Assembly (NCBI GenBank): GCA_010909165.1
Contig: MU008185.1
Coordinates: forward strand, 186,001-250,000
Source of the DNA: Anthoceros angustus
Taxonomy: Eukaryota; Plantae; Anthocerotophyta
Direction: 5' to 3'
Length of the DNA: 64,000 bases
How positions within the stretch are numbered: the stretch's first letter is position 1; every line of letters starts with the position of its first letter. Positions 1 through 64,000 of this stretch are shown piece by piece. The position numbers and the translations under genes are program-made. Under the pieces are notes generated by a model that was not told the origin of the DNA, ran no database searches, and was given only the letters and a program-made list of their open reading frames with translations.

Positions 1-284
1 TCACTCCGCCTCCCGAGCACGGGGCAAGAGCACACACGGAGCCAAGATGGTACCCGGATAGTCTGCCGTCTTGGACGCCAGCCTTCCTATATACTCCCAT
101 ACCCTAACCTAACCCGCCTATGTATGTATCCTATAACCCGCTATGTATGTACCCCAACCTGGTCGGGTAATCACGGACGTAGCTCATCACCGCTACGGAC
201 TTCTTGCACCAAAACCGCTTCCCGCCAAACAAGAGATCCATGCGATGCCCACCAACCAAAACCACTGGACCACTCATGGGCCTC

Positions 285-750
285 GGCCTCCTGACCACCC
301 GCTGACCTCCCGGACCTGACCCAATCTGGCCGACCGCCCGGACGACAATCACTCTGGACCGCCTTGACCACACCGGACCTCCCCGGACGGACCACCGCCT
401 GACCGCCTCGCCGGACGGACCACCACGGACCTGCCCGGACGTGACCACTCCGCCTGACCTCCGCCTCGACGGACCATCTGGCCTGGACCGGACGACGGAC
501 CACTGCCTGACCGCCTCGACCACCACGGACCGACTCCCGACCCGACTGACCCCGCCTGACCGCCTCGACGGACCAATCGCCGGACCGCCCGGACGACCAC
601 CCGGACCGCCCGACGGACCACTCGACCCCGCCCCACGACCACTCCGGATCTCCCGGACGACCACTCTGACCTGGACCCCGCCTGACTGACCACCCGCCTC
701 GGACCGACCACCCGGACGGACTAATCCTGGCCTGACGCCTCCCCGGACTT
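285..750. repeat. Degenerate GGACC/GGACGGACCAC short tandem array (other copies ~2355-2610, 5900-6375 rc, 16965-17375, 22680-23005)
   Basis: Dense ccggacggaccac-like units of about 12-14 nt; these generate the spurious G/R/V/S-rich ORFs in the track. Confidence 0.9.
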
Positions 751-1659
751 AGGGTCTAGGGATTGCACATGCAATCCGCCAAAATGGCCTTTTATTGCTA
801 ACCCTCCCTATCCCTCTTAACAAAGAACGACCCAAAAACAAAACAAGCAAGACAAGTCGCCAGAGTACTGACATCTGATTTGGCACCCACATACTCCCTC
901 TTCTCATCCGCTGGCGGCCTCAACACCCTGCAATACTCCGCTCCGTCCTCCCTTCTCACTTTTACTACTCCTCGTGTCGGTGGTCAACATTGGCATCCTT
1001 TTTACCAAGAGTCCTCCTCCGCTGAGGATGAGTCGCCTCCTCCTCCGAGGTTGATGTGCCGCCCTCCTCAGCCGCCTGCGCCCATCTTCTTTCTCCTTGA
1101 GCATGCCCTCCCGCCAGATTCGCACCTGTCCGTCCCCGTGGCATCCTCCCGACTTATATATACTCCAAACCGCCCACCATTACACCCATCCACAACCGCA
1201 ACTGGCAACCCCTACTCCTACCTACTAACTGTGCCCACAACAATACCATTTAACGGCGCTTAAAATGTGGCGCGACTTTGGCCGACACCGGCGCATAATC
1301 CCGGTCGCTGTAGGAAGGAGTCCGTCTCCCAAGGAATGGTCTCGTGCTTATTCTCCAGCCCATCGCCCAACGGACTTCATCAGTGTGGGTCCCTGGCTCC
1401 ACAACCCTAAGTGTGCCTCCACAACTCGTGGACTGTGCACCCACCGGACCTTCCCACAAACCCCGCCTGATTTCTCCAAGATTACGAATGTTTAACGACA
1501 CGCTCCTTCACCACACTCTAGCGCCCAGCCTCAACTCGTCCGCCACAACTCCACCTCAACACACACGCCTGTAATACCCTCCTTCTCCTTATCCATTCCC
1601 CTAGTAGTCACAACACCAACACGCCGATGTATTCACACCAAAGCCGCTTTTGCCCCTTC

Positions 1660-1950
1660 CTACCGCCCACGCTCATGGAGAAGTGGCACAACCCCAGAAC
1701 CCCACCTGCTCCAGCCCTCCAAGGATGGCTTCCGCCCAAACAGTCACCCCAAGCGCCCTAATCCCCTCCTACCGCTCACGCTCATGGAGAAGTGGCTCAC
1801 CGCATCCCCATGCCTCCGCTCCAGCAGCCTCCAAGGATGGCTTCCGCCCAGCAGTCACCCCAAGCGCCTCCTAATCCCCTCCTACCACGCTCATGGAGAG
1901 TGGCTTCACTGCATCCCCACAGCCTCCGCTCCAGCCTCCAAGGTTAGTCT
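1660..1950. repeat. ~100-120 bp minisatellite, about 3 units (copies ~6800-7100 rc, 16310-16570, 18300-18590)
   Basis: Recurring ctcatggagaagtgg...cctccaaggatggcttccgccc...gtcaccccaagcgcc unit at ~1671, 1790 and 1889. Confidence 0.85.
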
Positions 1951-2609
1951 CGCACCCGAGAAATCACCCGCGAGCACCTCCTCGAGCTCAGTCCGACCCC
2001 TGGCCCCGCACTCCATCAAGCGGTTACGGAGCTCGTCACCGAGCTCTAAACACATCCTCTACCACCACCAATCCACGGTGACGCAGAACTCACTCCTCGA
2101 GCACTAAGGCAAGAGCACACGGAGCGCCAAGATGGTACCCGGATAGTCCGCCGCCTTGACGCCAGCCTTCCTATATACTCCCATACCCCAACCTAACCCG
2201 CCTATGTATGTATCCTAACCGCTATGTATGTACTCCTAACCCCGGTCGTGGTAACCGCCGGACGAGCTCATCACCGGACTTCTTGCACCACCGCCCCGCC
2301 AAACAAGAGATCCATGCCAGCGATGCCCACCAAACTAAACCACCCGCCTGCACTCACCTGGGCCGGACCGCCTCGGGACTGACCACTCACGGACCTCAAG
2401 GACCCGGACCCGACCGCCGAAAGCCGGACCGCCCGGACGGACCACCCGGGACTGCCGGACGGCGACCACTCCGCTCTGACCGCCCGGGACCACTGGCCTT
2501 GACCGCCGGACCGGACCAATGCCGGACCGCCCGACGGACCACCTGGCCGTGACCACTCGGACCACCTGCCGGACCTCGCCCGGACGGGACCTACCGCCTC
2601 ACGACGGAC

Positions 2610-4290
2610 TCCTTCGGATGCGGAGGAAGAGCTTACATTTCAACCGCATCAGACCTTCACGATTCAGGCAAGGTATGTATCGTGAAAAGATAGTCGAAGG
2701 CACAAGTTGTTTCATTGAGTGCCGGAGGTTGCGGCGACAGTGAACTTTTGGAAGATGGGCGGCAAAGCGTTGGATGATGTGGCGACTGCCTCCACGGTGG
2801 GCGACCCAAGTGTGATGTGAGCGAAGGCGAGGCCTTGGAGAAAAATGGCGAATTTGAAGGCGGCGAAGTAGGCGTAGAAACCTAGCGGTTGTCTTAGACT
2901 TGACGGGGCAGGGGATGGGCAGTCAGCAGTTGAGTCCTCCCAATGATCCATTGTAGACGTCTTATATTTCGTCTGACGGTACTAAACGATAAGTTTTGTG
3001 GTCGGATAGAGGTATACAGTTCAAGAATGGCCACTCGCATAGTTAGCAGGAAAAAAAACGTCTTGAAGTGGCGGAAATTTAATTTCCTTCCTACATTATG
3101 GACCATTGCTTTGACGAGGTGTGGAGTGATTTTCTAAACCAAGTGGTCACAAAGAGGCCACATTTACCCTCTTTATCGTTGTAGACTTGAGATTCGTACC
3201 CAAGGGAGTGATTTCGTGTCAAGACAACCAAAACATAGCCAATCCAACCAAACAGACACCAAACATCTAGCGATTCTGAGACCGGGCTACTACCCTAACA
3301 ACACTCGGACATGGCTATCTTAGCCACGACCTGTTGCTACCTTAGCAGACGGACCCGGTTGCTATCTTAGCAACCACCCTCTATTTTAGCAGTGGGGTCC
3401 ACCTTGGGATCAGTCTGGCTATTAATAGAAGGTGGGACCCACTTGGGGATCCAAGTGGATAAGGTTGGACACCCTCTCTCTTATCTATCCACAAAGTTAG
3501 ATCCACCAATCGAGTTAGCCACGTGTCACCTTTTCCACACACTATTTATGGACAACCTAAGCGGCCCTAACCCTAATCTCTAAACCTAAACCTAGGACAA
3601 CTCACGGCATAAAGGGTTGCAGCTCACACAACTACCCCTTTCTCTTGCAAGACTTCTTGAGACTTCCTTGTCTCTCCTCCTCTTCAGCTCACCTTCCAAG
3701 CTCCATACAGACCTCTCCAGCTCTCACAGCCCCTTGAGGTGCCTCTCGATCCTCCCCACACTCTCCAAGTCTCCCAGCAACTCTCTTCAACTCTCCTTGT
3801 TCTCACACCTCACGCCCCATTCAATCTCCACTTTCACTCACACCTCTCCGGTCCTTACAAGGTTCTCATCCAGGCCCTTACAGCACTTCACCAACTCTCA
3901 AAATACTTGTTCAGCTACCTCCATAATCCGTCATCTCATCCACTCACGGGATCTTCAACCTCCACTCACGGCTCTCTCTTGCAACACAAACATCACTTAC
4001 AGACTTCTCAGTCCTTCTTACTCCTCTCAAACAGCCAATCAGCAACTCTCCATGTCCGGCATTCTCCACTTCTCTCACAGTTCACTTTTCCTCTCATTTT
4101 CCAAACACACAAGCCCACGGGCCTCCAACTCACTTGACTTTCCTTGACTTCTCCTCCACACACAGGCTCCCCTTGTCTTCTCCTCACACGGGCTCCCGCC
4201 CTCTCTTCTCCCGAAACACCCGACCTCCAACACACAAAACTCAAAACACAAGGTGAGTACTAGACTAGGCTGAAGGGAATGAGGAAGAGT
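2610..4290. repeat. Segment repeated in inverted orientation at ~19020-20640
   Basis: aaaactcaaaacacaaggtgagtactagactag (~4235) versus its reverse complement at ~19035; gaagagcttacatttcaaccgcatc (~2625) versus its reverse complement at ~20610. Confidence 0.9.
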
Positions 4291-7288
4291 GGACAGCCTC
4301 CCGGCTTCACAACCCCTTCCTCTTGACCTTGGAAACTCCCTCCAAGGAGACCTCAAGGCTCCCTCCCTTGCTTTCCACCACCCTTGCGGATCACGGATCT
4401 AGGCAACAGTGGTCTTCTTGGCTTCTCCTGTGACAAAGCGTGTCTAGACTTATTGGATCGGTACCCCCAAACCCCGTGCTCATTTAAACACCAAGACCTT
4501 AAACCAACATTGCTTACATTTCATCAAGAGGGCTCTTATACCCAAGATCAGCCCACAAAGTAGCTTGCCAAAAATACCAATCGGTCTTAGCCTACCAGTC
4601 CTAGAGGCCTATCTCTCTTACATCCACTAAGAGAAGATAAGATTCTGATCTATCTATAGCACATGGGCCTGACTATTTCGGTCACTTACCCCTATTATCT
4701 CTCCTAGGCCTCCTAGCCCCATGCTCTCCTCTTGCTCTCCTCCCTCTTGGTGGTTGGGCAAACTCTCCCAAAATCTCCACCTCCTCTGGACTCCTCCTCT
4801 CTTGTGCTCGCAACATAGCACAGTACTCCTCCTCGGTGAGCTCTTGAATCCTGGATGGGTCGGTGAAAGTCTCCTCCATGAGCGTGAGCGGTAGGAGGGA
4901 TTAGGGCGCTTGGGGTGACTGTTTGGGCGGAAGCCATCCTTGGAGGGCTGGAGCAGGTGGGGTTCTGGGGTTGTGCCACTTCTCCATGAGCGTGGGCGGT
5001 AGGAAGGGGCAAAAGCGGCTTTGGTGTGAATACATCGGCGTGTTGGTGTTGTGACTACTAGGGGAATGGATAAGGGAGAAGGAGGGTATTACAGGCGTGT
5101 GTGTTGAGGTGGAGTTGTGGCGGACGAGTTGAGGCTGGGCGCTAGAGTGTGGTGAAGGAGCGTGTCGTTAAACATTCGTAATCTTGGAGAAATCAGGCGG
5201 GGTTTGTGGGAAGGTCCGGTGGGTGCACAGTCCACGAGTTGTGGAGGGCACACTTAGGGTTGTGGAGCCAGGGACCCACACTGATGAAGTCCGTTGGGCG
5301 ATGGGCTGGAGAATAAGCACGAGACCATTCCTTGGGAGACGGACTCCTTCCTACAGCGACCGGGATTATGCGCCGGTGTCGGCCAAAGTCGCGCCACATT
5401 TTAAGCGCCGTTAAATGGTATTGTTGTGGGCACAGTTAGTAGGTAGGAGTAGGGGTTGCCAGTTGCGGTTGTGGATGGGTGTAATGGTGGGCGGTTTGGA
5501 GTATATATAAGTCGGGAGGATGCCACGGGGACGGACAGGTGCGAATCTGGCGGGAGGGCATGCTCAAGGAGAAAGAAGATGGGCGCAGGCGGCTGAGGGA
5601 GGGCGGCACATCAACCTCGGAGGAGGACTCATCCTCAGCGGAGGAGGACTCTTGGTAAGGATGCAGTATTCTTTGAGGGAGGTAGTAAAAGTGAGAAGGG
5701 GAGGACGGAGCGGAGTATTGCAGGGTGTTGAGGCCGCCCAGCGGATGAGAAGAGGGAGTATGTGGGTGCCAAATCAGATGTCAGTACTCTGGCGACTTGT
5801 CTTGCTTGTTTTGTTTTGGGTCGTTCTTTGTTAAGAGGGATAGGGAGGGTTAGCAATAAAAGGCCATTTTGGCGGATTGCATGTGCAATCCCTAGACCCT
5901 AAGTCCGGGGAGGCGTCAGGCCAGGATTAGTCCGTCCGGGTGGTCGGTCCGAGGCGGGTGGTCAGTCAGGCGGGGTCCAGGTCAGAGTGGTCGTCCGGGA
6001 GATCCGGAGTGGTCGTGGGGCGGGGTCGAGTGGTCCGTCGGGCGGTCCGGGTGGTCGTCCGGGCGGTCCGGCGATTGGTCCGTCGAGGCGGGTCAGGCGG
6101 GGTCAGTCGGGTCGGGAGTCGGTCCGTGGTGGTCGAGGCGGTCAGGCAGTGGTCCCGTCGTCCGGTCCAGGCCAGATGGTCCGTCGAGGCGGAGGTCAGG
6201 CGGAGTGGTCACGTCCGGGCAGGTCCGTGGTGGTCCCGTCCGGCGAGGCGGTCAGGCGGTGGTCCGTCCGGGGAGGTCCGGTGTGGTCAAGGCGGTCCAG
6301 AGTGATTGTCGTCCGGGCGGTCGGCCAGATTGGGTCAGGTCCGGGAGGTCAGCGGGTGGTCAGGAGGCCGAGGCCCATGAGTGGTCCAGTGGTTTGGTTG
6401 GTGGGCATCGCATGGATCTCTTGTTTGGCGGGAAGCGGTTTGGTGCAAGAAGTCCGTAGCGGTGATGAGCTACGTCCGTGATTACCCGACCAGGTTGGGG
6501 TACATACATAGCGGGTTATAGGATACATACATAGGCGGGTTAGGTTAGGGTATGGGAGTATATAGGAAGGCTGGCGTCCAAGACGGCAGACTATCCGGGT
6601 ACCATCTTGGCTCCGTGTGTGCTCTTGCCCCGTGCTCGGGAGGCGGAGTGAGTTCTGCGTCCACCACGAGGATTAATTGGTGGTAGAGGGATGTGTTTAG
6701 AGCTCACGGTGACGAGCTCCGCCAACACGCTTGATGGGTGCGGACGGGGTCGGGACTGAGCTCGGGGAGGTGCTCGGTGATTTCGGGTCGAGACTAACCT
6801 TGGAGGCTGTGGAGCGGAGGCGTGGGGATGCGAGTGCACCCGCCTCATGCAGAGCGTGGCGGCCGGGAGGATTAGAGGCGCTTGGGGTGACTTTCTTGGG
6901 CGGAAGCCATCCTTGGAGGCTCTTTGGAGCAGGAGGCATTTGTGGGATGCACGGTGCTGACCACTTCTCCATGAGCAGTAAGCGGCCGGAGGATTGAGGC
7001 GCTTAGGGGTGACTTCTGTGGGCGGAAGCCATCCTTGGAGGAGGCTGGAGCAGGAGGTGTGGGGATCTGATGCGGCTACTTCTCCATGAGCAGTGAAAGC
7101 GGTAGGAAGGGCAAAGGCGGCTTGTGAATACACCAGCGTGTTGGTGTTGTGACTACTAGGGAATGGATAAGGAGAAGGGTCGAGTTACGGCGTGTGTGTG
7201 TTGAGGTGGAGTTGTGGCGGACGAGTTGAGGGCGTAGCTAGAGTCACGTGGTGGCGAAGGAGCGTCGTTAAACTTTATTCCGGTAGTC

Positions 7289-9560
7289 TTGGAGAAATCA
7301 GGAGGCGGGGTTTGTGGGAAGGTCCGTTGGTGGCGCTGGTCCAAAGGAGTTGAGGAGGCACACTTGGGGTTCGTGAGCCGGGATAACGATGAAGTCCGTT
7401 CGGGCGATATAAACTCGAGCGAGAATAAGCACTGGACATTCCTTGAGACGGACTCCTTCCTACAACGACACGGGATTATGCGCGCGCCCGGTCATCATCG
7501 GTACGCCACATCTCATGGGAGCGACTCTTATGCTGACTGGCCGCTGAAGGAGCTTTAAAGAGTGTATCGCTTTGGGCACAAGAGGTATGAGGAGCCTAAA
7601 GGCGTAGTCTTTTGGAATCCCCTTGGGATGGTTTTCGGACCAAACCCGAGAGCACAATCTACTTATCGCTTGATGCCATTTCTTGGATGGACAATGCTTT
7701 TATGTTTATGGCGGCGGCTTCCTAATTTGGAAGTATTTAATCTACCCGGCGTATACAAAGTTGGAAATATGGCGTTGTACAAGCGTCGGTCACAGCTGCT
7801 CATACGCTATGTGAAGTATCCATGGTTCTTAAAAGCGTGGAAGCAACTTCCCCGGTAAAATCCAGTCAACAGTTTTCAACATGCTTTCTTGAGCTGAAGA
7901 GCACTATCGCTAAATACAAAGCACAAGCAAGATCAAGGTAAATTGCACCGATGTTTCTTTCATGTGCTTGTTCCTCGTTGTTGAATGCCTTGCCTATCAT
8001 CGCTTGGATGTACCCTTCTTGTCTTCTTACATCATGATCGATTCATGTGTAGCACAATGATGCTTCCAACCCTCTGGGCGGGTTGGTGGCCGTGGCCGCC
8101 GGGGCAGCCTCCCGGTTGGGCGCCGGCGGCTGGCGCCTGCAGCACTCTGTTATGATGATTCGGAGGGCCTCCCAAATCATCGTCGTGGCGAAGGCCGGCC
8201 CCTTCCCCCATTTGCATTGCATGAATGTTTGTAGGCGTCTTGCAGCTTTTGTATAGGTTGGATGGTTCTCTGCAAAGTCGAGCGGGATGGTGATGATGGG
8301 GTCTTTTTCTTGATGATGTTCGTTTTGGCACGAAATACCGGGTTGCCTTGAAGCACATCGTGTGCGGCTCCACCGAGCAGCGGAAAATGGCTAAACACGG
8401 GAGCAAGAGCTATGTGGAGCCACATAAGTATATCTGCTATCAATTGATGGAATGGACCAAAAAGGCAGAGATACCTCATCTTCTCCGGTGGCGAAAAACC
8501 TCGTAGAGGGTTATTCGATCCACGTGGTTGGGTGCATGATTCACAACTATCGCTTAAAAGCTAGAGCCTATTTGCATTATGCGAATCTGGAGCAGCGAAT
8601 CTTCGATCACCATTATTCGAGGACGTTATACATAACTACGAGGGTGTCACGCCAAGAGTTTTGTACTTGCGGTTGGACAACACATGCGGGGAGAATAAGA
8701 ACCGGCTGCTTTTGCTCCGAACATGCTTGTTGATATGGGTACTTTTGAAAAAGTGAAAGTGGGATTCCTTTTGGTCGGACATACTCATGATCAAATCGAC
8801 GGATGTTTTCTTGCTTCTCCAAAAGCTTGAAACATAAAGCTCACCGCTTCCGCATTGTCGAGAGATCACGGTGCAGCGTACACGCCTAGACGAGGTCAAG
8901 GTATTGGTAGTGGCCGACTTCCGTCATATGTGGCCCATTACACAAGGCCGGAGAGGACTCGATTATGGGCGGCGGTTAAGAGAACAACCTATCGTTCGGC
9001 AGTTCAAAATAACACGTGAAAAAGCGGCCGTGGGTTTGTGGCGATGATCGAGCAGGTTCGACCTCGCCTCGATTAGAGGCGAAGGGGTTTGGAGTTTTGA
9101 AATTCGTGCCTTGGACACTATAATTTGCGCCCTTGGCACTGCGGTCGAGGGATAAAAAAGCCACATGATATTATCTCCAAGCTGCGGTAGTTGCTCATCT
9201 AAAGGCTGGGTCTTGCGAACTTAGGCCGTATGTGACATCAGGAGTTTTATGGTGGGAAGCTTTACGGGTGGACGAGGAGGAGATTCTTATTGTGGAAAAC
9301 AACATTGGCCTTGTGCTACACAAACCTTGGAGGTGGTACGATCTGAAGTGCAAGGCCTGACCCAACCTCTGCATGTTCGGATGAAGCACTTCTTTGGAGG
9401 GCATTCTTGAGGCTCCACAGCGAGATATGTATTTGGGAGCATACCAAAATCTGGGGAGGCAACAACGAAATGTCACGGTTGAATGGTGATATCGAAATAA
9501 AGCGGGAATGTTAGTTCTGCGGTTCCGGCACCGACCGCAAAATAGGCCCTTTTTGGATTG
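7289..9560 (+). mobile_element. Frameshifted DDD/E transposase, Sola-like motif set
   Basis: IDGMDQK (8443-8463), LYLRLDNTCGENKN (core 8673-8702), VGFLLVGHTHDQIDGCF (core 8777-8800), N-terminal RLPN..NLP....W..LP..QQFSTC and C-terminal GMLV...RPFWIGKV. Superfamily assignment is from remembered motifs, not an HMM. Confidence 0.75.
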
Positions 9561-9639
9561 TGTTGAACTATGCACGAGTTCATTATCGGATGGCGGTAGG
9601 GAAGGCGGGAGGCGGCTGAGGCCCGAGGAAGAATATCCA

Positions 9640-10680
9640 ACAAGTTTTGTTCACCAAAGCAGTCATCCTCTATTATGGGTTCACTGTCTTGAAACATTTG
9701 TATTTGTGGATAAGAAGGCCATAAAAGATAAGTTAATTGAATTGCGAGGTTTATTCAACCAGCGAGTCAAAGTGCAACGAGGGGCCGTGAAGAGGATGGT
9801 CGGGATCTGGGGCCAGAAGATGAAGGCGTGGAGTCGGGCGAAGAGTAGGAAACACTCGAATGATCATCATTTTCGCAATTGATGAGGTTGTCGTCATGCT
9901 CTATTCACATGTAGTTTGCGTGCACAATGTATGCGTGCACATTTCGAATAGTATATGCGCCCATGCATAGGCTTTTGGTTGTGGCTATCCTCTATGAGAA
10001 GTTGTAGACTGTCATAGATATTATCTTCCATTTTCAAGAGTTTGTGCTTACCATAGAGAAGGACACGTGGGATGTGGCCCGGGGCCGACATCGGCATTGC
10101 GGCATAATGTAAGGCATCATCGTTGAGCGGGCGGGCATGTTCCTCATGCGTCATGGCGGGAACTAGTTTCTAAGTTCATTTGCGGTCGGGGGCTGGGCAG
10201 TCAATATATTTGCGACCACAATTGAGGCATGCGGAAGCCATCCCCACCCCAATCCAAGTCTTTTCAAACCAAATCCGAGTTAAGGCACTGCAACTCCGCC
10301 ATTCGCAAGGATCATCGGCATGGCGGGGAAGGGCGCCGGCCGGCGTCCTTCCTCAAACACCTTTCATACCACGCCCGGTAGTCTGTCCTCAAAGTTTCAT
10401 CACCCTTCTTTTTGTAGATTTCATTTTTTCCTCCACGGAAAAGAGAAACTGGCGGCAATGGCCTTTGTCATGGGTCTTAAATGCGGACCAATTGAGGTAA
10501 CTCTAACACCATAACCCTTCGTTGAATGGATCTTCTATCAACTTTGGTTCATGCGATTTGTCACCCTTCTTTTACTGTAATTGACCCCAAAAAGTGGGAG
10601 TTCAATGCCCATGTGAAACCCCTTGAGGAGGATATATGTCACAAAACCCTCTTCGTGAATATTCACCTTGAAGATATCAT
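9640..10680 (+). pseudogene. 5' part of beta-class DNA methyltransferase-like gene MTase-2 (inverted copy ~12650-13700)
   Basis: KLIELRGL (ORF 9508) resembles GLIDLKGM of the 27 kb paralog; VDFIF-PPR motif-IV-like at 10414-10438; same sequence as rc 20905-21960, which continues into SAM-binding motifs. Confidence 0.5.
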
Positions 10681-13600
10681 GTTTGTAGGGGCACATAAAT
10701 AAGGCCAAAAAGGTTTTACATGTTGTATACAAAGCGAATGTGGGAACATAACATCAACCAACAAATGATTTTCAAAATAACACGATAAACCTTCAAGAAT
10801 ATACAAACCCCTCTTGATTGTTGGTGACCTCTTGACAAAGATCACACCTTTCGAAACTATGTTTTTCCAACGCTTTGTAATGATATGTCCACCCTTGTCC
10901 GATGGATCCCATGTTGGAAACGGTTTACGCCTGCTCCATGTGTGCATGTAATAATGACTGGTTGGCCGGGCGTTAGTTGGACCTCGTGTGGTGACCACAT
11001 GGGTACTCGAGACCCCTCGAAAGTGTTTTTTGTTTTGTGTTTAAGTTGTGAGAATCGTGTGGAGTTGGAATGTGAAGTAGGTTAGGAAATAAGAAAAGTC
11101 TACTAGAGCCTAGTAGGAGGAAGAGAGTCTAGTCCCGATCCGACGGAACCTTGGAGGGTTGGGCTCGACCGTTGCTAGCTGTTGCTAGGGCCGTTGATAG
11201 CAGGACTGTTGCTATGACAACAACAGGAGCTGTTGCTATGGTAGCAACCAAGTCGGAGTTATTTTCCGATAAATTCGGAAAACCTATTTGGGCGAAATCA
11301 CGAAATACCGGGAAGTAGAGGAACATGGAGGTACTTGATCCATGCCTTGACCGGATCCTACCTATGGGTTGGACTCTTATGGAGGAGACTTTCACCGACC
11401 CATCCGATTCAAGAGCTCACCGAGGAGGAGTACTGAGGCTATGTTGCGAGCACAAGAGAGGGAGGAGTCCTCGAGGAGGTGGAGATTTTGTGGGAGAGTT
11501 TGCCCAACCAGCCAAGAGGGAGGAGAGCAGAGGAGAGCATGGGGCTAGGAGGCCTAGAGAGATAATAGGGGTAAGTGACCACGAAATAGGCATGTGCCCA
11601 TGTGCTATAGATGGTAGAAATCTTATCTTCTCTCTTAGTGGACAATTAAGAGATAGGCCTCTAGGACTGGTAGGCTAAGACCGATTGGTATTTTTGGCAA
11701 GCCAAGCTATTTCAGGTCACTTACCCCTATTATCTCTCTAGGCCTCCTAGCCCCATGCTCCTCTTGCTCTCCTCCCTCTTGGCTGGTTGGGCAAACCTCC
11801 CACAAAATCTCCACCTCCTCGTAGGACTCCTCCTCTCTGTGCTCGCAATAGCCTGTACTCCTCCTCGGTGAGCTCTTGAACTCGGATGGGTCGGTGAAAG
11901 TCTCCTCCATAAGAGTCCAACCCATAGGTAGGATCCAAAGGCCAAGGCATGGATCAAGTACCTCCATGTTCTCACATTCCCCTGCATTTCCTCGTGATTT
12001 CGCCCAAATAGGTTTCCGAATTTATCGGAAAATAACTCCGACTTGGTTGCTACCATAGCAACAGTTCGAGTTTGTTGTCATATAGCAACAGTCCTGCTAG
12101 GCCCCTAGCAACGCGTAGCAACCCGAGTACCAACCCTCCAAGGTTCCCCAGTGATCGTGACTAGACTCTCTTCCTCCTACTAGGCTCTAGTAGACTTTTC
12201 TTATTTCCTAACCTACTTCACATTCCAACTCCACACGATTCTCACAACTTAAACACAAAACAAAAAAAACACTCCTTTTCGAGGGGGTCTGAGTACCCAT
12301 GTGGTCACCACACGAGGGTCCAACTAACGCCGGCCAACCAGCGTCCGTTTATTACATGCACACATGGAACAGCGTAAACCGTTGTTTCCAACATGGGATC
12401 CATCGGACAAGGGTGGACATACGTCACAAACGTTGGAAAAACATAGTTTCCAGAAAGGTGTGATCTTTGTCAAGAGGGTCCACCAACAACCGAAGAGGGT
12501 TTGTATATTCCCCCCCTTGAAGGTTTATCGTATATTTTGAAAATCATTTGTTGGTTGATGTTATGTTCCCACATTCGCTTTGTATACAACATGTAAAACC
12601 TTTTTGGCCTTATTTATGTGCCCCTACGAAACATGATATCTTTCGAAGGGGTGAATATTCAATGAAGAGGGTTTTGTGACATATATCCTCCAAGGGGTTT
12701 CACATGGGCATGAACTCCCACTTTTGGGGTATGGGTCAATTACTGAGAAAAGAAGGGTGACAAATCGCATGAACCAAAGTGATAGAAGATCCATTCAACG
12801 CCGGAAGGGTTATGGTGTTAGAGTTACCTCAATTGGTCCGATTTAAGACCCATGACAAAGGCCATTGCCGGAATTGCCGGGTCTTTTCCGTGGAGGAAAA
12901 ATGAAATCTACAAAAGAAGGGTGATGAAACTTTGAGGACAGCTGACTACCGGGCGCAGGTATGAAAGCAGTTTGAGAGGAAGGACGCCGGCCGGGCCCTT
13001 CCCCCATGCCGATGATCCTTGCGAATGGCGTGCCTTAACTGGTTTGATTTGAAAAGACTTGATTGGGGTGGGGATGGCTTCGCCTCAATTGTGGTCGCAA
13101 ATATATTGACCGCTCAGCCCCCCCGCACATGAAATGAACTTAGTCGGAAACTAGTTCCCGCCGCCATGACGCAGAGGAACATGCCCGCCTGCTCAACGAT
13201 GATGCCTTACATTATGCCGCAATGCCGATGTCGGCCTCGGCCACAATCCCACGTGTCCTTCTCTATGGTAAGCACAAACTCTTGAAAATGGAAGATAATA
13301 TGTATGACAGTCTACAACTTTTCATAGAGGATAGCCACAACCAAAAGCCATGCATGGGCGACATACTATTCGAAATGTGCATCGCATACATTGTGCACCG
13401 CAAACCATGGAATAGAGCATGACGACAACCTCATCAATTGCCCTACGAAATGATGATCATTCGAGTGTTTCCTACTCTTCGCCCGACTCCACGCCTTCAT
13501 CTGGCCCAGATCCCGACCATCCTCTTCACGCTCGGTTGCACTTTGACTCGTTGAATAAACCTCGCAATTCAATTAACTTATCTTTTATGGCCTTCTTATC

Positions 13601-13829
13601 CACAACAGACAAATGTTTCCGCAGGCTGAACCCATAATAGAGGATGACTGCTTGGTGAACAAAAACTTGTTGGATATTCTTCGACGGATAGCCTTCGCCT
13701 GCCTCCCCGAAGTTGCTTCCCTACCGCCATCCCTCCGATTATATATTCTTCCACGCACTCCCTTCATACGCATCTGTGTTCGCCTGCACTAATGAACAAG
13801 GAAGTGAGGCTCGTGCATGTAGTTCAACA

Positions 13830-16100
13830 CAAGTCACCTTGCCAATCCAAAAGGGCCTATTTTATGGTTTGCGCTGGAACCGCAACTAACATTCCCGCTT
13901 TATTTCGCGATATCACCATTCAACCGTGACATTTCTTGTTGTTGCCTCCCAGATTTTGGTATGCTCCCAAATACATATCTCGCTAGGGAGCTCCTCAAGA
14001 ATGCCTCCTCCAAAAAGGCTTCATCCGAATAGGTTGGGTGGTTTTGCACTTCAGATCCGTACCACCTCCAAGGTTTGTGTAGCAAAGGCCAATGTTGTTT
14101 TCCACAATAATAAAGAATCTCCTCCGGTCCACCCGTAAAGCTTCCCACCATAAAACTCCCCGATGTCACATACGGCCTAAGTTCGCAAGACCTTTAGATG
14201 AGCAACGGCAGCTTGGAGATAATATCATGTGGCTTCCTTTTTATCCCTCGACCGCGGTCGTCAAGGCGCTTTATTATAGTGTCCAAGGCACGAATTTCAA
14301 AACTCCAAACCCCTTCGCTTCCCAATCGAGGCGAGGTCGAGCTTGCTCGATCATCGTTACAAAACCCACGGCCGCTTTTTCTTCACGTGTTATTTTTGAA
14401 CGTGCCGGAACGATAGGTTGTTCGCTTAACCGCCGCCCATAATCGAGTCCTCTCTCGCCTTGTGTAATGGGCCACACATATGACCAAGTCGGCCACTACC
14501 AATACCTTGACCTCGTGTAGGCGTACGCTGCACCAGATCTCGACAATGCGGAAGCGTGAGCTTTTTATGTTTCAAGCTTTTGGAGAAGCAAGAAAACATC
14601 CGTCGATTTGATCATGAGTATGTCCGACCAAAAGGAATCCCACTTTCACTTTTCAAAAGTACCCATATCAACAAGCATGTTCGATAAGCAAAAGCTGGTT
14701 CTTATTCTCCCCGCATGTGTTGTCCAACCGCAAGTACAAAACTCTTGGCGGACACCGTAGTTATGTATAACGTCCGAATAATGGTGATCGTAAGATTCGC
14801 TGCTCCGCAAATTCGCATAATGCAAATAGGCTCTAGCTTTAAGCGATAGTTGTGAATCATGCACCCAACCACGTGGATCGAAATACACTCTCTACGAGGT
14901 TTTTCGCCACCGGAGAAGATGAGGTATCTCGCTTTTTGGTCCATTCCATCAATTGATAGCAGATATACTTATGTGGCTCCACATAGCTCTTGCTCCCCGT
15001 GTTTAGCCATCATTGCTCGGTGGAGCCGCACACGATGTGCTTCCAAGGCAACCGGTATTGTGCCAAAACGAACATCATAATCAGCAACAAAAAGACCCCC
15101 ATCATCGCCCATCCCGCCCGACTTTGCAGAGAACCATCCAACCTATACAAAAGCGTTGTAAGACGCCTACTAACATTCATGCAACAAGAAGGGGGCCACG
15201 GGCCGCGCCTTCTCGCTACGGGCGGATGATTTGGGAGGGGTTCGAATCATCATAAGCAGGTTGCAGGCGCCGGCGCCGCGCCTGTGCGCCCAACCTGGGA
15301 GGCTGTCTCGCCGGGCCCGGCCGCCGGCGCCCAGAGCGGCCGCCCGCCGAGGGTTGGAAGCATTGGGCAGTGCACATGAATCGATCATGTAAGAAGACAA
15401 GAAGGGTACATCCGGTGCCGATGATAGGCAAGGCATTCAACAACTGGAGGAACAAGCACATGAAAGAAACATCGGTGCAATTTACCTTGATCTTGCTTGT
15501 GCTTTGTATTTTATAGTGCTCTTCAGCCCGCGAGCATGTTGAAAACTGCTGGACTTCGGATTTTACCTGGGAAGTTGCTTCTCCACGCTTTTAAGAACCA
15601 TGGATACTACATAGCGATGCCGTAGCCAGACCGACGCTTGTACAACGCCCATATTTCCAACTTTGTATACGTGTCGGGTAGATTAAATACTTCCAAATTA
15701 GGAAGCCGCTCGCCATAAACATAAAAGCATTGTCCATCCAAGAAATGGCATCAAGCGATAAGTAGATTGTGCCTTCGGTTTGGTCCGAAACCATCCCAAG
15801 GGGATTCCAGAAGACTCGCCTTTAGCTCCTCATACCTCTTGTGCCCAAGGCAATACACTCTTTGAAAGCCTTCAGCAGACAAGAGTCGCCTCCCATGAGA
15901 TGTGTGGCGCGACTTTGATGGACACCGGCCGCATAATCCCGATCGTTGTAGGAAGGAGTCCGCTCCCAAGGGAATGGTCTCAGTTTATTCTCGCTCGAGC
16001 TCCTAAAATTTATCGCCCGAACGGACTTCATCGTTGGGTCCCATGCCCACAACCCTAAGTGTGTGCCCTCAACTCTCTGACCAGCGCCAGCCCACGGACC
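13830..16100 (-). mobile_element. Inverted second copy of the transposase
   Basis: Reverse complement of 7289-9560; GHTHDQ codons at ~14610-14635 and MDQKAR in ORF 14702..14944. Confidence 0.75.
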
Positions 16101-19100
16101 TTCCCACAAACCCCGCCTGGATTTCTCAAGACTACCGGAGTGTTTAACGACGCTGCTCCTTCGCCCACGACTTAGCGCCCTCAACTCGTCCGCCACAACT
16201 CCACCTCAACACACACGCCAGAACTCACCCTTCTCCCTTATCCATTCCCGCCTAGTAGTCACAACACCAACACATGGCTGTATTCACAGCCGCTTTGCCC
16301 TCCTACCGCTCACGCTCATGGAGAAGTAGCTTGCACTGCATCCCCGCTCCAAAGCAGCCTCCAAGGATGGCTTCCGCACAGAAGTCACCCCTAAGCGCCT
16401 CCTAATCCTCCTACGCCCACTGCTCATGGAGAAGTGGCCTGCAGCATCCCCACGCCTCCGCTCCAGCAGCCTCCAAGGATGGCTCAGCAGTCACCCCAAG
16501 CGCCTCTAATCCCCTCCTACGCTCAGAAGTGGCTTCAGACTGCATCCCCTGCCCAGCAGCCTCCAAGGTTAGTCTCGCACCCGAGAAATCACCCAGCACC
16601 TCCCGAGCTCGTCCGATCCCGGCCTCGCACCCATCAAGCGTGTTGAGCTCGTCACCGAGCTCTAAACACATCCTCTACCACCAATTAATCCCGTGACGGT
16701 GACGCAGAACTCACTCCTCCTCGAGCACTAAGGCAAGAGCACGAGCCAAGATGGTACCCGGATAGTCCGCCTTGGACGCCAGCCTTCCTATATACTCTAC
16801 CCCTAACCTAACCCGCCTATGTATGTATCCTAACCTCGCTATGTATGTACCCTAACCCTGGTCGTGTAACCACGGATTTAGCTCATCACGCTACGACTTC
16901 TGCACCACCCCGCCAAACAAGAGATCCATGCCAGCGATGCCCACCAAACTAAACCACCACCACCTGGCCGGACTCACGACTGACCACCACTCCGGGACCT
17001 CTCGGACGGACCACCCGCCTGACCGACCTGACCATCCTGACCGCCCGGACGGACCACTGACCGCCTCGAGACTGACCGCCCGACGGACCACTGCTCGACC
17101 GCCGACGGACCACTGCTGACCGCCTCGGACGGACCAATCACGGACCTCGCCCGACGGACCACCGACCTCCTCCTGACGGACCACTTGACCGCCCCGACCT
17201 ACCGCGACCCCGCCGACCTGACCACTGGCCTGACCGCCGACCAATTCGCCTGACCGGACGGACCCTCCGTCGGACCGCCCGGACCCCGCCTCGGACCGCC
17301 CGGACGGACCATCGGCCGACCGCCCTGACCACTCACGCCTGACCGCCCGACGACCACTCCTGACCTCCAACGGACCGAGGGTCTAGGGATTGCACCAGTG
17401 CAATCCGCCAAAATGGCCTTATTGGCTAACTCCTCCCTATCCCTCTTAACAACGACCCAAAACAAAACAAGCCTAAGACAAGTCGCCAAGAGTACGGACA
17501 TCGGATTTGGCACTCCACATACTCCCTTCTCATCTCTGGCGGCCCGCCAACACCCTGCTTCCGCCTCCGCTTGACGCCCTTCGCCTTTTACTACCTCCTC
17601 GTGTCGCAAGTCCAGCAACATTGTCATCCTTTTACCAAGAGTCCTCCGAGGATGAGCCTCCTCCGAGGTTGATGTGCCCTCCCCGCCTGCCCATCTTCTT
17701 TCTCCCTTTGAGCATGCCGGGCCTTAGATTCGCACCCCTCCCGGCCCCTGCATCCTCCCTACTCAGATACTCCACAACCGCCCGACCATTACACCCATCC
17801 ACAACCGCAACTGGTCCATTCTACTCCTACCTACTAACTCAGCAAGAAATTACAACACTATTCCCAAGAACGGCTAAAATGTGGCGCGACTTTCGATGGC
17901 CACCGCTACAGACAATCCTGCGTCGTTGTAAGGAAGGAGTCCGCTCCAAGGGAATGGTCTCGTGCTTATTCTCGCCTCGAGTTTACAAATTATCGCCTGA
18001 ACGGACTTCATCGTTGGGTCCGCGGCTCCACAACCTAAGTGTGTGCTCCTCCACAACTCTTGGACCAAAGCGCCAGCCCACCGGACCTTCCCACAAACCC
18101 CCGGATTTCCAAGATTAATGAATAAGTTTAACGACGCTGCCCTTCGCTGCCCACGACTCCAGCGCCTGGCCTCCTCAACTCGTCCGCCACAACTCCACCT
18201 CAACACACACGCCTGTAACCTACCCTTCTCCTTATCCATTCCCGCCTAGTAGTCACACACCAACACGCTGATGTATTCACACCAGCGCTTTGTTTCCCCG
18301 CTTCACGCTCATGGAGAAGTAGCTCACCGCAACCCCACAGCCTCCGTTCCAGCCTCCAAGGATGGCTTCCGCCCAGTCACCCCAAGCGCCCTAATCCCCT
18401 CCTACCGCTACGCTCATGGAGAAGTGGCTTCACCGCATCCCCACACCTCCGCTCCAGCAGCCTCCAAGGATGGCTTCACCAAAGAGTCACCCCAAGCGCC
18501 TCCTAATCCTCCTACCGCTTCACGCTCATGGAGAAGTGGCTTCAGCACTGCATCCCCACACCTGCTCCAAAGCCTCCAAGGTTAGTCTCGCACCGAGAAA
18601 TCACCGCGAGCACCTCCTCGAGCTCAGTCCGACCCGGCCCCGCACTCAAGCGTGTTGGCGGAGCTCACACCGAGCTCTAAACACATCCCTCTACCACCAA
18701 TTAATCCCGCATGGTGACGCAGAACTCACTCCGCCTCGAGCACAAGGCAAGAGCACACTGAGCCAAGATGGTACCCGGGATAGTCCGCCGCCTTGGACGC
18801 CAGCCTTCCTATATACTCCCATACCCTAACCTAACCCGCCTATGTATGTATCCTAACCCCGCTATGTATGTACCCTAACCGGTCGTGGTAACCGGACGTA
18901 GCTCATCATCGCTACGGACTTCTTGCACCACCGCCTCGCCAAACAAGAGATCCATGCCAAAGTATGCCCACCAAACTAAACCACCGGCCAGACCACTCCG
19001 GACCTGCCGGGCAGACCACTCTTCCTCATTCCCTTCACTAGTCTAGTACTCACCTTGTGTTTTGAGTTTTCGTGTGTTGGAGGTCGGGTGTTTGGGAGAA

Positions 19101-20559
19101 GAGGCGGGAGCCCGTGTGTGAGAGAAGACAAGGCGGGAGCCTGTGTGTGGAGGAGAAGTCAAGGAAAGTCAAGTGAGTTGAGGCCGTGGGCTTGTGTGTT
19201 TGGAAAATGAGAGGAAAAGTGAACTGTGAGAGAAGTGGAGAATCTGGACATGGAGAGTTGCTGATTGGCTGTTTGAGAGGAGTAAGAAGGACTGGAGAAG
19301 TCTGTAAGTGATGTTTGTGTTCTGAAGAAGAGTGAGTGGAGGTTGAAGATCCGTGAGTGGATGAGACGGAATGATTGCGGAGGTAGCTGAACAAGTATTT
19401 TGAGAGTTGGTGTGCTGTAAGGGCCTGGATGAGAACCTTGTAAGGACTGAGAGGTCTGTGGTCTGAAAGTGGAGATTGAATGGGGCGTGAGGTGTGAGAA
19501 CAAGGAGAGTTGAAGAGAGTTCTTTGGGAGACTTGGAGTGTGGGGAGGGGAGAGGCACCTCAAGGGGGCTGAGAGCCTGGAGAGGTATGGAGCTTGGAAG
19601 GTGAGCTGAAAAAGGAGGAGAGACAAGTCTGAAGTCTTGCAAGAGAAAGGGGTAGTTGTGTGAGTGCAACCCTTTATCTGTGAGTTGTCCTAGGTTTAGG
19701 TTTAGAGATTAGGGTTAGGGCCTGCTTAGGTTGTCCATAAATAGTGTGTGGAAAAGGTGGTGGCTAACTCGATTGGTGGATCTAACTTTGTGGATAGATA
19801 AGAGAGAGGGTGTCCAACCTTATCCACTTGGATCCCCAAGTGGGTCCCACCCTTCTATTAATAGCGGACTGATCCCAAGGTGGACCCCACTCACTGCTAA
19901 AAAGAGGGTGGTTGCTAAGATAGCAAGATGCGTTGCTAAGGTATAGCGTGGCTAAGATAGCCACAGTGCAGTGTTGTTAGGATAGTAGCACAGTGCATGC
20001 TAGATGTTTGGTGTCTCGTGTTTGGTTGGATTGGCTATGTTTTGGTTGTCTTGACACGAAATCACTCCCTTGAGTGCAGATCTCAAGTCTACAACGATAA
20101 AGAGGGTAAATGTGGCCTCTTTGTGACACTTGGTTTAGAAAATCACTCCACACCTCGTCAGCAATGGTCCATAATGTAGGAAGGAAATTAAATTTCCCAC
20201 TTCAACGTTTTTTTCACCTAACTATCACGGTGGCCATTCTTGATACCTCTCCACCACAAAACTTATCGTTTTAGTACCGTCAGAAAATATAAAGGCGTCT
20301 ACAATGGATCATTGGGAGGACTCAATGCGACTCGTCTCTGTCACATAGTCTAAGACAACCGCTAGGTTTCTAATCGCTCTACTTCTTAAGTCTTCAAATT
20401 CGTCATTTTCTTCCAAGGCCTTCGTCTTCGGCACATCACACTTGGGTGGTCACCGGGAGGCAGTGCCATACATCATCAACGTTTGCGCCCATCTTCCAAA
20501 AGTTCACTGTTGTAAATGCAACCTCCACGGCACTCAATGAAACAACTTGTGCCCTTGAG

Positions 20560-21960
20560 GACTATCTTTTCTGATACATACCTCCTTTGCGGAAGCTGAA
20601 GGTCTTACGATGCGGTTGAAATGTAAGCTCTTCCTACGCATGGAAGGACCTCATAGCCATGTATTCGTTGAGGAATGTACCACCGCACATCTCAATCTGC
20701 CTCAAGCGCAATGCGATTAAATATGAGGACTGACAAGTGTGGTGGTCCTGGCGCACGCATGCATCAAGAACCCGGTCCCTTCTTTTGAGAAGGTCCTTAT
20801 AAGTTTCATAAGAAGACCAAGTGGGCGTTGATAAGGGCATACCACCCTTTGTCATTCGGCAATAGACCTTTCTTCACCATAGTGGCGTATCCTATAACCG
20901 ACCTCCCATTGTTGAACGTAACACGATATCTTTCGAAGGGTGAATATTCACGAAGAGGGTTTTGTGACATATATCCTCGGGGTTTCACATGGGCATTGAA
21001 CTCACTTTTGGGGTATGGGTCAATTAAAGGAGAAAAGAAGGGTGACAATTCGTATGAACCATTGATAGAAGATCCATTCAACGCCGGGTTATGGTGTTAG
21101 AGTTAACCTCAATTGGTCGCATTTAAGACCCATGACAAGGCCATTCTGCCGTTTTGCGGTCTTTTCGACAAAAATGAAATCTACAAAAAAGAAGGGTGAT
21201 GAAACTTTGAGGACGGTGACCGGCGGCGGTATCAAAGCAGTTTGAGAGGAGGGCGCCGGTGGCGTCCTCTCATGCCGATGATCCCTTGCGAATGGCGGCG
21301 GTAGCGGGCCTTTAGTCGGTTGGTTGAAAAGACTTGAGATTGGGGTGGGGATGGCTTCCATGTCTCAATTGTGGTAAAATATATTCACATGCTTTAGTCC
21401 CCATCGCAATCGATGAACTTAAAAGTGTCGGAAACTAGTTCCGCCGTCATACGCGCAGAGGAACATGCCAACGGCTCATCGTGTGTTGCCTTTCATTATG
21501 CCGCAATGCGGCCTATCACACTCCACATGTCCTTCTCAATGGTATGGACAAACTCTTGAAAATTGGAAGATATTATCTATGTCAAGTCTACAACTTCTCA
21601 CAGAGGATAGCCACCACAATCCTATCATGGGCGTAGATACTATAGAATACCTTTGCTCACGGAATGCCGGCAAGTGCTTTGTCATCAGTGTTTCCTACTC
21701 TTCGACTCCACGCCATCATCTTATTTGGGCCGGCATCATGACCATCCTCTTGTCCTCGGTTGCACTTTGACTCTGGTTGAATAAAGCCTCGCAATTCAAT
21801 TAACTTATCTTTTATGGCCTTCTTATCCACAGTACAAATGTTTCCAGTAGTCTGAACCCATAATAGAGGATGACTGTTTGGTGAACAAAAACTTGTTGGA
21901 TATTCTTTGATGGATAGCCTTGCCCCGTCTCCCGAGTTGCTCCTGCTTGCCATCCCTCGA
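20560..21960 (-). pseudogene. Beta-class N4C/N6A DNA methyltransferase-like gene MTase-2, most complete copy, frameshifted
   Basis: Minus strand from 20842 reads VCPYQRPLGLLMKLIRTFSKEG / DRVLDAC / ..TTTLV / NRIALEAD, matching the HPxQKPxxLxxxLIxxxSxxGDxVLDxxxGSGTT...hhhE pattern of N6_N4_Mtase enzymes. Upstream TFNNGRSVI and downstream EELTF...KGGMYQ are shared with MTase-1. Confidence 0.7.
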
Positions 21961-23199
21961 TTAAATATTCTTCCACCCTCCTTCATACGCATCTGTGTGT
22001 TGATTCTGTACCAATGAACAAGGAAGTGAGGCTGTGCATGTAGTTAACACAAGTCACCTTCCCAATCCAAAAGGGTCTATTTTGCGTGTCGTATGAGGCA
22101 ACTAACATTCCCTTTATTTCTGCGATATCACCATTCAACCGTGACATTTCTTGTTGTTGCCTCCCAGTTTTGGTATGCTCCCAAATACATATCTCGTTGT
22201 GGGAGCTCCTCGAATGCCTCCTCCGGTGCTTCATCCGAACATGCTGAGGTTGTGCCTTCCACTTGATCGTACCACCTCCAAGGTTAGTCTCGACCCGAGA
22301 AATCACCCGAGCACCTCCTCCAGTCCCATCCGTCCCCACCCATCAAGCGTGTTGGCGGAGCTCGCCACCGAGCTCTAAACACATCCTCTACCACCAATTA
22401 ATCCCGCATGACGCAGAACTCACTCCCTCCTCGAGCAGGAAGGCAAGAGCACGGAGCCAAGATGGTACCCGGATAGTCTGCCCTTGGACGCCAGCCTTCC
22501 TATACTCCCATACCCAACCTAACCCGCCTATGTATGTATCCTAACCTGCTATGTATGTACCCTAACCCCGGGTCGTGGTAACCGGGACGTAGCTCATCAC
22601 CGCTACCGGACTTCTTGCACCACCGCCTTCCGCCAAACAGAGATCCATGCCGCGATGCCCACTCAAACTAAACCACCCGGCCACTCCACCTGCCGGATTA
22701 CCGGACGGACCACTCCACGACCTCCCCGGACGGACCACCGCTACCCTCGCCTGACGTGACTACCTGTCGGACCCACGACCACTCGGACTCGCCCCCGGAC
22801 GGACCACGCCTGGACCGCCCGGACGGACCACTCACGGACCCTCGGACGGACCACCCGCCGGACCTCGCCCGGACGGACCACCTGGCCGGACCTCGCCCGG
22901 ACGGACCACTCGTCGGACCTCGCCCGACGGACTAATCAGACCGCTCGGACGGACCATCTGCCTCGCCAGACCCTGACGGACCACCGGCTTCTGACCGCCC
23001 AGACCAAAGTCTAGGGATTTAATCGGCGTAATAAATGCTTTTATTGGCTAACCTCCTATCCCTCTTAACCGTTGACCCAAAACAAAACAAGCCTAAGACA
23101 AGTCGCGAGTACGGACATCAGTTTGGCACTCCACAAGATGTGTGACCGCTTTCCTTCTATCCCGTGCACTCCATCGGCAGAACAGGCGAAGAAATGTCT

Positions 23200-24250
23200 C
23201 TGTTCGCCTCCCCATCCGAAAGCGGTATCATTGCACGAAATCGCTCTTTGGTCGCTTGCAAACACATGTTGTTGCAACAAGGCTTCTTGAAATCTGCAAG
23301 CATTGTCTCCCTTCACTTTTGTCAACGACACTCACCGCGTCTCGGCATGATAGAGTACTTGCGGTTGTCGGGGCCTTCAAAGTCTCACTTAGAGGCTTGG
23401 ATGGAAGGATTGAGAGGCATCGGTGTGGAGTGGGAATCGTCGTCCCCAGGGCCTTCATCATCCGGTGAGTGGCGAGCAACAATATCCTCATGAAACAAAC
23501 CACGGCGTGGAACCATCGATGTCTCCCAGGGAAGGTCACGAGACATTGGGAACGAGAGAACGGCGTTTGGATGGCTTCCTCCAAAGCGACATAGCGATGC
23601 AAATTCCTAGGTGTTCGAGGACACCTCGCGGGACATTTGGCGGCGACAAATGTCGGCGTTTTCGTCTGCTGCAAGAGCAATGTCCGAATATTGAGGGATC
23701 ACACCATGTGGATTTTCACATATCGTCAATTATAATCGAAGGGAAGAACCTTCATCATCGTTCTTACAATGGCAAAAGCGCACCACGGCGGTGTGCGATG
23801 TCGTGATGTGGCGGCCTTTGGACCTCCTCCCTTCTCTTGTTTTCGGTGAAGCACGAGGACATTGGGAAGGCAAGTCTTGATCCCAAAGATGATCACGATG
23901 GCCGATGAGCCCACAATGAACTTAGAACTTAGAATCAAAACAAACCGCAAGGAAAGCGTAAGCTGATGCGGGGCGAAGAACTCAAACCTCTTGTCCTTCC
24001 GGTGTGTGAGGCGCAACATTGTATGCCCTCTCGTTCAAGAACCTTGCGGCGCCCTCGCCGTGGGGCGAGGCGAGATTTGAAGGAAGTTGCATGCGAATGG
24101 CGGTGTGTGCCTTACAAGGCATATCGCAAATATAGGAAGGACATTATTTCTCTCTGTCGTTACGACATCATGAAGGTCTATCAGTGAGAGGTATCCAACG
24201 GTGCATCGCGCCGTCATGCCTTTTTATGGTCGACAATTATGTTGCCCCGG
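23200..24250 (-). pseudogene. JmjC/cupin-like 2OG-Fe(II) dioxygenase candidate, frameshifted
   Basis: CLVTFPGRHRWFHAVV (His in 23501-23515) resembles the JmjC P..WxHaV strand; an H-R-D motif is encoded at rc 23892-23900 in a shifted frame between FIVG and NVLVLH...GGPK. Confidence 0.45.
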
Positions 24251-24694
24251 CCAGCCGTCACGGAAGTCAATGTGATCATGAATAGACAAGAGTTTATATT
24301 ATGGCATAGCGAAATAGGGTGGAACGTGAAATGTTAAGTAGGTTTTTGGTCTATAAATGCCTGGGGGCAAGGGAACCCTAATTACAAACCTCTCTCTTGT
24401 CGGTTGCGAGGCGGTGTGCGGTGTGGGCGTATTTCCAGTCAGGAGGCAGTGAGCGGCATACACGTGTGTTGCTTGGCGAGTTGGAGAACAATTGCGGTTG
24501 AATTGCTTTGTCCCTTTGCGGCCCGCAGCGGAATTCAGCGATGCGGCAGTCGAGCTTTGGAGGCGATGGCGCAATCGGTCGGCGGGTTTTGCGAGACAGT
24601 TGGCCCCTCCATGTGATCGAGCATCACCTTCCTTCCATTCATCTTTCCAGACAGTTGACGATTTGTCGCCGCCTTGTGAGTTTGCTTTGCGCAA

Positions 24695-25429
24695 TTGAGA
24701 TGGCGGCGGAGGCGGAGCAAGAAGGACTTAGCGGGCGGTGGCCGACCCCAGGCGCCACCGCGGCGGAAAAGCGAAAGGCGGAACAAGGCGGCTTCAACCC
24801 GACGCGAAGGTAAGCGGTCGGGAGGCGGGAGGTGTGGGAGGCATAAACCATCTATGGAGGCAAAATGGGAGCATGTCTTGAGGAAGACAAGCCGGACAAA
24901 AGCTGGCGTGCAAGGGTGGGAAGGAGGCTCAAACCTCAAAGCATGTGGTGCCACCTCCAATTCCATCGCCTTTCAGCTACGAGGAAACCGTGCACATCCG
25001 CAGGGAGGCCAGATTGACCCTGTTATGATTTTGCAGAAGGATTGGATGCTCGTCCAGGATCCGCATCCAGAAGAGGAAAGCAAGACATGGGCGCTGAAAC
25101 TACGGATAATGGGTGCGGGGGCTTTGCCCAATCAGAGAGCAAGAGCTGGATGGGTAATCTGGGCAACAATGGATATGAATGAGGGGGAGCCGGAGTTCAC
25201 GCTGTTTTGCACCACCAGGCCATATGAGTTTGATGCTGATCCGGGACCACGATATATCTGGTCTTATGTTCTCGACCTCGGAGGGTTCAATGCCAAGAAA
25301 TGTGCACCTCGCTCACTTGTCGAAGAGTTCCACAGTGCATGCGACAACCGTAAGTTGGAACAAACAATGTCTTTTGAGAACCATGAGGCTAGGATGAGCG
25401 TGATTTTCGCTTTCTCTGTTTCCGGCTAG
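24695..25429 (+). CDS. Uncharacterised element ORF (244 aa), possibly the N-terminal part of the ParB-MTase gene
   Basis: Open frame with a globular-looking C-terminal half (DWMLVQD...KTWALKLRI...AGWVIW...EFTLFCT), downstream of a TATA-like ctataaat at ~24350. Confidence 0.45.
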   Translation: MRWRRRRSKKDLAGGGRPQAPPRRKSERRNKAASTRREGKRSGGGRCGRHKPSMEAKWEHVLRKTSRTKAGVQGWEGGSNLKACGATSNSIAFQLRGNRAHPQGGQIDPVMILQKDWMLVQDPHPEEESKTWALKLRIMGAGALPNQRARAGWVIWATMDMNEGEPEFTLFCTTRPYEFDADPGPRYIWSYVLDLGGFNAKKCAPRSLVEEFHSACDNRKLEQTMSFENHEARMSVIFAFSVSG

Positions 25430-26199
25430 TCGGAATGGCCCTCATCGAGGCTATTTGCGGAAGATTACGGCGATGTGGATCACGGAGAGAGCTTTCAATG
25501 AGAAGGGTGAGAGCAGCCCATCAAAGAATTGCGGAAGAGGCGGAGTCGGGCCCCGGATCCCGAAAGTGAACTTGGGCCCTCGGATGAGGAAGATGGCCCC
25601 ATTCCGACGTCCTCGGGCATTCGGAGGAAGAAGTGTCCGGGGCATGAGGAAGACGGAGATCTTTGGGATCTGGCATTGCATGGGGGTCAATGGTTGTCCC
25701 ACCATGGCCTCTGATCCGGAGCAGGCGGCCGGCCCGGTGTGTGAAGGGTGGGCAGGCGAACTTGCCCACCGGATCCTAAGCGGTTTATCCGGTTTCAACA
25801 AGGAGATGGGGTTGGGGCCGGCGGCGCGCCCCAGAGCGCCATGATTCTTCCACGGACCGCGGTGGAAGAATAGACACCATGGGATCCCCCGAGAGGGAAG
25901 AGGGGTGGGTGTGGGCGGTGGCGGGAAGAGGGGTGGGTGTGGAGGCAGGGGCTGAAAGAGAGGAGGAGGCGCGGCCCGGCCCTCCTCACGCGAGGCGAAG
26001 ACCCGGTGAAGGTCGATGGGAAAGCGCCCTGCTTCAAATTTGGATTCTATGCAGGGGACTACAAAGGCACATAGTGGCGGCACGGAGGCGAAGGAAGAAA
26101 AAAACCGAAGAAGCGGCGGTGGAAGATCCGGTTGGAGTCATTCAGGTCCATATTTGACAGAACGGTTAGAAGACGCGATCCGGGATGCACCCCTCTCTC

Positions 26200-28230
26200 G
26201 CTGAGGATTGACTTCACGAAGAAGGTGGTCTTGGAAACGTGTTGGTCAAGTTGGAGAACTTAAGACCAGCGTCGCACATAGGATCGCGCAGATTCGGTTG
26301 ATGAGGCATGGGCCAATTATTTGGCTAGGGTTATTTCGAAGGGAGGATAGAGGAGGGTGTTTTGCCACTCTTATGTATGATAGATCCAAGTGAGTGCTGA
26401 CCTCGGCAAGCGGAAGATGGCGGGCGAAAAAATACGTTATGGGGTTCTTGGTGGGAACCATACATATGCGACCATGAAACATCTATGTGATATCTCACCG
26501 TGGAAGAAGAGGTTTCAATATGTGGAAGCACATGTCTATTGTGGGCTTCTTGGAAATCAGTCTTGTACGGATCACAATACCATGTCGGACGGAAGAAAGA
26601 AGATGAACTTCATTGAGCGGTCCGGTGCCACGAGATGAGCTGCAGTTGCGAAGCGAAAGTGAGATGACCATGGCATGGAAGTACAATGCATGTACAAAGT
26701 GCTTGGATTGATTGAGGATGATGAAGGGCGAAGGCGATGTCTACAAGCGAACAAAGTAGACAATCGCACACATTTTATGCATCGCCATGGCGAGGAGGAA
26801 GGTGTGGGACAATGTGGACTTGATTTTTCAAAGTGGGAGGTGGAGAGCTTGAGCGGAAGAAGCATTTACCTGAGGACTAGCAAGAAAGGGAAAGGAAGGA
26901 AGATGGTGAGGAGAAGCAAGTGGACACAGTATACGTAAAGCCAAAGGACATGTTGGCAAAGCCATGGAAATCCTTCCAAGGAATACCAGCTGGAGAGTGC
27001 GGGCAGCAAATTCTGGTCACAGCTACAGAAAAAGTTTTAACTGGACTTATTGATTTGAAGGGCATGGACGAGGAGATCACTTTGCGGAAGAAGTTCCATG
27101 TCATACAAGTTGCTATGGTAAAACACCTGGGGTGCTCTTCGTTCGCTGAGGTGCGAGAAGAATATCCGTTGCATTCGACAGACCAGATGTTGTCCCGCTT
27201 TCAAACTGCTTTTGCTGGAAAGGTTAGTTTCCTGCCCATGTGTGTTCGAAAAGTGCGGGGAGGCGCGGCCGGCCTCTCTGTCTTTGCGTTTGACTAACCA
27301 TCATGTGTTTGGCAGCCGAAGGATATTGAGGTCCTTTCCAAACTTCCGATGTCTTCCAACATTTCATTTTGAGTAAATAATTGGAAAGGGGCTGGAGACG
27401 ACGGCGTGCTCTGCGAGACAAGGACCTTGAGGAAGGATTGGAGGTCTTCAATGTTCCATCCTCGGACAAACAAGTACAATACCAAGTGGAAAGCAGGGAT
27501 GTTTTGGACATGCGAGGATTTCTGAGAGGCCGGTACACACCACTGGTGATGGACGTTCCAAGGGGGTTTCAAATTGGGCCCTTGGACAAACGAGTTGACA
27601 TGCAGATGATGGACACTATTTTGCAGAGTTTTGCGGAGAAAACTACTTCGGATGAGTTGAGAATGATTGTCATGCATGGTGTGGAGGAGGCTCACGTGAG
27701 GGAGTCAATGCGAAAGTGGAGCAAGAAAGGGGCTTGGTCTCATTTGTATGGGACAAGACCAACATGAACAATGACGGTGGATTGAAACCGTGGAATATGT
27801 CACGGTAGGGTGGGGCATGGGAGATGGATTCACGAGGATAGAGTTCCAATGATGCCTAATGCCATGCACGGCACTTTCAACAATGGAGTGCAGCGATCGC
27901 ACGATACGGTTGTGAAGAAAGCAGTGTACATGTCCCAAGACAAGCTGGTTGTTTGCCCATACGAGGCCTCGGGCTTATGATGAAACTTATCGAACCTTCT
28001 CGCGAGAGGGATTGGATTTTGGACGTATGCTCGGAAGTGGGACAACGTTATTGGCTTCCTCATGCGTGGAATTGTATTCTTGTTGAAGGACGAGGTGTCG
28101 GGATACATACCACCGCATTCGGGCATGAGGTTACGCGATCTTTGAAGAAGCGTTTGACGCCCACCGCAGAGGTCTTGCGCTTTAGGCGAAGGAGGTGTGT
28201 ATCGGTGAGAAGGACTCCACAAGCGCAGTT
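26200..28230 (+). pseudogene. ParB/Srx-like domain fused to beta-class DNA methyltransferase (MTase-1), frameshifted
   Basis: LVKLENLRP..SVDEAWANYLARVISKGG..YGVLGGNH (26450-26461)..VYCGL..DHN; LVMDVPRG motif-IV-like (27543-27566); CPY..P.GLMMKLIE..DWILDVCS(G)SGTTLLAS (28022-28060) and NCILVE (~28071-28088). Motif order IV then I indicates the beta class. Confidence 0.75.
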
Positions 28231-29699
28231 GTTTCCTTAAACGCAAGGCAAGACCAAAAGCGGTGATCTTTTGGCGGATGGGCAGCAAACTTTGGAAGTG
28301 TGGGCCTTCCCAGCCGACGGCGGTGCAAGAGAGAAGACACAAGGGCGTTGGGGAGAGCGATAGCCGATGAAGAGGAAGTGGGCGCTTAATCTGCTATTGT
28401 GATGGATTGAGTTTTCTACCCGAGTCCCAAGTTAGCCCTAAGGAATAGGCTTAGTGTTCTCATGTCATGTGCATCCGCCGCTGCTTAGTTCATAATCTTG
28501 GGACCGTTCATTGCGGCAAGTGTTGTCTTGGTTTTAAGGCCCAAATAACAATGAAGGGCGCGGCCGGCGCCCTCTATCCGCTTTCATGTCTTTGTTGCGC
28601 CGAACACGTTTTTGAATACCTACGTGTTCTACCATGGTCGACCTTTCTTCAAAAGAGCTAAAAGGCATATGGACCGTGTGTCATGTGCAAAGAGGGTTTT
28701 CATTTCACGGAAGGGGGTTCGGATATTCACCCCCTTCACAAGATATCGTGTTCCGATGACTTGCAGCTGGATCTTTTTGATTGGTGCGCCAAATGTCCAG
28801 CTCATTCGAGTTTGATGCACGTATAGATGCATGGGCCTTGGTTTCTAGTTGAGCTACATTTTCCAAAATTCGACATGTATGATGGTGATTTCTAATGGCC
28901 AGCCTTTTGAAGATGACAATGTTTTACAATATTTTGCAGAGAAGCAAGAAAATAAATAGATTAGATGATTTGTCCTTGAGTAATGAAAGCACTGGGGATG
29001 CAATCGAACATAAGTATAAGAGCATACTTTTGCCACTCGACTAGTGAGAGCAGGAGTGTCTGAAGAAGAGGGTCATCGCCTAGTTGGGGATTTTGACCAA
29101 ATGGGTGTATTTGCTGAGGTAAGGAGGACACATGCATACCCACATGGCTTGCGGCCCACTAGAGCAGCTAGGTGTTCGAGACAAACTATAGCCAAGCTTT
29201 GCCGTGAGATTTTGAATTTAAGATCCGACTTGCTCCATGCCGCTTCCATGGGTAGATTAAGGTTGAAAGCGGTATGGACTTGACAAGAAAAAATGTAAGC
29301 TCAAGAGTTTGATCAAGAAGGGTTGAGGGGCCTCACCATCCTTTCATGTCAATTCTGCAGAGGCCTAATGTTGCAGATCTAAGTCACGGCTTATCTTCGA
29401 CATGGAGGGGCTGGTCAGTCGGTGTATACCATCCGGGATTGCTCAATCACGGGGTTTGAAAAGAGAATTGATGTGAGTGTTGGTGTGGTGGTAAGTATGC
29501 ACGGGCAACCTGCAGGCGAAGTGTTTGCCTACACAAGTATTGACGCAACCCTCTCCAAACCCGGTGTATTGCACCTTTCACTTATGCTCCAGTTCTTTGG
29601 AGGATAAGTGCGATCATCGACCACTTGGTACAAATGTATGTCCGCATTTATGCGGAAGGTGGGGCACATTAGGTCTTCTTTGGGCTCGGATGCATGGGG

Positions 29700-30110
29700 C
29701 ATGGGAGATGGATTCACAGGATAGAGTTCCAATGATGCCTAATGCCATGCACGGCACTTTCAACAATGGGAGGTCCGTGATCGCACGATACTTGCCAGAA
29801 GAAACAGTGTACATGTCCCAAGACAAGCTGGTTGTTTGCCCATACCGAGGCCTCGGGCTTATGATGAAACTTATCGAACCTTCTCGCGAGAGGGATTGGA
29901 TTTTGGACGTATGCTCGGAGTGGGACAACGTTATTGGCTTCCTCGCCGAATTGTATTGCGAAGCCGAGGTGGTGTGGATACATACCACCGCATTGCCGGG
30001 CATGAGGTTACGCGATCTTTGAAGAAGAGCTGACGTTTGACGCCCACCGCAGAGGTCTTGCGCAGTTTTGGGCGAAGGAGGTGTGTATCAGCGAGAAGGA
30101 CTCCCTGCAA
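29700..30110 (+). pseudogene. Duplicated C-terminal half of MTase-1
   Basis: ORF 29525 contains HGTFNNGRSVI...VVCPY.GLGLMMKLIEPSRERDWILDVCS. Confidence 0.7.
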
Positions 30111-30359
30111 GCGCAGGTTGTTTCCTTAAACGCAAGGCGGCTAAAGACCAAAACTGGTGATCTTTTGGCGGATGGGCAGCAAACTTTGGACACTGGCAGC
30201 CTTCCCGACCCTTGACGACGCAAGAGAACAAGAAGACACAAGGGCGTTGGGGAGAGCGATAGCCGATGAAGAGGAAGTGGAGCGCTGTAACTGCTATTGT
30301 GATGGATTCGAGTTTTCTCGCCGAGTCCCAAGTTAGCCCTAAGGAATAGGCTTAGTGTT

Positions 30360-30740
30360 CTCATGTCATGTGCATCCGCCGCTTTAGTTCATACCGTGTT
30401 ATGGGACCGTTCATTGCGGCAAGTGTTGTCTTCTTTGCCGCCCAACAACACGAAAGGCGGCCGCCGCCTCATCCGCTTTCATGTCTTTGTTAACACGCTT
30501 TTTTTGAATACCTACGTGTTCTACCATGGTCGACCTTTCTTCAAAAGAGCTAAAAGGCATATTTCGGACTGTGTCATGTGCAAAGAGGGTTTTCATTTCA
30601 CGGAAGGGGTTCGGATATTCACCCCTTCACAAGATATCGTGTTGGTTGCGTTGGATCTTTTTGATTGGTGCGCCAAAATGTCCGGCTCATTCGAGTTTGA
30701 TGCACGTATAGATGCATGGGCCTTGGTTTCTAGTTGAGCT
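30360..30740 (+). pseudogene. RING-like zinc-finger ORF (copy at ~28460-28850)
   Basis: CVMC (30570-30581) then, one frame over, PLHKISCWLRWIFLIGAPKCPAH, giving C-x2-C...H...C-x3-W...C-P-x-H; ligands 3 and 5 are not cleanly seen. Confidence 0.45.
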
Positions 30741-32399
30741 ACATTTTCCAAAATTCGACATGTATGATGGTGATTTCTAATGGCCAGCCTTTTGAAGATG
30801 ACAATGTTTTACAATATTTTGCAGAGAAGCAAGAAAATAAATAGATTAGATGATTTGTCCTTGAGTAATGAAAGCCTGTCGGATGCAATCGAACATAAGT
30901 ATAAGAGAGCATCGCACTGGCTACGAGCCTAGTGAGCTGTGGAGTGTCTGAAGAAGAGGGCGATCGCCTAGTTGGGGATTTTGACCAAATGGCTGAGTAT
31001 TTGGAGGCCGAAAGGAGGACTGCTTATACCCACCGTGACTATACGCGCTATATGGCAGACTAGGTGTTCGAGACAAACTATAGCCAAGCTTTGCAGAGAT
31101 TTTGAATTTAAGATCCGACTTGCTCCATGTGCCACCCATGGGTAGATTAAGGTTGGTATGGACTTGACATGGACTTGACAAAAAATGTAAGCTCAAGAGT
31201 TTGATCAAGAAGGGTTGAGGGGCCTCACCATCCTTTCATGTCAATTCTGCAGAGGCCTAATGTTGCAGATCTAAGTCACGGCTTATCTTCGACATGGAGG
31301 GGCTGGTCAGTCGGTGTATACCATCCGGGATTGCTCAATCACGGGGTTTGAAAAGAGAATTGATGTGAGTGTTGGTGTGGTGGTAAGTATGCACGGGCAA
31401 CCTGCAGGCGAAGTGTTTGCCTACACAAGTATTGACGCAGCCCTCTCCAAACCCGGTGTATTGCACCTTTCACTTATGCTCCAGTTCTTTGGAGGATAAG
31501 TGCGCCAGTCATCCGGCCACTTGGTACAAATGTATGTCCGCATTTGTATGGGAAGGTAAGGCACATTAGGTCTTCTTTGGGCTCGGATGCATGGGGCATG
31601 GTTTTACAATATTTTGCGAGAAGCAAGAAAATAAATAGATTAGATGATTTGTCCTTGAGTAATGAAAGCCTGGCTTGGATGCAATCGAACATAAGTATAA
31701 GAGAGCATCGCACTGGCTACGAGCCTAGTGAGCTGTGGAGTGTCTGAAGAAGAGGGCGATCGCCTAGTTGGGGATTTTGACCAAATGGCTGAGTATTTGG
31801 AGGCCGAAAGGAGGACTGCTTATACCCACCGTGACTATACGCGCTATATGGCAGACTAGGTGTTCGAGACAAACTATAGCCAAGCTTTGCAGAGATTTTG
31901 AATTTAAGATCCGACTTGCTCCATGTGCCACCCATGGGTAGATTAAGGTTGGTATGGACTTGACATGGACTTGACAAAAAATGTAAGCTCAAGAGTTTGA
32001 TCAAGAAGGGTTGAGGGGCCTCACCATCCTTTCATGTGCCCACCAAGGCCTAATGTTGCATCTGCGGCTTATCTTCGACATGGAGGGGCCAGGCAGCATG
32101 CACGCCATCCGGGATTGCTCTGAATCACGGGGTTTGAAAAGAGAATTGATGTGAGTGTTGGTGTGGTGGTAAGTATGCACAGGCAACTTGAACGAAAGTG
32201 TTTGCCTACACAAGTATTGACGCAACCCTCTCCAAACCCGGTGTATTGCACCTTTCACTTATGCTCCAGTTCTTTGGAGGATAAGTGCGCCAGTCATCCG
32301 GCCACTTGGTACAAATGTATGTCCGGCATTTGTACGCAAGGTGGGCACATTAGGTCTTCTTTGGGCTCGGATGCATGGAGAGGGTTTGCAAATCATTGA

Positions 32400-33110
32400 A
32401 AACAGTGAAATGAGACATGTGCATTTCTGGATGGTTGGGGCCAAAATGGGGTTCGGAGAGAAACCCCTATGCTGGGAAACACTGTTCCTTCTGTTTGTTA
32501 GTAAATGGACCCGACCAGACATCACATTCTCCGTTAACACTGCTTCTCAATTTCTGGAGTGACCTGGAAGAAACCACTGGACGGTAGTCAAGATGATTTT
32601 CCATTATCTGAAGGGCACACAATACTTGGGACTCTGCTACAAACGTACACGTACTGGTCCTATCTTACATGGTTTTGCAGATGCTGACTGGGCCTCTGAT
32701 GGTGATTCTCGCAAGAGTTTGTCCGCATATGTCTTCCTACTATCCTCTGCTTCATGATCGAGCTGGGCTCAGACCAACATTGCCACATCAGTACAAAGCG
32801 GAGTACAAATGTTTGGTGCGACAAAGGAAGTAGAGTGGGAGAGAGCATTTCTAGCATCTGTACATGCTGAGCAGAGTGGACCCACTGACCTTTTCTGTGA
32901 TAATCAGTCAGCCTTGGCCCTTGTTGAGCGTCCTCATTTCCATGCTCGTACTAAGCACATAGAAATACAGCACCATTACGTTAGAGATGTGAAGTCTCGA
33001 GGCATAGTTGCCCACATGTTACCATGCGGTCGATGCAAACATCGGCCGACATTCCCGACTAGTCCTTCCTAATACATAGACATCTGACACATGTAAAAGG
33101 CTTAGGCTTG
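32400..33110 (+). mobile_element. Ty1/copia pol remnant (RT C-terminus plus RNase H), degenerate
   Basis: WTRPDITFSV...YLKGT...GFADADWA...RKS...FCDNQSALAL...HARTKHIEIQHHYVRD, with internal stops. Confidence 0.92.
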
Positions 33111-33437
33111 GTAGATTATTCATAGTACTTTACTGCATAACTTAGCTTACACGGGTTGCCCTACTGTGCCCTGCACACTTCTACTCTAACATTTTGAGGG
33201 CTCTCGTGTTCTTCCCTGTTGCCTGCATAGCCAACCAGTCTTCATTAGCAGGTCTTCTTTGCAGCTTGCCATGTCGTGAACAGAGTCTTGACACCAACAT
33301 CTATGTTCATCTTCAGTGGGAGTTTGTTAGGACAGGTAGGTTGTATAGTACAGTTAAGCTATTGTCCAGTGGATGAAGCATCAAACAGATTTAATCCTGG
33401 ACAGTAGCATCGTGTCAAATCGTTACCTTCTTCTTTG

Positions 33438-33812
33438 CTAGGCAGAGTCCCTCTTCAACGCTTCCAGCAGTGGCTCAGCCCTAGCAATGTTGTATCCTCT
33501 AGAACCCAGCTGCCTCAGCAAATCATCCAAGTCTCGTTCTCCGCCCTCGACTTGTGGCCTTGCTGAGATCTGCGAAACCAGTGTGGCAGCCCTCCTCTTT
33601 GTTATGTCCAGCTGCTCTTCTAGCTCGGCCCATCTGGCGTCGACGTTCAGCAGATGCCATATGAGCTGTTGGTCAGCAACAGTCGGCCACTTTTTAGCTT
33701 CGACATGGTTCGCTGGGTTGCTGTACTGGGATTCTTCCTTGTTCTCTTCTTCTGCTTGCTGCTCTGTCCTCGAAGCCTGGCTAGATATCCCTGTGTTGCG
33801 TGTGCGAACCAT
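33438..33812 (-). CDS. Antisense extra ORF (124 aa) between copia pol and the putative PPT
   Basis: Intact ATG-to-stop frame starting MVRTR, with an acidic stretch and coiled-coil character; located in the 3' internal region of the copia remnant. Confidence 0.5.
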   Translation of the reverse strand: MVRTRNTGISSQASRTEQQAEEENKEESQYSNPANHVEAKKWPTVADQQLIWHLLNVDARWAELEEQLDITKRRAATLVSQISARPQVEGGERDLDDLLRQLGSRGYNIARAEPLLEALKRDSA

Positions 33813-34010
33813 CCTGGCGATGAGCGGGGTGGCGATGATGGCGACAGCGGCTATGTATAGCAGGAGCAGAGTTGTGACAATCTAGGATGTTTACTAGCGG
33901 CTATCGCTGAAGCGGTGCGCGAGGGTACCGAATCGCTGGCGTTTTAGGGCTTGTTATCTGGATAAGGTTTCGAAGGTGTTTCAATGCTTTTACTTTTAAC
34001 CCGTCGAGAT

Positions 34011-34030
34011 TAAGTGGGAGTGTTGAACAT
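34011..34030 (+). mobile_element. Putative polypurine tract and start of the copia 3' LTR
   Basis: taagtgggag followed immediately by TGTTG at 34021, the usual copia PPT/LTR junction; the LTR end was not located. Confidence 0.5.
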
Positions 34031-35035
34031 GTAACCTGCTAGGGTTAAATAGTACTTAGTTATTTAGGGTTACTTATCCAACTTGTATATATATACTTTT
34101 ATTCATTCCTTGTAGTTAGTTGCCTTTTGTTCATTGCATGACTACCTCAACCTCATTGACGACCAGCCGGGCGCGCACTAATTCCATGTTGTATAGTATG
34201 GGGTTCGATCCCAAGGGAATGATCCGTTCCGTTTGCTAACTATTCGCCTACTCCGGATTCCCAATTTATCCCGACCACCCCCGTATCTAAAAAAAACCTT
34301 CCGCACGCATTACGAAGGTGATGGCGGCTCACCTTTGTTGCGGACCGCGGGTCTATCTACTACCGCTGCAAAACGCCGCCACCGAACCTCCTTCAGCGGG
34401 AGGGATAGCGAGGCACTGCACGGTGGGGCCCGCGGCCGGTTATACTAGGGCGATCGCCTAGCTACATGAGCGTAGGACCACAGGCGGAACTCAAGGTACC
34501 TTCTTACCCTTCCGACGAACTGGACCGGGGTCCGTACTACCCTTCGGATCGTCAGCGCCCTAAGGTTACAACCTCAAACCCAACCGTACCACCATTCGGA
34601 TCGCCTACTTCTTACCCTTCGCTCACCTTCCTTCATGCTTCATAAATCTCTCTACCGTACAGGCCCGGTATGGCCAAACGTTTAAGGACTCGTTCTCGTC
34701 CCAGTCTCTCCTCTCAACTGGGAGTCCCTGCTCCCGCTCCACTCTCGTCACTTTCGTCTGCACCCTATGTTGCCTGGTTTGGCGTTGTGCATTCTGGTGA
34801 AGGCCGGGCTGCATCACCTCCACTTGAAGAGCACCCTTTGTCTTGGGGTAGATGGATTTTCCCATCTTTTTTTTATAATAAAGTCTCCATTGTCTATATG
34901 AGTGAAAAATTCAAAATGGGGGAGCAAGCGATGTATATGTGGAGGCGATAGACACGCGTCGTCGGGAAGATGCTGTGCCAGTTTAGCAGTTGAAGAAAGA
35001 GCTGAACTTTTTGGTGAAGGGTCGGGAGGAGAAAC

Positions 35036-36344
35036 ATGGCGGGTCTTTCACGGTCACAGCTCGGGAAGACGGGGTTGCTGGTGAGCAGGCTGGGCTTCGG
35101 AGCATCCCCGCTGGGAAATGTGTTTGGGAACGTGAAGCTGGAGGACGGCATCGGTGCTGTCCACGAGGCAGCTCGCTTGGGCATCAACTTCTTCGATGTT
35201 TCCCCGTGAGCCCAGGATTCCTGGATTCCTGCTACCCACCTTCCAGCTACCCCGGCTTCGAATGCCAACCCCGTTTTCCTGGTCTGCAGGTATTATGGAG
35301 ATACGCTGGCGGAGCAGGTGTTGGGCAAGGCCCTGCAGAGCATGCCCGTCGCCAGAGACAAGTACGTGCTGTCCTCCAAGTGCGGGCGGTACGGGAACGG
35401 GGTGTTCGATTTCAGTGCGGAGCGGGTGGTTAGGAGCGTGGAGGAGAGTCTGCACCGCCTGAATGTGGACTACCTGGATATCATCCAAGTGCACGATATC
35501 GAGTTCGGGGACCTTTCTGTGGTAGATCTCCGTGGGCCTGACTGTGTGTGGCTCAGGTGCTGACAGGAGCGGTCTCTGATCCGCTGTCTGCCTTGCAGGT
35601 TGTGTCGGACACGATTCCAGCGCTTCAGAAGCTGAAGGAGGCTGGGAAGGTGAGGTTCATTGGAATCACGGGCTTGCCTCTCAAGATCTTCAGCTACGTG
35701 CTCGACAGAGTGCAGCCTGGAGCTGTGGACGTGGTGCTGTCCTACTGCCACTACAGCCTGAACGACACTTCGTTGGAGGACTCTCTGCCCTATTTCAAGG
35801 AGAAGGGTGTGGGGGTCATCAATGCATCACCCCTTTCCATGGGCCTGTTAACCGACCAGGGTGCTCCGGAATGGCATCCTGCACCTTTGGCTGTCAAAGT
35901 ATGTGATCTTAACCTCTTCACTCTTAGGCATCTTCACTCTAAGGCATTCTACTAATTTCATGTTAATAATCCCGACTGCTGCTTTGTTTCTGGTCTCAGA
36001 CCGCTTGTGCAGCTGCAACTGCACACTGTCATTCCAAGGGCAAGAACATCTCCAAGCTCGCGTTGCAGTTCTCTTTGAGGAACCCGGTCATCGCCACGAC
36101 CTTGGTGGGCATGTGCTCCGTGGAGCAGGTAACAGGAACCCTGCTGCTTCACCCTTCACTGCTATATAGCCTCTGTTTGTCCCTTAACCCTTCACTGTAT
36201 GAACAGGTGCGTGAAAATTACGTAGCAGCGCTTGAGGCAGAGAACGAGGCAAATATCGACTACTCTTTGCTGCGCGAGGTGCAAAGCATTTTAAGCCCAG
36301 TCAAGAGCGTGAGCTGGCCAAGCGGCAGACCCGAGAACAACTGA
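35036..36344 (+). CDS. GalDH: L-galactose dehydrogenase (aldo-keto reductase, ascorbate pathway), multi-exon
   Basis: LGKTGLLVSRLGFGASPLGNVFG..GINFFDVSP|YYG (intron 35206-35289)..YLDIIQVHDIEF..IGITGLPL..SYCHY..INASPLSMGLLT..SWPSGRPENN*. Confidence 0.93.
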
Positions 36345-36466
36345 AATTCGCAGAGGGGGATGAAGACCGGATTAATTATTTTAGCTCGCTATCACCACAA
36401 GACACGGCAGCATAGTTTGCCAATTTTTGTCGTTGACAAGATTAAAACTTGTTAACCAGAGTTGAA

Positions 36467-39400
36467 TCACTTCTGATTATGCTTCTTGGGTCTCACACGG
36501 ATGATTTTCCTTTGCGAGACCCTCTCCCCTAGAGCTGTGCTGACGGACATGCCTTGTAGCTTTCGGGTGGCTTTCACCACACTTTCCATACCCTTCCTAG
36601 CTGTCGACTTCTTGCCCTCCCTACGATTGAGCAACTTTTGGTCCAAAGGCCAGTATGCATAAGGCTCCATCTTGCCCTTCCGTTGCACGTCACCTCCCGA
36701 CTTCCCCTTCTTGTTTGCATAGTCCTCTCCCGTGTAAGCCCATCCCTTCGCTTCTTTGGAGCGGTGTTTTCTTGGGGCTGCTCTGTCCTTGATTGGCTTG
36801 CCATCAGCCCCCTTCCTTGTCTTCTTGTTAGAGGTTGCCCTTGATTGTGTTTTAACATCATCCTCATCTTCTTCAGGTCTTCCCCGTTTCCGTTTCTTGT
36901 CCCTCCGATCATCGTTCTCCACTATAATTAGGCGTCCATCATGATCAACCTCCATGTCATCGTCACTGTCATCTTGTCTTCGGGAGGGTTTTTGAGTTCT
37001 CAGTGCTTCCCTAGTCCTTTGATTGTCCAGCAGGTCCAGAGGGTCGCGCATTGACCCATCCATGTCCCCAGGAAGCTGCTTCTTGGACCTCAGCACCTTT
37101 CCAGATCTGAAAATATATAGCATCGCTAATGTCAGCTTGCTGTAAAGCAACTCACTTCTGCTGCTTTCTGATAAGAAACAACAACCATCCAATACCTGGA
37201 AGTGCCAAATGACCTTCCCGTGCCTGATGTCTTCGCCCCCGCTGTTCCGGCAACTCTGCTTTCAATCTCAGCACTTTCATCATCATCATCAGAGAAAATC
37301 TCTGTGTGCCTCCACTCGCTCCGCCTGGACATTCACCATCACATCAGAAATTACAAACATGCAGAAATCTAGAATTCCGCTTCCAATACAGAAATAAGAT
37401 GAGCTCAGCAGCTTGAACTATACCTCGCCGTGTTCGCTCTTGATGATGCCACAGACTTAGCATCATCTATTCCTTCATCCGCTGCTTTCTTCTTTTTTTG
37501 TGCTTTCTCATTTGTCTGCAGGCATTTAACACAAGAGCACACCCAATTAGACTAATCGTAACAGCGTATGCTTAGTCCTCATACACACGCCAGCCAATAT
37601 CCACTCTCTAGTCAGGACTTAGGCAAGGAAAGAAAGGTGAGACGGTACCTTGCGGATGTGCGTCAACAACTTGACATGCTCCTGGGGCATCACAGCTGAA
37701 ACAGACTCTAACCCACACCTTCGGACTAACCTTTCCATGATAGTCCGGACCTGCACACAGACCCAGACTGTCTGAGGCAAATGCAAAGTGTTTCCTCAAG
37801 ATCGATTAGGTCAAGACACAATAAAAATAGCAAGCAGGACCTTGGCTTTGAAGTGATTCTTTGAATCATCCGACCAGAGCAGCAAGCCTTCCACAATACT
37901 CTTCAGGTACTTCTCTAATTCTTCTCCTGGTAGACGAACTATGATCACCTTCACCAGACCCAACACAGACTGTAACAGCAAACACGGCGGGGTAATTAGT
38001 CATACTCTGGCTCACTAAAGATCCAGATGGAACAGAGCACACGATATCCAGCATACCTTGACTACCTCCCTGCTCTGACTCCTTAGCATAAGTAGCACAA
38101 TTGGTAGTAGATCTGGCACTGTATGGCACAGCTCTGATGAGAACTCATAAAGCAACCTTGCTAGCCCAGCCACAGCTGCACTTTTCGTGTGTGGAGACGT
38201 TGCTGCCAAAGAGCCCAAAATCTGCAACCAAAAGTGAGTCACATGAGCTATAGGCAGCAAATTTACAAAGTTTGCCAAACCGTCAACCCTGCAAGCAAGT
38301 TGAGCAACACACATAAAAACTTCTCACCATATTGAAAAATTTCAGCAGTTCCTCTAGTGAGCCCCCCTTATCAGAATCACCCATACTGTGCCCAATTCCA
38401 ATAAGAAGGTCGTATGCAGAGTTTCTTGTCTTGGTATTGGACTTCAAATGACGAGATCAGATTATCAGCCTTGAGTTCTCAGAACATTTGACAGAAGGAC
38501 GCTACACCTTTACCCACTCAGAATATCAAAGCTTTCTGCACACCTCCTTCGTCGCAAGGATGATTTCACTCAGAAGAGCAGCGACTGCTTCATCTCTCTT
38601 ACTGTCGCCAAGCTGCACAGTGAAAAATAACTTCAGATACAATGTACCCAATGACAACAAAAAAGCATACCAGGAAAGTACAGTGAGGCAACATACCTTT
38701 GACAGGTGAATAATAATCGACTGCAGGCAAGAGAGCCGGTGTCTTTTGGCTGAGGAGTGACAAGAGACCATAGCCTCAACAATAGTCTCCAGTACATCTT
38801 CCAATCTACTTTCAAAGAACCAACTATGTTCCTACAAAATTAACACAATACAGAACATGAAAGGGCACTCATCATCAGTGAAGAATATATGGTTTCCCTA
38901 GCAGCTACACATCAAACAAGCACAACCAACATCGCCCAGCTACCTTCAACAACCTTGACAGCAGCTTATACGCCTTCTTCTGCACTCTAGCATCAGCATC
39001 CTGGAAAGACAGAAACAGCCAACATCACATTTAATTAGGGACAGAAACTACAGCAGTGTGAAGATATCACATTCAAATGTTGAGCATCAAAACTGCTCGA
39101 TCTCACCTGCAGAGCTGGCTTCGCAGTTGTGAAGAGCAAAGTCACCGCCTCCTCATCCAAACCTTGGGTGAGGGACAATGCTAGGTCCATAAAGACACTT
39201 ACGCGCACTGCTGGGCTATCTTCCACTTTCTGCGCCTTACTACCACTATTTGCTGCAGCTTCTGTAGTTGCTTCCAGAAGCTTTCGCATAATGGAGATAA
39301 AGAATTCTTTGATTGTTGGTTGAGATGCGATAGAAGCGATTACTGAGATTGTGTCCTACACACCAGAAGCATGACACATGGTGAGCATATCGGCCTGATC

Positions 39401-42303
39401 CGCTGCTTAGGACATGACTCATGCTGTGGCAGACAACTATCTTCAGTAGTTCAGCTCAAGCAAATTATTGTTGTAGTTCTCTGTACCTGTAGGTCACCAC
39501 GCTTCTCTGTCGTAGACTGGATGAAAAGGTTGAACAAGAGGGGAAGAAAATTTCGGGCAAACCCAGCAATTGCTGCAATGTTGGATGCAGCTACTTCTGC
39601 CGTGTACAAGGATCTAGCCTTCTCTTCAGACGTAGTTAGGTCCTCAGTGTGGTCTGCAAGTCCTTTCCTAGGAAGATTTTTGACAGCATCTCCCCTTGCA
39701 AGCTTGTTTTGAAGCACAAGCCTCTGGAAGCAGACATTACGACTACAGGTTAGCAGTCCAGCGAAGCACTGTCAACTCATGATTGTACCACTTTACAGTT
39801 CATAGAGCACAGCTGCGCCAAAACAGCTGGTGATATGGATGAAATCCAAGACAATAGGTCGCTTGAAGCATAACACCTAACACTGGATTCAATACCAAAG
39901 ACCACAAGTATCTCAAAACATAATGCACGACATACCTGTAGGCTAAAGCAGACAATTCCCCTTAGTTCAGGCTCGTTTGTGAGAAGATCCCCTAGCAACT
40001 TTGCAATATAGCGGAAACTTGTTGCTGTATCGACTGGATAGTTACAGAATGATGGCAAGAGCGACCATATTGACTGAGACAGACTCTCAGCATTCCGTGC
40101 CCCAATAGGCTTACCCTCTGCAGCATGCTGTGTCGGTACACAGCGAGTCAACATGAGAATTGCCAGACACAATAATGCAAAAACATTCACACAATATCCA
40201 ACCGAGCAAGTTCACTTTACCTTCAAAGCTCGATCATGCAGTCGTGAAGCAAGAGGAGCCATATGCTCTACGAAGTACTGCAAGCTGGAGCCAACAATAT
40301 GCTGCTTCAAAATTGGTAACAGCCATGTGCATGACTCAGAAAAGTCATGGACGTCCATGTTCAGAGGCAGGAGTTCCAAGAAGTTCTCAGGACCCATGGA
40401 TGCAACCGCTGTTCCTAAGGTCTTGTGTAACTGTGAAACCACCAACGTCATTAAGTGGTGAATTAGGTGAAACTCATGACGGCAGACACACTGCACCTGA
40501 GGAATTCGACAGCAAACCTGCTTTCGGCAGGAGACATCTTGATGTGGAAGCTCTTGAAGCTCAGCTAGACCCTTGACAACAGCTGGCATTAGTCGGGCAG
40601 AAGCTTTCCCTGCCAGGAGTTACCCAGGAAACAACCGGTCAGATAAGTGGTATGCCGCCCACTCCAGTGTGGCATTCCATAACCAGCACCTGGTGGTCAC
40701 ATTTTAGAATGCGTCATAAATCCAGACAGGTGGAGAACCTCACCCAATTTTTCAAAAAGATCTGCAATGACTTGCAGTGACATGTCCCACGCCATACTAT
40801 ACTGGTAACCCAACATAGTTTCAGCTGTTGCACAGACTCTTTCTACAGCATTTGGCATTCTGTTTGGCTGTCCCGGATTGTCAAGCTGACCCACAGCCTG
40901 GTGAACCATTTGTTCGTCCAAACAATTTTGGACAGAGCTTCGCAGACACTCTGTGGCAGTGTACACAACCTCCTCCCTTTCTGAGGCAAGCAACTCTGCG
41001 TGCATCATAGAGCTTAGAATGATTAGCCTCCGTCTTCCAGTTCGACCGAGTCAGAGCAAACATGCACAGTCTCATTTGATATAAACCTGTGAGTGCATGA
41101 AAAACGGCAGGAAACTTGGCAGCACACAGTGCTGGCTCGGAATGATGTAGCCTTTCCAGCCCTTGCTGCAGAACGCGTGCCTCAACCGTAAGCTCATCCA
41201 CATTCCCCGTCTTCTCGGCAGATAGCTGAGATGCAACTTTTTGTAGAACGTCCCATAAACTTGCTCCCGGTATCTCAGCAGCGGGATCCTTACAGAGTGC
41301 TTGCAGCGTAGCCAGGACATGCTTCGTCAGAAGTGGATGCCTGAGCTCATAAAGATCTCGTAGAACTTGCAGGATCTTGCTGATCGCCTTCTTTGACAGT
41401 AGCGGGAGGACATGTTTGAGAGCCCCTAGAACGTGCAACAACTCCAATGCACTGGAATGGCCAGTATCTGAGTCCACTTTGTTATCAAATTTTCCACCTC
41501 CAACATTTTCCCTGATAGGAGCTGCAGCCTTATCAAACAAACTAACTACAACATCACTCGCCAAAGACAAGGATGGCGAGCCACGCATCCAAAGCAGCAC
41601 CGCAGGCAGGCATTCATGTGCCCGCTTCCGCACCTGAGGAAAAACATCAAGACATCATCAGAAGCAAAGCCACCCTAGAGCCCAGCACGCAACTAACGTT
41701 AAGATAGGAGAAAAAACATAAACCCAAGCAAACCTTGGGATGCCGGTCAACACAACACCGCAGAAGCAACTGAAAGGACGGGCCGAATCCCAACCAAGTG
41801 GACTTATCCATTCCTTGCACCACCCGGACAATACACAAGAGTCCAGACTTGACCGCCCCCTGATCCACCGCCTCGTTGCTCATGAGCCCTACCAACAGCT
41901 GCAATGTGGCGTCCCCCTTGGCCCTGACCACAGCTGGAGCTAACTTCGGCAGCACCAGTGACAGAAAGGTGCACAGGGCTGTGATGACGGCAACGTTGCC
42001 GTTGCCTTTCTGCCGCTCCAAGGTGGACATACAGGCTCCAAAGTAGGCGGTGGGAGAAGGCTCCAATCCCTGCTCTCTCAGCACCTCCGCCATGGCGGCT
42101 GCCACGGCGCACAAGTGCTGGTGCTCCGGCTGCTGCGACCTGCCATACCTGGCCTTCACGAACGCACCCAAATCCTGCTCTCCGCTTGCCAGAGACTCAG
42201 CCTCCTCCATCTCGTCAAATTCAGCACTGTTCGAATGATTGCCACCACCTCCCGCGACGCCTCCAGCTGCACGCTTCATGGGCTTCTTCGGGAGGCTCCT
42301 CAT
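36467..42303 (-). CDS. RRP12: RRP12-like ribosome biogenesis protein, many short introns
   Basis: N-terminal QPEHQHLCAVAAAM...PTAYF; internal helical exons (FARNFLPLLFN, SPHTKSAAVAGLARL); C-terminal KMEPYAYWPLDQKLLNRR. The exact start codon is uncertain. Confidence 0.9.
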
Positions 42304-43076
42304 TGCGCAATTGCGGTGTCTTCCGCCGTCTTGGCACAAACGCGTGCTTCAACGGGTGCCTTTCGATTGACGAAGCTCACATATATAGTTGCCGTTACAT
42401 ACATAGTTTCTAAACGAACTAGTTCGAGCAGCATATGTATGGGGTACTTTCCCTTCTCGGTAGTTCCATGGCCCTGCTCGAAGTCCACAGGCGGGAGCTT
42501 ACAGGAGCTCAGCCAAGGGTTCAAGCTTGCTTGAAAGTGTACTGAACTGCAGCAAGCCCTTTTTCGATGAGCCTTTCAAACTCACTGGAAGCAGCTACGA
42601 GCAAAGCTTTGAGTTCTTCAAACCTGGAACAGGATCTGAAAGTAGGGCGTCGTTTTCTGTTGTTTCTTCGTTGGAGATAAAGTCAGTGTCTTGGCTACCT
42701 ATCTGTTTGGCAGCGAGTTACCTGCCTCTGGGATTTGCGGGTGATGTTTGCTTGGTGGTTTTGCAGGTGGGTCTGTGAAAGCTGCCTCGAAGTCCCTTCA
42801 AGAGTGACGGTGCTATTCTCTCGTCCACACTCCTGTCTGTGCCCCTGCATAATTTGAAGGGTTAGGGCTGCTTTTGCTAACAGCTTCATAGCCTCACATG
42901 CGTTGTGGTTTTTGAGTCTCATATTTTCACAAGAAACCTCTCTTCTCATATCCTCCACACGCGCGAGCTCAATCCTCTCTACCATTCCTCTTAACGAAAC
43001 AGAGTTATTCCACGTTCTATTGCAAGAAAAGCGCGCAAAATTGGGTGGGGTATAAAGTGTACTAGGTACGTATGCA

Positions 43077-44321
43077 TCTATTTATCTATCTATCTAATAC
43101 TATTAATATCATAGGCGAGACCAGATTTACTTTCGAAGAATATTATGTCCATTATTATTACTATAATATAGGTCATAATAAGTATTAGATACCATGATGT
43201 GCAAGACGTTTTTGTCTTAGTATCAAACGAGATTAATCTCATGACTAGGTGAGGTTTAAAATATTGTAAGCAAATTTTATACATACTTACTAATGAAAAA
43301 TACGTTTCATCACATCACGAAGTCGAGCTAGAGCAGCAAGTCTCGTAGGGCATGAGGTGTACGACAAAATAGCGTTTGAGTAGCGTAGATATTATCATGT
43401 AATCTCATGACAATCAAGGTAAGGCAAGCCTCCAACCAAGCTAAGTAAGAGTCCCTTGAATGAACGAGAAGTAGACAATTAGCTGAGGTAAGAGTCCATT
43501 CTCGACAAGAAGTCGACAAGCTAAAGTTGAAGTCCCTCGAATGGACGAGAAGTAGCCAGAAAGAGGAGGATAAGGATGACAGATAAGAGGAGGAAGATGA
43601 TCATTCACATTGGAGTCCCCGGAATGGACGAAAAGAAGCGAGAATGGGGAAGTTGAGGATAACATTGAAGAACCACAATGTGTCCAAGACGTTTCCAACA
43701 AAGCAAGCAAGCTAGCTGAATGTAAGCTAAAGTAAGAGTCCCTTCCATAGATGAGAAGTAGGCGAGATCGTACAAGGAGATGGTGTTGAGATTGAAAAGG
43801 CTGCACAATCCATTGACCACCAGTGTAGACCATCCATCGGAAGTCCAAAGTCCAGGTCCAAGCCTGGGTAGGCGGCTAGGCGGCTAGGCCTAGCGCCTTT
43901 GTTGCGTCCAAAGATGTACAGAATGTACAGGTGTACATAGTCCCCGGTTAGTTGGTTAGTTATTAGGGCGGCAGAGCCGCCTATCTGTTTTCCGTTAGGC
44001 GGCGAGGAGGCACACAAAGCCGGCCCCGGGCAGGGCCAGCTGGCTAGGCGACAAGACAAAAAGCGCATTGAATTCAATGATTCAACGCCACCATGGGCCA
44101 AGGGCCATGGGCCATGGTCCCATGGTCCCATGGGCCCATGGGCCCATGGGCCATGCGCAGGCACGGCCCAATCGTGGCATCCCAACCTGCGCACCTGCGC
44201 TCCATTATCCCATATCCCCATATCTCATATCCCGCCCCTCACTGGATCTTTGTCTTGGACTCTCCACGCGTGCACTCTAAAACGCGCCTCACCAACTTGT
44301 GTGGCCTAATCCCTCAACTAG
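43077..44321 (+). mobile_element. Possible non-autonomous Helitron-like insertion
   Basis: A|TCTATTTATCTATCTATCTAATACTATT start; CTAG|T end at 44318-44322 with a weak upstream hairpin; internal degenerate ~60 nt repeats at 43440-43760. Confidence 0.25.
44091..44155. repeat. Array of seven CCATGG palindromes
   Basis: CCATGG at 44091, 44105, 44112, 44120, 44128, 44136 and 44144. Confidence 0.95.
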
Positions 44322-44599
44322 TCTAAATTGGCGCCGGAAAGTGTAAGCCGCATGTGAAATCTCGCTTACGCCGGCAATAATAGACGCATCCTCACGTGTC
44401 AGATGAGGCCCCGGCGGAAATGGGATTTCCGGCCTGCGGCCATGGCTGTCCCATAACCTCGGCGGCCCTCAACCTCAGGCTCAGCCTCTCACAGCCAGCA
44501 ACGGCAACGGCAGCAGGCCCCAGGCCCCAGGCCCCAGCCCCCAGGCCCCAGGCCCCGGCCCCGGAGGACGAACCTCTCCGCTGGGCAGACAAAGAGAAG

Positions 44600-44710
44600 A
44601 AGAGCAGAGCAGAGCAGAGGAGAGGAGAGGAGAGGAGAGGAGAGAGCCGGCTGGATGAGAGAGGCAGAGAATCATCATCAAACCAGCAGCAGCAGCAGCA
44701 GCAGCAGCAG
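44600..44710 (+). repeat. GA-rich and (CAG)9 microsatellites upstream of the cryptochrome start
   Basis: (gagag)n at ~44600-44646; CAG x9 at 44684-44710; not in frame with the CRY ATG. Confidence 0.9.
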
Positions 44711-44783
44711 CGCCTGCATTTGCAGCAGGAGCAGGAAGAGGAGCTGCGCATGCGGCAGGGAATCTGCGCTGTGAGGGAAGGGA

Positions 44784-46822
44784 ATGGCGGGGAAGGCCCG
44801 CACCATCGTGTGGCTGAGGAGGGACCTGCGCCTGGGAGACAACCCCGCGCTCTTCGAGGCCGCGCAGGCCGGGGTGGTGATCCCCGTCTTCGTGTGGTGC
44901 CCGGAGGAGGAGGGCCAGTTCCAGCCCGGCCGAGCCTCCAGATGGTGGCTCAAGGAGAGCCTGGCGCATTTGGACACCTCGTTGCGTGCCTTCGGGACCC
45001 GCCTCATCCTGCGCAAGTCCAGTGACACGCTCTCCGCTCTGCTGCAAATTGCCCGCTCCGCCCGGGCCACGCAGCTCTTCTACAACCATCTCTACGGTAC
45101 GTGCGGGCCTCACTCATGAATGTTGCTTTCCGAGGGGAATCTGTGCTGCGCCGCATTGTTTGTTGGGATTGGTGACGGTCTCTCACGTGGAAGCCCTGCC
45201 TTGCCCCTGCCGTGCCGTGCCGTGCCTCGCCCCGCCCCGCCCCGCCCTGCCCTGGCTGCAGATCCCGTGTCCCTGGTGCGGGATCACCGCGTGAAGGAAG
45301 GCCTCACCCGGGCCGGCCTTTCCGTCTACTCCTTCTCCGGGGACCTGCTGTACGAGCCCTGGGAGATTTTCGATGAGCGCGGCCAGGCCTTCACCAAATT
45401 CTCTGGCTTTTGGAAGAAGTCGCAATCCATGCCGTTCGAGCCCGACATTCCGCTCCTTCCTCCTAGGAGGATCAAGGGAACATCTCGTAAGTGTCTCCCG
45501 CACGGAAAGCAAGGAGACTCATATTCGAATGCGTCTCTCTTGTTGAAAGATTGGCTTGCGTTTTCCTTCCGTGTCCACAGCTGATGAGGAATGTGCGTCA
45601 CTTGCTGCAATTGGATGGCACAGGGAAGGTCTTCTCCTGCTTTCTGGACGACCTTGGGTTGGAGGATGCGCTGGAGAAGAGCAGCAATTCGCTGCTGGCG
45701 AGGGAGTGGTCTCCAGGTTGGGCCAACGCGGAGAAGGCCCTGGACAAATTTCTCAAGGGGCCTTTGCTGGAGTACTCCACGAACTGCAGCAAGGTGGACA
45801 CGCCCTCGACATCGCTGCTGTCACCGCACCTGCATTACGGGGAGATCAGTGTGCGGAAGGTGTTCTACGATGTGAGGCTCACAACCCACCTGCTGTGCGG
45901 GGAGGATCCCAGCAGCGCCCTCAGCCAGAGCGTGGACGAGTTCTTGCGGCAATTAGGCTACCGAGAGTACTCCAGGTACCTCATCTTCAACTTCCCCTTC
46001 ACGCACGAGACATCGCTGCTGCCCAACCTCCGGTCGTTTCCATGGCGGTGGGACGAGGAGTGCTTCAAGGCCTGGAAGCAGGGCCGCACGGGCTACCCCT
46101 TGGTGGATGCGGGGATGAGGGAGCTCTGGGCGACAGGCTGGCTGCACAACAGGATGAGGATAGTGGTGGCCAGCTTCTGCGTCAAGTTTCTGCAGCTGCC
46201 ATGGAGATGGGGCATGAAGCATTTCTGGGACACTCTGCTGGACGCGGATTTGGAGTCCGACATTCTTGGCTGGCAATACATCTCCGGCAGCCTGCCTGAC
46301 GGCCACGAGCTGGATAGGATGGACCACCCTATGAAGATCGGGCACGAGCTGGATCCTGAAGGCGAGTATGTGCGGAGATGGCTGCCCGAGCTCTCCAGGC
46401 TACCGGCGTTCTGGATTCACCATCCCTGGGACGCCCCTCCCAGCGTGCTGGCTGCTGCAGGAGTGGATTTGGGTCTCAACTATCCCAAACCCATAGTGGA
46501 TGTGGGGGCTGCTAAGAAGCAGCAACAGCTTGCCGTGAGAGCGATGTGGGAGACGGAGGCTTCTTTGCAAGCAGGCGTGAAAGTCAGGCTCGAGGTTCCC
46601 ATTCTAGCTCCGCCACAAGAGGGCCGGGAAGCCGTAGAAATCAACGGAGAGCCCGTCGACTCCGTTTCCTCTGCAAGCTCTCGGCGCGATCAAACCATGA
46701 GCACTCCCACCGAGTCTCAGCAGCAGGCCGCTGCCACCATCCTCAACATGCCCATGGACCAGGTCATGGTTGTGATGGACACTGAGCCCATCAAGCACAG
46801 CAGATGTTGCTGCTTCTTCTAG
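44784..46822 (+). CDS. CRY: Plant cryptochrome (exons 44784-45096, 45262-45486, 45624-46822; 578 aa)
   Basis: TIVWLRRDLRL.DNPAL, GRASRWWLKESL, DPVSLVRDH, TSLLSPHLHYGE, GRTGYPLVDAGMRELWATGW, LLDADLESDILGWQY; the spliced length of 1737 nt keeps the frame. Confidence 0.96.
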
Positions 46823-48847
46823 CCATGATTCTCCGCCTTCTCCTTGCTGGGCACCTGGTTCTCGTCTTCGGTCTCCATTTGATGCAATTTTATTCATGAG
46901 AGTACATTCCTACAGCCCGGATTCCTCTGTTTGCTGTCATTGTGCACGAGGCAATCCTTCTGAAAATTATGTATCATAGCGAGCTTCTCCTTCTTTCACG
47001 CCTTGTGTGATGGCTTGCAGCTGCCCTGTAGGCCTGTACCTCATATAAAGCTCTCCTTCCGAGAGCGTGATGTTCACTCGGGAACCGTCGCGAAATAAAA
47101 TTGTTCTTCACTGACAGCACAAACAGATCTTCCATCTAGCAGTCCTTTTATGGCAGCAAGTACACTCCACCTCTGACTGTCATGCTCATTCTGCATTGGG
47201 TGGCACGAATGCCCGTGTAAAAACACCACATGCGGCCTCTCAAAATTGGCCTTGTGGCAACTTCAGTCAGCCACACTGTCACCCTTCTGAGCGGGAGACA
47301 GCAGTGCAAGCATCTCAGTGTAGTGCAATGCAGTGCAGACCCATGCTTGCATCTCTCCCAAGAACTGGTCTTCATTGTCATTTCTCTCGGCTCCACCAAG
47401 GCGTGTTCCTCGAGCTCCACAAGTATCCCTCAAATTGAGGACAAGAGGACCACAAGATCCTTGGAACGGGAGACTTCAGGAACTTGCGCCTGGGGAGGTG
47501 CTTCCAAATGGAACACAAATCAACAGCTACAATCAACGCCAAATTTACTTAAACACACGGAAGCAGAACAACTCAAAAAATGGGTCACTCAGCTGCCTAG
47601 GCCCACAGAGCTGCCATCTTGGAGTCTGCAGCATCCCTAGTGAAATCATTTCCATATGTTCCTTCGTCCGACTCCTCAATGTGCACCCAGAGAGCTGCTG
47701 TTGAGATTCAAGTTCAGGTGTACGTACGTTTTGTATTTATGTACATATGATGCATAGTCTCGGCGGCAAACAGCGAAAGCTGTTCAATGTCATCATCGTC
47801 GCCAGTGTGCTCCTACGGTAACATACACACTTGAAGACTCCCAAAATGGTGCTCCAAGAACGGCATACATGGTTGCCAAAGTGGCCCGGTTGGAGGAGGA
47901 TTCCTGAGCAGGAGCCAGGTATATCAATAATTCCAGAAGGGAGACGCATTCAACACACGCCCTGATCCGAGAGAGAGCAACATCAAGCACTGCGACAGTA
48001 CAGAAGATGATTTCTCCTGCAAGAAGTATGTCACCCTCCAAATCAGACTGGAGATGCGTACGACAGTTTCTTCCGCTCTGTTGAAAATTATTGCGAAGGC
48101 GCCTGGAACAACTTCTTCTAGGTTCCAGTTGAATATCACAAAACCCTACGGAACTTCTTGAAAGGAGCGAGGATACAGTGTCCAACGCAGAAAACCAACA
48201 AACAAAATATTGAAGTCCACAGCAGAACAGTGGATAGGCAAGGAGTGTGAAAGGTTGGCAAAAACCCAGAATATCAGACTGTCTCGGCATTCTCGCTTGC
48301 AAGTTGCGGCCAAGATGCATAGCAGAAGCAAGATGCTGTCTAAGGTGTCATTCTTCCTCAAAACTCTTGAATCAAACTTCAATCTGACACTCTGAGGAAT
48401 GGTGATGTGCCATGGCCAGCATAAACAAGAGGGCAAACGCGTGACATGCTATGAAATAGACCGCAGACTTTTTGTAGTTCCCAGCTTTCGAGAACATCCC
48501 TAGAACAACTTGCATGACACCGTATGGGATCAACACGATTCCCTCGGAGTTCCCTGTGTAGATGTTTGTGAACCAGATCGAGAAAGCATGAAAATGGGTT
48601 AACGTTTCTTTCTGGTTCACCGAACTCAAAACACTAAACTTCTGGGATCCTGGGTGCTGCTTCCCCTTCACAGTACGTTTGGCTGTACTGAATGAAGCAT
48701 CATATTACTGTAGCTGTGTCATAGCCTTCACAGTTCATGTCAGGCCTCGGGCCTTGTTTTCTCACTGTCAAGGCTTCGGTTTGAGAGTCATTGTCTTTAC
48801 ATAGTCTGCACAATATCGACAGAGGCCTCTGAAGGCCCAGGACAAAT

Positions 48848-49315
48848 ATGGATCTCCTACGGCTCCTGTTGATGCTAGTACTTTTGATGACGTCAAGGAT
48901 TTGCAGCTGCAAAAGCCCAGTGGCAGCAACCGCACAGCCGGCAGAAATCGCGAATACCAACTGTGCGATCCATGTTTGTCGCGCAGACAAGTACGACCCC
49001 TCCGGTCCTTACGCTAAAGCTGTGCAGGCCGCTGTGGAAGATTTGGTTAACTACACCACGCCGGCCACCAACAATTACAGGACTTCAGTGTCGTCGGAAG
49101 ACGGCCAAACAGTTTATGCGGAAGGCATTTGTGCGCCGGTGGTAAGCCAGGATGAATGCACCCAATGCATCAAAACCGTCTCGGAAACCTTGCTTCATGA
49201 TCCGCACTGTGGCCCGGGCAGAGCTGGGGGCCGATCTCGGGTGAGCCACTGCTACATTCGATACGAAAACTTCCACTTCGACGACAGTCTTGTTACGCTC
49301 GCTTGCTGGTGGTGA
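48848..49315 (+). CDS. Secreted single-DUF26 (Gnk2-like) cysteine-rich protein
   Basis: Hydrophobic signal peptide; C-X8-C-X2-C (CAPVVSQDECTQC); VYAEGIC and CYIRYE motifs. Confidence 0.88.
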   Translation: MDLLRLLLMLVLLMTSRICSCKSPVAATAQPAEIANTNCAIHVCRADKYDPSGPYAKAVQAAVEDLVNYTTPATNNYRTSVSSEDGQTVYAEGICAPVVSQDECTQCIKTVSETLLHDPHCGPGRAGGRSRVSHCYIRYENFHFDDSLVTLACWW

Positions 49316-49545
49316 TAACTTTGCGTCAGAGAACTGAAGCTGCGAATTTGCCTTCCATTCTACATAGTGGCCGTGGCCTCCACAACGCTTCCAAATCGAT
49401 CTAGCTCCAGACCAAACGAAGCGTGGCTGTGACAGTGACTCGCAGGCTAGTAGTGTAGCACCTTAGGAGTCGTGGTGTGTGTGGGGAAGACTCCAATTTA
49501 AAAAATTAAATAAATCTTTGACTGCTTACTGAGGTGAACGCAACC

Positions 49546-49616
49546 GCGCAGCTGGTGTAGTGGTATCATAGTACCCTCCCACGGTACTGACCGGGGTTCG
49601 ATTCCCCGGCTGCGCA
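49546..49616 (+). tRNA. tRNA-Gly: tRNA-Gly(CCC)
   Basis: GCGCAGC acceptor stem pairs with GCTGCGC; anticodon arm GTACC-CTCCCAC-GGTAC; GGTTCGATTCC T-arm; T-run about 20 nt downstream. Confidence 0.96.
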
Positions 49617-50039
49617 TAGAGCCCGTTGAGGTGTTATGTTTTTGAATTGAATATGCAAAGCAGTGATTTTACCATGACCTCCCGTTCACACGGAATGAAG
49701 TCCTCTTGGAGTGCCACCGCGAGGGAGAGAGTACCGAGTTCTGGCATGCTACAGAATAGTTAGGGTTCTGCCTTACTTGAATTTTTCGCAGTTTTCCATG
49801 TACATTTTTCAGCATGACCATGGTGAACAGCCACACTTCCACAAGCTCAACAGAGTTTGCTGCGTCGACGTCAAGTTCAGCTGCACCAAATTACAGGCAT
49901 ACACAGCTGCTGCTATAATCTTTGGCAGATGAGGTCAAGGGTGCTGAAAGCTTCGTCATTATCCCGATCAAGCATCAAGCCGGGCAAAGCATTGTCTTCG
50001 TCTCCTCCCCACAACCCTAACAGCCCTACAGGGCCAGGC

Positions 50040-50420
50040 CGGGGACATGGATGTCGTTCGCTACTGATGATCAGCTTTTGGGGACAGCAAATCACTCGGT
50101 ACAAGCATCAGTGGACACCAGAGCGTGTCCCTCGCTTTCAGCAGCAGTGCGTACGAACCCGGCGGTGCGTACGCCAGAGCCGTGCACACCGCCTTGGATG
50201 ATGCGGTTGCCTACAGCACGCCGGCCACCTACACTTATAGGAGCACTTTCTCTACAGAATATGGGCAAACAGTTTATACAGAAGGCATCTGCATTCCCCC
50301 CTTGGTGGTCCACAAAGATGGCACCGAACGCATCAACTTCGTCGCTCTAAGCTTGCTTAACGATCGAAGGTGTCCAGAAGTGGCTGCCCATCTCGGGCCA
50401 CTTACAACGCCATTCGATCC
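50040..50420 (+). pseudogene. Degenerate DUF26 paralog
   Basis: AYEPGGAYARAV...YGQTVYTEGIC parallels the 48848 gene, but the signal peptide is out of frame and the C-X8-C-X2-C cysteines are lost. Confidence 0.75.
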
Positions 50421-51058
50421 GAAAATTTCGATTTCAATGACACGTTTCTTTCTCCCGCTTGCTTCTGGGAACAGCTTGTGTGTCCCAGCTCTAGGTGAAG
50501 CCATGAATCTACTTGCTCACTTTTTCACTTGAAAAGATAGGTGTGTTGTTGTGACTTTAGAGGATTCTCTTCTATGCTCCCTGCTATGATTTTGTTCTTC
50601 TTCTTCCCAAATCAGGGAAGCTTGGCTATCATCTTAGGTAGCAGCATACTTGAGCACATTACTCTTCCTCTTGTGTTGGAGCTGGTAGCATATTTGGAAA
50701 GTTCTCTTCAACCTATCTCTTTGCATAAATATTGTTTTTATTTAAAAATAAAAACCTCTAGATATTAAAATCTTTTGAAATTTGATCCTTTACTAAAGTT
50801 TTGTCCAAGATGTTATCCTGTTCATGATCCTTAGTTGCATATGTATTTAGAAATAGATATATGATTTTTTACAGAAAAGATTATTATTATTATTGATATA
50901 TTTTAAGTACTATATTTTACTAGCTTTTTTTCCCCTGATTTCATACCTTTAATCTACACCTGCACCTCCATATCATAAATGTATGAACCATATATTATAA
51001 ATTATTGGTATAAGTCTTTTATGATAATTACATCATTAGAATTACACAAAATGGAAGT

Positions 51059-51586
51059 TCAACAAGGGCATTCATAATCTTGACAATCGATTGCACAAAT
51101 CCAAAGTTTTGTTCCACTATTATTTAGTTGCACGCATTCACATTCATAGTCTCTATTAGAAAGAGGTGCAAACCCATCTTCAGAATCGGAAACTAAACAA
51201 AGGGCGACAGCTAAATCATCTTTAGTCCTTATACATTTTCCACACTCCTCTGGATTCAATAATTGGTCCCATAAAGGACTTTCATCCTTTTTCACAGGGT
51301 AGGATCCTTTCACATCTGCATCTCCACTTATCAAAGTTGGTAGTGGAAGAGAACAAAAAGTGTATTTGATATTTCTCACATTAGATGTGTATTTATCCAA
51401 ATAAGTACATCTAGTTGAGGCATCATTAATACATATATCCGAAGTAGATAATTGAACACATGATAAGGGACATGTGCGATTTGAACTTGCATTTACTGAA
51501 ATAATGCTGATTAAAAGAACAAGGGCCAACAAAAGTTTTGCAATGCTAGTACTTACTTTTGTGATTGAATCAAACATCTTTCTCAA
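51059..51586 (-). CDS. Orphan secreted cysteine-rich protein (about 172-175 aa, 14 Cys), intronless and AT-rich
   Basis: Signal-like KLLLALVLLISIISVNA; long open frame in stop-rich AT sequence; ends WICAIDCQDYECPC*. Confidence 0.7.
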   Translation of the reverse strand: MRKMFDSITKVSTSIAKLLLALVLLISIISVNASSNRTCPLSCVQLSTSDICINDASTRCTYLDKYTSNVRNIKYTFCSLPLPTLISGDADVKGSYPVKKDESPLWDQLLNPEECGKCIRTKDDLAVALCLVSDSEDGFAPLSNRDYECECVQLNNSGTKLWICAIDCQDYECPC

Positions 51587-51997
51587 CTATGGACTAGGTA
51601 CTAATATGCACTATACTCGTCATCAAAGACACTTTTTCACTCCTTGGACTATTCTATCAAAAGTTGCTCACTAACTTTTTCAAACTTTACAGATGAAGTA
51701 CGAGAGCCCCAACTCTAACCCAGTGTTATACAAAGTGTTCCTAGATCTTGATAGTCATACTACCTACCTAATCATAAAACGTTAAACAACACAAACGAGC
51801 AGCCCAAGTTTGGCTGCTGGGCTCTGCAGAGAGGAGGACGCTTTTTATATTGAAGAAAATTCCTAGAAAATGGCGAGAGGTGAGATAACGGCACACCCAG
51901 CACGGCGGTGGCGGATGAATGATTGGCGCATTATTGCACCATCTGTAAGGAAGGCGTGGGCTCGGGAGGAGAGCGTTGGAGCGTCTGCTCTGCAGCG

Positions 51998-52501
51998 ATG
52001 GCGGGGCTGGAGAGGCGAATCCTGGCGGTGCTGCTGTTTCTGGCGCTGGCGAGCGAAGCTTCGGCCACCAAATACGTGGTGGGATTCTGGATGCACTTCA
52101 CGGACTCCACGCCGGTGTTCGGATCGGTCCTCGAGGGCGGGGACGCAGACTCGCACTTCGGCAAGGGCATCGTCTTCGATTACCCCATCACCGGCGGGGT
52201 CACCGTGGACACCACCCGCCTGGGCTCCGCGCGGGGCATCTACGTGGCCAACTCCAACACCCCGGGCAGCGAGACCTTTCTGGAGGACCTCACAGTCTCC
52301 TTCACCGCGCTCAGCCAATACTCCAGCAGCTCCCTCCAAATCTCCGGCCTTTGGAACGAAGCAGACGCGGTGCACGAGTTGCCTGTCACCGGCGGCACCG
52401 GCTACTTCCGCTTTGCGGTGGGATACGCCTTGTTCGAGCGGGTTCCCCAATCCGAAACGGATTCTTACTTCGTCCGGATCACGCTCAATGTTCCTTCTTG
52501 A
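51998..52501 (+). CDS. Dirigent-domain protein, intronless, secreted
   Basis: Signal peptide; FGKGIVFDYPIT, LGSARGIY and HELPVTGGTGYFRFAVGYA match dirigent motifs. Confidence 0.88.
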   Translation: MAGLERRILAVLLFLALASEASATKYVVGFWMHFTDSTPVFGSVLEGGDADSHFGKGIVFDYPITGGVTVDTTRLGSARGIYVANSNTPGSETFLEDLTVSFTALSQYSSSSLQISGLWNEADAVHELPVTGGTGYFRFAVGYALFERVPQSETDSYFVRITLNVPS

Positions 52502-52989
52502 TGTGTCTGCCTGCCTGCGGCTTTGTTGCGTAAGATAGCAAGGTCTGGCTTTGCTGTTGTCGTTGCTCCCTTTTTCAGGGCAAGGGCGGCAAGGCAATTT
52601 TTGCTGCACGGTTCCAGCTCTGCTTCTTTTTCAAAAATATTCTGCCTGCTGCATTATCAGGCTTTTCTCTCATCTGTTCCTGTTGCTTTTCCGTACATCG
52701 GTGCTTGGTGGATGCTGAGTCCGTTCCTGTTACCTGGATGAGCTTGGAGGAATTCGTGGAAACTCATCCGAGCTCAGTGTTGGCGATTGACCCTGTCTGA
52801 ATGATGTGAGCAACTCTTAGAGGACTCAACAGCACTGCCGTCACGCTTCATCCCACCCTGGTTGGGATTACGCACTCTTCATCCAGCTCCAGCTTCGTTG
52901 TTCAAGGAGGGAGCTGGCAGAATGCTGAAAGACGGTTTGTCGTTGGTGCTGCACAGGACTGACTGGGTTCTGAGGAGTGCTCCTTCGAA

Positions 52990-55137
52990 AGGAATGAGAA
53001 ATTCCCATTTTGCGCTAGCATGCAGGGCAGTTGTGCAGTGCAGGCTCTCATGGATGTGGGTTTCGTAGTACATGCAGAAACGCTGGCCACAACGTGGGCT
53101 AGTTATTCCCTCACACCACCTGCCAATACGCACACAACAGGCTCCTGATTCGTCAACATCCTGATAGGCAGAGAGGCAACTCAGAAAAGGGAAGAGGTTG
53201 AACCTAAGTGGGAGATCATGCTCTAAAAGACTTCCAGGTCCAGAAAGTTGCATGTCATGCTAGGAGCTTGGGTGTGACAAGTGACTCGAGGCTATCAGTG
53301 TAACAGCAACACATTAGCATCATATGATTTGGAAGCATACTACTTCTAAACAGATCCCTCACAGATGAAGCCATCTCCCCACAGTTCAAACTCCAAAGTC
53401 ATTTCGAACATCTCCTGAGCGCTTCAGCTTAGTGAATCTTCTCGTCGACTCTAAATCGTATGCACAGTAGCTGAGAGCTCACGAGGAGAAATTGCCTAGG
53501 GCTAGGCAGGACAAAGAAAGAGAGAATGAAGAACTGAATTGTATGAGTAACCTTGAAGTCCTCGAGCGACAGCGACTGAGGAGCCCGGAAATGGTCATCG
53601 TTGATGTAAATGCTAATGTTGCGGGCCGCGGCTCGGGGCACAAGCGCGGGGCAGGCAAGGCAAGGCAGGCCCCTGACTCCGCACCTTGCTTTGTTCTAGA
53701 ACGATTTCGGTGGCAATTGTCTGGGGTTTGGTGTTTGTGCCCTCTGAACTGCCCACAAAACTGGTGTGGGAGCTCTCCAAATCTCAGACGAAAGCAACTT
53801 TCAAGCCGCTGGGTGTCCGTGTATACCGCCACGAGGACGACGAAGCCACGAGGTATCGGACATGACTTCAGATGAGAGAAAGGAGCTGCAGGTGACGTCG
53901 TTAGTGGAGGATGAAGTTTGGCGGGATCTGCGAGTAGAGTTATGATTTCCGTCGGCTTTAGCTGCAGGAGCTGGGAAGCTTTGGGTAGCGCCCTCTGGCT
54001 GTCACTTCGACTTACCTCCTCCTCTTCATCCTGCTGACCACCAGGCAGATCCTTTCAACAAAGTTGGTGATGAGCGTACTGTTCTCAACACTGGCATGGA
54101 TGTAGAGTTTAGGGCCTTTTTTGGAATTTGGTTTGCTTCAACCAGTTGATGGCATTGCTTATAAACCTGGGATTGACATGTGGAGGAGCCAAGCCTTTCC
54201 ATTAGCATTTGATTGCAGTATAGTGGCTCATTTCCACCTATGGGCAATTAGACAAGCTCAACAGCACTGGTGTCACGCTTCATCCCACCCTAGGTAAGGT
54301 TCTCACTCACAGCCTCATTTTACAAGGAGGCAGTTGGCAAAATGCTGAAGACGGTTTGTCATAAGAGCTGGAAGGGTCTCTGCTGATGAGTGCCTCCTTC
54401 ATTAAGGATGAGAGTAGTGCTGACCTAATTCACACCAGCAAAGGAGCAACAAACATGGACAAGGTGAACGCTTGGAAACCCTTACCTCGCTCATGGCCAC
54501 CGAGTACGTCCCGCCTGTGCGCTCGCACAGCAGCCAGACCGACCACAGAGCACCGGACGTTGGCCTCCTGGCACTTCTTGATGGAGTCCATGATGTCCCC
54601 GGGGCCGCAGGTGCTGAGCGCAGAGAAGAGCAGCGGCACTTCCCGGTGGCCATAGGTGTTAAGATCTCCCAAGAAACCTCGAGGGCAATCCAGCGCGTTC
54701 TGAATGGACGCCTCCCCGGCGCACTCCATGTTGGAGCGCAGAGACCTGATATGCGACTCTGGGCTGCCGCTCAAATCCGTGAGCCGCTCCGCCCCGCCGT
54801 TCCTCATCACAATCAGCCACAGATGGCTCAGCGGATTCTGGTCGAAGAATTCCCGCACAAAGAGCTCCACGCAGTTCACGGCCAGGGCCATGCGGCCGGG
54901 CCTGAAGTCCGCTTCCGCTCCTGGCTACCGTAGAGGTAGCGGATCATGCCCCGCTACTCATGCGGCACGGCGATGGAGTGCAGCCGCCGCCTTTGCCCCC
55001 GCAGCCTGCCAGGCTCGTCCTCCTGCAACGTCTCCCATGATCTCTCATCCGCATATGCTCTCTCCCAGGCCTCCCGCTTCCTCGTCCACCGCCACGTCTT
55101 CCCCGTCTTTCTCCGGATCCAACCCCGCCGCCTCCAT
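52990..55137 (-). pseudogene. GTF2H2: TFIIH p44 (GTF2H2/SSL1) degenerate, rearranged pseudogene
   Basis: AWERAYADERSWE, FVREFFDQNPLS, LSGSPESHI, YGHREV, LCERTGGTYSVAMSE|gtaag and C-terminal CGQRFC...IHESLH, with frameshifts and stops; ~52790-53030 is duplicated at ~54210-54430. Confidence 0.85.
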
Positions 55138-55280
55138 CGCCACGCTCCCGCCTTCACCTATTAACAGACCGTCAGCAAGGACGGAGATACAGTAGACTGC
55201 CATAACGTGTGTTTCACATAAAGTGTATAACGGCTGCTTACATACATAGCATATGCGCTAATGCCTCACTTGCCCACATA

Positions 55281-56967
55281 ATGAGACTTGCGAGATTGTT
55301 CTCGACATTTTCTGCCAGGGGGCTGAATGCAACTCTCTTCCCTGGAGATGGAATTGGGCCAGAGATTGCCTCTTCTGTCAAGCAGGTATTGGCAATGCTT
55401 GTGGTCAGCCTTCTCCTTCTTGGGATGTGTGGATGTTGAAGCTGTGTTCTGTTGCTGTGATTGACGGGCTGTGAGAATGAGGAACTATGGTGTTTGGAGA
55501 CGTGGGTTACGAGCGTTTGCATTCTTGGTCTGGTGGATGGCTGCGTCCATCTGTTCAGATTCTCAAGGCTGCTAATGTCCCCGTCGAGTGGGAGGAGCAT
55601 CATGTCGGGACGAAGGTGGACCCTAGAACCGGGAGCTTTGTGACCAAGGAGAGCATGGACTCGGTGCGAAAGAATGGGATCGGGTTGAAGGGCCCAATGG
55701 CAACACCCATTGGCAAGGGCCACAAGTCACTCAACCTCACTCTGCGGAAGGAGCTAGGGCTCTACGCAAATGTGAGGCCCTGTCTGAGTATTCCAGGTTA
55801 TAAGACGAAGTATGATAAGGTTGATCTTATCACCATCAGGGAGAATACGGAAGGCGAGTATAGCGGGCTTGAGCACCAGGTTGGGGCACTTGTTCAACTC
55901 AATTCGACTTTGGTGGTTCCCGAGCTCTGAGAGGCTGCAAGACTGGCCAGCTGATTTTGCATGGTGGCTATCCTTGCAGCCTATGGGGCTGGGTAACCTA
56001 ATCCTGCCCATGTCCAGGTGGTCAAGGGCATCGTGGAGAGCCTCAAGATCATCACCCGCCAGGCCAGCTCTCGCGTTGCAGAGTATGCTTTTCACTACGC
56101 GAAAGAGCATAACAGGAAGCGGGTGTCGGCCATTCATAAGGCCAACATTATGAAGAAGACTGATGGCCTTTTTCTGCAGGTCTCTCTCTCTCTGTCAAAG
56201 CGGTGCTGCCATAGCAATGCTCTCGTTTTCTTTACCACTGTCAATTGCATTGGCAGTGCTGTCGGGAAGTATCCGAGAAGTACCCGGATATTATCTACGA
56301 GGAGGTGATCATAGACAACTGCTGCATGATGGTAAACACCCCACCTCGTACCAGTGGGGCTTACTGGATCTGATGCTGCTTGGTTGCCTCTTATGAAACC
56401 CTCCCTTGTTTTCTGCAGCTTGTGAAGAATCCGTCCTTGTTCGACGTTCTGGTCATGCCTAATCTTTATGGTGACATTATCAGCGACTTGTGCGCTGGTT
56501 TGATCGGAGGTCTTGGATTGACTCCCAGGCAAGAATCCTGCCTCAAGTCACCAGGGCATTCATTTCCTGGTTTACCTTACCCTTGCCTATCCTGCCATCT
56601 AACTACTCCTCTATGCTGCAACAGTGGAAACATCGGTGACAATGGGCTTGCTCTGATGGAAGCTGTCCACGGCACAGCTCCTGACATTGCAGGAAAGGTC
56701 AGTACTTGTCTTCAGCTCCAGGCAAGGTGCTTAACTGTGTGGCCGACTAAATCTTGGAACCTTGTGATGCAGAACAAGGCAAATCCTACAGCCCTGCTCC
56801 TAAGCTCAGTCATGATGCTTCGGCATCTGAACATGTCTCAGCAGGCTGATAGCATCCAGAACGCAGTACTCAAGACGATAGCAGAGGGCACATGGCGTAC
56901 TGGTGATCTTGGGGGCTCAGCATCTACTAGTGATTTTACTAAGGCTGTGTGCGACAATCTTCAATAG
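55281..56967 (+). CDS. IDH: Mitochondrial NAD-dependent isocitrate dehydrogenase, catalytic (IDH5/6-type) subunit, multi-exon
   Basis: Short Arg/Ser presequence; [75 protein letters not shown]. Confidence 0.95.
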
Positions 56968-57361
56968 CATGTCTACATTCCAATTTCCATGGACACACAT
57001 GTGAGAAGCTTGAACAGACGTGCATGCTTGTAATGTACTCATGAATTCCTCCCAGGATTGCCGGGAGCCCTAGCCATTTTTTTTTTGCCAGGCAAGGTTG
57101 GCCATTTGCTGCAGGGAGCAGGTTCTGGGGAGGCAGACGTTGGACCATTGGACAGAACTTCAACTGAATGTGTACCAATTAAAACTTCTGATTCAAATTT
57201 GACATAGCACCAAAAGGTGGAGATAACATTGCCGAGGTTTGTCACGTACGTGGGGCTGCAGGCAGACATTAAGAGAAGCTGTTGTGTTTTCATCTCGAGC
57301 TACAGAACTGTTCCTTCTCGGTTGGAACCTTATCGTGTTGATAAGATGATTTTTTTGCTGT

Positions 57362-57500
57362 AGGTGGAGAGTTTCCACCTTCAGTAGAGCTTCCACCATT
57401 TCTGAAGGTGGAAACGTTCCACCTTCAATGAAAAGGACGTTCCACCTTCAATAAAAAGGTTGAGCAGAGAAAGAGAGGTGGAGACTTTCCCACCTCTTAT
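57362..57500. repeat. TTCCACCT/AGGTGGA motif cluster with a 14-bp perfect hairpin
   Basis: gtttccaccttcag (57371-57384) versus ctgaaggtggaaac (57402-57415), plus further copies nearby. Confidence 0.8.
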
Positions 57501-58756
57501 CGCCCACTGGATGGAGAAATTTCCTACTTGATAAACATAGGAAAACGAACGCGGATGTGATTCATTTCCATTTTCCTACTGAGTGCGGGTGTATAACCCT
57601 TGGTTTTGATTGGCGGATTGAATGTGGGTCAAGCATGTTCATAGACAAATCTGCAATTTGGGTCACCATTGTATGGAATTAAGCACAAGTGGCTTCAGCC
57701 AATCGTGTTACACACTTTTTTTTTCACAGATCCACGTGACGCCAAGGTCAGCGACTCTGTTTTGGGAGTAGTGTGAACTTTGCGGATGACCAAAATGCAG
57801 AGAGTGGTTACCTTGTGATTGTAATGCTATACACGTGATTGCCTACATTCCCTTCTCCCAATGGCAGCATGCTTGCCTGGATTACAGACCCCAAGAACTC
57901 CAATTTTCGTTCTTAGTCAAGATTCCACACGCAACGAAAATATCAAATCAGCTAGGCAAACCCAAAAATACAGACTGACAAAAAGAGTCACCTCACGCAC
58001 AACCACTCCACCAGACGTGGGGAAGGTATCGGCCATCCCACGACCTGGCAAGAAACCTGCGAATAGTAGTGGACTCTTCGGCCCTGTCGAAGTTACGAAA
58101 AACCCAACAAGACCCAGGGACGACAGCGAGTAGAGACTCTGAGAGTACCCACTCAAAGATGACAAGACAGATAACATCACTGACATACTCTTAAGAATCA
58201 AATAAGACTAGACACAAGGGAGTGGAGTCCATGACTAAAGGGGTACTCTGAAGAGGGAAAGCTTTATTCCGCATATGGCGAGCCGTAATACAGGAGGACG
58301 GTCATCCCGAAAAGAAATGACAAGCGCACTGATCCAAAAAAATAATGTCCAAATAACAGCGAAAGCTGCGGATAACTCCTACGACTAGCAAAAAGAAGAG
58401 GAAGGAACATCAAGACGGGAACAAAAATTTCACCCCATCGCAAGCAGGCTGATGATGGAATAACTGCGGGAGCATTGGTACGGGGGATGGTTAATAACGC
58501 GATAGATTCACAATCTGAGACAACACCTCCACTTTGTTGTAACGACACCGAATGGCTCAAAAGAAAAAGGACCTACATACTAAACCGTACAAGGTTGCTC
58601 AGGCCTCTGCTGCTCATAAAAGAATTCAATTCTGCAGCCGCCTGTAAACAGGCTCCCATACAAGCAGCCACTCATCCACTTAAGAAAGATTATTCTGTCA
58701 AATTGACACCAAGCACCCTCCATGTGCTAAAGAAAGAGAAAAAATTTGAATGTGAG

Positions 58757-60617
58757 TTAAATCCTCTCCCGGGACACCGACCGTCCTGAGCGACCTAAAC
58801 GCAAAGACCTATCTCCTCTTTGTGAGAACCTGACCTTGTCGTCCAAATCCCTGGTCAAGCGCTCCAGCGACCTTTCCTTCTCACGAAGCTGCTCCAGCAA
58901 GCTTGCAGCAGGTGCCCCATCCTCCCCATCCCCATCCCCTTGCACGAGGGTGGGGGTGGTGGTAACTCCATTCTCACCTGGCAGCTTACCACTCTTGACC
59001 AGGTCCTCAAGAGCTCGAATCTCCTCCTTCAGTTTTTTCTCATCCGGGGTTTCCTCTCTGCACGGCCATATACAGTTTATGAGCAGGAGCAGTCGGGTTC
59101 AGCCCAGGCCAAAAGGTCTATATTTCCCCAAAAAAGAAACAAAATGAAACAGCTGGATGCCCTCCAACAACCAACAGCCAGAGCTTGCAACCCCAACAGG
59201 TTGCCCAGATCCACTACACTGCAGGCACTAACCTTCCTACAGCTCGGTGCTCCAGTTCAAAATCTATTTTGCGGTAGTCCTTGCCCTTCTCCTCCAGCAG
59301 CACCTCCCGGGGCTTAGCGTTCCCGAACGGATTGATCTTCACCCTAGGTTTCACCACCCCGTCAGACCCCACCTCCGGAGTCTGAGGCCGGCTGGAGTGC
59401 GAGCTGGACGGCCGGCTGGTGCTCTCCCGCTCCACCTCCAGCTTCCGCCAGTCCAGCCCCTTCTCCGCAAGAACCTCCTCCCGGGGCCTGGCCGCCCCGA
59501 ACGGATTAGCCCTAGGTTTCGGCTTGGGAGGCAGCTCCTGCTCCTCCTCCAGCCCCTGATCCCGCTGCTCCTGTCCTCCAACCCCAGCCGGGGTCTTGTT
59601 CTCGCTCCCCTCCCGCTCCACCACCAGGGGAGGAGGCGAGCTCGACTCCACCGGCCTGGTGCGTGGCTGCAGCACCAGCCTGGGCCGCTCCGAGGTCCGC
59701 CCGGAGTCGTACGGCTCCCGCGACGGCTCCCGCTCCCTCCTGGACCACCGATCCGCATCCGCCCCGGGCTCCCGATAATCAAACCCTCCCCCAGGGCCCC
59801 TCGGCCCGGCGCTGGGAACGAACTTCTTCACCGCTCCCCAGTTGTCCACCTCGTCCGCCCGGGACGAAAGATCGCTCCTTCCATCATCGGACCGGAAGCT
59901 CGGGCGCGAATCCAACGTCGGCACAAACTTCTTCCCGGAACCCCAGTTGTCCACCTCGTCAGCCCTAGACGGCAAGTCCCGGTCGCTCAGCCTGCTCCTG
60001 CGCTCCTCATCGCCATAGCCGCCGCCGCCGCCGCCATAGCCGCCGGCATACCCTCCGCCGCCGCCGCCGCCGCCGGCACCAACAACCTTCTTGCCCGCGC
60101 CCCAGTTCTCATTTTCGTCCGCCCTGGAGGGCCCGAACTCGGCATCCCTATCCCTCCCAAATCCGGACCGCTCCCGTTCCCGCTCCCTGCCCTCCTCCCG
60201 CTCATACCCTCCCCCAAAGGACCTCTCAGGGCGGGGATCGTCCCGATCCCTGCCACCCCCGCCGCTCCGGAAGCCACCGTAGTTGGAGAAGCCGCCGCCG
60301 AGGGTGCCAGGCTCCGGCTCCTCCCCCGTGCGGTCCCGGGGTCCCGTGGGAAACATGCGCTGCTCCGTGGGAGTGAGGCCCCGGGAGTCCGAGATCTGCC
60401 GGTTCCTGCCGCCATGGCCCACGTAAATCCCCTGCGTGAACTCGCTGAAGGTCATAGGCTGGTTCTTCTTTTTCTTGCTCTTGGTCTGCGTCACGGCGGT
60501 GGACAGGTCCGGGAAGTCCGTGCTGCTGGCCACGGGAGCCCGGGCGCTCTCCCTCTCGGCGTCTGCACGCTCCGCCTCGGCCGCCCAGGCGCCGGCGCCT
60601 CCCCATGGCTTTGCCAT
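58757..60617 (-). CDS. eIF4B: Plant-type translation initiation factor eIF4B
   Basis: MAKPWGGAGAWAAEAERAD, repeated SRADEVDNWG, ERPRLVLQPR, NPFGAARPREEVL, and a C-terminal LERLTRDLDDKVRF exon. Confidence 0.93.
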
Positions 60618-61639
60618 CACCTGCGTTTGCTGCTGGCTGCACTCGGCTCCCGCCGCTGCTGCTCCTGTGGATGCTGCTGCCTTCTCCTGCCGCTCTCGCG
60701 CTAGCCCTCAAGCTGCTGCTGCTGCGTCGCCCAGCAACAACAAGACCAGCCGCAAAGACAGACAGACGCCCGCGAGGGCCCGGTCTCACACGAACGCCAG
60801 CTCCTGCCAACTTCACACATATACACTATTAACCCCAGCACACTCCTCCTATCCTTCCCTTGCCTTAACGACTCGCCCCTTATTTTTACATACCTACATC
60901 TGTAGGTGGACATGAACGCCTCCACCCACTTCCGAGAAAACAAATAGAACCGAATCAACCACTATGTAGCTACAACGTAGGTAGTTAACTCCCTTTACGC
61001 TCCTCAATATTATTGAAAAAATATCTTTTAATATTTAATATATTACTCAATTGAAGAATATCCTTTTCTCAATCTGAGACATCAAGTTTTCACCCATTTT
61101 TCAGTATTCATCTTCTATTTTTATTTATAAGATATATTAGTTTTACTTGAGTGACATACAATTGTGAAATAAAAATATCTAATTGTCTATCACTACGTAC
61201 AAATTCAAAATCCTAGTTTTTTTAGAGAGCTTGGTCCTCTTTGCCCCATCCTGACCTCCCGAGTCTTAATTCAAGACTCTCGCATTTTGGAGGCGTCCGT
61301 CTCGGAGGTTGAGGAGGGGGTATTTCCCTAGCATGCGTCCTTAAGGACGGCCAGGGTCTCTATCCTCTGAGGCTAGGGCCGCCATGCCTCTTTTCTCCTC
61401 CCTCCCCGAGGTTGGGATGCGGGGGCTTTAAGAATCGCTCCTGGAGAAGCATTATGGGCAGGCGCAGCTGGGCCTTCTTCGAAATTCCTCCATTCCCAGG
61501 CCCACCCATGCTCCGGGCTTCGCTCTTGTTCGAGGAAGGGAGCAGGTTCCTGGCTTCTAGCTCGTCCCAGTATCTAGGCGTTCCGCATCGCACTAGCAAC
61601 CTTTTCTACCGCGATGCATTTTCACCTGGGTCTGGTTGA

Positions 61640-62200
61640 ACCTTTGGCCTATTCCCTCTCTACTTGCAACTATATAATGACCCTGGGGCCCATATGGCTT
61701 GCGCTGTCCTGCTGGTGGGCAGCGCATTGCTACACATGACGCCATCCGGGATCATGTTCTCGGTGGCCAAGGAGGGCGGCTTTTTTCCCTATAGGCAGCG
61801 TCCCTACACCTTTCTCATTGGTCTGTCTCTCAAGGTTGACCTTTTCTTGACCCGGAGGAACCAGGTTTCTGTCGCCGATGTGGTTGTAACGGACCCCACC
61901 CAGGATAGTGTCTGTGAACACGTTGTCCTCAACCCCCCGGGTTGGGTGGCGGAAGGCTGCGCGATGACCAAGGTCCACAAGTACTCTCCTATGCAGAACG
62001 GCCATACTTTTATCCCCCTCGCCATTGAGACTCACGAGGCCATGGGTCGGGACTTCTCGAAGTTCCTCAAGGGCCTGTGCTAAGGCTTACCACGATTGCA
62101 GGAATGGGGTTGGTCTCCCCCTTTCTTATATTGTGTCTTTCTTCAGGCAGCGGGTGTCTATCGCCCTGCAGAGGGCGTTGGCGAACGCGGAGTACAAGAC
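61640..62200 (+). mobile_element. CRE/RLE-type non-LTR retrotransposon C-terminal fragment
   Basis: H..C..GGQRIATHDAIRD zinc-knuckle region (across a frameshift), then VDL...ADVVVTDP...KVHKY...FIPLAIET...FFRQRVSIALQRA restriction-like endonuclease motifs. Confidence 0.8.
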
Positions 62201-62589
62201 AACGAGTAGCACAGGGGAGACGGCTCTCTTCGGTGGCGGTGGTAGATAGGCTCTTTCTTATTCCCGATCTTGAGATATCTGAGCGTAGGTAGTTTTGAGA
62301 AACGCGATAACGGGAGTTCGTCCCCCTTGGCCTGGTGCCCTTTGTTAGGTTCACCCTTTTTTTCGTTGTAGATGGTGTTTTATCCATCTCTTTTCTTTCT
62401 ACATAAAGTCTCCTCGAGTCTCACAAGAAAACTTTTTTGATCAGCTCTAAGATCATTATTTGCAATGTTCAAATGATGTACTCGTGAGTCCTTCATAAAT
62501 GGATAGAGCAAGAATAGAGAGGTTTTATTCAGAATCGCTACATCCTGGACAGCTGGCTCTTGCTGCGGGAGGTTAAGTTTTCTATTTCT

Positions 62590-62955
62590 CAGCAGCAAGT
62601 TCCAACAGTCCTCCTATTATTGGACTTTTACAAGGCTTACGACACTGTGGAGTGGCACTTCTTGTGGCGATGCTTGAGAAACTTTAGCTTTGGAAGTAAT
62701 TTCTGTCGGTGGGTAGCTATTCTCAGTAAAGATGCAGGAGCTAAAGGTTTAGTGAATGGCTCTTCCACGGACAGGTTTCGGATCACCCGTTCCGTGTGGC
62801 AGGGATGCCCTCTTGCTCCCTTCCTTTTCATCATTATCTCAGATTTCCTAATCCGAGCTATCAAGCAGGATCCGGAGTTCGCAGGCGTCCCAGCCCCAAA
62901 TGGTTCTTCCATGAAAATTTCAGCCTTTGCTGATGATACCATGTTATTTTCCTAG
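62590..62955 (+). mobile_element. LINE (L1/Tx1-like) reverse transcriptase fragment
   Basis: LDFYKAYDTVEW, QGCPLAPFLF and FADD motifs; truncated at both ends. Confidence 0.92.
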
Positions 62956-63046
62956 AGTTTGCACAGTATTTAACAGTAATATGCTATGCCGAATTCTCAT
63001 GTGAAGTGTTTTTCCACACTAGTTGATAATAATCTTCAAACATGAA

Positions 63047-63483
63047 GATAAGCAAAGGAGATGCGTAGCGGCCGAGAGGGATGACATACACCATGGACAC
63101 CGTCAGCTTAGGGCGGGTTTACCACGTCGCCGCTGGTTGTACATAGCTGAATAGTATAGCCAGTATGGCCAACAAGAGCGATGACGGCCTCAATAACATG
63201 GCGAAAAGAGCCAACAATCAAGATGGGAGACCTTTGTCAGCTCAACTGGTGCGTACTTAATTAAAACCAATGTTCAAAAATAATGCATGCAAGTTGGCTA
63301 CAATAAGAGACCCTAAGCATACATATATACTTCAACATAGTGACTGCAAAACCTTCCAACGTAGAGAGAGAAAACCTTCAAATAGAGAGATAAGCAAGGG
63401 AGTTGCATAGCGGCCGAGAGGGATGACATACACCATATACACCATCAGCTCAGGGCGGGTTTACCACATCGCCGCTGGTCGTA
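63047..63483 (+). repeat. ~95 bp diverged direct repeat (63047-63141 and 63389-63483)
   Basis: Shared agcggccgagagggatgacatacaccat...agggcgggtttaccac. Confidence 0.9.
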
Positions 63484-64000
63484 ATATGAGTAATCAATAA
63501 ACGGATATGGGTTCTTGATGATCTGGTGCGCACGGTTTGTCTTGTGGCACCACTTTTCCCTCCGGATGATTGGTGATTGGTGATATACTCCTTCGAGCTT
63601 GCTGCCGTTGCCCTTTGAGCTGGCCGCTGTAGCCTTTCAAGCTACCTAATGTATGATATCAAGTTGCTCTTAATACATTATCTCTCAAGATATCTTGGTT
63701 GAGTAAACAATGCCAATGCTCTACATGAACAATTTTGAATTGATTTAGATTCTCTAAATCAAAAATATTACTAATATTATCTTTCTACAATCCGGACAAC
63801 AATGGGTTCTACCAAGTAGCAACATATACGATGAAAAACTTTCCTAGTGAAGCTTGCCTGCTCATTCTATAAGCCATAGCAAAAAATGGTAACATTCTAT
63901 GCCATTCTATTTATTCATTATCAAACAGTATCCTTGAATGCTTTCTTACATGTTTGTACCATCTTGTCTCTAAGTCCATGAGCATTTGGGTGATTTCTAG

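Follow-up and report, generated by a model that had tools for sequence, protein, structure and literature searches.

Probable fragmentary copies of a Sola1-type transposon family with a methyltransferase-like accessory gene in the hornwort Anthoceros angustus

Transposons with ParB-linked DNA modifiers

Transposons with a ParB-linked DNA methyltransferase of their own are a recently recognised oddity. One such example has been described in Ectocarpus, where the opposite-strand accessory gene of the Sola1-1_Ec32 transposon encodes ParB-like and N4C/N6A DNA methyltransferase domains (Genome Biol 2025; PMC12477816). This element is 21.5 kb long with terminal inverted repeats (TIRs) of 282 bp, has an accessory protein of 1104 aa and falls in the class with 4-bp target-site duplications (TSDs) (PMC12477816). 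The best blastp match of the Ectocarpus transposase is Sola1-1_PPa, a Repbase entry from the moss Physcomitrium, and Sola1 transposases were therefore already known in bryophytes.

Another example is found in the red alga Bostrychia, where giant Plavaka (EnSpm-like) elements carry PAG2, which combines an N6-adenine methyltransferase with SET, and PAG3, which combines ParB with a 2OG oxygenase, and where tandem repeat arrays adjoin the ParB gene (bioRxiv 10.1101/2025.02.11.637652). In fungi, KDZ/Plavaka transposons carry TET/JBP dioxygenases, as attributed to Iyer et al. (2014). The concept of transposon-borne ParB-linked DNA modifiers is already published for the Ectocarpus Sola1-1_Ec32 and red-algal Plavaka elements, and the presence of such a system in a land plant would widen the host range of these algal cases.

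In the hornwort A. angustus, a sequence-only reading of a stretch of 64,000 nucleotides (assembly GCA_010909165.1, contig MU008185.1, positions 186,001 to 250,000; hereafter the window) had proposed that positions 7289-30740 form a single giant DNA transposon with an "epigenetic toolkit" of two methyltransferase genes and ParB-like, JmjC-like and RING-like parts beside the transposase. What the follow-up analysis supports is a DNA transposon of the cut-and-paste kind whose accessory gene is DNA amino-methyltransferase-like and probably fused to ParB; with neither a JmjC or other dioxygenase nor a RING/E3 module detectable, the toolkit is reduced to this one accessory gene. The span is likely to be a cluster of two to three copies, all dead and fragmentary, of a single cut-and-paste family in the Sola1 superfamily, a family whose complete elements would each carry a DDD transposase and an opposite-strand accessory gene.

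Like the Bostrychia elements, which are the published system nearest to the proposed toolkit, the hornwort family appears to be a DNA transposon with ParB-linked DNA/chromatin modifiers, but its transposase is of another superfamily and its ParB-like part is probably joined to the methyltransferase-like domain, with no oxygenase detectable. With the fungal KDZ/Plavaka transposons it shares the plan of a cut-and-paste element with a DNA-modifying accessory enzyme; its transposase is again a different one, and its accessory gene is amino-methyltransferase-like, as opposed to the fungal 5mC oxidase, with no dioxygenase found. Bdelloid N4CMT and Marchantia DN4MT1 are eukaryotic N4C methyltransferases of bacterial origin, encoded by host genes and with demonstrated 4mC activity. 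The hornwort gene is like these in having a beta-class N6_N4-type methyltransferase-like domain in a eukaryote, and unlike them in being a broken transposon passenger with a non-canonical catalytic motif.

Element copies and termini in the hornwort span

The DDD/E-type transposase is borne out in copy 1, the Sola1-type transposase half of an element (7483-10683, plus strand), which lies in frameshifted pieces with its DDD core at 8428-8827. Here the Pfam family DUF7869 matches two adjacent collinear pieces (8565-8753, E 2e-6, profile positions 46-86; 8699-8827, E 2e-9, positions 82-111). The copy-1 motifs IDGMDQ, LDNTCGENKN and VGHTHDQID align with MDGANQ, VDNTVAENKN and VGHTHIQID of the Sola1-1_Ec32 transposase, so that the two transposases are alike in the core motifs DNT..ENKN and VGHTH.QID. 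Judged from these matches, a Sola-type DDD transposase core is present, as predicted for a member of the Sola1 superfamily.

Copy 1 finishes with the terminal motif ...GATATCATGTT at 10683, and its homology to copy 2 breaks off exactly at 10683/20920. In copy 2 there is a 3' remnant of the transposase (20920-22288, minus strand), which is homologous to copy-1 positions 9320-10683 (blastn, 77-79% identity), has lost the catalytic core and meets a GC-rich tandem repeat, described below, at 22275-22288.

Copy 2 (20920-28752, 7.8 kb) is the only unit with both terminal inverted repeats. Its left TIR (20920-20952, plus strand) reads 5'-AACACGATATCTTTCGAAGGGTGAATAT..., and the reverse complement of this matches 28720-28752 and 30611-30643 at 26 of 28-30 positions and also matches 10651-10683 and 12630-12655; the right TIR (28720-28752, plus strand) reads ...ATATTCACCCCCTTCACAAGATATCGTGTT-3' and pairs with the left one. 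The terminal motif TTCACCC..AAGATATCRTGTT is confined to the homology breakpoints at 10683, 12630, 20920, 28752 and 30643, with 0.00 occurrences expected by chance. The TIRs of a putative Sola1 element are thus present at 20920-28752. In Sola1 the TSD is 4 bp with an AWWT-like target (Bao et al., 2009, as cited in PMC3845634). No 4-bp TSD is readable at 20920/28752, where the left flank ACGT stands against CCGA or GGTT on the right, in noisy sequence whose left flank is a fragment of another element.

Within 20920-28752, the ParB/methyltransferase-like accessory gene is on the plus strand and the transposase remnant on the minus strand. This is like Sola1-1_Ec32, whose accessory gene also lies opposite the transposase, the accessory proteins being likened here by their described domains. 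The hornwort termini AAC...GTT likewise resemble AACCG...CGGTT of Sola1-1_Ec32. The hornwort unit differs in being only 7.8 kb and internally deleted, in its TIRs of ~30 nt, in its land-plant host and in its motif IV, DVPRGF. Since the transposase core has been lost from 20920-28752, the unit would be mobile only with transposase supplied by another copy. Neither the transposase nor the accessory protein can be made from the 7289-30740 locus.

Between its transposase remnant and its accessory gene, copy 2 has an internal segment (23135-26200) with no assignable gene. It contains the open reading frame that had been called JmjC-like (23231-23698, minus strand), which has no match to a cupin-fold or 2OG-Fe(II) oxygenase profile, and no Pfam family matched at E<=10 in 86 pieces from both strands of 23.0-26.5 kb. 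The Atlas recognition score of this frame, 1124, is far under that of known families and typical of non-protein sequence, and an Atlas feature search with it returned only unrelated low-scoring clusters. The sole HxD...H string was considered as an iron triad and rejected as a chance string of 44 residues. A homologue search with the 249-aa frame at 24680-25426 found none. The RING-like frame fared no better, having neither the zinc-ligand pattern nor a Pfam match: C3HC4-type spacing is absent from all six frames of the whole window with stops allowed (regex), and none of the Pfam zinc-finger/RING families matched.

These results bear on the proposal of one autonomous giant DNA transposon of ~23 kb with a transposase, two methyltransferase paralogues, ParB, a JmjC-type oxygenase and a RING E3. 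Giant Sola1, KDZ and EnSpm elements that bear accessory genes and measure 15-30 kb do occur in algae (PMC12477816), a methyltransferase gene and a ParB+2OG-oxygenase gene are combined in red-algal Plavaka (bioRxiv 10.1101/2025.02.11.637652), and weak domains could be masked by noise in the sequence. Positions 10683, 20920 and 28752 are, however, element termini within the span; 11660-18424 is only an inverted repeat of 4871-11660; the second methyltransferase lies outside the TIRs of the unit that contains the first; and Pfam, regex and Atlas searches all lack a JmjC or RING signal. Such an element is most improbable, and the present evidence already largely refutes it. Terminal-repeat motifs and homology breakpoints instead split 7289-30740 into a truncated copy that runs to 10683, its inverted duplicate, a third-copy fragment, the TIR-bounded, internally deleted copy of 7.8 kb (20920-28752) and a tandem duplicate of the right end of the latter. 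Without oxygenase, RING and giant size, the locus adds little to the question of transposon-borne methyltransferases.

The ParB- and methyltransferase-like accessory gene

The methyltransferase-like gene at 27.47-28.16 kb is probably real, to judge from profile comparisons of its conceptual translation. Its beta-class N4/N6 DNA methyltransferase-like domain (27471-28160, plus strand) is frameshifted and was matched by hhalign and hmmsearch of a read-through, in which the blocks follow each other as ...VMDVPRGF, then VWDKTNMNN..HE, then VVCPY..LMMKLI.TFSRE.DWILDVCS.SGTT. Read across frameshifts in frames picked by eye, the C-terminal block aligns by hhalign to the HPxxKP...LI..S.eGD.VLDPF.GSGTT region of 11 beta-class methyltransferases (88.6%, P 2.7e-6, 37 columns); this P-value is optimistic, because the frames were chosen with the motifs in mind. 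The same kind of read-through, with X at the breaks and frames again picked by eye, scores 12.0-12.9 bits by hmmsearch, a score reached by 0 of 300 shuffles (maximum 2.1). The two methyltransferase-like fragments take ranks 1-3 among 2425 ORFs with the methyltransferase HMMs, and the W-x-K-x-N block aligns in the correct order. The AdoMet-binding motif I, ILDVCS|SGTT (28016-28047), comes after DVPRGF and W-x-K-x-N, which is the beta-class order, and is read only across frame switches. A search with YhdJ gave close orthologues only and was too narrow for a useful profile; from the phage locus L002, which also has Shiga toxin genes, only the methylase CDS was taken.

At the motif IV position the gene has VMDVPRGF (27552-27569), possibly through a sequencing error, and not the canonical (D/S)PP(Y/F/W); [DNS]PP[YFWH] is absent from the methyltransferase-like gene in every frame. 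On single-frame pieces, neither N6_N4_Mtase (PF01555) nor any other methyltransferase family was matched in Pfam at E<=10. The 128-aa piece with motif IV (27381-27764) found no true relative by phmmer among 1.84 billion proteins, where three giant repeat proteins were rejected as spurious matches summed from many sub-threshold repeats. Nothing beyond chance matches came from a PDB sequence search with this piece or from tblastn on plasmids and phages, an Atlas feature search with the methyltransferase piece gave only unrelated low-scoring clusters, and the AlphaFold model of the 128-aa piece by itself was unusable (pLDDT 36).

The sequence-only reading had counted two paralogous beta-class methyltransferase genes. 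Methyltransferase-like C-terminal blocks do exist, at 27.95-28.07 kb, again at 29.8-29.95 kb in the tandem duplicate, and, in diverged sequence, at 20453-20887 (minus strand), but the supposed paralogues are fragments of two different copies of the element, the one lying within the TIR unit and the other beyond it. The divergent block, which had been taken for the second methyltransferase, is a C-terminal remnant from a third copy and lies beyond the left TIR of copy 2; among the 2425 ORFs it ranks first or second against the methyltransferase HMMs, and tblastx aligns it to 27902-28317 in four collinear blocks, for example VVCPYQRPLGLLMKLIRTFSKEG against VVCPYE..GLGLMMKLI/RTFSREG. A nested insertion of copy 2 into the copy-3 methyltransferase gene was considered and set aside, there being no convincing N-terminal half of a methyltransferase to the right of copy 2. 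The string DIYPRGF (~20.97 kb, plus strand), a candidate second motif IV, was likewise rejected as a chance translation of the terminal repeat region.

For the putative ParB-like domain, there are two candidate motifs where the accessory gene begins (26300-26560, plus strand), IEEGVLPLL (~26.34 kb) and YGVLGGNHTYATMK (~26.44 kb), which appear as ParB/Srx-like motifs in a three-frame reading. No single-frame piece matched ParBc (PF02195) in Pfam, and hhalign against seven ParB-like nuclease proteins put YGVLGGNHTY on the DGFHR column at a non-significant P of 0.046 (probability 1%). In a sister species, DNA contigs of 2-5 kb match short stretches of the accessory gene (26296-26388, 26693-26731, 27022-27066 and 27737-27780), the only contig with two such matches having them in collinear order, and a single RNA contig matches 26297-26381 in the ParB-like part. 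The host species had no RNA contig matching within 22900-28899, and no run matched in a search of public sequencing runs with the noisy stretch as query.

It could be argued that all gene signals other than the transposase are an over-reading of noisy, repeat-rich sequence, and that neither a methyltransferase gene nor a ParB gene exists here. This would fit the negative outcome of the piecewise Pfam, phmmer, PDB, tblastn and Atlas searches, the missing DPPY motif, the non-significant ParB comparison and the picking of frames by eye. It is unlikely, as the C-terminal block is found again in two divergent copies with blocks conserved at the protein level, fits the right columns of the methyltransferase profile at the P-value given above and is accompanied by a W-x-K-x-N block in the correct order; gene stretches are also conserved in the sister species, where one matches an RNA contig, and the same pairing has been published for the Ectocarpus Sola1 (PMC12477816).

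If the accessory gene is read as a ParB-methyltransferase fusion, the ParB-like domain of intact family members would bind the internal repeats of the element, while the methyltransferase-like domain would mark the element's own DNA. Alternatively, given DVPRGF and not DPPY, the domain may be only a DNA- or AdoMet-binding module, the altered catalytic motif being a hint that it may not methylate at all. It is very unlikely that intact hornwort members have an extra accessory gene, such as a PAG3-like 2OG-oxygenase, in a segment of the 23135-26200 type, hidden here by noise, together with a DVPRGF domain of altered chemistry or purely DNA-binding role; if they did, a land plant would have a transposon-borne writer/eraser pair.

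Duplications, reading frames and the tandem repeat

The frameshifts noted across the span do exist and are found throughout: segments that duplicate one another show 40-60 gap openings per kb, and indels make up two thirds of their differences. The A. angustus genome is a wtdbg assembly of Nanopore reads with Illumina polishing (PMC7027989). The span reads as an unpolished long-read consensus, which accounts for the dense frameshifts, and probably also for the palindromes and tandem duplications. The segment 11660-18424 (minus strand) is an inverted duplicate of 4871-11660, with a palindrome centre at ~11660 and arms that are 81-87% identical, while 29695-31601 (plus strand) is a tandem duplicate of 27811-29704 (blastn, 89% and 94% identity) that takes in the methyltransferase 3' end, the right TIR (to 30643) and 0.95 kb of flank, and is followed by a further partial repeat at 31601-32387 (blastn). 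Judged by its error spectrum, in which indels prevail as they characteristically do in unpolished long-read sequence, 11660-18424 most likely arose as an artefact of fold-back or assembly in such a consensus.

A biological origin has also to be weighed, in which transposon-driven inverted duplication and nested insertions produced the palindromes and tandem duplications and the copies then decayed in place. DNA transposons can produce inverted duplications, the arm pair 1-1792 and 6651-4871 is 98-100% identical, which is unexpected from independent read errors, and 26 of 156 Illumina contigs match a 6-kb stretch at >=99%. Against this, 2.1 kb compared between the palindrome arms shows 103 indel events to 38 mismatches (2.7 to 1), a ratio at odds with ordinary decay of a sequence; Illumina contigs of the same sample are spread over the 6-kb stretch in pieces of 100-300 nt with many gaps, leaving 23700-26300 bare; and the assembler and polishing scheme leave multi-copy regions uncorrected (PMC7027989). 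Biological duplication is thus the less probable account, though it keeps some weight beside the preferred reading of an assembly artefact. The practical value of the locus is a warning, since in the left half of the window the unpolished, fold-back-like assembly makes reading frames untrustworthy.

Upstream of the copy-1 transposase lies the GC-rich tandem-repeat region of ~2.05 kb (4871-7483, minus strand), seen by self-blastn and in a tile map. The repeat also occurs at 1-2600, 15903-18989 and 22275-23135, and its units are of 23-27 nt and 109-112 nt. Both this repeat and the segment 23135-26200 may be either components of the family or insertions.

Transposase and the ends of a bounded unit

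The sequence-only reading had placed a candidate giant transposon at 7289-30740, carrying a transposase, two methyltransferases and ParB-, JmjC- and RING-like genes; the observation is confirmed in part, and its interpretation partly supported. The transposase was borne out in copy 1, a truncated transposase half at 7483-10683 (+), by matches of Pfam DUF7869 to two pieces, 8565-8753 (E 2e-6) and 8699-8827 (E 2e-9), which overlap in different frames at collinear profile positions. Since these matches are accompanied by the motifs IDGMDQ, LDNTCGENKN and VGHTHDQID, in the same order as MDGANQ, VDNTVAENKN and VGHTHIQID of the published transposase of the Ectocarpus element Sola1-1_Ec32, the assignment to Sola1 holds. 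In the Ectocarpus TE paper, Sola1-1_Ec32 (21.5 kb) carries a 1104-aa ParB-like and N4C/N6A-methyltransferase protein opposite the transposase, and both this published pairing and the Sola1 assignment of the window were verified in the present analysis. Sola1 is not new to bryophytes, since blastp with the Ectocarpus transposase finds its best match in a Repbase Sola1 of moss origin.

The transposase side of copy 1 is homologous to a second copy (-), and this homology ends exactly at 10683 in the former and 20920 in the latter. The last 30 nt at this boundary recur at 28720-28752, oriented as the opposite terminus should be, and again at 30611-30643 in a tandem duplicate (26 matches in 28-30 positions for the recurrences), and a degenerate pattern for the terminus occurs solely at copy boundaries (0.00 expected by chance). 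These breakpoints and the recurring terminal motif thus define 20920-28752 as a 7.8-kb unit bounded by terminal inverted repeats (TIRs). Its termini, AACACGATATC...GATATCGTGTT, compare with AACCG...CGGTT in Sola1-1_Ec32, and no 4-bp target duplication was readable at its ends. The unit opens with a transposase remnant (20920-22288, -) that matches copy 1 only over 9320-10683 and therefore lacks the catalytic core, followed by part of a GC-rich tandem repeat (22275-23135) also present upstream of the copy 1 transposase, a 3-kb segment with no assignable gene and, last, the accessory gene on the + strand. With the missing part of the transposase restored, the unit would measure roughly 10-11 kb or more.

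The GC-rich repeat (unit ~2.05 kb) occupies 1-2600, 4871-7483, 15903-18989 and 22275-23135, holds nested minisatellites of 23-27 nt and 109-112 nt and a CCCTAACCTAACCC stretch, and lies in the bounded copy between transposase and accessory gene. In red-algal elements repeat arrays adjoin the ParB gene, so the repeats here might, speculatively, be binding sites.

The accessory gene and a second methyltransferase-like stretch

In Pfam, no methyltransferase or ParB family matched any single-frame piece of the accessory gene at a threshold as loose as E<=10, and searches of 1.84 billion proteins and of PDB chains turned up no true relative for a 128-aa piece. Read across frames, the gene gives ...RDVLDM..YTPLVMDVPRGF, then VWDKTNMNN...HE and VVCPY...LMMKLI-TFSRE-DWILDVCS-SGTT, the order that these blocks have in beta-class N4/N6 methyltransferases; motif IV reads DVPRGF, not DPPY. 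Against a profile of eleven diverse beta-class enzymes (E. coli YhdJ and ten phage methylases), single-frame ORFs with these blocks ranked 2nd, 3rd and 13th of the 2425 window ORFs, and a translation read through the frame switches, each marked by X, scored 12.0-12.9 bits (shuffle maximum 2.1, n=300). When the C-terminal block of two divergent copies was aligned with hhalign, 37 columns fell on the HPxxKP...GSGTT region (88.6% probability, P 2.7e-6). We count all this as moderate support because the frames were picked with the methyltransferase motifs already in mind. The accessory gene appears to be beta-class methyltransferase-like, an assignment that this noisy copy reproduces weakly.

The ParB-like part consists of two motifs, IEEGVLPLL and YGVLGGNHTYATMK, which line up with the expected columns in a profile of ParB-like nucleases at a level that is not significant (P 0.046). 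DNA contigs of 2-5 kb from a sister species match four short stretches (26296-26388, 26693-26731, 27022-27066 and 27737-27780), and the spacing in the lone contig with two matches agrees with the window. A 1.45-kb (1451-nt) RNA contig of the sister species matches 26297-26381, in the ParB-like part, at ~88% identity, so that a homologous accessory gene seems to be transcribed there; no host-species RNA contig was placed on 22900-28899. These DNA and RNA matches are independent signs of a real accessory gene.

Two paralogous methyltransferases had been claimed, and two methyltransferase-like stretches do exist. The second, 20453-20887 (-), is the best or second-best match to the methyltransferase profile in the window and has four collinear protein-level blocks in common with 27902-28317. 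Since it falls beyond the left TIR of the bounded unit and shows no resemblance to the first gene at the DNA level, it is a 3' fragment from a different, divergent copy. It is not a within-element paralogue or a transposase fusion.

JmjC-like and RING-like reading frames

The JmjC-like and RING-like genes were not borne out. The proposed JmjC-like ORF (23231-23698, -) matched no cupin, JmjC, 2OG-oxygenase or RING family of Pfam at E<=10, nor did any of 86 pieces of at least 28 aa from both strands of 23.0-26.5 kb, and its Atlas recognition score was within the range of shuffled sequence. A homologue search with the 249-aa ORF at 24680-25426 was empty, and C3HC4-like spacing is absent from every frame of the window. 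As sequencing noise cuts sensitivity, this is absence of support, not proof of absence. The distinction matters for the oxygenase, since a ParB and 2OG-oxygenase gene is indeed part of the Plavaka elements of red algae.

Sequence quality and other features of the window

For the A. angustus genome, Nanopore reads were assembled with wtdbg, and Illumina reads served for polishing (PMC7027989). Ordinary long exons are present in the right half of the window (33-64 kb), and the left half has no exon above ~250 codons. Self-comparison breaks the leftmost 32 kb into a patchwork of inverted copy pairs (4871-9560 and 13843-18424, 81% identity; 1-1792 and 4871-6651, 98-100%; 2610-4298 and 19010-20648, 88%), a self-palindrome (9588-13732, 87%) and a tandem repeat in which 27811-29704 recurs at 29695-31601 (89%) and partly at 31601-32387. 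Gap columns make up two thirds of all differences between duplicated segments, with 40-60 gap openings per kb, and the palindrome arms, aligned globally over 2.1 kb, differ by 38 mismatches and 103 indel events, an error spectrum that points to unpolished long-read consensus, not sequence decay. Illumina-derived contigs of the same sample cover 22900-28899 solely as 100-300-nt pieces; 26 of the 156 are at least 99% alike to it, and none was placed on 23700-26300. Given these indel-type differences and the piecemeal coverage, reading frames in the left half are untrustworthy. The palindromes would most simply be explained as fold-back or assembly artefacts. Those at 1-6651 and 4871-18424 are nested; one pair of arms shares 98-100% identity and the remaining pairs 78-88%, with indels as the main difference, and they have the look of fold-back reads, or of an artefact of the assembler, within unpolished sequence.

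In the right half, long clean exons at 45120-46819 (+) form, by eye, a photolyase/cryptochrome-like gene (…LLYEPWEIFDERGQAFTKFSGFWKK…). A tRNA gene at 49546-49616 (+; Rfam RF00005, 60.5 bits) is flanked by two paralogous secreted-protein-like ORFs, 48833-49312 and 50071-50529 (+), of ~68% DNA identity (48991-49307 vs 50151-50463). An ORF at 62518-62952 (+) with a reverse-transcriptase-like string (…LLLDFYKAYDTVEWHFL…) is, by eye, probably a non-LTR retrotransposon fragment.

Follow-up and report, generated by a model that had tools for sequence, protein, structure and literature searches.

The genome of Anthoceros angustus contains, within about 2 kb, strings reminiscent of a ParB-like domain and of a beta-class DNA methyltransferase, which raises the question of what kind of gene they belong to, in which state this gene is and how it came to lie in a land plant genome. 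A preliminary description had taken the locus for a horizontally acquired, transposon-propagated 4mC/6mA 'writer'. We analyzed the locus together with its surroundings in a stretch of 64 kb of the same contig, which is referred to as the window in the following. The analysis suggests that the locus is most probably what remains, in partial and dead form, of a gene carried by a repeat and composed of a probably ParB-like part, a linker and a beta-class methyltransferase, and that this gene was of the Sola1 accessory-gene type.

The locus is an interrupted gene copy

Both a six-frame listing and a three-frame print of positions 26200–28240 (plus strand) are devoid of any long open reading frame. 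All motif strings that had been quoted for this stretch are present on the plus strand (GGNH at 26450–26461, DVPRG at 27552–27566, CPY at 27954–27962, LMMKLIE at 27974–27994, ILDVCS at 28016–28033, GSGTTLLAS at 28033–28059 and NCILVE at 28070–28087), but the 'one-base corrections' by which they had been joined are far too few. A direct string check places the strings in three different reading frames, and reading through from 26208 to 28142 has to pass at least 11 breaks, i.e. in-frame stops and frameshifts.

The pieces between these breaks begin with an upstream piece containing HGPIIWLGLF (26208–26390), which is delimited by the reading frames and might represent the first half of a ParB-like domain, and continue with the piece harboring GGNH (26390–26635, with YGVLGGNHTYAT at 26438–26473), a candidate ParB/Srx-like core as judged from its ESM Atlas features. 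Two in-frame stops precede a linker of no recognisable family (26675–27294), which is read in two frames (26675–26935 and 26920–27294) with one frameshift within. The presumed catalytic half (27381–27764) contains LVMDVPRGF, with DVPRG at the position of motif IV, and is followed by a segment upstream of motif X (FNNG ... VVCPY, 27834–27962) that is common to the tandem copy and the minus-strand relic described below. A frameshift-aware alignment assigns motif X and the start of motif I to GLGLMMKLIEPSRERDWILDVCS (27965–28033) and the remainder of motif I, after a frame break, to GSGTTLLASS (28033–28062), while a scan with the C-terminal part of the profile points to a motif II-like WNCILVE (28067–28087). 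A further frame break separates the latter from DEVSGYIPPHSGMRLRDL (28089–28142), after which a stop follows at 28143. Since at least 11 stops and frameshifts interrupt its reading, the locus is a pseudogene, a dead partial gene copy, and hence this copy yields no product. It is functionless in itself and cannot mark DNA.

One might object that what looks like frameshifts reflects introns or errors of the assembly in a live, intron-containing host gene, from which a 4mC/6mA enzyme is still made. We consider this very improbable, because in-frame stops follow each other within a few codons (26636 and 26660; 27765 and 27783) and the frame changes sit inside motifs with overlaps of 0–3 bases, a spacing too tight for introns. 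Moreover, the tandem copy shares the break in motif I, and no RNA run is listed for the locus.

The 3′ end resembles the AdoMet-binding part of beta-class methyltransferases

Searches of the stop-free pieces of the locus against curated models (Pfam with E values up to 1, PHROGs, NCBIfam) returned neither a methyltransferase nor a ParB family; phmmer searches of the PDB with three of its pieces gave nothing relevant, and ESM Atlas searches with the linker and the methyltransferase-end fragment gave nothing informative. We therefore describe the results of a profile seeded with the beta-class adenine methyltransferase YhdJ of E. coli, with which 74 IMG/VR loci were fetched. The resulting methyltransferase HMM consists of 30 non-redundant proteins (YhdJ and 29 IMG/VR relatives) and has 262 columns. 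All 1200-nt tiles of the window on both strands (n = 210) were scanned with it, using a purpose-written local profile-versus-DNA aligner in which frameshifts are permitted and stops are penalised. The best score was obtained for a tile on the minus strand (21400–20201, 30.8 bits), followed by the locus (28.8 bits) and by the tile of the tandem copy (21.8 bits), as compared to 18.6 bits for the next best tile and a median of 14.7 bits. The same three places again came out on top under other penalties. The alignments cover HMM columns 181–216, which correspond to motif X and motif I, with the locus itself spanning columns 186–216. Herein, LGLMMKLIEP-SRERDWILDVCS/GSGTTLLA of the locus is aligned to vallerliklvsnegdvVLDpfmGsGtTgvA, and PYQRPLGLLMKLIRTFSKEG/DRVLDACV of the minus-strand relic to PtqkPvallerliklvsnegdvVLDpfm.

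Readings in which the pieces were joined with an X at each break were also scored by hmmsearch. The locus obtained 10.7 bits (maximum of 1000 shuffles, 4.8 bits), the tandem copy 11.1 bits (at most 2.6 bits in 1000 shuffles) and the minus-strand relic 15.9 bits (at most 1.4 bits in 1000 shuffles). Comparison of the three X-joined readings with the methyltransferase alignment by hhalign returned a probability of 91.5% and an E value of 8.7e-7 over 43 columns. When the C-terminal end of the profile was used for scanning, the tile 28067–28142 ranked first, albeit narrowly (17.9 vs 17.2). The block furthermore exists in two diverged lineages that keep the same order of motifs, namely FNNGRSVI-Y, CPY, LGL-MKLI, LD-C, G-GTT-L, N-I--E and -V--YIP. 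With the breaks read through as X, the AdoMet-binding motif X precedes motif I near the C-terminus, and the series X-I-II occupies the 3′ end of the locus, upstream of the terminal stop. Because the scan, the shuffles, the hhalign comparison and the motif order kept in two lineages all point in this direction, we regard the predicted AdoMet-binding subdomain of a D12-type (beta-class N4C/N6A) amino-methyltransferase at the locus as genuine. The earlier claim that a beta-class methyltransferase remains here is thus borne out for its AdoMet-binding C-terminal end.

The position of motif IV and the presumed catalytic half

In the locus copy the position of motif IV reads DVPRG and not (D/N/S)PP(Y/F/W), and hence the motif that defines catalysis in this family is lacking. 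The DVPRG region takes rank 35 of 636 tiles and is not significantly methyltransferase-like. Likewise, the locus is not near the top of any scan with profile columns 1–120, 100–185 or 1–180. A lenient alignment runs collinearly from column 14 to column 220 and pairs LVMDVP with iitDpPY, RMIVMHGVE with ailvfgase and SFVWDKTN (27740–27763, in a frame different from that of LVMDVP) with vlvWvktn; its N-terminal part adds almost no score and is not significant. As far as profile comparison can tell, the half expected to hold motifs IV–VIII is not detectably methyltransferase-like. The proposed activity as a 4mC/6mA 'writer' is contradicted by stops and frameshifts throughout, by DVPRG at motif IV and by the lack of a listed RNA run.

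These results also bear on the idea that the resemblance is one of chance, i.e. that a non-coding repeat yields short methyltransferase-like strings as soon as several frames are allowed. Frame switching is indeed needed repeatedly, the curated models are silent and the DVPRG half lies at noise level. However, the three loci took the first three ranks in the unbiased scan of 210 tiles, their motif order is kept in two diverged lineages, the hhalign E value is 8.7e-7 and the shuffle scores lie far below those observed, so that a coincidence appears decidedly unlikely.

A phmmer search with the DVPRG piece among 1.84 billion representatives matched three giant repeat proteins; these matches were short and scattered and turned out to be spurious by blastp.

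A candidate ParB-like head

The pattern Y-x-V-L-G-G-N-H-T-x-A appears similar to the strand and the G-x-H-R box that are known from ParB/Srx and DndB-type domains. On the basis of its ESM Atlas features, the GGNH piece reached a recognition value of 3217 (mark, 2300), with DUF6551 accounting for 40 and ParB_N for 29 of the top 100 named clusters, and with a best Atlas score of 0.92 at 167 shared features. By the tool's own calibration, a result at this level constitutes a lead. No ParB_N profile or profile of a clan member matched the piece in Pfam, PHROGs, NCBIfam or the PDB, and nothing was found by tblastn against phages or by a protein homologue search that was length-filtered against full-length kin. 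The ParB profile of the YbdM family gave no signal in a DP scan or by hhalign either, which, given how narrow this family is, is weak negative evidence. AlphaFold, run on the single sequence of the piece, produced a model with a pLDDT of 49, which was discarded. Taken for what the protein language model suggests, the head of the former gene was probably ParB-like. The ParB-like reading of the GGNH region is accordingly favored by clusters of ParB_N and DUF6551, while every HMM search remained silent on it.

A match to a 'chromosome partitioning protein' of Streptococcus phage Javan187 was traced to a split annotation and provided no usable ParB–methyltransferase fusion.

Further relics of the methyltransferase end

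Three methyltransferase relics are present within the 64-kb window alone. The C-terminal end of the locus is duplicated in tandem at 29696–30002 (plus strand), where it is in frame across CPY-LMMKLIE and broken at motif I. According to self-blastn and a repeat search, this duplicate belongs to a unit of about 1.89 kb that is present in about 2.4 tandem copies of 86–94% identity (27811–32387, plus strand) and that consists of the methyltransferase end and an unrelated high-copy repeat. Positions 28637–29800 reach a word depth of up to 1644 in the independent DNA run X1 and thus represent a repeat of very high abundance that has nothing to do with the methyltransferase gene. As both tandem copies are broken at motif I, the duplication must be later than the inactivation.

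The second, diverged relic of the C-terminal end lies on the minus strand (20644–20928), is the top profile place of the window (30.8 bits) and shows the motifs FNNGRSVIGY ... CPYQRPLGLLMKLI ... VLDACV ... TTTLVS ... FNRIALEAD. The motif II-like pattern of the locus recurs in this relic (FNRIALEAD / DVRWYIPQRI). One of its fragments, 44 aa in length, gave a weak match to a PHROG methyltransferase (E 0.028), which is the sole curated methyltransferase match.

The minus-strand relic directly follows 22288–20916, a segment that the DUF7869 transposon copies have in common. The downstream flank of the relic (20648–19010) recurs at 2610–4298 on the plus strand.

The locus is a native repeat of the plant genome

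The domain types at the locus are typical of prokaryotes and phages, and it might accordingly stem from bacterial or phage contamination or from a chimeric assembly. The same contig, however, encodes a plant-specific eIF-4B (59214–60617, minus strand, 338 bits), RRP12-like HEAT repeats (40881–42336, minus strand) and a photolyase/cryptochrome FAD-binding domain in a single open reading frame of 443 aa (45491–46819, plus strand). No DNA match to the 2-kb stretch was found among 50,697 phage and 72,556 plasmid records. Searches of IMG/VR and of JGI metagenome contigs turned up no close relatives of the methyltransferase pieces, and a scan of metagenome and IMG/VR contigs with the transposase piece yielded no relatives. 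In the independent DNA run X1, many short contigs of 85–99% likeness cover 26273–28440, whereas none lie over 24500–26272. Therefore, the relic belongs to a diverged multi-copy family, with homology starting at about 26273.

Since plant genes are present, phage and plasmid DNA matches are absent and diverged multi-copy relatives occur in an independent run, we conclude that the contig is plant nuclear DNA and the locus a native repeat, which excludes bacterial contamination. Together with the heavy decay of the locus, this leaves contamination or chimerism in the wider sense with next to no probability. The argument that host-like neighbors speak against contamination is hence confirmed by the eIF-4B, RRP12 and photolyase-type genes and by the multi-copy state in X1.

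The antisense strand of the eIF-4B gene contains an open reading frame of 485 aa without family.

Relics of DNA transposons surround the locus

The core of a DUF7869 DDE transposase, which belongs to a neighboring decayed DNA transposon, was identified at 8565–8827 on the plus strand (Pfam PF25273, 27.9 and 37.8 bits, gathering threshold 26). Self-blastn reveals that 4871–9560 matches 18424–13843 (minus strand) at 81%, meaning that elements with the DUF7869 transposase lie in inverted copies, and between them extends a palindromic stretch of 4.1 kb (9588–13732) with arms that are 87% alike. An internally deleted copy of the DUF7869 type (23135–20916, minus strand) ends beside the second methyltransferase relic. 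DUF7869 cores and relics thus lie 3–17 kb from the locus, the nearest being this internally deleted copy on the opposite strand. A literature search for DUF7869 returned no mention.

Between 20 and 40 kb of the window no inverted repeats of at least 60 nt were detected, and no transposase is demonstrably of the same element as the locus. Short TIRs, a target-site duplication and palindrome arrays were likewise not found near the gene, so that its carriage by a Sola1/DUF7869 element remains putative. The designation as 'transposon-propagated' accordingly holds in so far as the locus is a member of a repeat family with multiple copies and lies amid relics of DNA transposons, but neither TIRs nor a transposase of the same element attach it to a particular transposon.

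This also leaves room for a different origin, namely that the locus is a relic of an endogenised giant virus or another viral insertion that contained a phage-type methyltransferase, and not of cut-and-paste cargo. YhdJ-related beta-class methyltransferases are also encoded in metagenome bins of giant viruses (GVMAG loci), and the lack of demonstrable TIRs and of a same-element transposase would fit such an insertion. On the other hand, no viral contig with a close relative of the pieces was found, no other virus-type gene lies nearby, and the DUF7869 transposon relics around the locus, the multi-copy family and the published transposon precedent all favor transposon cargo. We hence judge a viral insertion to be unlikely, and a transposon accessory gene remains the preferred origin.

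Comparison to known systems

To place this former gene, it was compared to published genes in which similar domains are found. The closest precedent is an accessory gene of the transposon Sola1-1_Ec32 of the brown alga Ectocarpus (Genome Biol 2025), which encodes a ParB-like domain and an N4C/N6A methyltransferase (PMC12477816). The Ectocarpus gene is intact, codes for 1104 aa, is transcribed and lies opposite the transposase in the 21.5-kb element (PMC12477816). The Anthoceros locus agrees with it in uniting the two domain types in a single polypeptide and in its setting within eukaryotic repeats and transposons, with DUF7869 relics nearby. In contrast, it is a pseudogene of about 1.95 kb in a land plant, has no demonstrable borders or partner transposase and was compared to Sola1-1_Ec32 by description only. 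Transposon-borne ParB–methyltransferase genes are thus reported for algae (PMC12477816; Iyer 2011 as cited there).

On the enzyme side, the locus resembles the YhdJ/PF01555 type in motif X (P-x-x-x-P/L ... L-x-x-L-I), in motif I (LD...GSGTT) about 20 residues further on and in the motif II-like strand at its C-terminal end. It differs from this type in reading DVPRG instead of DPPY, in an N-terminal half without significant similarity and in that its pieces fail the curated models. A prokaryote-type amino-methyltransferase is also known from another non-seed land plant, Marchantia, in which the host genes DN4MT1a and DN4MT1b are expressed and act as 4mC writers in sperm with a TSPPY motif (bioRxiv 10.1101/2021.02.12.428880). 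The preprint does not mention a ParB domain (bioRxiv 10.1101/2021.02.12.428880). The Anthoceros locus, set apart from DN4MT1 by description and not by sequence, is dead and carries DVPRG in place of TSPPY.

ParB-type DNA binding is joined with nucleic-acid- or chromatin-modifying domains also in the cargo of Plavaka elements of Bostrychia, where PAG2 encodes an N6A methyltransferase with a SET domain and PAG3 a ParB domain with a 2OG oxygenase (bioRxiv 10.1101/2025.02.11.637652). There, however, the domains are distributed over two genes of another transposon superfamily, and the inverted-repeat arrays on the PAG3 side have no counterpart here. Finally, a ParB-HTH-fused 'chlorophyte-type Dam' has been described in chlorophytes and chytrids by Iyer et al. 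2016 (PMC4738411), where phage ParB–terminase loci are considered as sources of eukaryotic methyltransferases. It likewise has a ParB-type module N-terminal to an adenine methyltransferase in eukaryotes, but this enzyme is of the M.EcoKI/M.TaqI type (DpnM/Dam clade), whereas the methyltransferase block of the locus corresponds to the permuted YhdJ type with motifs X and I at the C-terminus.

Given these algal, chytrid and Marchantia precedents, the kind of gene is already known and the locus is a further copy of it. The horizontal acquisition that had been proposed would concern the family as a whole. The surprise at finding such a gene in a plant had therefore been overstated, as transposon-borne ParB–methyltransferase genes exist in algae (PMC12477816) and a 4mC enzyme in Marchantia (bioRxiv 10.1101/2021.02.12.428880).

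A possible history of the gene

The ancestral gene probably coded for three parts: a head that bound DNA and was ParB-like, a long linker and a circularly permuted amino-methyltransferase module of the D12 type. In a live element, the head, if it adopted a ParB fold, would presumably bind the DNA of the element itself, and the protein would then methylate this DNA at N6 of adenine or N4 of cytosine, provided that it once was catalytically active. In view of the non-canonical DVPRG, the live protein may alternatively have bound only AdoMet and DNA. In this copy, stops and frameshifts, at least 11 in number, have put an end to any product, and the 3′ end was later duplicated in tandem together with the unrelated high-copy repeat.

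The locus thereby adds one more fossil, indicating that ParB–methyltransferase cargo genes as published for algal transposons spread in a non-seed land plant, too. Its interest lies with the family and with intact copies rather than with the locus, and if any land-plant member still deposited 6mA or 4mC, this would be informative as to the use of DNA marks other than 5mC by transposons and hosts. There is a slim chance that a land-plant branch with DVPRG-like motifs forms a distinct lineage that is still active elsewhere in the genome and of which the locus is one fossil. Such a lineage would mark or bind its own transposon DNA in a manner unlike that of known 6mA/4mC writers.

Other reading frames and repeats of the window

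Upstream of the relic, an open reading frame of 244 aa (approximately 24695–25429, plus strand) matches no Pfam family and is not covered in run X1, and a search for homologues in the protein collection, length-filtered to exclude full-length kin, returned none. It is probably spurious and lies in G+C-rich unique DNA. The two longest stop-free pieces of 23068–23698 (minus strand) match no Pfam family at E values up to 1, and a JmjC-like reading of them is without support. A cargo gene with ParB and 2OG-oxygenase domains is known on red-algal Plavaka elements (bioRxiv 10.1101/2025.02.11.637652).

G+C-rich tandem repeats are located at 22794–22985 (periods of 27 and 103 nt) and at 18298–18581 (112 nt), and they recur at 1–500, 5761–6288 and 16560–17519 within the transposon copies. 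An inverted repeat of 1.8 kb, formed by 1–1792 and 6651–4871 (minus strand), is 98% identical and thus far younger than the other pairs of the window; the two arms could be an element's long terminal repeats or the outcome of a recent inverted duplication.
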